Below, piece by piece: positions 1 through 30,615 of a stretch of DNA of 30,615 bases. Positions within the stretch are counted from its first letter, which is position 1. The number at the start of each line of letters is the position of its first letter. The translations under genes were made by a program, and so were the position numbers. The stretch is from a virus (lineage: Duplodnaviria > Caudoviricetes), in IMG/VR virus record IMGVR_UViG_3300020045_000961, positions 1 to 30,615 of that record. One strand, 5' to 3'. The notes beneath the pieces are model-generated. The model did no database searches and was not told where the DNA came from. It saw only the letters and a list, made by a program, of their open reading frames with translations.

Positions 1-121
1 CCCCTTTCAAAGGTATTAATTGTTGAGAATACTATTCATATTCTCGTGTAGGTATTTATACGAGATCGGTAAAATAGTATTATAATTGATTATTATTCTT
101 TTTCTACCCAACCTTGATTTA
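1..121. repeat. Terminal direct repeat, left copy (circular assembly overlap)
   Basis: Bases 1-121 are identical to 30495-30615. Joining the ends places the portal gene directly upstream of the scaffold gene. Confidence 0.97.
53..60 (-). promoter_or_regulatory. T4-late-type promoter TATAAATA upstream of the scaffold/capsid operon (duplicated at 30547-30554)
   Basis: Exact TATAAATA on the minus strand in the portal-scaffold gap, followed by a 7-bp leader hairpin (25-45). Confidence 0.65.
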
Positions 122-1565
122 ATAGAGTTTTCTTTTGTTCAAATGAAGTAGGCATTAACTCATCGCCTGTTTGAGGATTAAACAATAGCCTAGGCTCAAA
201 AGGTTCCATAGCATCTAATTGTTGTCCATTAACAAGTTCAGGCATAATGATATCCGCATCTTCACCTAGTAGTTCGATAACTTCATGGTCAATTACAGCA
301 AGAACTCTAGGATCAGTAGCAGCACTCTTTGCAGAAACTAGGTGAGCAAATTCACGATCAACATCTCGAATGTTGAAGGAATCAGGATACTTTACTTCAC
401 CATTCCAATGTAGACCTTGATATAGGCCAAATAATTCCCACATCTGTTCTTCTGTAAGCTCAAGTGAATCAGCTTTCTCAGATAGACGAGCATTCAATAA
501 TGCAAATTCAACTTCAAGTGCAACACCAGAAACTGAGGCAGTCCTTTGTCCCCTAACGGCTCCAGTATTACTCATATTATCAATAGAATCAACTAACTGA
601 TTAATTGACTCATGCAAAGCTCCGATATTGCCGCCGCCATGTTCTAGAACATAAGGCTTCAATCCTGGCTCAAGATCATTGGGTATCTGAATGACTGCAC
701 CTGCTCCAGAACCATATTGTGTGTCAGGTGTAACTACTAGAGAAGGGTGTCCATCTAATCTGTGAGACTGTTCAATTTCGCTATTGTAGTTGTAGATCAA
801 ACGTTGCATATCAGCAATGTCAGAGATATCACTTACGCCAATACCTTTAACGATGGAACGCTTATTATAGGATAGTATAGCAGGAATACAACCTAGTCCA
901 TTTACTTCAGTAGATTTTAGATAGGCTTCCTTCTTGTCATCATCCATAACCCAAGTATTGATAAGATCATTAGTCCACTCACGAACTACAGTAACCTTGC
1001 CTACAATCTCTTCAATGTATTTGAAGTATGTTAATTCGTATCTACCTGTAGGGCCTCGAGTCCATGTCCAATCCATAACTGCTAAAGGTGTAAGCATATT
1101 AATATAAGGACGAATGCCCATATCAAGTTCTGCACCTAGACTTTCTGCTCCAATATTAGGCTTTGTCATGATGATCCAAGTATGTCCAAATACTGAATTC
1201 CAAACTGCAATATCTTTCATGAACGAATCTAAATCACGTCCTTCTAAGTCAGCATCATTGAGAAAGGATTCTAAATCTACACGTCCTTCCCAATCCATAA
1301 ATTCTCGTTCTGGACAATCCTTGAATAGAAAACTAGAATAAACACTGATAACACTTTGAGCATGATTGTCTAAAGGGGTTGTCTTCAAACGTTGATTATA
1401 TTCTCCCTCAGTCTCAAGTTGATATTTTGTTAGATATCCTTGACGACGATATTCTTCTCCGCCTACATAAGAATAAAGTAGAAATTCCCAGCGGTCTCGA
1501 TTACGCATATATTCTCTATTGGTAACCGAAACTGCACGGTAGTCGTCTAAAAGTGTTTGATTCAT
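93..1565 (-). CDS. Portal protein (SPP1 gp6-like)
   Basis: 490 aa, directly after terL and before the scaffold. Typical segments: EYNQRLKTTPLDN, VFGHTWII, GVSDISDIAD, SGVALEVEF, VKYPDSF. Confidence 0.88.
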   Translation of the reverse strand: MNQTLLDDYRAVSVTNREYMRNRDRWEFLLYSYVGGEEYRRQGYLTKYQLETEGEYNQRLKTTPLDNHAQSVISVYSSFLFKDCPEREFMDWEGRVDLESFLNDADLEGRDLDSFMKDIAVWNSVFGHTWIIMTKPNIGAESLGAELDMGIRPYINMLTPLAVMDWTWTRGPTGRYELTYFKYIEEIVGKVTVVREWTNDLINTWVMDDDKKEAYLKSTEVNGLGCIPAILSYNKRSIVKGIGVSDISDIADMQRLIYNYNSEIEQSHRLDGHPSLVVTPDTQYGSGAGAVIQIPNDLEPGLKPYVLEHGGGNIGALHESINQLVDSIDNMSNTGAVRGQRTASVSGVALEVEFALLNARLSEKADSLELTEEQMWELFGLYQGLHWNGEVKYPDSFNIRDVDREFAHLVSAKSAATDPRVLAVIDHEVIELLGEDADIIMPELVNGQQLDAMEPFEPRLLFNPQTGDELMPTSFEQKKTLLNQGWVEKE

Positions 1566-1577
1566 AATTAATTCTCT

Positions 1578-2813
1578 TTAATGTGTTGCAAGTTGATGAC
1601 CCCATCTACGAGGTGCCATAGGAACTACTTCCTTCTTAATAGGGAACATATATCTAATGCAATATGAAGCAGCATCAAACATGTGATCCCATTTATCCTT
1701 ATCTGGTATACGAGTGCCTTCTTTAAAACAATACTTCTCGAGACTCTCAATAGTATATTTACACTTAGGATCAATAAAAAGCCTTCTTAGTCCGTTAGCA
1801 GAACATAAGCGAGCATTGTAAGCATTAATTCTATCTGCTACCTCATCGTGAGACATAGGAGCCTTTACTGTGAAGCCTGCCTGTTCTAGGATAGTAAAGT
1901 CTGTCTTACCTCCTGAACTAGTCTTACGTTGCCTAGAGGCAGGATCAGGATAGATTGTTATCTTACTTGTAGGATATCGTCTCTTTAACTCTTCTGCCAT
2001 CTGTCCAGTATGAGCATTGATCATATTGATCTCATCAAACTGATACATTACCTCGCCCATTTGAACAAAGATTGCGGCGGTGAGAGGAGAGTTATTAAAG
2101 TCCATTCCTACATGAAGAACTGAGGTATCTATATCTTTAATGTGTAGAACGTTCTCTTCCCTACTGAAGGCCCATGCAACTTGATTACTCGCAGTAGTAA
2201 ATGATCCTTCATACTCCTGCTTAAATTGTTGCTCACTCATTTCATTACGAGCTGCTTCGATCTCTGCCTCTGAAACAAACCCACCTTGCAATGTAGTGTA
2301 GGTAAAGGAGGCCCATTGTTCAGGGAAGTCTTCAGCCATATTGAACATATCAAATGCCCAATTACCTTTGCCAATAGGAGTTGTAATGAATAGTGCAGAT
2401 CCCTCTTGATCTGCTAGAGCAGGACGAATAACTAGATCCCAAGTATCGCGATCCATGAAGGCAAACTCATCAAAGATTGCTGCACTTAGTGAAACACCTC
2501 GTAATGAATCTGGATTATCTGCACCCTTAAGAGAAATAGTAGAACCATTCTTAAGTAGAAATTCTAAGTTGGTTTCGTTGATCTTCTTGACCCACCGTAG
2601 ATCTAATAGTTTCTTCTTAAGTCGTTTGAAGATAATAGTGCGGGACATTCTATATGAGGGAGATATATAGTAAACATCCTTATTAGGTTCCTTAGCTACC
2701 TTGCACATTTCTCGGATAGCCAATGTAGTCTTACCCCAGCGGCGGCCTGCGACTACTACTCTAAAGCGTTTATTGCATTGTGCAACTATCTTTTGAGTTT
2801 CACTTAGAGCCAT
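1578..2813 (-). CDS. terL: Terminase large subunit
   Basis: Walker A AGRRWGKT, LRG..L....FDE Walker B, TTP coupling motif, nuclease acidic motifs GMDFN and DHMFDA. Confidence 0.96.
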   Translation of the reverse strand: MALSETQKIVAQCNKRFRVVVAGRRWGKTTLAIREMCKVAKEPNKDVYYISPSYRMSRTIIFKRLKKKLLDLRWVKKINETNLEFLLKNGSTISLKGADNPDSLRGVSLSAAIFDEFAFMDRDTWDLVIRPALADQEGSALFITTPIGKGNWAFDMFNMAEDFPEQWASFTYTTLQGGFVSEAEIEAARNEMSEQQFKQEYEGSFTTASNQVAWAFSREENVLHIKDIDTSVLHVGMDFNNSPLTAAIFVQMGEVMYQFDEINMINAHTGQMAEELKRRYPTSKITIYPDPASRQRKTSSGGKTDFTILEQAGFTVKAPMSHDEVADRINAYNARLCSANGLRRLFIDPKCKYTIESLEKYCFKEGTRIPDKDKWDHMFDAASYCIRYMFPIKKEVVPMAPRRWGHQLATH

Positions 2814-2985
2814 CAGGGAATAAAATTTTAATTGTTGCGCTCACTAATGCGCCTGCGGCAGTTGCACCGGCGATATCAAAGTCAGCACCATAGTGTGAAC
2901 CAGTCATTGTTAAAATGAATGCAAGGCCTTGCCAAGTTGAGGATTCTTTTAAACGTTCGATTACAAATTCTTTTAGATTAATCAT
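2800..2985 (-). CDS. Small membrane protein, putative holin
   Basis: Likely start MINLKEF at 2985. RLKESSTWQGL is followed by two hydrophobic segments, a pattern seen in small phage holin-like proteins. Confidence 0.55.
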   Translation of the reverse strand: MINLKEFVIERLKESSTWQGLAFILTMTGSHYGADFDIAGATAAGALVSATIKILFPDGSK

Positions 2986-3379
2986 TATTATCATCCCAAG
3001 GTAAGGGAACATTACTTTCAGAATCAAAGGGAGAGTCAGATTGTCCTAATACATTCTTACCTAACCAAATAAGCATTGTTGCATTCCCGGATAGTGCTAG
3101 GCGAATCTGTGCTTGTCGTAGACTTTGATTTAAACTAAGTCTACCTTTTAGTAATTCTTGCTTGAAGTTATAATTCAAAGTCGAATCATCAATACCTACC
3201 CATTCAGCAATTTCACTATTCTTACATCCTATAGAAGCAAGTTTAAACACTTCTTTTGGATCGATTACTTTCTTATCTCTCCCACAGACAATACCTTGAT
3301 ACTCAGCAGTAACCAATGCTTTAGGTTTATTGCCTGTTTTCTTCTTAGGAGGGACGGGATTTGTTTCTGGTTGTTCCAT
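2978..3379 (-). CDS. terS: Terminase small subunit
   Basis: HTH-like EVFKLASIGCKNSEIAEWVGI, plus LRQAQIRLAL-SGNATMLIWLGKNVLGQ. Upstream of terL, with an AGGAG RBS. Confidence 0.8.
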   Translation of the reverse strand: MEQPETNPVPPKKKTGNKPKALVTAEYQGIVCGRDKKVIDPKEVFKLASIGCKNSEIAEWVGIDDSTLNYNFKQELLKGRLSLNQSLRQAQIRLALSGNATMLIWLGKNVLGQSDSPFDSESNVPLPWDDNND

Positions 3380-3384
3380 ACTCC

Positions 3385-3394
3385 TATTTATTTA
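3385..3394 (-). promoter_or_regulatory. Tandem TAAATA late-type promoter for the packaging operon
   Basis: TAAATAAATA lies just downstream of a terminator and abuts the terS RBS. Confidence 0.55.
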
Positions 3395-3400
3395 GATCAT

Positions 3401-3424
3401 AAGAAAGCCGGTATTTAACCGGCT
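3401..3424 (-). terminator. Intrinsic terminator ending the non-structural operon
   Basis: AGCCGGT-TAAAT-ACCGGCT stem followed by TTCTT. Confidence 0.7.
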
Positions 3425-3430
3425 CATTTG

Positions 3431-4003
3431 TTACAAAGGATTAACTTTTATGCTCCACCCTTTTAATTTACCTCTCCAAATCATATGTTCAAGACACATA
3501 GGTTTAACTCTATTACCAGTTAGAGCAATAGAATAGTGTAAATATTTTTGATTAAATGTTTGATACACAAAATCTTTAAATTTATCTATATTACTAAATT
3601 TATATTCAGTATGAGGTTTATCTACTAACCACATATATAATTCATTATACATTATTTTAGTATTATTATATTGTGGAAGTTGTTCCTTAAGATAGAGTTG
3701 TCTCTTATAAGGTCTATCAAATTCAGGATAGATATGATCAAACCTATAATGATAAACAATACTGGGCGGCATAGGATTATATGAGAGGTGAAACTTGTCA
3801 TAAAATTCTAATAAATCATTACCTGGAGTTCTAAGTATCCATTCGTGTGAGCCACATCTGTTTTTTACATTTTGTCTCCATTCTTTTGTTTTTGATCTCT
3901 CTAAAGCTGCTAATTTACAGTTCCAATTTGTAGTAAGTAGTTCCTCATCGGTAATATTAGGAAGTTCAATATTACCCCAAACTTCTGTGTTAGTATTTGT
4001 CAT
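3431..4003 (-). CDS. Hypothetical protein, possibly a homing-endonuclease-associated DNA-binding (NUMOD-like) protein
   Basis: 190 aa in the operon, with a basic helical segment and a C-terminal GKLKGWSIK end. No catalytic motif recognised. Confidence 0.5.
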   Translation of the reverse strand: MTNTNTEVWGNIELPNITDEELLTTNWNCKLAALERSKTKEWRQNVKNRCGSHEWILRTPGNDLLEFYDKFHLSYNPMPPSIVYHYRFDHIYPEFDRPYKRQLYLKEQLPQYNNTKIMYNELYMWLVDKPHTEYKFSNIDKFKDFVYQTFNQKYLHYSIALTGNRVKPMCLEHMIWRGKLKGWSIKVNPL

Positions 4004-4004
4004 A

Positions 4005-4799
4005 TTACTTCCAAAGTTGTTGTAGGATTTGAGTTCTTAATTTAGGATCAGAATTGTGATGGAGAATATCAGCAACTTTGATTGCTTGTCTAGGAGTTAC
4101 TTCAACTAAGTTTCTATAGTTTTCAGATAGATAATCTCGTGCTTCTTCAATAATTTTTTCTGGATAGCCTCCGGGAAACTCTTGACAATTAGTGCTCAAC
4201 ATATTGCAGTTCTCAATCAAGTGTAATGTATAACTAAACTTCTGCTCGTCAGTGAAGTTACATTCAGCAAAGTTAAAGCGAGAGAATATCGCTGCTTTCC
4301 ATTGTTTAATTGCTTTAGCGATATCTTCTTTTCGATCATTAGTGATCCAGATGATGTTACCTTGAAAATCAAAATTTGAAGGAACATTAAATTCTTCCAT
4401 CAGTGCATTCTTACGTGCTGTCTCCCAACTTACATCGCCTTTTTGTCCAAGTTCTGCGGCACCAAGTAGCATAGGGATGATTTGACGCTTTTCTCCGTGA
4501 TGAATAATATCACAGTCATCTAAAACAATGATTCTATGCTTTGCTCTATTCAAATAAAGTTTAACGTAAAGTGAGGCTGCTGTAATTTTGCCGCCTTTAA
4601 TATATTCAACATTAGATTGATGTCCTGTATCAATTAATGCCTTCTTAATCCAGTATGTTTTACCTGTTCCTGCATCTCCAGAAACAATCATACCATTAAT
4701 TGCTGAATTTGGATTTTGCACAAAACTAGTTGCTTGTGCATATATGCCTTCGAAGGTATCAGCGACTTCTTTGGCAATGGGGTTCATTTTTATCTTCAT
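4005..4799 (-). CDS. AAA+ family P-loop ATPase
   Basis: Walker A GDAGTGKT, Walker B IIVLDDCD, sensor-1-like IWITN, Arg-finger-like AIFSR. AAGGA RBS. Confidence 0.88.
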   Translation of the reverse strand: MKIKMNPIAKEVADTFEGIYAQATSFVQNPNSAINGMIVSGDAGTGKTYWIKKALIDTGHQSNVEYIKGGKITAASLYVKLYLNRAKHRIIVLDDCDIIHHGEKRQIIPMLLGAAELGQKGDVSWETARKNALMEEFNVPSNFDFQGNIIWITNDRKEDIAKAIKQWKAAIFSRFNFAECNFTDEQKFSYTLHLIENCNMLSTNCQEFPGGYPEKIIEEARDYLSENYRNLVEVTPRQAIKVADILHHNSDPKLRTQILQQLWK

Positions 4800-4865
4800 A
4801 TAATTCCTTAAAATTAAAAATATTAATTAGATTGACCTTGATCAATCTCTCTTATATCGAAACTC

Positions 4866-5042
4866 TTAAACTTCTTCTATTGTTACATTTGTTGATTCTC
4901 CATATCGATCATTTAATATCGAAATTAACCATTTACGTTCTTGTTCCGAAAGTGTATCTAATGTGTGCAGACTTTCAGTATAAGGAGTAAACTCTAGTGT
5001 TTCTAGAAATTGATCTAGTAAATTATAAATTTTGAATTGCAT
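4866..5042 (-). CDS. Hypothetical protein (58 aa, below ORF-track cutoff)
   Basis: GAGGAAACAA-ATG start, MQFKIYNLLDQF...IEEV, fills the operon gap. Confidence 0.65.
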   Translation of the reverse strand: MQFKIYNLLDQFLETLEFTPYTESLHTLDTLSEQERKWLISILNDRYGESTNVTIEEV

Positions 5043-5181
5043 TTGTTTCCTCGATTAATTCATTTAACGCATCAACGAATAAGCGATCTTCATTAAGATT
5101 CCATTCGTTATCTGCAACTCTAACTGCCCTGGTAATCTCAGTATTTTCTCTTGCTTCTTGTAGAAATTGAATTATGTTCAT
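5023..5181 (-). CDS. Hypothetical acidic protein (52 aa)
   Basis: AAAGGACTACT-ATG start, MNIIQFLQEARE...IQNL. First gene after a sigma70-like promoter. Confidence 0.65.
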   Translation of the reverse strand: MNIIQFLQEARENTEITRAVRVADNEWNLNEDRLFVDALNELIEETNAIQNL

Positions 5182-5261
5182 AGTAGTCCTTTATTAAAGA
5201 GAAAAGGCCACATTATTATGACCCTTCTCCTTACGCAATTACAGTATCCCTCTGTAATTTA

Positions 5262-5290
5262 AGTATAACAAGGATCTAACACTAGATCAA
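5262..5290 (-). promoter_or_regulatory. Sigma70-type promoter
   Basis: TTGATC-17 nt-TATACT with an extended -10 TG. Confidence 0.7.
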
Positions 5291-5291
5291 T

Positions 5292-5510
5292 TTAAATGGC
5301 ATTACGCATAAGCAAGAAGAATTCCAATTTAGTCCCGGATCGTATGAAGATATCATTTCCTTCTATTGCATAATCATCGGGACTGTATAATTCAATTGCT
5401 ATTCCATATCCTGCTAATGTAGCAACAGTGAATGCTCTCATGTATTTTCCATAGGTCTTTGATCTTTTCATCATCAAACCTTTGGGTTTTACACGCTTTG
5501 ATTCTGGCAT
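5292..5510 (-). CDS. Hypothetical protein
   Basis: 72 aa, TAATG coupling to the upstream ORF. Confidence 0.6.
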   Translation of the reverse strand: MPESKRVKPKGLMMKRSKTYGKYMRAFTVATLAGYGIAIELYSPDDYAIEGNDIFIRSGTKLEFFLLMRNAI

Positions 5511-5683
5511 TATACTAGTTCAATTGATTTAATTAATTGGCCCGAAATGATTCCTTGACTTGTATATTTTAGGAATTCCTCTTTTGCAAGGATAGGATCA
5601 TTATATCGAAACTCACAAGTTCTATCTCCTGAGAGGACGATGTTAATTGTAAAAACTGTAACTTTTTCTTTTTTTGTGCTCAT
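5510..5683 (-). CDS. Hypothetical protein (57 aa)
   Basis: MSTKKEKVTVF...SIELV, with ATGA overlap upstream, TAATG overlap downstream and a GGAG RBS. Confidence 0.7.
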   Translation of the reverse strand: MSTKKEKVTVFTINIVLSGDRTCEFRYNDPILAKEEFLKYTSQGIISGQLIKSIELV

Positions 5684-5967
5684 TTGTTTTCTCCGTATTG
5701 TCTAGCGACTTCTAACAATCTAATTCTAGAATGTAGTTCTTGTAATTGTTCATCTTGCTGCATTGCAAGTTCAATCAATTGATTAATCTTTTTAATTAAT
5801 GACTGCTTACTTTGTTGTTGAATAACTTTCTCAAGTTCATCTAATTTATCTGCATTTGTATTAAATGCCCTTGCTAATTCATTTATATTTGTAATTAATA
5901 ATCCTAGTTGAGCAGTATGTGCTTCTAGAATTAGTAAGGGGTCAAAGTCTGTATTAAAATAAGTCAT
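5680..5967 (-). CDS. Hypothetical coiled-coil protein
   Basis: 95 aa with a heptad Leu/Ile pattern, abutting its neighbours. Confidence 0.7.
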   Translation of the reverse strand: MTYFNTDFDPLLILEAHTAQLGLLITNINELARAFNTNADKLDELEKVIQQQSKQSLIKKINQLIELAMQQDEQLQELHSRIRLLEVARQYGENK

Positions 5968-6318
5968 TTATTCAAATAGTGTGTTAATAATTGTCATTCT
6001 ACAAAACTGTTCATATTGATTTCTTCCGGCAGATTCACATATTAAAATTGCAAGTTTACCAAATTCAGTATCAGGAAGATTACCCGAATGATTAAATTGA
6101 TCAATAAGCCAACCAAATAAATTATCAGAGGATTTACTTCCATTCTTTCCACATTCAACATTACTTAATAACTTATTTGCTGCATCATTATACATCTCAG
6201 TCATTATCCTAAGACCTTCGGGATTTCTTAGTTTCTTTTCTTTAATAGTGTGGCTTTCTAACAACGCTTCAAGCAGAATACGCTTATGTGTTTTTGTAAG
6301 GGATATTGTATGTGACAT
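5968..6318 (-). CDS. Hypothetical protein
   Basis: 116 aa, tightly packed in the operon. Confidence 0.7.
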   Translation of the reverse strand: MSHTISLTKTHKRILLEALLESHTIKEKKLRNPEGLRIMTEMYNDAANKLLSNVECGKNGSKSSDNLFGWLIDQFNHSGNLPDTEFGKLAILICESAGRNQYEQFCRMTIINTLFE

Positions 6319-6319
6319 A

Positions 6320-6673
6320 TTATTTGACTTTATTTGGCCCGCGAGGCTTACGTCCTATTCTTTTATTAGAATCACTTAATTGCTGTTTCCTAGAGATAAC
6401 TTTTATATTACCTATAGCCCATGCTTCGTTATGATCAATTCTAGTCATACATAATCCATCTGAATTTCTACTACGGATAATCCATTTTTCTAGGGGCCAA
6501 AAACTGCACCATTCCTCGAATGTAAGATGCCAGATTTCATCTCTAAACTTAGCTTGTGCTCGTTGACGCAGAAAAGGAACATGTCGCTCATGATCAAATG
6601 GTTCGGGGTATTTTTGTAAATGTGGGCGAGGAGCATACGGGTCATATAACTCGCCTGGGAAGTATTTTCGCAT
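6320..6673 (-). CDS. HNH-like (beta-beta-alpha-Me) endonuclease-family protein
   Basis: AKFR..W.LTFEEW..FW and CMTRIDH..W..GN..VI pattern. Confidence 0.6.
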   Translation of the reverse strand: MRKYFPGELYDPYAPRPHLQKYPEPFDHERHVPFLRQRAQAKFRDEIWHLTFEEWCSFWPLEKWIIRSRNSDGLCMTRIDHNEAWAIGNIKVISRKQQLSDSNKRIGRKPRGPNKVK

Positions 6674-6696
6674 TCTATGAATCTTTATAACAACTT

Positions 6697-6702
6697 TATT
6701 TA
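6697..6702 (-). promoter_or_regulatory. TAAATA late-type promoter
   Basis: ATAAATA in the 38-nt gap upstream of 6320..6673. Confidence 0.45.
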
Positions 6703-6711
6703 TGTTAAATG

Positions 6712-7143
6712 TTATTTCAGTTTACGATATGGAGATTTACCCATTACTCTTTTTAATGTCCATCCTAAATCAAACATTCTTGAAAAGAATGTTGCTGGAT
6801 TTATATCTAATTCTTCACACCACTGTTTCATTGTTTGTGTTTTATTATTGTATGTGATTATCCTATTTGAATTACAATTATTATAATTCTCTTTAGGAGT
6901 GCTCCATTTAATATTATCAATGCCATAAGAGGCATGATTATCAGGACGATCTAAATGATAGTTTCCAGGTGGTATAGGTCCTATTACACTTTCAACTTGT
7001 GATTTGAATATTTCAAAATTATCCCATTCTTTTGGATAACTTATATGTTTTGCCCCATAGAATTTCCAACTTAGGTGATTAGGGTTATTACAAGCACCTC
7101 TAAAGTAAACCCAACGATTGTATAATGGATCTTTATTTTTCAT
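6712..7143 (-). CDS. HNH endonuclease with C-terminal HTH
   Basis: C.NP....W..YGA..I....W..F..F, LDRPDN..Y..DNIKW.T..EN.NN, and TMKQWCEELDI...TF..R...GW. Confidence 0.78.
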   Translation of the reverse strand: MKNKDPLYNRWVYFRGACNNPNHLSWKFYGAKHISYPKEWDNFEIFKSQVESVIGPIPPGNYHLDRPDNHASYGIDNIKWSTPKENYNNCNSNRIITYNNKTQTMKQWCEELDINPATFFSRMFDLGWTLKRVMGKSPYRKLK

Positions 7144-7334
7144 TTTTCATCCTTCTTATATTTTTTAACTGGGATACCTTCACTAATCAGTTTGAAAGCA
7201 TCCTCTCTAGATATCCATTTTAACCAGGCATTATGTTCTGTGCAGAATAATGCTGGTGCAGGATGAGAATTTCCGTATACTACTTTCCATCGTATATCTA
7301 TCTCACACTTATTATGATTTTTAATTTTTGTCAT
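7140..7334 (-). CDS. Small putative Zn-binding protein
   Basis: H..C and C..H pairs plus WLKWIS. Overlaps both neighbours. Confidence 0.6.
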   Translation of the reverse strand: MTKIKNHNKCEIDIRWKVVYGNSHPAPALFCTEHNAWLKWISREDAFKLISEGIPVKKYKKDEK

Positions 7335-8913
7335 TTAATTCTTCTACAAACGGATCTAATTCAGGATCATACTTAGGTTCACCTCTGTATCCTGCATCGT
7401 ATTCGTCACTACCTTTATATACTCTTCTCTTTTCTTTCAAAGATTTTAACTTCTTATAGTTGTTTATTATGTGTAAAGGAATAACACCATTATGAGCAAT
7501 GAATTCTTGATTGGACATAAAATTCTTATGTGCAGTTTCTTCATGAAATGCCCAACCTTCAATTTTAGTCTCTTCAATCTTACCTTCTTTGTTAAAAGAT
7601 TTTAATATCTCACGAATAGTTACTGTATTAACCGGCTTGCGAGTATAGAATGCATCATGACATAATAGTAAGATTTCTGATTCTTCAGAGGCCGCCATTA
7701 GTGCATTCATAATCATGCGTTCTGATTGTTGATAGCAAAATGCAATAACTTTATTAATACTTAATTGTCCACGTTTATTTTTTAATTCTTCCCTTTGAAG
7801 GCCAGGCAGATTCTTAATATCGTTATAAATTAAACGATTCATAATCTCTTGTTCTTCAACAAATTCCTTAACCCAACTATCTTCTAAAAAGATTTTACGT
7901 TTATGTGGATCTTTTAATATCTCAGATAAGGCTGATGTTTTCCAAGTCTTTCCATTATCTAATGTCCATACTGTATTTTGTGCCTTTGCTCCAAACCCTA
8001 TTGCTGTAATTAATTGCTTAACAATCGCAAGTGAGAATTTATTATCTTCAAACCCTATTAGAGCAACCTTAGACTTTCGAATTGCTTCTTTCTTATCTAA
8101 ATATTCTATAGTTGCTGGAAATTTAGCAGTAGGATCTATTTCCGTTGCATTAGATAGTTTCCAGGCAAATACACTATTTTCTAAATCATATTGATAACTG
8201 CGGCCTAGTGCAGCATTGCGAACCTCTTTAGGAACTGATTGTAAATTAACTCCTGTAAGGTATTGTCTACCAAATTCGCTTTCTTTTATTAATTGAGGAA
8301 GACTGAATATACCATACAGTTCCTCTGAGAATGTTGCAAGTTTCTTAATTTTTTTTGCATCATTTAGATAATCATCGATTCTACCATATCTTTTTGGTAA
8401 TGATAGATTTGCAGAGATATATGCATCTAACGAGCGTTGATCTATAGGGGTCCATTTAACAATCTTAGGATTAGTTAAATCTTCTATGTTTTCAATTTTA
8501 TCCAGAATATAGTAAGTGAATAACTCTTCCGGAGTTAGAATAGCCTCAACTTCTTTAGACCATTCTGCATTATGTATGGGAGTTACCATTGTTCTTATAC
8601 CTTTAAAACTATTACCTTTTTCTACTATTGTGACTATTGGATAATGCGTATGTAACCAATCTAGCCAATAATGTTGATTATTATATCTGGGAAGAGTTCT
8701 TCGAATTAATTCCCATTCGAATGGACATGTATTTGAAGTGAGTTGTTCTCCGGTTGCGTAAAGTGTTCCTTTACATATCTGCTCACCAAATAACTCAAAA
8801 TATTGATTCAATATTTGTAAGTGATTAGTTCGTTGCCCGGAATATTCCTTTTGCATCTCGATAATAATCGATGATACATCATAAGGATGATTGAATATCA
8901 ATTTTGCTGTCAT
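7321..8913 (-). CDS. Family A polymerase-like protein (TV-Pol-like), no exonuclease domain
   Basis: GRQY...NLQSVPK..R.A, motif A YDLEN, motif B KQLITAIGFG, N...YQ..E and motif C LLCHDAF, in the Pol A order. Confidence 0.75.
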   Translation of the reverse strand: MTAKLIFNHPYDVSSIIIEMQKEYSGQRTNHLQILNQYFELFGEQICKGTLYATGEQLTSNTCPFEWELIRRTLPRYNNQHYWLDWLHTHYPIVTIVEKGNSFKGIRTMVTPIHNAEWSKEVEAILTPEELFTYYILDKIENIEDLTNPKIVKWTPIDQRSLDAYISANLSLPKRYGRIDDYLNDAKKIKKLATFSEELYGIFSLPQLIKESEFGRQYLTGVNLQSVPKEVRNAALGRSYQYDLENSVFAWKLSNATEIDPTAKFPATIEYLDKKEAIRKSKVALIGFEDNKFSLAIVKQLITAIGFGAKAQNTVWTLDNGKTWKTSALSEILKDPHKRKIFLEDSWVKEFVEEQEIMNRLIYNDIKNLPGLQREELKNKRGQLSINKVIAFCYQQSERMIMNALMAASEESEILLLCHDAFYTRKPVNTVTIREILKSFNKEGKIEETKIEGWAFHEETAHKNFMSNQEFIAHNGVIPLHIINNYKKLKSLKEKRRVYKGSDEYDAGYRGEPKYDPELDPFVEELNDKN

Positions 8914-9028
8914 TTAACTTATTATTTTTATAGGATCCGTTGATTATCACACACGCCAACGGTAACGCCCTTAAGAGAAATAAGTATCCAAAAATGAAAA
9001 AGGATATAAGAAACTCTTTGTGCTACAT

Positions 9029-9062
9029 TATTTATTATAAAGAGAAAATTATCAGGTGTAAA
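9029..9062 (-). promoter_or_regulatory. Composite promoter of the polymerase gene (sigma70 plus TAAATA)
   Basis: TTTACA (9057-9062)-17 nt-TATAAT (9034-9039), overlapped by TAAATA (9029-9034). Confidence 0.65.
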
Positions 9063-9167
9063 GAGGTTTGAGTAGAAGAAGGAGAAGCAAGGAACTTAAC
9101 TCGTTTCCTTTCTAACAAAGGGGTCCTTGGACCTCTTTGCTGCGGATTTATTCATCTTATATCATTT

Positions 9168-9216
9168 AGCCTCACACGAGTTTTGAAAGGACTGCGGAGA
9201 GCCTCACACGAGTTTT
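9168..9216. repeat. Two perfect 17-bp direct repeats AGCCTCACACGAGTTTT (iteron-like)
   Basis: Copies at 9168-9184 and 9200-9216 with a 32-bp period, non-coding, next to hairpin 9116-9139. Confidence 0.85.
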
Positions 9217-9221
9217 AAGTC

Positions 9222-9248
9222 AAAGAAAAGCACTCTCAAGGAGTGCTT
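9222..9248 (-). terminator. Intrinsic terminator
   Basis: AAGCACTC-CTTGA-GAGTGCTT followed by TTCTTT, downstream of 9273..9509. Confidence 0.8.
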
Positions 9249-9272
9249 GTGATTTTGTAAATCTTCTTCTAT

Positions 9273-9509
9273 TTACTTGAACGGTAAGATCGTAGCGAAT
9301 GGTTTGCTATTAAACACACTCAACTTTAGATTATTCCAATTAGTAGATACCCACTTTGAGTTAGCCTCATTAATAATTAGATCTGGAGAAATATCCATTG
9401 CTGCATTTGTTGCATTATTTCCTTCTACAAAAATCCAAAAAGGATCGAGATGGTCGTCTATATCTCCGTTATCTAAGTGTGCAACTGCTATAAAGCGATA
9501 TATTTTCAT
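9273..9509 (-). CDS. Hypothetical protein in a monocistronic unit
   Basis: 78 aa with its own near-consensus sigma70 promoter and terminator. Confidence 0.7.
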   Translation of the reverse strand: MKIYRFIAVAHLDNGDIDDHLDPFWIFVEGNNATNAAMDISPDLIINEANSKWVSTNWNNLKLSVFNSKPFATILPFK

Positions 9510-9554
9510 TTTAACTTTCTATAATAGACTATGCGAAATGCTATGTCTACATTA

Positions 9555-9583
9555 ATTATATATTGGTTTTACCTATAAGTCAA
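9555..9583 (-). promoter_or_regulatory. Strong sigma70-type promoter
   Basis: TTGACT-17 nt-TATAAT. Confidence 0.8.
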
Positions 9584-9597
9584 GAGAAAAATTAGCC

Positions 9598-9624
9598 AAA
9601 GAAAAGCCCACCGAATTGTGGGCT
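9598..9624 (-). terminator. Intrinsic terminator
   Basis: AGCCCAC-AATTCG-GTGGGCT followed by TTTCTTT. Confidence 0.8.
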
Positions 9625-9655
9625 AGTCTATACTTTTGTTCATTAATATTTACCC

Positions 9656-9791
9656 AAAAGAAAACCCCAGGAACACTACTAACGGGGGTTTTCTAATCGA
9701 TACGAACAATATCGAGTGTCGGAGAACAACAATGTAAGCACACAACGATCAAGGAGATCCTAAAATGAAACTAAAAGGATACATGCTTACA
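9656..9791 (-). ncRNA. Putative ~135-nt structured small RNA
   Basis: TAAATA at 9796-9801 just upstream. Stems 9733-9740/9784-9791, 9757-9761/9776-9780 and 9697-9702/9710-9715. Terminal 10-bp stem 9659-9668/9685-9694 plus U tract. No sense ORF. Confidence 0.6.
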
Positions 9792-9794
9792 ATT

Positions 9795-10193
9795 TTATTT
9801 ATCATTGATTTTCTTTTTCATCTTAATATCTTCTGTTTTTCTACAAATAGAACATTTACGTGTGTAACTACCTTCTCGTAATTTATAGACAAAATTCTGT
9901 GAAATAACTTCAGAATCACACAATTCACAGGTGCTTTTTACAGGTTTATGACGAAAAACTACAGGATATATTGTAGAATTATGTTGTTTTAGGTTAGACT
10001 CACTATCGTCAATTTCTTTATATAATTCATCTAACTCGTCTACAGAAATAGGAATTTTCTTTGCGGGGCCTGGTCTCTTAGGTTGGTTACTTGTAGTTTT
10101 AGATCGTGTTTTTAATGCAGTATATGAGTTATGAACAGTCATAGACCAATCGCAAAACTTATCAAGGTATTCTTTAAATTTTATTGCATTCAT
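9795..10193 (-). CDS. Hypothetical protein with C-terminal zinc ribbon
   Basis: CELC...CSIC pairs and a basic N-terminal half. Confidence 0.7.
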   Translation of the reverse strand: MNAIKFKEYLDKFCDWSMTVHNSYTALKTRSKTTSNQPKRPGPAKKIPISVDELDELYKEIDDSESNLKQHNSTIYPVVFRHKPVKSTCELCDSEVISQNFVYKLREGSYTRKCSICRKTEDIKMKKKINDK

Positions 10194-10231
10194 ACTCTTA
10201 ATTATTTTAGAGCATAAAATAAGAAGGATCT

Positions 10232-10417
10232 TTAGGCTATTTGATCTAATTGTTTCTGCAACTCGGCAATCTTTTCCGATAACAATTGTTGACTTGCTTG
10301 GGCTTCAATCTCTTTCCTAATTTGACCTATTGCCTCTGCAACTTCGACTCCAGAAAATTCAGAATAAATCTGTCTCATTAAAGTTAAGATTCGTTCTTTA
10401 GGTGTAATATTATTCAT
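10232..10417 (-). CDS. Small helical hypothetical protein, probably leaderless
   Basis: 61 aa. TAAATA (10423-10428) lies 5 nt before the ATG and there is no SD. Confidence 0.65.
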   Translation of the reverse strand: MNNITPKERILTLMRQIYSEFSGVEVAEAIGQIRKEIEAQASQQLLSEKIAELQKQLDQIA

Positions 10418-10434
10418 AATATTATTTACTATGA

Positions 10435-10851
10435 TTAATTGTTTCTAGAAGTTTTAGTGATTTCTAAAGTTAATATCTTTTCTCGTATTCTAGTAAGTTC
10501 AATAATTGTTTTACTATCAGCATCTTTTAACGAGGAAATATCACCCTGAAGATTTGCCCATAATCCTAGTGCTGCTACTTGGGCTATTCCAAGCACCCAA
10601 GCCATAATTTTCCAAGCACCTTTACCTTGATTAATAAGCGTATCTTCTGTATTCACTCTAGATTCAAATGTTTGTATATGAGTATCAAGTTTATCAGCAA
10701 TATCGGTAATAGTTCTTGTGTTAGCCTCAAGATTAAGATTAATAGAATGTAATACAATTAAGAATGCTCGTTGTTTAGGATCATTCTCATCTGCAATCAT
10801 CTGCGATATATCGAGCGATTGATTATCGCTTATTCTTCTATTTTCTACCAT
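10435..10851 (-). CDS. Coiled-coil protein with one transmembrane helix (possible lysis/membrane protein)
   Basis: GKGAWKIMAWVLGIAQVAALGLW hydrophobic helix flanked by coiled coils. TAAATA at 10886-10891. Confidence 0.65.
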   Translation of the reverse strand: MVENRRISDNQSLDISQMIADENDPKQRAFLIVLHSINLNLEANTRTITDIADKLDTHIQTFESRVNTEDTLINQGKGAWKIMAWVLGIAQVAALGLWANLQGDISSLKDADSKTIIELTRIREKILTLEITKTSRNN

Positions 10852-10918
10852 ATTATTCCCTATTGTTGGGAATAATTCCCAACTATATTTATTTTGTATT
10901 ACTGATTTATGTGATTAG

Positions 10919-11269
10919 TTAATTTAAAACTAGATCCCAATTAATATTTTGCTCGTTCCAAACATATAATTGTCCATCCTGAGGTTTATTAACTGGAGCT
11001 TTCCATAAGCAAGTATTCTCATCTAATATCCAACTTGAATGAGGTTTAACAGGAATAAATGCATCTCTTAATGCATCATATGCATACCCTACACACGCAT
11101 AATTTTTTCTCAACGGAATACCATTTAAATTATGGTTGCCCGCATATGTATTATAACTGGTTTGAATCCACATACTAGGAGATCCGAATATTCCAGAAAG
11201 GATAACTTCAGGATCAACAACAATTACTTGCTCTACTCTATTATTAATTACTTTTGCAAAATGTGCCAT
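10919..11269 (-). CDS. Conserved phage protein that accompanies glycine-rich fibre genes
   Basis: Likely start MAHFAK at 11269. WIQTSYNT...RKNYA..GY.YD...DAFIP..P..SW motif that I recall from aquatic phages. Confidence 0.7.
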   Translation of the reverse strand: MAHFAKVINNRVEQVIVVDPEVILSGIFGSPSMWIQTSYNTYAGNHNLNGIPLRKNYACVGYAYDALRDAFIPVKPHSSWILDENTCLWKAPVNKPQDGQLYVWNEQNINWDLVLN

Positions 11270-11277
11270 ACTAACCC

Positions 11278-12336
11278 TTAAAATGTAATGGAACCCGAAG
11301 AGGTCCATTTATAAATTTTATATCCGCCAGAATTTGTATATGTAGGAGATCCTACTAAAGATCGTGCATCGTCATATGTATTTGGATATCGAATTATAAC
11401 AACGCCTGAACCGCCTGAACCGCCTGAACCACTTGCGCCTGCACCGCCGCCGCCACCACCAGTATTTGCAGTTCCGTTATTTCCGTTTCCTGTTCCGCCC
11501 GCGCCCGCGCCGCCGCCGCCAGTTCCGCCCGCGCCTGCTGTATACGGAGCTTGATTTTGATTCCCACCACCTCCTCCTGCATAAGTGATTGCAGAACCTG
11601 TAATACTATTAGATATACCATTGCCGCCGTCACCTGCAACAGAAGAGGTAACAGAAGTTGCTGAAGTTGATGCGCCACCTCCGCCTGCTGAAGGATAAGG
11701 TGAGCCGGTAAAAGTTACAGTTCCACCGTTATTTCCTTGCCCTATAACTCCTACTCCTCCTAATAATGCGGATCCACTAGAGGCACCGCCGCCTCCTCCG
11801 GATCCGCCGCCTGCTGCATTTGCAACGTTAGCTGTTCCACCATTACCGCCGCCTGCAGCAACTATTGTTCCAAATGTCGAAGAAGAACCAACTAGTGCTG
11901 CTCCTCCTGTTCCTCCGGCGCCGACGGTAACAGATACAGGAACATTAAACGACATGGAATATGTTCCTGTAGTATATCCTCCTGCTCCGCCGCCACCGGT
12001 AATGCCAGGGCCTCCGCCACCAACTACTAGATATTCTACAGAAGGAGGGTTATTAGGAACGATTGTTAATACTTCTGCTAAATTATGAGCATATACCCAT
12101 TTAACTGAAACTGGATCCCATGTTGCTATTACTCCTTGAACGGTAGTTGATGCATTAATATCAGAATCACTATCGGAAATAATTTTGATTGTTCCCGTAG
12201 TAGAAAGGGACGAGTTTAAATCAAAACGCGAAACAGGTGTAATATATGTGGATGTTCCTGAAGACCCCCCAGATCCTGCTGAACCTGTATATCCAGTAAC
12301 TCTTGTTTGAATAATATCTCTTAAATTAGTTGCCAT
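11278..12336 (-). CDS. Glycine-rich virion fibre/adhesin protein
   Basis: Start MATNLRD at 12336 (GAGGAATAAA-ATG). VEYLVVGGGG...GGSGVVIIRY...YKIYKWTSSGSITF glycine-rich domain. Confidence 0.8.
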   Translation of the reverse strand: MATNLRDIIQTRVTGYTGSAGSGGSSGTSTYITPVSRFDLNSSLSTTGTIKIISDSDSDINASTTVQGVIATWDPVSVKWVYAHNLAEVLTIVPNNPPSVEYLVVGGGGPGITGGGGAGGYTTGTYSMSFNVPVSVTVGAGGTGGAALVGSSSTFGTIVAAGGGNGGTANVANAAGGGSGGGGGASSGSALLGGVGVIGQGNNGGTVTFTGSPYPSAGGGGASTSATSVTSSVAGDGGNGISNSITGSAITYAGGGGGNQNQAPYTAGAGGTGGGGAGAGGTGNGNNGTANTGGGGGGAGASGSGGSGGSGVVIIRYPNTYDDARSLVGSPTYTNSGGYKIYKWTSSGSITF

Positions 12337-12337
12337 T

Positions 12338-12499
12338 TTATTCCTCTGTAGTAGTGTAAATTTCAATAGGGGTATTGCCTAAATTTACCCAATCGATATA
12401 TTCTTTAAAATCGATATCGTCAATTGATTGACAGGGAGCAACAATTTTATTATCACTTTCCCTTATAACAACGCCTTCGTTAATTACTAATTTAAACAT
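12338..12499 (-). CDS. Small tail-fibre assembly-like protein (53 aa)
   Basis: MFKLVINEGVVIRESD...DFKEYIDWVNLGNTP, exactly fills the gap behind a fibre gene. Confidence 0.7.
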   Translation of the reverse strand: MFKLVINEGVVIRESDNKIVAPCQSIDDIDFKEYIDWVNLGNTPIEIYTTTEE

Positions 12500-12500
12500 T

Positions 12501-15320
12501 TTATTGATCCGTTTCTATATATATTGAGCAGATATCTAAAGTAGCTGCTAATGCAGTTGCATTATTAGTTCTCCACGATTGAGAAGTTAATAATGTAGTT
12601 GCAGCAGGTATTACTGTTCCTGCTCCACTTAATGTTCCTGTTGCTTTTGCACCTGTTAAAATATTTAATACTTCGTAGTATATTACTCCAGTAGTTGATG
12701 GAGGTGCAAATAATGATAAATCAAATGCTAAAGTATTATTTGTAATAGGAAAATTAGTTGATCCTAAAGGAATAGCAGTTTGCGCAGCAGACCCTCCATA
12801 CACAATATATAATTGAGTAGAATCAGTTGATAATTGAGCAACACCTACACAATTTACTAATGTATTAGGTTCAACATTGGTTGCTGCTGCTGTAGAAGCA
12901 GCCAATCCTACAAACATTCTAGCTCCGGCTACAGTAGCTGTATCACCTATTCCAAATCTAATAATATAGTGAAATCCACCTAAAGGAGTTGCTCCACCTG
13001 TGCCTGTTGTAAATTGAGCCGCAGTCAATCTTAAACTTCCTAAAGTTCCAGCAGTAGTCGATGATTGAACTCCACTTCTCCGCATTCTTGTTAATACATT
13101 AGTAGTTGCTACAGATTTAGATAATAATGCAGTTCCTGCATTCGAAACTACAGTTAATGCTCCTAATCCGAATATAGAAGGAGCAGTTGTTGCACCGCCG
13201 CCGGGATTCCACATACCTATTTTATTTCTAGCAAGGAACGGTTGTAATGCGCTATCTAATCCACTAGGTCCCATAAAAGTGGGCATTACTCTATTTGCTA
13301 CTGTTTTCGTAAACAGATTCATATAACCAGCAGGAGGCAAAGGAGGACTTGATGCGTGTGTAGGAATAACAAAGGTGCTATTCTCGTCATCAAATGAGTC
13401 TATACTAACTCCTGTCCAACCACCTGTCGATGTTCCTGCAATTATTATTGCAGAACCTTGTGCAATTGATAAAGGAGCATCTGCTGCGCCAGCATCAATT
13501 GTTTCTCCTGATTCAGGATATATTAATAAAGTATTAGCTCCGTGATTTACAATTTGAATGTAAGATGTTGAAGTAGCAGTAGGCAATCTTACTCCCCCAC
13601 CTACTGGAGTTGTTGTAATAAAATTAATTATTGCAGATAGTCCAAGGGCGCCGGCCTGTCCTCCGGTGGTTGCAGTTAACGCATCTGCCGTAGTCCAACT
13701 TGAGCCACCACCGGATCCAGATGATCCGGTGTAGCCTACACCAATTGAACCAGTAAATCCTACACTACCTACAAAACCAGTTGTTCCCTGTGATCCATTA
13801 AAACCAATGCTACCTACAAAACCAGTTGTTCCCTGTGATCCATTAAAACCAGTTGTTCCTTGACTACCAGTAAACCCAGCACCGGTTGAACCAGTATATC
13901 CTACACTTCCTATTGATCCATTATATCCTGCAACTCCAATTGAAGTAGTAACAGTCCAATTTCCACCAAAGTATACAAAATTAACATCAATATTTTTAGC
14001 ATCAATAAGTAAATCATCTGCAATCAATGCAATAGTATTACCATTACGTAAAATAGTAATAGGATTTGCTGCCCAATCAAAGCCGTCGGTTAGTGTTACA
14101 TAATCTCCATTTGATGGTGAATTAGGTAGGGTAACATTAAATGATCCTGAGCCGGAATTTACAATATATCTGCTATTCACAGAGGCAGTAAAACCTACAC
14201 TTTGTAAAGTCCAAGAAGGAAGTGCACCTGTGCTACCTACAAAACCGGTTGAACCAGTAAATCCCACATCTCCATTACTTCCTTGACTACCAGTAAAACC
14301 AGCACCTGTTGAACCAGTAAATCCTAAACTTCCATTACTTCCTTGAGATCCTACAAATCCAATTAGTCCTACTTCGCCTTGGCTACCTGTAAATCCATTA
14401 CCTCCGGTTGAACCGGTAAATCCTAAACTTCCTACAAAACCAGTTGAACCAGTAAATCCTACACTTCCTATAAAACCAGTTGAACCAGTAAATCCAGAGG
14501 TTCCTGTCTCTCCTTGAATACCCGTTGAACCAGTAAAACCAATGCTACCTACAAAACCAGTAGGTCCAACTATTGTTCCAACATCTGTAAATCCGTTAAC
14601 TGGTCCTGAGATTGTATATACCCATAAATGACCTGTGTTAGATGTAATATATCCATCGCCTTCTACTTGTCCTGAAGAAGGTAATAAGGAGGAGTTATCT
14701 ACTGTTCCTTTAATATTAACTGATGTTCCGTCAGACCCTTTAGATCCTACATATCCTTGAGGACCCTCAGTTCCTATTGAGCCAACAAATCCAATTGTGC
14801 CCTGTGAGCCAACAAACCCTACTCCTGTAGAACCAGTAAAACCATTACTTCCTGTAGAACCAGTAAAACCAGTTAGTCCGGTATCACCTTGGAGTCCTAC
14901 ATCACCAACTGAACCAGTAAAGCCAGTTAGTCCTACATCACCTACTGAACCAGTAAAGCCAGTTAGTCCTACATCGCCAACTGAACCAGTAAAGCCAGTT
15001 AGTCCTACATCGCCAACTTCACCTACACTACCAGTAAATCCAATAGTTCCTGTAGAACCAGTAAAGCCAGTTAGTCCTACTTCACCAACTGAACCAGTAA
15101 AACCTACGCCTGTTGAACCAGTAAAACCATTACTTCCTACAAAACCAGTTGTGCCCTGTGATCCATTGAAGCCGGTTAATCCCACATCTCCATTACTTCC
15201 TTGACTACCAGTAAACCCAGCACCTGTTGAACCAGTAAATCCTAAACTTCCTATCGATCCAGTAAATCCCGTAGATACAAGACCAGATTGAACTAAATCT
15301 CTAATATTAGTTGTTGTCAT
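12501..15320 (-). CDS. Collagen-like (GFTGS/G-X-Y) fibre protein
   Basis: Start MTTTNIRD at 15320 (AAGGAATAAA-ATG). Long Gly-X-Y tracts separated by globular modules, and a beta-rich C-terminal head. Confidence 0.85.
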   Translation of the reverse strand: MTTTNIRDLVQSGLVSTGFTGSIGSLGFTGSTGAGFTGSQGSNGDVGLTGFNGSQGTTGFVGSNGFTGSTGVGFTGSVGEVGLTGFTGSTGTIGFTGSVGEVGDVGLTGFTGSVGDVGLTGFTGSVGDVGLTGFTGSVGDVGLQGDTGLTGFTGSTGSNGFTGSTGVGFVGSQGTIGFVGSIGTEGPQGYVGSKGSDGTSVNIKGTVDNSSLLPSSGQVEGDGYITSNTGHLWVYTISGPVNGFTDVGTIVGPTGFVGSIGFTGSTGIQGETGTSGFTGSTGFIGSVGFTGSTGFVGSLGFTGSTGGNGFTGSQGEVGLIGFVGSQGSNGSLGFTGSTGAGFTGSQGSNGDVGFTGSTGFVGSTGALPSWTLQSVGFTASVNSRYIVNSGSGSFNVTLPNSPSNGDYVTLTDGFDWAANPITILRNGNTIALIADDLLIDAKNIDVNFVYFGGNWTVTTSIGVAGYNGSIGSVGYTGSTGAGFTGSQGTTGFNGSQGTTGFVGSIGFNGSQGTTGFVGSVGFTGSIGVGYTGSSGSGGGSSWTTADALTATTGGQAGALGLSAIINFITTTPVGGGVRLPTATSTSYIQIVNHGANTLLIYPESGETIDAGAADAPLSIAQGSAIIIAGTSTGGWTGVSIDSFDDENSTFVIPTHASSPPLPPAGYMNLFTKTVANRVMPTFMGPSGLDSALQPFLARNKIGMWNPGGGATTAPSIFGLGALTVVSNAGTALLSKSVATTNVLTRMRRSGVQSSTTAGTLGSLRLTAAQFTTGTGGATPLGGFHYIIRFGIGDTATVAGARMFVGLAASTAAATNVEPNTLVNCVGVAQLSTDSTQLYIVYGGSAAQTAIPLGSTNFPITNNTLAFDLSLFAPPSTTGVIYYEVLNILTGAKATGTLSGAGTVIPAATTLLTSQSWRTNNATALAATLDICSIYIETDQ
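14860..15130. repeat. Coding tandem repeats (36-bp unit, GFTGSVGDVGLT)
   Basis: Near-identical ACTGAACCAGTAAAGCCAGTTAGTCCTACATC units at about 14908, 14944 and 14980, with degenerate flanks. Confidence 0.85.
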
Positions 15321-15321
15321 T

Positions 15322-16737
15322 TTATTCCTTTGAAGCAATAACTTCGTTTATGATGTCTATTTGTGCAGATAGTTCTTGAATAGCCTTAACAATAATAGGT
15401 AACAATTTACCCGGAGTTGCTTCAATCCTATCTGGATTTTCTTTAAGAATCATATTTAATGAGCTCTCTACTCCAAACTTAGTTTGTAATGCATCGAGCT
15501 CTTGTGCAATAAATCCTAACTCTTGATCTCCTATTCTTTTTCCATCTCGTGTATTCCATGTAAATTGAACAGGACGAACTTCCTTAATAAAGTTTAATCC
15601 GATTGGAATACCTGCAATATTAGTTTTATCACGGCAATCTGATAAAGCAGTTACTGTTGATACATTTGCACGTAATACAGTATGCGAGGAATTCCCAAGT
15701 GTAATTGCATTAGAAGAGGTAGCCGTTGCTCCTTCAGCACTATCTCCTAGAAATAAGTTGTTAACACCTGTAGTATTTGTGCATCCTGCTGAGGCACCTA
15801 GTGCAACATTACACTGCCCTACATTATTACAATATAAAGAATTTCCACCTATAGCAACGTTTCTGCCTAAGGTATTAACATTTAATGCATTGTAACCAAT
15901 AGCAACATTATTAGTGCCAACAGTGTTTAAACCTAAAGTCCCTACTCCGATTGCTACATTAATCTGACCTGTTGTATTAATTGATAAAGCACCGCCACCT
16001 ATTGCAACATTACCTGCGCCGGTCATAGTAGCATTACCTGCACTAAATCCAACAGCTACATTACAGCATGAGGTAGGAGTATATGCATAAGTTGCACCTA
16101 TTACAGTAGGAGAGGCTGAACCAACAGATCCAGTATATCCTTGTGATCCAGAATATCCTCTAGATCCTATAAATCCTGAAGAACCTATAAAGCCGTTAGT
16201 TCCATTAGTGCCGTTAGTTCCATTAGTGCCGTTAGTTCCTGCGGAACCATTGTATCCTTTAGCACCTAACGTGGTGGATATTCTCCACCCTCCTAAGGTC
16301 GAATTATATGCAAGATGAACTTCGACACCTTGAACATCAACTATAACATCAGAAGTGCCTCCTTGAATAGTTTTTCCATTCCGTAGGATAGTAAGAGGAT
16401 GAACATTCCAATTTGCACCATCTAGAAAATCAATATAATCACCATCATTAGGAGAGACAGGTAGAGTAACATCTATATTATAAATTGAGCTACCTATCAA
16501 ATACCGATTATTAGAAGAAACGCTTGTGCTAGTTGTAATATATGTCCAATTGGGTAAATCACCTCTGGAACCTACATATCCAACTTCACCAGCAGCTCCT
16601 GTAGGACCTTGATTTAAAAACACTGCATTTGTATTAACAGTAATTGTTGATAAACTTTGAGTAATCGAAACAGAAGTATCAGTTGTATTAACTGAAATTA
16701 CAGGAGTAACTGTAGTTACTGTAAATGTATAACCCAT
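15322..16737 (-). CDS. Tail fibre/spike with C-terminal intramolecular chaperone (peptidase S74-like)
   Basis: Short collagen tract, N-V-A-I-G 14-residue repeats, and SDCRDKTNI...GFIAQE...IVKAIQEL. Confidence 0.85.
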   Translation of the reverse strand: MGYTFTVTTVTPVISVNTTDTSVSITQSLSTITVNTNAVFLNQGPTGAAGEVGYVGSRGDLPNWTYITTSTSVSSNNRYLIGSSIYNIDVTLPVSPNDGDYIDFLDGANWNVHPLTILRNGKTIQGGTSDVIVDVQGVEVHLAYNSTLGGWRISTTLGAKGYNGSAGTNGTNGTNGTNGTNGFIGSSGFIGSRGYSGSQGYTGSVGSASPTVIGATYAYTPTSCCNVAVGFSAGNATMTGAGNVAIGGGALSINTTGQINVAIGVGTLGLNTVGTNNVAIGYNALNVNTLGRNVAIGGNSLYCNNVGQCNVALGASAGCTNTTGVNNLFLGDSAEGATATSSNAITLGNSSHTVLRANVSTVTALSDCRDKTNIAGIPIGLNFIKEVRPVQFTWNTRDGKRIGDQELGFIAQELDALQTKFGVESSLNMILKENPDRIEATPGKLLPIIVKAIQELSAQIDIINEVIASKE

Positions 16738-16738
16738 A

Positions 16739-17239
16739 TTACGCTCCTATAACAATAGCAGTATATGTAGGATCTAAAATAGGATCACCTGGAGCTACAC
16801 CTGGCTCATAACTCTGTATGAATGCCCAGCGATGTGTATCTCTTTGAGGAGGAGAAGAGTTATCAGTCCAAGTAATACCTACTAATGTAATCGGAGTATG
16901 ACTTCTTGCATCAGGAAGAATTGGACCTGCATATAAATTAGAAGGAACAGTGATTGCTACAGTTGAGGTATTAACAACCGAAACATATGTTGAGGTATTA
17001 ACGACTCCTGAGGGAAAGTAACCTAGAATAGTTGAAGTAGCAAAATTAGGGGCACCTGTATTACGATCAAAACTAATTACATCTGCAACTACTGTTTGAT
17101 GTTCTACGAGGAAATTCCAAGAACTGATATCAACTCCAAAATCATATAGTAATGTCTTTTGTGTTGAAGGGAAAGTTTGTTCAGTTTGTAGTGAATCAGC
17201 GCCACCAACAAACTGGCTAAATTCTAGAAATCCTGCCAT
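16739..17239 (-). CDS. Putative virion/tail structural protein
   Basis: 166 aa, beta-rich, AGGAG RBS, first gene after TAAATA 17297-17302. Confidence 0.65.
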   Translation of the reverse strand: MAGFLEFSQFVGGADSLQTEQTFPSTQKTLLYDFGVDISSWNFLVEHQTVVADVISFDRNTGAPNFATSTILGYFPSGVVNTSTYVSVVNTSTVAITVPSNLYAGPILPDARSHTPITLVGITWTDNSSPPQRDTHRWAFIQSYEPGVAPGDPILDPTYTAIVIGA

Positions 17240-17296
17240 ATTATGCTCCTAAAGGGTAAAATAGCGAGCCTGAGGTCTCGCTAAGTTCATTGTTTA

Positions 17297-17302
17297 TATT
17301 TA
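17297..17302 (-). promoter_or_regulatory. TAAATA late-type promoter for the fibre operon
   Basis: Intergenic, flanked by hairpins at 17303-17322 and 17262-17283. Confidence 0.55.
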
Positions 17303-17328
17303 CCTATTCTTTTAGAAATAGGAACTTA

Positions 17329-17523
17329 TCACCATTTTTTAAGAGGGCAATGAGAGAGGGGTAGCATTACTTTTGCTTTTAAGAAACATCCGCAATTCTT
17401 ACATTTGACCCACTCCTTATCAAATTGATCACAACTCTTACATATTGAAAATCTTTCTAATGCAAGAGAGGGATCAACAATCTTGTCTTTAATTAATGCC
17501 TCTAATCGTTCTAAGGGACTCAT
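17329..17523 (-). CDS. Small Cys-rich protein (DUF6171-like)
   Basis: R..IC..C...C..CGCF..AK......CP..KW. Confidence 0.72.
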   Translation of the reverse strand: MSPLERLEALIKDKIVDPSLALERFSICKSCDQFDKEWVKCKNCGCFLKAKVMLPLSHCPLKKW

Positions 17524-17525
17524 GA

Positions 17526-19556
17526 TTAACTATATGTGAATGCTACATAAAGTGCAGGAGGAGAAGGTCTATTTGCAACGTATGTTAATCCATTATGATA
17601 TACATTAGTTGAGGAGAAGAAAAACGCATAATTATTACCTGTTACAAAACTAATAGCCGAAGTATTATATGTAATAGTTGTTCCTGAATTACTTTCTTCA
17701 GCCGCAGTAAAATTATGACCCGGGGCAAGGCCCTCACTTCCTAATTCTAGCCCAATTGATGTTCCTGTCCTATAAACTGGATTATTAAAATTAATAATTA
17801 AAGTATTAGAATTAGTGCTTGATGGAATTGTATATGATATTACTTCTAATTGAGGAACTGTTGTAAATCTCACTGTAGAGGTGGTTGTTATTCCGCTATA
17901 TTGAGGACTATAATACCTATCCGGATATACAAATGCAGTAGGATCAGTTGTAATAGTGTAAACAGTTGATGTAGTCATTGTTCCTAAAAATAATGTAGCA
18001 CTTCCTGTAGATGAATAAGTTAATGAATTAACTGAAACTGTTTGAGTGGACAACGAAGAAGAGCTTTGTTTAGTAATATATACATTTCCTGAGCCGGGAC
18101 CTGTATGTTTATCAAATAATAACACAGTAGAAGTTCCAGTGAAATTAGAGGTATTGTAAGTTGGTATTACAGAGGTTAATACAGGAGCAGGCTCACTAAT
18201 TGTCGTAAATTTAACTGTTGAGGTATTCACAATTCCTGTATAGGCATTGGGAGTTCCTGTATATATTTTATCAGAAGAATAAATTACTTGAGAATCACTA
18301 GTGAGAATATACGTAGTTCCAGGATCAATAGAAGAGGCTGAGAAATTTAAAGTTAAAGAAGATGTTGCAGTTGAATTTACTACCGTAGACGATGAAACAC
18401 TTAGAACAATACCTGTAGAAGTTGATCCTGTAGTTTTAGATAGATAGAAATTACCACTACCTTTAGTTATTTTTCTATCTAAAGTAAAGGATACAGAAGT
18501 TCCTGTAAAATTAGTCGAATTATACGAAGGTAAGATTGATGTTAATGCAGGAGGTGCAATTTCCGGCGGTGATGTAAAGTGTATTGTAGAAGTAGAAGAT
18601 ACATCAAAATAACCAGTAAGATTATTAGTATAACCTTTAGGTCGTAAAGGAGAATCATTAGTTACAACAAAATATTTTGTCGAAGGCTCTAAATTATTAA
18701 ATGCATCTAAATTTGGTAAAGTAACTATTCCTGTTGAAGTAGATACTGTATACCAAGTTCTATAAATCGTCGAAGTAGTTAACGGAAAAGGTTCTACATG
18801 ACTATACCATCTATTAATCTCTGGATTACCGGGAGCGAATTTTTTTAAAATAAAAACTCCGGTCTCTCCACCTGTAATCAGAGGAGCAACGGTCTGCTCT
18901 GATAATCCAAATTGTAGATATGTTGTTCCAGCAGGCTGACTACCTATTATAGGCTCCGGTGTGCCTATTACATTAAAAGTTGAAGTAATTGCTCCGACAC
19001 TAACAGGACCAGGTAAAGTAAAATTAATAAATGCATTAGTTCCAGTAGTAGGCAGATTTAATTTATTCTTAAATGCTGTTGAATCCCATGTAACTTTATA
19101 ATTTTCGCCTGCTTGAAAATTATTACTAGCAAAATTAAAAGTTGCTAAATTTTCATTAGTTGAGAATGTCGAACTTGAAACAGATATAGTAGCGGTAGTG
19201 GTATTGTTTTTTGTAATATAAACATTACCACTACCTTTGTATACATATTTGTCAAATGTTATTACAACAGACGGTGCTGCTGTTCCAGTAGTAATTGAGT
19301 TATCAGTAATAGTAAATCCGTAATTTACTCCATCAGATAAATTAGAGATATGATTTAACGGAGTTATATAATTTACAAAGGTAGGTGTTGCCCTCGAGGC
19401 AACAAACTCATTTCCTGATGTTACTGCAGGACTCTTTTTAAAATTGTTACCTACCTCTTTAATAAATCCCTCTCCTATTTTAACCTGATAAGTTTCGCCC
19501 TCTACAAATGTGATTCCTAGAGTAGAAAAATCTATATTAACTTTATTATTTGACAT
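17526..19556 (-). CDS. Ser/Thr-rich tandem Ig-like (Big_5/SbsA-type) tail protein
   Basis: Repeats of FDK...GSGNVYI.K...Y.....AF...FTT. Confidence 0.78.
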   Translation of the reverse strand: MSNNKVNIDFSTLGITFVEGETYQVKIGEGFIKEVGNNFKKSPAVTSGNEFVASRATPTFVNYITPLNHISNLSDGVNYGFTITDNSITTGTAAPSVVITFDKYVYKGSGNVYITKNNTTTATISVSSSTFSTNENLATFNFASNNFQAGENYKVTWDSTAFKNKLNLPTTGTNAFINFTLPGPVSVGAITSTFNVIGTPEPIIGSQPAGTTYLQFGLSEQTVAPLITGGETGVFILKKFAPGNPEINRWYSHVEPFPLTTSTIYRTWYTVSTSTGIVTLPNLDAFNNLEPSTKYFVVTNDSPLRPKGYTNNLTGYFDVSSTSTIHFTSPPEIAPPALTSILPSYNSTNFTGTSVSFTLDRKITKGSGNFYLSKTTGSTSTGIVLSVSSSTVVNSTATSSLTLNFSASSIDPGTTYILTSDSQVIYSSDKIYTGTPNAYTGIVNTSTVKFTTISEPAPVLTSVIPTYNTSNFTGTSTVLLFDKHTGPGSGNVYITKQSSSSLSTQTVSVNSLTYSSTGSATLFLGTMTTSTVYTITTDPTAFVYPDRYYSPQYSGITTTSTVRFTTVPQLEVISYTIPSSTNSNTLIINFNNPVYRTGTSIGLELGSEGLAPGHNFTAAEESNSGTTITYNTSAISFVTGNNYAFFFSSTNVYHNGLTYVANRPSPPALYVAFTYS

Positions 19557-19564
19557 TGCATTCC

Positions 19565-22360
19565 TTAGCTGATAGTGACCTGAGAATCACCGGGATATAT
19601 TTCTTTGATAACAGTATTAGAAGAGTCTAATATTTGAACAGGAGCAGGGCTATCATATATGTTAGCTGATATGGGTCTATCATACGACATTTCATATCCA
19701 TTTCCTGATTCTCCTGAGGTATTTATAGAAGGTCCTGCATCAGTAGTAAATCTAATTGCATTAGTATCAGCAGTTCCTCCCCATACACTATCACAGGACT
19801 CTATAACACAGTCACCAGTCGCAGTTACATAATAAGTAGTTCCAAATTTTAAATCTTTAGTTGGATTTAACCACAATATACTGCCGTTAGTCCAAATAAT
19901 CTCATTGGTTTTATTTGAAGTAAATGAGGTTGCAACATTAAATGATTGATGTAACGCTCCGCTTGCCTCATATAAAGTTAAGGTTCCAGAAGAGGCTAAT
20001 TTAATAGGAGCATTGAATATAATACCTATATTAGTTTGAGGATTAATTTTAGAATAATTTGCAATTTCTACAGGTAATGAATCAACTAAGTATCCTACAT
20101 TAAATAAAGATCCTGCAATATTAAACTGATATCCTGGGCCAGTTAATGCAATTGAGGAATTATTTGCTGAGGCAATATTACAGTCAGCACTAATTGTTGC
20201 ATCAGATACTATGCCTGCATCTGCCTCTACAAAATAAGTTGTTCCTCCAGCAACTAATCCTCCTAAAGAGGCTAGCACAATAGAGTTGCCTTCTGCAGTG
20301 AATTCATTCACTGGAATAACTGCTTGAGTAGATAAATCAGAGACTTTCTTTATATAAACATTTCCTGATCCTTTTAATATTTTATTATTAAAACTCATTG
20401 AGAAGGGACCATCTACACAACTGGAAGCAGCAATAGCAGTTACATATAATGCATTTGTTGCTGTGATAGTAGGAGGGGTCGTAAAATTAGAGCCTGTTGC
20501 ACTGTAAGGAGTAGTAACATATAAAGGAGTATTGAAATTCCAATCTCCTACTACTATCTCAGGAGAAAAACAAGTATCACAATATTTTACAAATCCCTCT
20601 TCTATTAATATGTAATAGTCTGTTCCAAAATCCCTATCCATAAATGGTAAACTAACAACATTTTTATCAATTGTAATACTTGATGGGGACATTGTTTGAA
20701 CTAAGGTTCCATCTGAAGTATATAGGGTAGCTAATCCTGAGCCTGGTTTTAATGGTCCATACATAGTCCCATCTGATAATGAATAATTTATATAAAAAGA
20801 TCCGTTAACAGGAACAGTATCGCTAGTAGATCCGGTATTAGGATCTAAATATGTTGTTCTGTCAGGTGGCAATTTATATTCAATATTTAAGGCACATATA
20901 GAAGTAGATGTAGAGGAAGTTGTTCCTGTAGAACCTCCCCCAGTTCCGCAACAATTAATTTGAACCACTGTTTCTGAACCTGCAGAAGCTACATTAACTC
21001 CTGATCCTACAAAATTAATAATACCAGTAGTGGAACTTATAATTGAACCTTCATCCTTAATTACTAATGATGTAGAAGGAGTTACAATAGTTCCACTAGA
21101 TGCTTGACCAATTAGATCAACTCCAGTAGCTGTAGAAAATAAGTCAAATACTTTCTTAAAAATACTGTTAGTTCCTGTGCTTCCGTTGAATAAACCATTA
21201 ACTGCATTTAATAGTTCAAGTAATGATAATGCTCCTACTAATCCTATCATAGTAGTATCTGCACTAACTGCCTGAGTGGTTTGAACAGGTGTATAAATGA
21301 ATCCACTAGGAGAACTATAAGGTCCAACAGTTGAGGAATTAAATCCTCTTGTCTTAATTAAAAAGTTACCCGATACCAGTGAATCATAACTAAATGGAAC
21401 AACAGTCCCGGATGTAAACACACCTCCTCCGGGAGGTTTAGCAACACCTATTAAATTATAGGTTCTGTTTGATTCAGTTAGTCCAGTATCTGAAGTTATC
21501 CAAAACTCTATTCCTTCAACAATACCTGTAGGGGATAAACTAGTTGCGGAAATTCTAGGACGAGCATCAACTTCAGTCTTAGTAACTATAGGTGTTCCTG
21601 GAACACCTATACTACCAATAGTAATAATTCCCGTAGTATCTCGACGAATAAATTTGTATAAATCAGAGACTGAATACACATTAGGATCATACGATAATGC
21701 CGTAATCTCCATGATAAGCGCACCATTATCATCTTGAATTTCACTTATAGAAATAATTCTATAAATTTGAGCAACTGAATTTACTCTAGTATCTAATACA
21801 TCGATTAATTGCCCTGCTTTTAATCCAATGTAACTATAATCAGTTTGAAATTTGATTACTAAATCTACTCTACTTTGTTTTAGTTCAATGATACCTAGTA
21901 ATTGAGCCTGCACAGGATCATTAATAATATCATAAGTTAGATTTAATGTATTATTTTCTTCGTTAGCATTGCGATCTATTGAAGGAATACTAATACCTAC
22001 AAAATCAGCTGAGTCTTTTAATTCTCTATGAGGGAATTGAACTTTAACATCGTTATATAGATTCGTTAATCCTGTTCCGCTTAGACTAATATTTCCAATA
22101 ATATTCTTATCAGAAAAACTTGCAGCACTTGTGCCAGTTGTATTGATTACAACTCCCCATTTTCCTTCTTGAACATCAAAGGAAAGCCAGGAGCCAGCAG
22201 CAGAACATAACTTATCTATGTTTGTTAGAACAGGTTGAGCAGTGTCTAATAATCCATTAATTTGATAGCGATCAGATAAAGTTAGAACCGAGGAACTAAG
22301 CTCATCAGTATAACTAACTGGCTCATCAGAAAAGGTGTTTAATTGTGCTAATGTATTCAT
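19565..22360 (-). CDS. Central tail tip/host-specificity protein (J-like core plus Fn3 and Ig-like repeats)
   Basis: RYQING...GKWGVVI, YNDVKVQFP, GQLIDV..YRIISISE...YDPNVY tip core, then Fn3-like and GSGNVYI Ig repeats. Confidence 0.8.
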   Translation of the reverse strand: MNTLAQLNTFSDEPVSYTDELSSSVLTLSDRYQINGLLDTAQPVLTNIDKLCSAAGSWLSFDVQEGKWGVVINTTGTSAASFSDKNIIGNISLSGTGLTNLYNDVKVQFPHRELKDSADFVGISIPSIDRNANEENNTLNLTYDIINDPVQAQLLGIIELKQSRVDLVIKFQTDYSYIGLKAGQLIDVLDTRVNSVAQIYRIISISEIQDDNGALIMEITALSYDPNVYSVSDLYKFIRRDTTGIITIGSIGVPGTPIVTKTEVDARPRISATSLSPTGIVEGIEFWITSDTGLTESNRTYNLIGVAKPPGGGVFTSGTVVPFSYDSLVSGNFLIKTRGFNSSTVGPYSSPSGFIYTPVQTTQAVSADTTMIGLVGALSLLELLNAVNGLFNGSTGTNSIFKKVFDLFSTATGVDLIGQASSGTIVTPSTSLVIKDEGSIISSTTGIINFVGSGVNVASAGSETVVQINCCGTGGGSTGTTSSTSTSICALNIEYKLPPDRTTYLDPNTGSTSDTVPVNGSFYINYSLSDGTMYGPLKPGSGLATLYTSDGTLVQTMSPSSITIDKNVVSLPFMDRDFGTDYYILIEEGFVKYCDTCFSPEIVVGDWNFNTPLYVTTPYSATGSNFTTPPTITATNALYVTAIAASSCVDGPFSMSFNNKILKGSGNVYIKKVSDLSTQAVIPVNEFTAEGNSIVLASLGGLVAGGTTYFVEADAGIVSDATISADCNIASANNSSIALTGPGYQFNIAGSLFNVGYLVDSLPVEIANYSKINPQTNIGIIFNAPIKLASSGTLTLYEASGALHQSFNVATSFTSNKTNEIIWTNGSILWLNPTKDLKFGTTYYVTATGDCVIESCDSVWGGTADTNAIRFTTDAGPSINTSGESGNGYEMSYDRPISANIYDSPAPVQILDSSNTVIKEIYPGDSQVTIS

Positions 22361-23130
22361 TATGTGTTTATCTCTGTTGGATCAATTCCTGCACCGTAAC
22401 GAGTATTAGTCATATAATCATATAAACAATCTCCAGGTTTATGCATAGAATTTGTTAAATGATATTTTACAGTCCCTAATCCTGTTACATTCTTATCTCT
22501 ATTGTAATCAACTTTAACAACTGAGAATATTAAATTATTCATTGTGTGTGTAGAAGTAGTCCAACCGGGAAAGTAAGAGGCAGCATTATCTAATTCGGTA
22601 TTTGTATAACCTGTAGGAGTTTGAGGAGAAGCACTTCCGCCTACATACGTTATAATGCTTACTTGACTTTGCAAAGAATAGTCAATGTTACTATCTCGAT
22701 CAACGGTATAATCTACGGTAATTCCATCAGTTTTAAAGATTATTCGTTGATCATTCCAATAGATATCTTCTACTAGATAAGTGCTTGCAAGTCCATCACT
22801 TAGTTTAGTCCCTGTCTTCTCAGTTAACGTAATTGCATAATACATTGTCTTATTAGTATTAGTCATTACTGCATCAGTAATGTTTCCACTAAAGAAAGCA
22901 GATCCATATAAGACAGGAATCTTTGAATCAGTATTTGGTGCAACCTGTAATCTAACGCCTGCGTCAATATTACTAGTATCACTATTGTTATCTTTAATTG
23001 CATTCTTAGATAGTTCGTTTGCAATTAACGCAATACCTGCTACCTTCACTAGTGAGGAAGCAATAGAATTCTCCGAGAAGAAATTAGAAACAGAATTACC
23101 TACCGAGGATATATCATCTAAAAAGCTCAT
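22360..23130 (-). CDS. Tail tip protein, N-terminal part of a J-like protein
   Basis: KIPVLYG and PGDCLYDYMTNTRYGAG motifs typical of siphovirus tip proteins. Confidence 0.75.
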   Translation of the reverse strand: MSFLDDISSVGNSVSNFFSENSIASSLVKVAGIALIANELSKNAIKDNNSDTSNIDAGVRLQVAPNTDSKIPVLYGSAFFSGNITDAVMTNTNKTMYYAITLTEKTGTKLSDGLASTYLVEDIYWNDQRIIFKTDGITVDYTVDRDSNIDYSLQSQVSIITYVGGSASPQTPTGYTNTELDNAASYFPGWTTSTHTMNNLIFSVVKVDYNRDKNVTGLGTVKYHLTNSMHKPGDCLYDYMTNTRYGAGIDPTEINT

Positions 23131-23687
23131 GTAGAGGCTCCAAAGTTAAAGTTACTTCTAGCTAATCCCGGAATGCGATCAAATGAGGCATCAGTAGGAT
23201 ACAATAGACGTTCATCGGTAGGATTAGTTCTTCGTCCTGTAATCTTGTTATCTAGCATCTCAATAATGTTAGTAGACACAATAGTTAGGACAATATTACC
23301 AGTATCGTTTGAAAGATCATCACTAATGCTAAAGTTAGAAACAACTCCTATAAATTTACCTACAAAATTAATTAAGGAGGCAGTATCTGGATTAAAGAAT
23401 CCTCTAGAAACAGTAATCTTACTTCCCTTAATCTTATGATCCAAAATATCAGGAATATTATTACTTGGTATTCCAGAAATACCAATCGTAAGTTCCTCCT
23501 GAGTTGCACGTAGACTACTTGTAGTTTGAGTAATAGATAATAGTTGTCCTAACCCGGTATAATCAACTCCTCCTTGTGATAATGTTTTATGATAATCAGA
23601 AAAGGTTAATACTTGATAAGAAGGAATATCAATCTTAACAAATATATTAGTTTGAATACTATTGTATGCTGAGAGATTGATAGTCAT
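23127..23687 (-). CDS. Minor tail/hub protein
   Basis: Likely start MTINLS at 23687 (TAATG overlap). YTGLGQLLSI, GRRTN and FNFG motifs, in the third position after the tape measure. Confidence 0.7.
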   Translation of the reverse strand: MTINLSAYNSIQTNIFVKIDIPSYQVLTFSDYHKTLSQGGVDYTGLGQLLSITQTTSSLRATQEELTIGISGIPSNNIPDILDHKIKGSKITVSRGFFNPDTASLINFVGKFIGVVSNFSISDDLSNDTGNIVLTIVSTNIIEMLDNKITGRRTNPTDERLLYPTDASFDRIPGLARSNFNFGAST

Positions 23688-24301
23688 TAAATTGCCTCTG
23701 CAAAAACAAATGCACCAGACCAACTTACTTGATCACGAGCAAAGATAGTCCATTGTGGGAAGGTAGTGCAAATGACATTCCAACTTACACTTTGTCCTAC
23801 TACTAGATTATATGTTCCAGTTGATTCCCTCACAGGGCGATGAACAGTAATATCATTGCTATTCCATGTTACGTCATTTACAATTGTATAAACACTTCCT
23901 GTTGAACCAAGTTGAATAAAATCTCCAGATTTAAATTTATATCCAGAAGTCAAAGTCGGGGTAGGACTTGTAATTGTGAGAGAGGTTCCTGTTGTAAAAG
24001 AAACTGTTAGTCCTGTAGTTGTAGAAAGATTACCTTGATAACCATTAATCCAACTTAAATCAGGTGAATTAATTTGAATAGTAGAAATTGTAGTTCTATC
24101 TAAGGCTTCCATTTGTTCAATTAATGGACGCATCTCAGTCCACTTAGGTCCTGAGGGAGGTGTTATCTCAAATGTCCAAATTTGTCCACCCATAGATGTA
24201 GTCTTAACAGTTCCATCTCGTGAAACAGTTTGAGAAATCTTTTTCTTTTTACCGAGGGAGATACTTGTTGCAGTATCTATAATAGTTTGAAATGCACCCA
24301 T
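23687..24301 (-). CDS. Distal tail protein-like
   Basis: Directly follows the tape measure. FKSGDFIQ..VY.IV and C-terminal F.F.E motifs. Confidence 0.68.
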   Translation of the reverse strand: MGAFQTIIDTATSISLGKKKKISQTVSRDGTVKTTSMGGQIWTFEITPPSGPKWTEMRPLIEQMEALDRTTISTIQINSPDLSWINGYQGNLSTTTGLTVSFTTGTSLTITSPTPTLTSGYKFKSGDFIQLGSTGSVYTIVNDVTWNSNDITVHRPVRESTGTYNLVVGQSVSWNVICTTFPQWTIFARDQVSWSGAFVFAEAI

Positions 24302-24304
24302 TTC

Positions 24305-26464
24305 TTATCTCCTTGTTGTTGGCACTGATTTAGCACCTTGTTGAGTCACTGCATAAAGGAAGCTCGGATCACGTGCGATCATTTGCTTGAAACTTGCTGC
24401 ATCAACTGCTTGTATGTTATATGTCACCGCAGTATTATTTCCACCACCAGAATTTAATTGACTATTAGAAGCAATTGTGCCCGAGCCTGCTGGCATGAAT
24501 ATTTCAGGACCGTTCTCGCCTACTAAGTATGCGCCGCCTGCACTGACTCCACCTCCTCCTGCTCTAGATCCACTTAGAAAACTTAATCCCTGAGAAAGTA
24601 AATCACTTCCTGCTCCTGCTAGATTAGTAAACAACTGAGTAACTTGAGCCTTTAATGCAATCTTAATTAAATCCCTAACAACTGAATCAGCAAAATCAGC
24701 AAAGGATTTTCCTCCCTTATCAACAAAGTTATCAACTGCACTTCCCATATTAGAGAAAATACTATTTGCCATATCTTCACCTTGCCTAAGTGGACTCATA
24801 CTTTCTAAGTAACGATCCATAGTTTCCTTAAATCCTGCAGAGAAATCTAAGTTACGTTGTTTCTGCGCAGCAGCTTCAGCTTCAATAAGACCTTTACGTT
24901 TTCCAATCTCGACATTTAATCTTTGTTCAGCAGCCAATCTTTCATCATTAGGCAGATCTTTAATATTTGAGATATCAAGTAATGTAGACTTACGAAGTTC
25001 TTCTAAGTTGAATAGATCAGTTAGACGTTGTTGTTCAATTGCAGAAAGACCTACAATCTGTTGTTGTAGTGCAAATTGACCTTTAAGTGAGTCAGTTCCG
25101 CGAGAGAATGATTCATCTTGCGATTTTAGTTGAGATCTTGCATCGTCTCTTGCTTTAATAGCATCAATCTCTGCTTGAGTTTCGTTATCAATCATTCTCA
25201 TTACTGCATCGTAACGATCTTTCCGATACTTTTCATCGGAGTCTCTTTCGAACTTAGCAATATCTGTTGTCTGTTTTGCACGGACTTCGGTTACCTTAGC
25301 AGCAATTTCTTTTGCTTTTTGTTCAGGAGAGATATCTTCTTTTGCATTAATATCAGCGGTTGCTTTAGCAATATCAGCTGTAGCGGTTGCATTGATGATC
25401 TTTAACTCATTCCCAGAGCGAATAGCAATCTGTTTACGAACTTCAGCCTGAGATTCTAGAATACGTTTTTCTGATTCGGCTGCTGCTTTAATGGAGGCCT
25501 CGGGAGGACCACCATATCCTCCCTTACTTGTATCTGCTCTAGTGCTATTACCGTAAGGTTTCATTGCTTCTTCCATCGTCTTTAAACGATAGGCTTCTAA
25601 TTCCTTTGTTGACATAGGAACTGATTGAGGAGGGGTAGTTCTAAGATGAGTAAAAGGAAAAGATAATTGTTCCTGTAAATTCATAGGACGCTGTCCCTTT
25701 TTAGCCAAAGCCTCTTCTTTATCTGATTGACGCTTTGCTGCTCTGTCCCCAGCATCTTCGGCTTCTTTAATTTTAAGAGCTAATCCTCCAAACACAGTAA
25801 GTAGTCGAGTTTCTGCAGCATTTGCTATGGCATCTAATGCATCACGATACTTCCCAAGTTGTTCAATTTGTGCATCCTTAAATGGATCATTAATTGCATT
25901 AACTTTAGTCCAATCAATTTTGGCTGCTTCTTTACCCATTAATGCAACTGCTGTTGCGGCACGAGTAGCAGGATCTTCTATTTGAGCCAATTTTCTAATA
26001 ACATCCTGAAGAATATCACCAGTATTTCTCATTTTTCCTGAGGCATCAGTAACAAATACACCTAAATCTTTGAAAGATTTTTGATATTTTGCATTTCCCA
26101 TTCCTGCCTCGCCAACTGCGATAGAAAGTTTAGTTGCAGCCTTTTCAAACGACTCAGCGGAACCTCCGCCTAAGATCATACTCTGCTTTAAATTTACTAA
26201 TTGCCCTGCAGCAATACCGGTTGCAGATGATAGATCACCGAAAGTATCAGCAACATTAATTGCCTTTAATCCTAAGGAGACAAATGCTCCTGCTGCTCCA
26301 AAAGCTAGACCTCCTACTACGCCTAACTTTCCTCCAACTAGATCTAAGCCTGAGCCCAGGGCTCCGGTATTAGCACCTGCTTTTTTTATAGAATCTGCTA
26401 GAGAGCTAATACCAGCTACTCCCTCAGTCTTAAATCTTAGAATGAAATTCTCAATTGTTGCCAT
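24305..26464 (-). CDS. Tail tape measure protein
   Basis: 719 aa, Ala-rich and helical, with lambda-like C-terminus FADFADSVVRDL...RAGGGGV...YLVGENGPEIF. Confidence 0.93.
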   Translation of the reverse strand: MATIENFILRFKTEGVAGISSLADSIKKAGANTGALGSGLDLVGGKLGVVGGLAFGAAGAFVSLGLKAINVADTFGDLSSATGIAAGQLVNLKQSMILGGGSAESFEKAATKLSIAVGEAGMGNAKYQKSFKDLGVFVTDASGKMRNTGDILQDVIRKLAQIEDPATRAATAVALMGKEAAKIDWTKVNAINDPFKDAQIEQLGKYRDALDAIANAAETRLLTVFGGLALKIKEAEDAGDRAAKRQSDKEEALAKKGQRPMNLQEQLSFPFTHLRTTPPQSVPMSTKELEAYRLKTMEEAMKPYGNSTRADTSKGGYGGPPEASIKAAAESEKRILESQAEVRKQIAIRSGNELKIINATATADIAKATADINAKEDISPEQKAKEIAAKVTEVRAKQTTDIAKFERDSDEKYRKDRYDAVMRMIDNETQAEIDAIKARDDARSQLKSQDESFSRGTDSLKGQFALQQQIVGLSAIEQQRLTDLFNLEELRKSTLLDISNIKDLPNDERLAAEQRLNVEIGKRKGLIEAEAAAQKQRNLDFSAGFKETMDRYLESMSPLRQGEDMANSIFSNMGSAVDNFVDKGGKSFADFADSVVRDLIKIALKAQVTQLFTNLAGAGSDLLSQGLSFLSGSRAGGGGVSAGGAYLVGENGPEIFMPAGSGTIASNSQLNSGGGNNTAVTYNIQAVDAASFKQMIARDPSFLYAVTQQGAKSVPTTRR

Positions 26465-26467
26465 TTC

Positions 26468-26743
26468 TTATCCTTTGCTTTGTTTCTTAATATAATCTTG
26501 AATGAACTTATCAGTAGGAGCACTCATTCCCTCGGGATTCTGTTTACTACTACCCTCATTCAATTTAACTGCATAAGGATAAGAAGCTTGAATCTCATCC
26601 CCTTTCAATGTAGTTTTATGTCTAGCATTGCCGGTTTTAATAGGTGTATTCTTAACGAAGACCTTATAGGCCTCCTTAGCAAGTTGTTGACTAGAAAGAT
26701 TAGCCTTTAACTCTTGAATACGTTTATTGATCTCACCCGACAT
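26468..26743 (-). CDS. HK97 gp10-like neck/tail-completion protein
   Basis: TPIKTGNAR...YAVKLNEGSSKQNPEGM signature. Confidence 0.75.
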   Translation of the reverse strand: MSGEINKRIQELKANLSSQQLAKEAYKVFVKNTPIKTGNARHKTTLKGDEIQASYPYAVKLNEGSSKQNPEGMSAPTDKFIQDYIKKQSKG

Positions 26744-26990
26744 TTTTAGTTTTCTCTATCATTGCTTTTAATTCATCCTGCGAATAATCTTCAGTTCTAT
26801 CACCATTCGATTTATTCATTTGTTTTTCAAACCAAGTCGAGTATACATCAGTGATCATAATATCAAAAGTAGTTGCCCTTGCGGCTACCTCACTAGGAAG
26901 TAAGCCATAAGTCTTAGCCATACTTCCTATTGTTATCATATAGCTGGTGTCCCAACTTCCTGATCGGACGACTTGGCCTTTGACTTTCCC
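26733..26990 (-). CDS. Frameshift extension of the tail assembly chaperone (gpT-like)
   Basis: Open -1 frame entered at the G-GGA-AAG slippery site 26984-26990. Confidence 0.75.
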   Translation of the reverse strand, partial: GKVKGQVVRSGSWDTSYMITIGSMAKTYGLLPSEVAARATTFDIMITDVYSTWFEKQMNKSNGDRTEDYSQDELKAMIEKTKNVG

Positions 26991-27280
26991 AGGCATTCAT
27001 TGATCCTTGTCAAAGCAGCAATAGTAATATCAATTGGAAAGTGTTCTCCTTCTTCTAATACTACCTTACCTTCTTTATTGAGAATGATCTTAGATAATAG
27101 GCCCTGTAATTCATCACCTGATTTTGTAGATTGTGCTCTAAAGAAATCAAAGTAGGTATTAATATCTACAAAGTCCTTCATATAGAAAGTAATTGGTTCG
27201 CCATATTCCGAAACAATTGCTTCCTCATCTAAAATAATTTCTACTAGTTCTGCCTTCTTGGCAAATTTCTTGATATCCAT
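26936..27280 (-). CDS. Tail assembly chaperone (gpG-like)
   Basis: 114 aa between tail tube and tape measure, with a lambda-type slippery heptamer near its end. Confidence 0.8.
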   Translation of the reverse strand: MDIKKFAKKAELVEIILDEEAIVSEYGEPITFYMKDFVDINTYFDFFRAQSTKSGDELQGLLSKIILNKEGKVVLEEGEHFPIDITIAALTRINECLGKSKAKSSDQEVGTPAI

Positions 27281-27321
27281 AAATCTTTTTCCTTTTAATC
27301 TGGACGTTGCGTCCTTGTTAT

Positions 27322-27492
27322 TTACTGTTCTCTAATTATCAACTCATTTATAAGCATTAAAGTAAAATTTAATCTACTGCTAATCTTATTGAGATCGGAT
27401 TGAGCACATCTTAATTCATTTGAGGCCTTAGCTGCTTCAGCGAGTAAACTCTTAAGCAGATCCTCGTTACTCTTATTATCTAGTATATCCAT
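27322..27492 (-). CDS. Small coiled-coil protein (56 aa)
   Basis: MDILDNKSNEDLLKSLLAE...IREQ, AGGAAG RBS, TAAATA at 27510-27515. Confidence 0.7.
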   Translation of the reverse strand: MDILDNKSNEDLLKSLLAEAAKASNELRCAQSDLNKISSRLNFTLMLINELIIREQ

Positions 27493-27522
27493 ATATCTTT
27501 CTTCCTACGTATTTAATCAAAT

Positions 27523-27551
27523 AAACGAAAACAGGGCGATTAAGCCCTGTT
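27523..27551 (-). terminator. Intrinsic terminator after the major tail gene
   Basis: AACAGGGC-TTAATC-GCCCTGTT followed by TTCGTTT, then TAAATA. Confidence 0.78.
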
Positions 27552-27568
27552 ATTCTATTCTCTAGTTA

Positions 27569-28030
27569 TTAAACTACAGTATATTCACCAGACACAGTTA
27601 ATGTGATAGGAGTGACCCATACTGGATTTGCTGCTGATACTGCTGGTGCTAGACCAGTAATATAACCAACACCACTAATAGACTTCGAACCAAGATTGAT
27701 ACTGAAATCAACCTTTGTCTTATCTACGGATAATCCAAGTAATCCCTTCTTCTTTGCAGAACCAGTTGTAGCTGCTGCATCACCGAAGAACGAATCAAGT
27801 TCAACAACAATGTTAGAGCTGATGCTGTTAGTAGAGTTTGTTGCTACTTGAAGCTTTGCACTTTCATTTAGTTGAGACCAGGTGAACACATCATTCGCAT
27901 TGTTGATGGTTACATCCTGTAGAGTTGGCAATAACAATGTTGTTGCAGTGGTTCCAGTAGAACCACTTACGTTAATTGTTAGAATCGGGTTGTTTACACC
28001 TGCCGCCGATTGAATGTATGAAGTTGTCAT
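27569..28030 (-). CDS. Major tail tube protein
   Basis: 153 aa, G.GYITGLAP.VSA...V..TPITLTVSG C-terminus, synteny, strong RBS and own terminator. Confidence 0.8.
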   Translation of the reverse strand: MTTSYIQSAAGVNNPILTINVSGSTGTTATTLLLPTLQDVTINNANDVFTWSQLNESAKLQVATNSTNSISSNIVVELDSFFGDAAATTGSAKKKGLLGLSVDKTKVDFSINLGSKSISGVGYITGLAPAVSAANPVWVTPITLTVSGEYTVV

Positions 28031-28040
28031 ATCTTTTCCT

Positions 28041-28433
28041 TTAGGTTAATTTTGTGAATCTAAAATCCAACTGTGTGACCATTAAGTCGCCTTCGAAGAC
28101 AGTATTTGTATCTACTGCTCTTTTGAAATAAGATGAGTCTACTGTAGAAACATCTTTTCCTGCTCTTAGCGTATCCACCACAGTCTGATAGTTAGACGGT
28201 AGATTCTTTGCATCAGTAGTGAAGTAAACACTAACGCTATGAACTTCCTGATAAATGTCTCCGCCCATTACAGGCATAAAGGTTTCATTAGAGACTTGCT
28301 CTAGATCCACATAAATCCTTTTAGGATTCTTTAGATACATTACAGTAGAATTACTTGTAAATGGTAACTCAGAACTAACAACAAAGTTAGTCATCGTGAA
28401 TCCATTAAAATAATTTACAAGTTCTGTTCTCAT
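28041..28433 (-). CDS. Putative tail terminator/completion protein
   Basis: 130 aa immediately before the tail tube. Confidence 0.6.
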   Translation of the reverse strand: MRTELVNYFNGFTMTNFVVSSELPFTSNSTVMYLKNPKRIYVDLEQVSNETFMPVMGGDIYQEVHSVSVYFTTDAKNLPSNYQTVVDTLRAGKDVSTVDSSYFKRAVDTNTVFEGDLMVTQLDFRFTKLT

Positions 28434-28936
28434 CGTATTCTCTTAAGATTATAAATCCCTGGCTTCTTTTCGCTGCTCTCAACTGTAGTATTACCATCAA
28501 AGTCATACCAATCACCTGCGGTGATTAACTCTGCAAATAACTTATCTGCTCGTTGTGTATAGTAACTCATCTTATTCATTTCAGCATTATCTGCTGAACC
28601 AAAATCTGCGATTCTAGGTAAAATGTATTCAGACATTGCTACTGCTATACAATAGTCAGTAAAGTCATCCTGACGGTCTACTATCTTATTAGGATTGAGG
28701 GCGGGAACATCAGCCAACGAAGTAATAGAAGATGAACTACGATTGATATAGTAACTCATCCACCATTCACTAGAGCGTAATCTTGTAAGAATACGTCCAG
28801 TAGCCTTAGTTAAAAGGTCTTCGATGATAACGTCAGTGAGTCCTTCATTAGTCTCAAAAAGTCTTTGATCAGCAGCAAGCATATCGTCATGATCTGCAAA
28901 GCTGACCGTATTTCCAGTTATTTTAATGAAGGACAT
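28430..28936 (-). CDS. Putative head-tail adaptor
   Basis: 168 aa, helical, immediately after the major capsid gene. Confidence 0.62.
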   Translation of the reverse strand: MSFIKITGNTVSFADHDDMLAADQRLFETNEGLTDVIIEDLLTKATGRILTRLRSSEWWMSYYINRSSSSITSLADVPALNPNKIVDRQDDFTDYCIAVAMSEYILPRIADFGSADNAEMNKMSYYTQRADKLFAELITAGDWYDFDGNTTVESSEKKPGIYNLKRIR

Positions 28937-28949
28937 CTCTTACTTCCTA

Positions 28950-29801
28950 TTAGCTAATTACACCGTCAGCAGTGATTGCGATACCGTGTGTGCTTTGTAG
29001 CACTGCGGAACCAGCTACCGCTGTAAGAACAACGTCAGTAGCACGTTCTTTTGGAAGATACAAACTGTTCATAGCGATTCCACCACGCATTGCTTGACCT
29101 AGAGCGGACTTAGCAAATACACCTGCTTTATAAGCAGTTGCACCACCAGTTGTTACAGCAGCAACTAAGCTGGATTCATAGATTTGAATGCCAGCAACAC
29201 CGCCGATGTAGAACGAACTTAGAACGCTTTCACCTACACCGCTCAATTGAGGAATGTTTGTTTGTGCGCTGTAAGAAAGTTGTTTCTTAAGGTTGTATGC
29301 TTGTGCTGGGTGAACCACTGCGAAGAATGGGCCAGTTAGCTTACGGCTACGTAGAGTAGCAGCACTCTTCAATAGCAAGTCTACAGTAAGTTCTGTAGAA
29401 GTAGAACCGATATCGCTGGAGAACGAACCGAAGTTACCGAATACATCAGTATCTAGTGCTTCAGCAATTGCCATACCTGCACCGTTACCGATGTCAGCCA
29501 TTACATTACCGTAAGCAGAGTCACGTAACATATCAGTAATTTGGTGATACGAAACGAATTCAGCAAGAGTGATCGTGCCGTTTGTTGTGTTTGTATCAGC
29601 AGCAGTTGCAGCAGATTCATCAGTGATCTTTTGAGCACTAACACCACCCCAGATAGGAACTTGAAGAACCTTACCAGCGTTAAGTGGAGCATCGTAAACT
29701 GTTACAAGTTGACGAGCGACGGAGTTTTCGTAAGCAGCATATTCAGCAGCAGTTACAAGGTTTGCGAATAATTCGCTGTTAATAGCAGTTGTATTTGACA
29801 T
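28950..29801 (-). CDS. Major capsid protein (HK97 fold)
   Basis: 283 aa after the scaffold, GKVLQVP, AIAEALDTD, AVVHP.Q...L and IGGVAGIQIYES motifs. Higher GC and biased codons. Confidence 0.9.
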   Translation of the reverse strand: MSNTTAINSELFANLVTAAEYAAYENSVARQLVTVYDAPLNAGKVLQVPIWGGVSAQKITDESAATAADTNTTNGTITLAEFVSYHQITDMLRDSAYGNVMADIGNGAGMAIAEALDTDVFGNFGSFSSDIGSTSTELTVDLLLKSAATLRSRKLTGPFFAVVHPAQAYNLKKQLSYSAQTNIPQLSGVGESVLSSFYIGGVAGIQIYESSLVAAVTTGGATAYKAGVFAKSALGQAMRGGIAMNSLYLPKERATDVVLTAVAGSAVLQSTHGIAITADGVIS

Positions 29802-29821
29802 TTTAAATTTCCTTTAAATGA

Positions 29822-30484
29822 TTATCGTTTATTTGATGCCTGCGCTTGAGCATATAGTTTCCTGTGTTCAGGATTTTTCATATCAAGTTTAGACAAATCT
29901 ATCTTTTCACGACTTTGACCAATATTGGATTTACCTTGTGTAGTTGCCGGTGTAGGTTGAACAAAGTGAGGATTAGTATCAAGAAACTCTTTAACTAAAT
30001 CTTCTACTTTGAAAGGGGTTCCAGAATCGTTATATCTAACTTTTCCTTCTTTATCCACAATTTCTACATTACCTTCCGCACTAAGTCTAACATTTGGCTT
30101 AAGTAATGCCTTAACTTGATCTGGATTAACAGACCTAAGTGTAGCAGCAGCATTAACCAACGGAACATCCACAGTATATTCTTTAATGATCTGATCGCGA
30201 CGCTGAATCTCAGCATCCTTTTTAGCAGCTAATTCCTGTAGAACTTTTTCAAATTCTCCACGCTTTACTTGATCATCCGTCTTACGCTTTTCAGCTTCAG
30301 ATTTTAGATTTTTAAGTTCATCTAAATCACCTAGTTCGCCTAAGGTCTTTTCATACTTTTTAGTAATGCTAGACTTCATTCGGGCCATATGGTTGTCGAA
30401 TTCCTCTTGAGTATAAGTTTTAGTTGCTGCCTGGTTTGTTTCAGAAGATCCAGTATCTTCATTAGCCAACGTATTGTCTGACAT
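29822..30484 (-). CDS. Capsid scaffolding protein
   Basis: KTYTQEEFD start, charged coiled coil, VKEFLDTNPHF. Located between portal and capsid. Confidence 0.85.
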   Translation of the reverse strand: MSDNTLANEDTGSSETNQAATKTYTQEEFDNHMARMKSSITKKYEKTLGELGDLDELKNLKSEAEKRKTDDQVKRGEFEKVLQELAAKKDAEIQRRDQIIKEYTVDVPLVNAAATLRSVNPDQVKALLKPNVRLSAEGNVEIVDKEGKVRYNDSGTPFKVEDLVKEFLDTNPHFVQPTPATTQGKSNIGQSREKIDLSKLDMKNPEHRKLYAQAQASNKR

Positions 30485-30494
30485 TGTAGCATTG

Positions 30495-30615
30495 CCCCTT
30501 TCAAAGGTATTAATTGTTGAGAATACTATTCATATTCTCGTGTAGGTATTTATACGAGATCGGTAAAATAGTATTATAATTGATTATTATTCTTTTTCTA
30601 CCCAACCTTGATTTA
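30495..30615. repeat. Terminal direct repeat, right copy
   Basis: Identical to 1-121 and includes the last portal codons (30587-30615). Confidence 0.97.

Follow-up and report, generated by a model that had tools for sequence, protein, structure and literature searches.

Boxes resembling T4-type late promoters in a small circular tailed-phage genome and its possible dependence on a helper phage

Gene layout of the circular genome

The stretch of DNA analysed here, hereafter the window (30,615 nucleotides, IMG/VR record IMGVR_UViG_3300020045_000961), is a circular genome of 30,494 bp presented with a 121-bp overlap at its ends, and all of its genes lie on one strand of the circle, the minus strand as presented. 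The capsid and packaging genes are present. The head is represented by a scaffolding protein (29822..30484; phrog_206, E 1e-11) and a major capsid protein (28950..29801; phrog_267, E 2e-11), whose family was not found in the bacterial genomes searched (GTDB contigs), a result that, together with the lack of an integrase match in the window, counts against the satellite reading developed below, since it leaves the phage's way of meeting a helper unaccounted for. The genes at 27569..28936 likely encode tail tube, terminator and head-tail adaptor, to judge from position and conservation, with no family match. After the likely tail tube gene a predicted transcription terminator (27530-27551) is followed by TAAATA at 27510-27515 and 27319-27324, two boxes predicted to restart the tail operon in an arrangement that recurs in relatives. 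A long tail is encoded by the phage itself, with a tape measure protein (24305..26464; PHROGs/Pfam), tail tip, hub and distal tail genes (17526..24301; phrog_2048, phrog_1302; Big_5), and tail fibre and spike genes (10919..17523; PHROGs/Pfam) with TAAATA at 17297-17302.

The TATAAATA box 5' of the scaffold gene (53..60), with a leader hairpin after it, belongs to a region spanning the circular junction, and because of the terminal overlap the sites at 53-60 and 30547-30554 are a single site. The portal protein (93..1565; phrog_145, E 8e-51) is preceded by the terminase large subunit (1578..2813; phrog_2, E 3e-45), which holds an in-gene TAAATA (1756-1761) about 190 nt 5' of the portal start, and by a small hydrophobic protein (2800..3027), possibly holin-like to judge from its sequence and weak matches to unnamed PHROGs. 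The terminase small subunit, TerS (2978..3379; phrog_309, E 0.003), is predicted to be leaderless (TAAATA-N5-ATG), a 5-nt spacing also seen at TerS in three relatives (G010, G015, G018); three boxes occupy 3385..3417, that at 3412-3417 lying across the loop of a hairpin (3406-3424).

The early and non-structural region includes an AAA ATPase of the T4 NrdC.10 type (4005..4799; phrog_1250, E 4e-33), which other small TAAATA phages share at 71-82%. Considered as a sign of exchange with jumbo phages, it found no support, the 12 IMG/VR carriers of close relatives all being small phages. Lying 3' of it, in relatives too, is a 190-aa protein (3431..4003) whose low-confidence model bears a weak likeness to homing-endonuclease DNA-binding modules and none to sigma factors. 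Two HNH-type genes (6320..7143; phrog_3377) have a box between them (6697-6702). A Zn-ribbon protein (CxxC...CxxC; 9795..10193) is a candidate regulator, its model having a pLDDT of 72 and structural matches only of Z<=3.1. TAAATA-N5-ATG opens a predicted leaderless 61-aa gene (10232..10428), and TAAATA at 10886-10891 precedes a 138-aa gene with its ribosome-binding region predicted inside a hairpin (z -3.3). A sigma-70 promoter (TTGACT-17-TATAAT, 11/12; 9555..9583) stands behind a terminator (9605-9624) and 5' of a 78-aa early gene.

A further sigma-70 promoter (TTTACA-17-TATAAT, 11/12; 9034..9062), its TATAAT overlapped by TAAATA at 9029-9034, precedes the gene for a TV-Pol-like family-A polymerase core with no exonuclease match (7321..8913), for which a scan with the alignment gave matches where one with the single protein gave none. 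In 18 sequences R216, D243 and H419-D420 (the hairpin Arg and two palm Asp of the family-A core) are invariant, as are R279 and K299, but these last are 20 residues apart, as against the RxxxK finger motif of TV-Pol. The fold matches family A, with DNA polymerases best (Z 14.8) and T7 and mitochondrial RNA polymerases at Z 8.7-8.8; the model also matches the Zamilon replication protein (E 2e-8). Five residues past the motif-A Asp, at the steric-gate position, there is Val, not Glu. Upstream are two perfect 17-bp direct repeats (9168..9216), candidate iterons of a replication origin, and 9 of 19 records have repeats of at least 17 bp within 350 nt 5' of their polymerase gene. The polymerase is likely a primase/initiator. 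For TV-Pol itself, the primase/polymerase activity is described as a prediction, and its reported traits are the absence of a fused nuclease domain and linkage to a D5 helicase or an integrase/resolvase (PMC2579912); no D5 helicase was detected in the window.

TAAATA in the window and in related genomes

An earlier note on this DNA had listed 14 TAAATA sites and an internal TATAAATACC (19718-19727), and all of these were recovered on the minus (coding) strand at the positions given; it had omitted four more sense in-gene sites (1761, 12667, 15458, 20889) and likewise four antisense ones. Strictly intergenic sense TAAATA occurs 11 times against 2.33-2.44 expected (0 of 5000 dinucleotide shuffles reached 11), or 13 times once two stop-overlapping sites are added, and it is wholly absent between genes in the opposite orientation, as had been claimed. 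Within genes the hexamer is depleted (sense 6 vs 16.9, antisense 4 vs 22.4 expected; 300 synonymous-codon shuffles). It ranks second of 4096 hexamers with a Poisson p of 3e-5, which becomes ~0.13 when corrected for 4096, so the window genome by itself is not decisive and it is the relatives that settle the matter. The full TATAAATA 8-mer, which the note had named as the T4 late promoter, is not enriched in the window (1 vs 0.24-0.32, p 0.21-0.28).

Across 28 small related records there are 167 sense TAAATA against 38.4 expected and 6 antisense against 30.5, counts that are uncorrected for kinship (G051 and G054, for example, have a common gene set). The enrichment extends to related genomes and persists at 46-49% GC (G033, G035, G042). 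Of 18 variants with one mismatch, 17 stay within 0.55-1.34 times the expected count and GAAATA reaches 1.94, against 4.38 for TAAATA. Six cultured small aquatic phages showed no enrichment (8 vs 16.5 expected). Shuffles, codon controls, high-GC relatives and cultured controls together rule out AT-richness as the cause. An archaeal TATA box is likewise ruled out, the bases preceding TAAATA being variable and bacterial ribosome-binding sites and sigma-70 promoters being present. Of 162 sites, 64% have A at -12; what is enriched is the hexamer TAAATA with a preferred preceding A, consensus (A)TAAATA, not the 8-mer. No TTGACA-like conservation was seen 5' of the box in 168 and 65 aligned sites, that is, there is no conserved -35. 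From box to ATG the commonest distances are 4-5 nt (15 and 18 sites), from TATAAT to start 6 nt (9 sites), a one-base offset which fits the T-11..A-6 register.

The box lies 5' of the scaffold gene in 19/19 records (68 of 69 distinct upstream regions), 5' of TerS in 14/19 and within 120 nt of the portal gene in 8/24, and strong sigma-70 promoters face non-structural genes in 31 of 32 cases. There is accordingly a division of labour, with TAAATA serving scaffold and TerS and sigma-70 promoters the non-structural genes. The box, which the note tied to virion genes, is not confined to them: in 6 of 17 relatives, for instance, it stands 5' of the polymerase gene. It accompanies siphovirus-like, podovirus-like, P22-like and HK97-like virion modules. 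Dozens of uncultured relatives likewise have it 5' of particle genes and encode no recognisable reader.

Candidate readers of the box

In T4 the late promoter is a TATAAATA box about one turn 5' of the start, at -13 to -6 (PMC2988020), and the late motif reported for CBB is ATAAATA (PMC5259590). The window resembles T4-family late promoters in its TAAATA core, the preferred preceding A, the absence of a -35 and the position 5' of virion genes, and resembles HTVC008M, a cultured phage with gp55 and 11 sites at 5-nt spacing, in the leaderless layout; unlike the T4 family, its box-bearing genome has no detectable gp55 and conserves a 6-mer rather than an 8-mer. Of the comparison with a T4 late promoter lacking a -35 this much stands: the box is conserved, keeps to one strand, looks like a promoter and sits in the T4 late register, though not as the 8-mer. 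Against the satellite reading, the 5-nt peak is absent from T4, CBB, PA5oct, DSL-LC02, V45v66 and Dv7757, and PA5oct has no intergenic TAAATA excess over Markov expectation (53 vs 51).

Among the 42 proteins of the window (PHROGs/Pfam, E<=0.01) no gp55, gp33, clamp, endolysin, helicase, SSB or integrase family was found, in agreement with the earlier note, except for marginal matches of the AAA ATPase to helicase-loader, clamp-loader and helicase families (E 0.005-0.008). Among 50 selected proteins of three closed genomes there was no endolysin match either, and no replication family except endonuclease VII. Nor was there a recognisable self-encoded sigma: gp55 was found in 0/10 and 0/11 near-complete records and Sigma70_r2 in none of 11, positive controls being detected in these searches. 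A five-sequence gp55 HMM run on 11,777 six-frame stretches gave a best E of 0.17 in small phages, and structure look-ups of 3431-4003 and 5968-6318 yielded no usable lead to a hidden sigma. The note had named gp55/gp33 with the gp45 clamp as readers. Of this the gp55-type register stands, whereas gp33 and the clamp need not be involved, since gp55 alone supports basal transcription (PMC2988020) and CBB has a gp55-like sigma reported without gp33 or gp45 (PMC5259590), although in T4 gp33 keeps basal transcription repressed where no clamp sits on the DNA (PMC2988020), which counts against the satellite reading.

A box without a recognisable reader suggests that the particles are built only during co-infection by a large T4-type phage, and we put at about 0.6 the probability that the window phage is a helper-dependent satellite using the gp55-type late sigma of such a phage. 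After entry, host sigma-70 would drive a handful of early genes, among them that for the TV-Pol-like protein, which could act as a primase/initiator at the nearby repeats; the particle genes would stay silent until a T4-superfamily phage brought gp55, when host RNA polymerase equipped with the helper's sigma would recognise the boxes, the helper probably providing replication and lysis functions as well. Candidate helpers would be aquatic T4-like myophages of the HTVC008M kind, whose leaderless layout is the same, or jumbo phages of the RaK2/PA5oct type, among which one lineage has the same polymerase family. The search for recent gene exchange with a large phage gave nothing, the polymerase itself occurring in only 3 of 30 RaK2-type gp55 loci, apparently of one lineage, and this counts against the satellite reading. 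A 129-aa gene (10919-11308), considered as a pointer to the helper, proved too widespread. A look-up of sequencing runs for 22360-30484 listed none.

Among the alternatives, the one that survives best, which we nonetheless consider unlikely, is an autonomous phage in which a small early protein of its own, an unrecognisably diverged gp55 or an activator of other origin, for example the Zn-ribbon or an HNH-derived protein, reads TAAATA. The early genes have sigma-70 promoters, and most small early proteins are without a family match, so that a remote reader could be among them; moreover the Zn-ribbon gene closes the tail operon, the position of the ogr gene in P2. On the other side are the poor gp55 HMM scores and the want of any universal non-structural family of <=330 aa, HNH-type proteins occurring in 19/28 and the Zn-ribbon in 14/28 records and neither in the integrated islands described below, whose content is limited to integrases, the polymerase, DUF6641/DUF6876 and short proteins.

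Distinctly less probable is that the host itself reads the box, through sigma-70 or an alternative sigma, and makes a helper unnecessary. The box recurs across many unrelated elements, the pattern expected of a signal that the host reads, but its register is one base off that of TATAAT, the 3.0-Mb genome of Limnohabitans parvus has just 15 TAAATA-N4/5-ATG (five of them inside the island cluster), and cultured phages of Pelagibacter, Methylophilaceae and Rhodoferax are not enriched in TAAATA. A host with a TAAATA-like housekeeping promoter, an escape allowed for in the earlier note, is not borne out, the early genes being served by sigma-70 promoters.

Facultative use, with low-level solo growth by read-through and boxes that boost or time interference under T4-type co-infection, strikes us as very unlikely: read-through from sigma-70 promoters on the one-strand circle could reach the virion genes, a point against the satellite reading, and few terminators are predicted between early promoters and packaging genes, but in the tail operon the boxes are predicted to restart transcription straight after terminators, and no endolysin was found. 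We give next to no credence to the polymerase as a minimal T7-like RNA polymerase reading TAAATA, for despite the motif-A Val, the RNA polymerase matches and the early position of its gene, DNA polymerases score higher, the gene itself is often behind a box, and nine near-complete relatives without a polymerase keep the box (44 vs 9.4 expected; G010, a linear contig that may be cut at that place, is left out), as does DSL-LC06.

Known satellites and the Burkholderiales islands

That a satellite should encode virion parts of its own is not without precedent. P4, PICI, cf-PICI and PLE elements are described as helper-activated and integrating, borrowing capsid and/or tail (PMC10690885, PMC12822802), and unlike them the window encodes head and tail, with tape measure, distal tail and fibres, and has no integrase match. 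The Streptomyces satellites MiniFlayer and MulchRoom, however, are reported to have their own capsid and packaging genes while lacking key replication genes, and MiniFlayer satellites, which are non-integrating, already carry capsid and tail fibres (PMC10690885). The window is like them in its own capsid and packaging genes and differs in its full long tail and in the proposed dependence, on late transcription, an inference here, where that of the Streptomyces satellites is proven; the words 'promoter' and 'sigma' are absent from the paper on them (PMC10690885). A literature search at title and abstract level, covering few subscription journals, returned no satellite or prophage using gp55 or TAAATA in trans.

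The Sputnik and Zamilon virophages offer an analogy only: they too have their own capsid, Sputnik is reported to share late signals with its mimivirus helper, and the polymerase model matches a Zamilon protein, but the window is a tailed bacterial virus without a fused or adjacent D5 helicase. Related capsids (31-36%) and terminases (42-50%) occur in DSL-LC06 and HTVC111P-type pelagiphages. DSL-LC06 has the box 5' of TerS and scaffold, whereas TAAATA is not enriched in the three cultured phages of HTVC111P type that were tested. DSL-LC06, of the proposed Nanhuiviridae, is metagenome-assembled, and its description is silent on promoters and satellites (PMC10611076). There is no cultured member among 50,697 phage records.

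We see roughly even chances that these phages and the islands form a widespread guild of bacterial 'virophages', with at least four unrelated virion modules, whose members came by convergence to use the T4 late promoter as sensor and power source and build or mobilise only under infection by a large gp55 phage. A guild of this kind would explain why abundant genomes have no cultured member. If the helper dependence is true, many uncultured aquatic phages parasitise the transcription of other phages, not their capsids or tails; isolation would need a T4-type helper, their ecology would have to be read differently, and TAAATA wiring would become a cheap genomic marker of helper dependence. The cultured Limnohabitans parvus II-B4, which carries islands with the same box, offers a directly testable system.

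These small integrated Burkholderiales islands are like P4, PICI, cf-PICI and PLE in size and integrase content, and have the same polymerase family and a box 5' of most genes. Their polymerase copies adjoin tyrosine integrases, have no plasmid match and turned up in 2 of the 151 genomes searched from the family of L. parvus; gp55 was not found in five host genomes. The starts of island proteins (M[KR]I.EI) resemble a capsid-targeting signal, but the pattern, seen just 0-4 times per genome in the large phages tested, was not used as evidence. Also against the satellite reading, the island L237 has 9 sites vs 8 in its flank and L432 has 6 vs 3.35 expected overall. In L. parvus, by comparison, 14 kb of island carry 10 boxes and 7.3 kb of flank carry none.

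The TAAATA box in the window and in related phages

The TAAATA observation is confirmed, and it extends beyond the window to a family of phages and to chromosomal islands. All sites that the earlier note listed for the window are present, and its statement that the gaps between genes hold no opposed copies also stands, with 0 antisense against 11 sense intergenic copies (2.3-2.4 sense expected), while within genes the hexamer lies below expectation on both strands (sense 6 versus 16.9, antisense 4 versus 22.4). The full 8-mer, which the same note had named as the T4 late promoter, is not enriched in the window, and the hexamer itself gives p ~0.13 once corrected for 4096 hexamers, such that one genome is insufficient.

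In related genomes the box is over-represented and sense-directed, as judged with our own simple ORF caller and first-order Markov expectations, the counts being uncorrected for kinship. A sense box occurs in 14/14 capsid-related IMG/VR loci (28 sites versus 6.8 expected, antisense 0) and in 39/40 loci related to the window's polymerase (144 versus 36.6; antisense 21 versus 27.6). TAAATA totals over 28 whole small records of 24-48 kb, including the window and DSL-LC06 and comprising some incomplete records, are 167 sense versus 38.4 expected and 6 antisense versus 30.5. Six cultured small aquatic phages show no sense enrichment (8 versus 16.5; antisense 16 versus 11.3). Capsid relatives in IMG/VR number about 487.

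Among 69 distinct scaffold upstream regions drawn from 79 of 94 loci, 68 carry the box within 120 nt of the start, and in the sole exception the start was called inside the gene; by record, it precedes scaffold in 19/19 and TerS in 14/19. Of 32 strong sigma-70 promoters, 31 are aimed at non-structural genes. The enrichment persists in relatives of 46-49% GC, 17 of the 18 one-mismatch variants are close to background, and the aligned sites have no -35 consensus upstream. The box accompanies siphovirus-like, podovirus-like, P22-like and HK97-like virion modules, which we named by inspecting their proteins. Small TAAATA phages of differing modules share, in 12/12 cases, a T4 NrdC.10-type ATPase (71-82% identity). 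At window positions 3431-4799 this ATPase and its downstream partner form a two-gene cassette moving among siphovirus-like and podovirus-like small phages, again at 71-82%. Many relatives have, between portal and scaffold, a gene that we read as Dps/ferritin-like (for example, locus L008, 473-1078); the window has none.

Most often TAAATA lies 4-5 nt ahead of ATG (15 cases at 4 nt and 18 at 5 nt, with 4 at 6 nt); for TATAAT in these genomes the commonest distance is 6 nt (9 cases). If the messages are leaderless, the box would span -11 to -6 and match the last part of the T4 late box. According to PMC2988020, the T4 box lacks a -35 partner, its first two bases are numbered -13/-12, and gp55 alone supports basal transcription, which is higher on supercoiled DNA. 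The small relatives resemble the cultured gp55-encoding phage HTVC008M, with 11 TAAATA sites at 5 nt; T4, CBB, PA5oct, DSL-LC02, V45v66 and Dv7757 have 0-2. In CBB, according to PMC5259590, the motif ATAAATA occurs at 35 sites, and the phage has a gp55-like sigma but neither gp33 nor gp45.

Gene content and the polymerase

The window is a closed phage genome of 30,494 bp, its ends overlapping by 121 bp, with 42/42 called genes on the minus strand. PHROGs and Pfam identify portal, terminase, scaffold, capsid, tape measure, distal tail and fibre; the non-virion region encodes an AAA ATPase (marginal matches to helicase-loader, clamp-loader and helicase families), two HNH-type genes, about 10 unknown small proteins and the 530-aa family-A polymerase-like protein (7321..8913, minus strand). 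A tRNA search of the window found none. Two sigma-70 promoters matching 11/12 positions lie upstream of early genes (9583-9555 and 9062-9034, minus strand), and positions 17000-30615 contain none as strong. A predicted hairpin (10848-10880, z -3.3) covers the ribosome-binding region of a 138-aa gene directly after a TAAATA box.

The best matches of the polymerase model (pLDDT 82) are DNA polymerases (Z 14.8), with RNA polymerases scoring lower (Z 8.7-8.8); among viral models it matches the Zamilon replication protein. In 9 of 19 records repeats of at least 17 bp precede the polymerase gene, which would fit a role in replication. Nine near-complete relatives without the polymerase, as called by an HMM recovering all known members (three have closed ends), retain the box (44 versus 9.4 expected). 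Phage records G050-G059 and DSL-LC06 (L015) are near-complete genomes of 27-35 kb; none gave a polymerase homologue, and the proteins tested matched no repressor, integrase or lysin family. A closed 36-kb record, G021 (C1, 4412-9248), combines an HK97-like virion module, the polymerase and two island-related integrase-like genes, and is possibly an integrating member.

A gp55-like factor is encoded by each of the first three large phages found with the polymerase family, namely Desulfovibrio phage 7757 and two RaK2/PA5oct-like jumbo fragments. Only 3 of 30 RaK2-type gp55 loci carry the polymerase. In the jumbo-phage fragments G039 (C1, 29716-31233) and G041 (C1, 28627-30237) it occupies the slot after gp55-gp47-gp46, a stretch that has little coding sequence in PA5oct and CBB, and direct repeats lie upstream; this arrangement may be an origin module. 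The gp55-like genes of both fragments are broken up, through frameshifts or assembly errors.

The reader of the box

We put at roughly 0.6 the probability that gp55 supplied by a co-infecting large T4-type phage switches on the virion genes. A very remote self-encoded factor is a possible alternative reader. The phrog_234 search bears out the earlier statement that the window has no recognisable gp55, and finds none in 10 near-complete relatives; RaK2-type late sigma and Sigma70_r2 searches gave 0/11 near-complete records (positive controls across the sigma searches: PA5oct, CBB, T4 and DSL-LC02). Among the window's 42 proteins, sigma factor, gp33, clamp, SSB, integrase and endolysin families had no match at E<=0.01. 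Against 11,777 six-frame stretches our own gp55 HMM gave a best small-phage match of only E 0.17, and none of the small non-structural families occurs in every record (HNH-type in 19/28, Zn-ribbon in 14/28). Helper-free virion gene expression could also arise through read-through on a one-strand circle.

Against helper-supplied gp55 counts that the analysis detected no recent transfer of genes between these phages and large ones, and that neither an integrase in the window nor the capsid family in bacterial genomes turned up to account for persistence before co-infection. Until the helper arrives, the phage might, we guess, persist by co-entry, as in the Streptomyces satellite MiniFlayer, or in a plasmid-like state. 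Satellites with their own virion are already described (PMC10690885); by title or abstract, we found none that relies in trans on the late sigma factor of its helper.

Chromosomal islands

Bacterial genome assemblies, mainly of Burkholderiales, contain 12 loci with the polymerase family; a search of bacterial genomes for the capsid family gave no match. The island hosts are Betaproteobacteria, and Pelagibacter is the host of the nearest cultured capsid relatives. Five inspected loci are small islands of about 4-9 kb, three of lower GC than their flanks, containing tyrosine recombinases, the polymerase and a few short genes, mostly with TAAATA upstream and several boxes 4-5 nt before ATG. With borders drawn by eye, island against flank counts are 10 versus 0 in the L. 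parvus isolate and 3 versus 0, 10 versus 1, 3 versus 1 and 9 versus 8 in the others; the 3.0-Mb L. parvus genome has 15 TAAATA-N4/5-ATG, 5 of them within the island cluster. In an additional island the box precedes the polymerase and a divergent gene pair. Because the islands leave little room for a sigma factor, an outside reader is the simplest reading; gp55 was not found in the five island-host genomes, in a search in which no positive control matched. The islands may form a new class of satellites, or of defence islands, triggered by gp55.

TAAATA precedes most genes in the islands L241 (Limnohabitans parvus II-B4, 2600-21100), L238, L240, L237, L234 and L432, whose gene set comprises tyrosine recombinases, a TV-Pol-like gene, DUF6641 and short coiled-coil proteins; L. 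parvus has three islands in tandem. The Thauera island (L234) encodes, near its polymerase gene, a clamp-loader-like AAA protein (1923-2588; phrog_168, E 4e-29).

Follow-up and report, generated by a model that had tools for sequence, protein, structure and literature searches.

A structured non-coding unit carrying complements of translation start sites behind a late-promoter-like box in small tailed phages

The unit at positions 9656..9801 (minus strand) of the phage genome analyzed here is a folded non-coding element that displays the complements of Shine-Dalgarno (SD) and AUG regions foreign to its own genome. The window, by which we mean the whole stretch of 30,615 nucleotides, is one complete phage genome (IMGVR_UViG_3300020045_000961) with a terminal repeat of 121 nt. 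Units of this kind form a real class of predicted non-coding RNA, the architecture of which is conserved family-wide among related small phages. The class has no Rfam entry and is undescribed as far as we searched: the literature covered, which is partial, neither describes it nor treats these phages as satellites. An antisense function of the class is probable. For the window RNA, we consider it an even prospect that it is a late antisense RNA, which would block ribosome loading on the late mRNAs of a co-infecting large phage and would be transcribed with a sigma factor borrowed from that helper.

The likely genes of the window phage all lie on the minus strand and include those for portal, terminase, scaffold, capsid, tape measure, and tail proteins; the genes scanned included no integrase. 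The capsid is 31-36% identical to its nearest annotated relatives. Related small phages, of ~30-36 kb, were gathered mostly via a polymerase-like gene, and also via an ATPase and one RNA pattern.

The first-pass annotation had delimited the unit by a TAAATA box and a terminator with a 10-bp stem, and every element that it named is present. The box (9801-9796, minus), a predicted T4-type late promoter, overlaps the last codons and stop of a Cys-rich 132-aa ORF of no known family (9795..10193, minus), which lies upstream of the unit. The predicted non-coding RNA of ~135 nt spans 9656..9792, with its 5' end placed ~5 nt after the box, and ends in a predicted intrinsic terminator (9656..9694; stem 9694-9685/9668-9659) with a 16-nt loop and a U-tract. 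A closing stem is predicted between 9780..9791 (5' arm) and 9733..9744 (3' arm), and relatives have analogous closing stems. Within it, module A (9751..9780) is complementary to AAGGAG, an 8-nt spacer, and AUG AAA CUA AAA, with its anti-AUG and anti-SD predicted to be unpaired; the first of the two antisense initiation regions reported earlier is thus confirmed, with AAGGAG at 9751-9756 and ATG at 9765-9767. The second, site B (GGAG-AACAACA-ATG, 9721-9734), is likewise present, with GGAG at 9721-9724, ATG at 9732-9734, and TAA directly after. Its anti-SD is displayed in the loop of predicted hairpin 1 (9717..9731), although most of its anti-AUG lies in the 3' arm of the closing stem. Predicted hairpin 2 (9697..9715) has 7 bp and a UGUUC loop, and its GUUCGU-AUC segment recurs in the RNAs of relatives. 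The segment noted in the terminator loop, AGGAACACTACT, does lie in the loop of the 10-bp stem and is complementary to AGGAAC, but it contains no AUG. A third antisense site, missed in the first-pass annotation, has its ATG at 9783 and a 3-nt gap. Three antisense SD+AUG sites compare with 0.15 expected from 2000 dinucleotide shuffles, none of which had three.

The minus-strand unit folds at -34.1 kcal/mol (z -3.47; none of 200 shuffles did as well), and its unpaired bases are rich in U and C (44/59), as had been proposed. The two hairpins of the fold first suggested were recovered, whereas its branched 5' domain appears in the minimum free energy structure as a large internal loop with one inner hairpin and no branch. 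Module A can also adopt an AUCC:GGAU hairpin form that is near-isoenergetic (-33.9 kcal/mol, pair probability 0.13); the window RNA shows the module form described below only in this near-equal alternative fold, not in the minimum free energy structure. Folding does not discriminate between the strands, the plus strand doing equally well (z -4.28), and we assign the RNA to the minus strand because of the orientation of the promoter and the U-tract. No antisense match to the unit longer than 11 nt occurs elsewhere in the complete genome, which bears out the suggestion that the displayed start regions are foreign to the phage's own genes. Rfam covariance models at gathering score gave no match in the window, where only sub-threshold terminator-like hits were seen, and none in the loci of 12 relatives.

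The RNAs of relatives are mostly not alignable to the window RNA by blastn. They have the same layout: TAAATA, a closing stem within ~5 nt, a U/C-rich interior with repeated modules, and a terminator. Each module consists of a hairpin, the loop of which carries an anti-AUG and the complement of the second codon, with the anti-spacer as its 3' arm, followed by single-stranded UCCU. By eye, such a unit is carried by 13 of 14 near-complete records found independently of the RNA, and in several relatives it is placed, as in the window, after an ORF resembling the 132-aa ORF. Units were also collected blind, with a box, a terminator, and the lack of an ORF as criteria; the 34 distinct units so obtained contain 19 antisense SD+AUG sites, including the three of the window, and 2 sense sites. 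These criteria yielded 3 units in 1.09 Mb of jumbo phage DNA and 4 in 0.66 Mb of control loci, which were assumed to be bacterial islands and include at least one small phage (L085). After this, 35 units were picked by eye, and 32 RNAs were left after removal of three near-duplicates; the figures for this curated set carry a selection bias because the units were chosen by eye. These RNAs contain 22 antisense sites and 1 sense site, compared with 6.3 +/- 2.4 (max 15) in 500 shuffles. An anti-SD follows 23 of 46 hairpins with a CAU/GCCA loop, in 17 of the 32 RNAs, and 30 shuffles gave 1.7 (max 5) such anti-SD-bearing modules. GCCA lies in loops in 20 of 28 cases, and UCCU is unpaired in 43 of 54. 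The distance from anti-AUG to anti-SD is 3-11 nt, with 21 of 22 at 5-11, a range partly set by the search window.

Conserved stems with variable loops had been predicted for a covariation analysis. In the one alignable subfamily, of seven sequences, the outcome was different: two-sided changes occur in 10 of 25 predicted pairs, so that the stems vary with compensation, and the loops are invariant. A covariance model of this subfamily found five additional relatives and no jumbo locus, and it did not match the window RNA. For this reason, membership of the window RNA in the class rests on architecture, synteny, and 21 nt (9743-9762) in common with the syntenic RNA of the relative L192 (E 0.0025 per genome).

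TAAATA occurs 4 times on the plus strand of the window and 19 times on the minus strand, in 14 of these 19 cases in non-coding sequence (p 3e-14). In the curated units, it stands 0-5 nt before the first paired base in all 32, and 2-5 nt before it in 29. The box, its strand bias, its non-coding location, and its position ~5 nt before the RNA agree with what is expected of a T4-type late promoter. Against the late reading, TAAATA is also found upstream of non-structural genes in the window phage. The gp55 late promoter of T4 is described as a single -10-like box without a -35 element (PMC7892883), and the jumbo phage CBB is described as having ATAAATA boxes and a gp55-like sigma, with gp33/gp45 not detected (PMC5259590). 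The small phages have the box in common with these two phages, whereas gp55 is undetected in them. The late-sigma profile phrog_234 matched none of 17 small-phage records of at least 90% completeness, the window included, and it matched 5 of 7 jumbo fragments; Sigma70_r2 matched none of 18 records. Among 74 loci, a local profile of the jumbo gp55 family matched only L042 and L044, which are jumbo fragments carrying a homolog of the window polymerase-like gene (L042 9920-11434; L044 9446-11179) adjoining a gp55-SbcCD cluster. The candidate jumbo lineage is rich in TAAATA and has two gene families in common with the small phages, namely the polymerase-like gene and the ATPase. The absence of a late sigma and the genes in common with jumbo phages support, but do not prove, the borrowing of a helper sigma factor, and helper dependence of the small phage is plausible from its gene content. 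A small activator protein that we did not recognize could possibly read TAAATA instead.

In the mechanism that we propose, the gp55-type late sigma of a jumbo helper would fire the TAAATA box, and because of this the RNA would be present only once the late genes of the helper are on. The hairpin loop would nucleate pairing on the AUG and second codon of a helper late mRNA, the single-stranded UCCU would cover its SD, and the stem may open and pair with the spacer. Translation of the helper would thereby be blocked, and resources would be diverted to the virions of the small phage itself.

The PLE satellite lacks virion genes of its own, unlike the window phage, which carries genes for terminase, portal, capsid, and tail along with a T4-type promoter. 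The cf-PICI, MiniFlayer, and Sputnik/Mavirus elements have their own virion genes and a probable dependence on a larger virus, and virophages use the late promoters of the giant virus. The window phage resembles these capsid-encoding satellites and virophages in having virion genes; it differs in adding tail genes, and its dependence on a larger virus is putative. We know of no multi-guide antisense RNA in capsid-encoding satellites or virophages. Tentatively, and with somewhat less confidence than in the late antisense reading itself, we suggest that a widespread group of small phages encoding complete virions parasitizes gp55-type jumbo phages as virophages do giant viruses, borrowing the late sigma and deploying, on that same signal, a modular multi-guide antisense RNA, each cassette of which would silence one packaging, capsid, or tail message of the helper and would be rewritten as the start sites drift. 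SviR of the PLE satellites is described as a trans-acting sRNA predicted to occlude the ribosome-binding site of a late ICP1 gene; it is one conserved ~210-nt sequence with two seeds and inverted-repeat flanks, and it also regulates PLE mRNAs (bioRxiv 10.1101/2022.04.08.487710). The window RNA would act as SviR does and is alike in having, by prediction, its own promoter and terminator and complementarity to ribosome-binding regions; it differs in that the sequence is not conserved family-wide and the repeated element is a module of hairpin-loop anti-AUG and anti-SD.

The design is simple and repeated, with a loop against AUG and a tail against the Shine-Dalgarno sequence, and it is found in most near-complete genomes of a large group of uncultured phages; it lends itself as a template for silencing several targets at the level of translation. 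Should the targets prove to be helper genes, the guides would record in readable form which jumbo phages the small phages exploit, sRNA warfare would extend past PLE/ICP1, and phage-on-phage parasitism would proceed via a borrowed sigma factor.

Targets were sought in a jumbo lineage taken as one candidate helper, a choice that began from its capsid N-terminus and the ATPase match. The lineage was gathered via its capsid (80 loci and larger records, 1,680 start sites). This is a small part of a very large lineage, estimated at ~7,800 stretches, and the true helper may therefore be absent from the sample. The expectation that guide segments would match start sites above chance failed in this lineage: 8 of 39 displayed start 9-mers matched starts of jumbo families where 11 were expected, and for 20 of 30 modules the predicted duplexes were better with jumbo families than with those of small phages (p=0.18). 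Against control loci, the jumbo duplexes were slightly better (21 of 30 modules, p=0.03). Of 30 modules, 9 did better than 19 shuffles with the jumbo families, but that null destroys the generic features of start sites, and the signal vanished under the appropriate control. An anchored start-site score gave no jumbo excess among the matches listed. For the window RNA itself, the longest exact match in the jumbo set was 15 nt and none was at a called start, and in a comparison with 22 jumbo records all hits were either 14-15 nt long or imperfect; in L027, a 15-nt match is internal to a coding region. Its best jumbo families were the capsid and the gene that follows it (MGRPL), although control starts reach equal energies. 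A 17-mer guide of the window RNA matched 15 viral loci, of which two (identical) are a T4-like capsid start; the matches were treated as chance because the remaining loci are unrelated. When the region or the RNAs were compared by blastn with cultured phages, only chance hits were obtained, and a hit in a Salicola jumbo phage sits at a gene end and not at a start. The multi-target late antisense RNA against helper or host mRNAs that was first proposed thus agrees with the foreign-directed display, the TAAATA box, and the family-wide occurrence, while the target tests were null in this one jumbo lineage.

Three correspondences with jumbo starts, all in the RNAs of relatives and all picked after looking, are leads only. 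The conserved terminator loop of six lineages matches the start of a small-terminase-like gene, ATGACNAAAAA, in 4 of 4 members, and 2 of 2221 control starts match it; two of the four genes have no SD, in line with a guide that lacks an anti-SD. A search of 31 records added no member of this gene family to the 4 already known and the 2 distant cultured members. A conserved MQ module matches the start of the tail-sheath-stabilizer gene, GATAAC..ATGCA, in 2 of its 6 members and in none of the 2221 control starts, and a module of L192 fits the form AAGGAGA..ATGTCAG of the jumbo capsid start.

In their pairing, the guides do not distinguish jumbo from small-phage or control starts, which is what would be seen for an RNA that binds many strong SD+AUG sites whatever their spacer and broadly damps the helper, the host, and even the phage itself. 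The same reading is favored by the homologs, among which spacer arms vary and loops stay, and by a conserved 20-mer without an exact target in IMG/VR, all 7 of its 7 hits being the RNAs themselves. However, such an RNA would also hit the phage's own late genes, and some loops of 10-13 nt are shared by unrelated stems (UAAUGCCAUU by L010 and L020; the anti-MTK loop by six lineages), which exceeds what a generic AUG would need. We regard unspecific binding as unlikely, though worth keeping in view.

Specific antisense pairing may instead be directed at mRNAs of the host, of competing small phages, or in part of the phage itself, which we also consider unlikely. Some guides do match the starts of other small phages best; the best single match of the L192 guide is a gene of another small phage and not the jumbo capsid. 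Of 9 carriers of the anti-MTK loop, 2 (L017 and L031) have a gene of their own that it fits. There is, however, no consistent self match: starts in the carrier's genome rank as expected by chance (best for 3 of 27 modules; mean rank 0.46), and the loop has no own target in the complete genomes L027, L157, and L158 or in the 89%-complete genome L179. As for the host, two guides had no match within 1 mismatch in 401 genomes each of a proteobacterial class/order sample, a weak test since the host group was a guess.

Since convincing targets were not found, the RNA might also act as a protein-titrating decoy, its anti-SD and CAU loop mimicking the 16S 3' end and the initiator anticodon, or some other RNA ligand. 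Short motifs repeated on a stable scaffold would suit such a role. We think a decoy quite improbable, as the anti-AUG/anti-SD spacing of 3-11 nt (partly set by the search window) suits mRNA pairing, and the loops run on into plausible second codons, as such pairing needs, and vary in sequence between modules. The CsrB/RsmZ sponges and the type I antitoxin RNAs are likewise short structured RNAs with repeated single-stranded motifs. The motifs here differ in being anti-SD/anti-AUG on the promoter strand, and 1 of 24 GGA on the RNA strand lies in a loop.

A plus-strand gene starting at 9765 would have a strong SD and a 38-codon open frame (9765-9881) rich in F, L, and I, and the minus-strand RNA would then be the cis-antisense of a hydrophobic peptide in the manner of a type I toxin-antitoxin pair. 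This is very improbable. The plus strand has neither a TAAATA box close by nor a consensus promoter ahead of the frame, and the hydrophobic residues reflect the A-rich end of the ORF on the other strand. The frames behind 22 sites of the family have a median of 16 aa (range 1-44) and are unconserved, the counterpart in L192 having 9 aa. In contrast to type I antitoxins, there is thus neither a conserved cis-encoded peptide nor a plus-strand promoter, and we judge the 38-codon frame to be incidental. That the unit is a mere terminator region with incidental structure and no functional RNA is likewise very improbable, in view of the enrichment, the module architecture, and the compensated stems across many genomes. 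The earlier alternative of a plus-strand CsrA/RsmA sponge with GGA loops is disfavored to the point of being scarcely credible, since, despite several plus-strand GGA motifs and a plus strand that also folds well, hairpin loops on the opposite strands of the 32 RNAs hold 12 of 96 GGA and 4 of 43 ANGGA, below the 16% baseline, and the promoter and U-tract are oriented to the other strand.

The gene by which most relatives were found encodes a 530-aa family-A-polymerase-like protein (7321..8913, minus). Viral scans that used the 132-aa or the 530-aa ORF as a single protein query gave no relatives, and the 530-aa protein had no Pfam or PDB sequence match. Its fold matches, among those listed, are all family A DNA polymerases (TM ~0.35), and homologs (among them those in L042, L044, L076, and L144-L155) are found in small phages, gp55-bearing jumbo phages, and betaproteobacterial chromosomes. 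That it is a T7-like RNA polymerase reading TAAATA is disfavored both by these folds and by the homologs in bacterial chromosomes and gp55-bearing jumbo phages. Minimal family A polymerases, including TV-Pol, occur in mobile elements and viruses (PMC2579912), and the 530-aa protein resembles them in its predicted PolA-like fold. The window ATPase (4005-4799) is a homolog of T4-like nrdC.10, with 26-28% identical homologs in the candidate jumbo lineage. Among the relatives listed, it is 71-84% identical, far above the conservation of the capsid, and interaction with a helper or host machine is a possible reason.

A second TAAATA unit of the window (8914..9034, minus) is the leader of the polymerase gene. 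It has no anti-SD and no terminator, and its fold is unexceptional (z -0.04); it contains a paralogous AUCC-UUUUUCAUUUUU-GGAU hairpin (AUCC..UUCAU..GGAU) at 9005-8986. The hairpin pattern common to both window units, used as a search key, gave 7 loci, all unrelated. In relatives, a second conserved type of TAAATA unit stands before the polymerase gene and consists of a UGGUCUCGUCC hairpin, then UUUGACAUCUC, and a terminator (L017 4303, L054 9208, L061 1055, L034 144, L036 523). A third short type, ACAAG..CUACCUUAGGAC, was seen in three phages (L026 2164, L039 3989, L028 near 5400) and has no antisense start sites. A TAAATA-driven GCACAGA hairpin unit has three copies in one genome (L176 1293 and 708; L177 14501, minus). 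The jumbo small-terminase-like genes of L292 (14212-14688) and L302 start 5 nt after a TAAGTA box without an SD and are probably leaderless.

Two further TAAATA boxes of the window (9652-9600 and 9275-9220, minus) have a terminator within ~50 nt of each and could give very short RNAs. Two near-consensus sigma-70 promoters (11/12) are found on the minus strand at 9583-9555, before a 78-aa ORF, and at 9062-9034, before the polymerase leader, where the promoter overlaps a TAAATA box; they suggest a few host-driven genes and perhaps persistence before the helper arrives. A perfect 17-bp direct repeat (9168-9184 and 9200-9216) with a spacing of 32, in non-coding sequence upstream of the polymerase-like gene, is a possible replication origin, and relatives such as L015 and L017 have tandem repeats at the position equivalent to 9168-9216.
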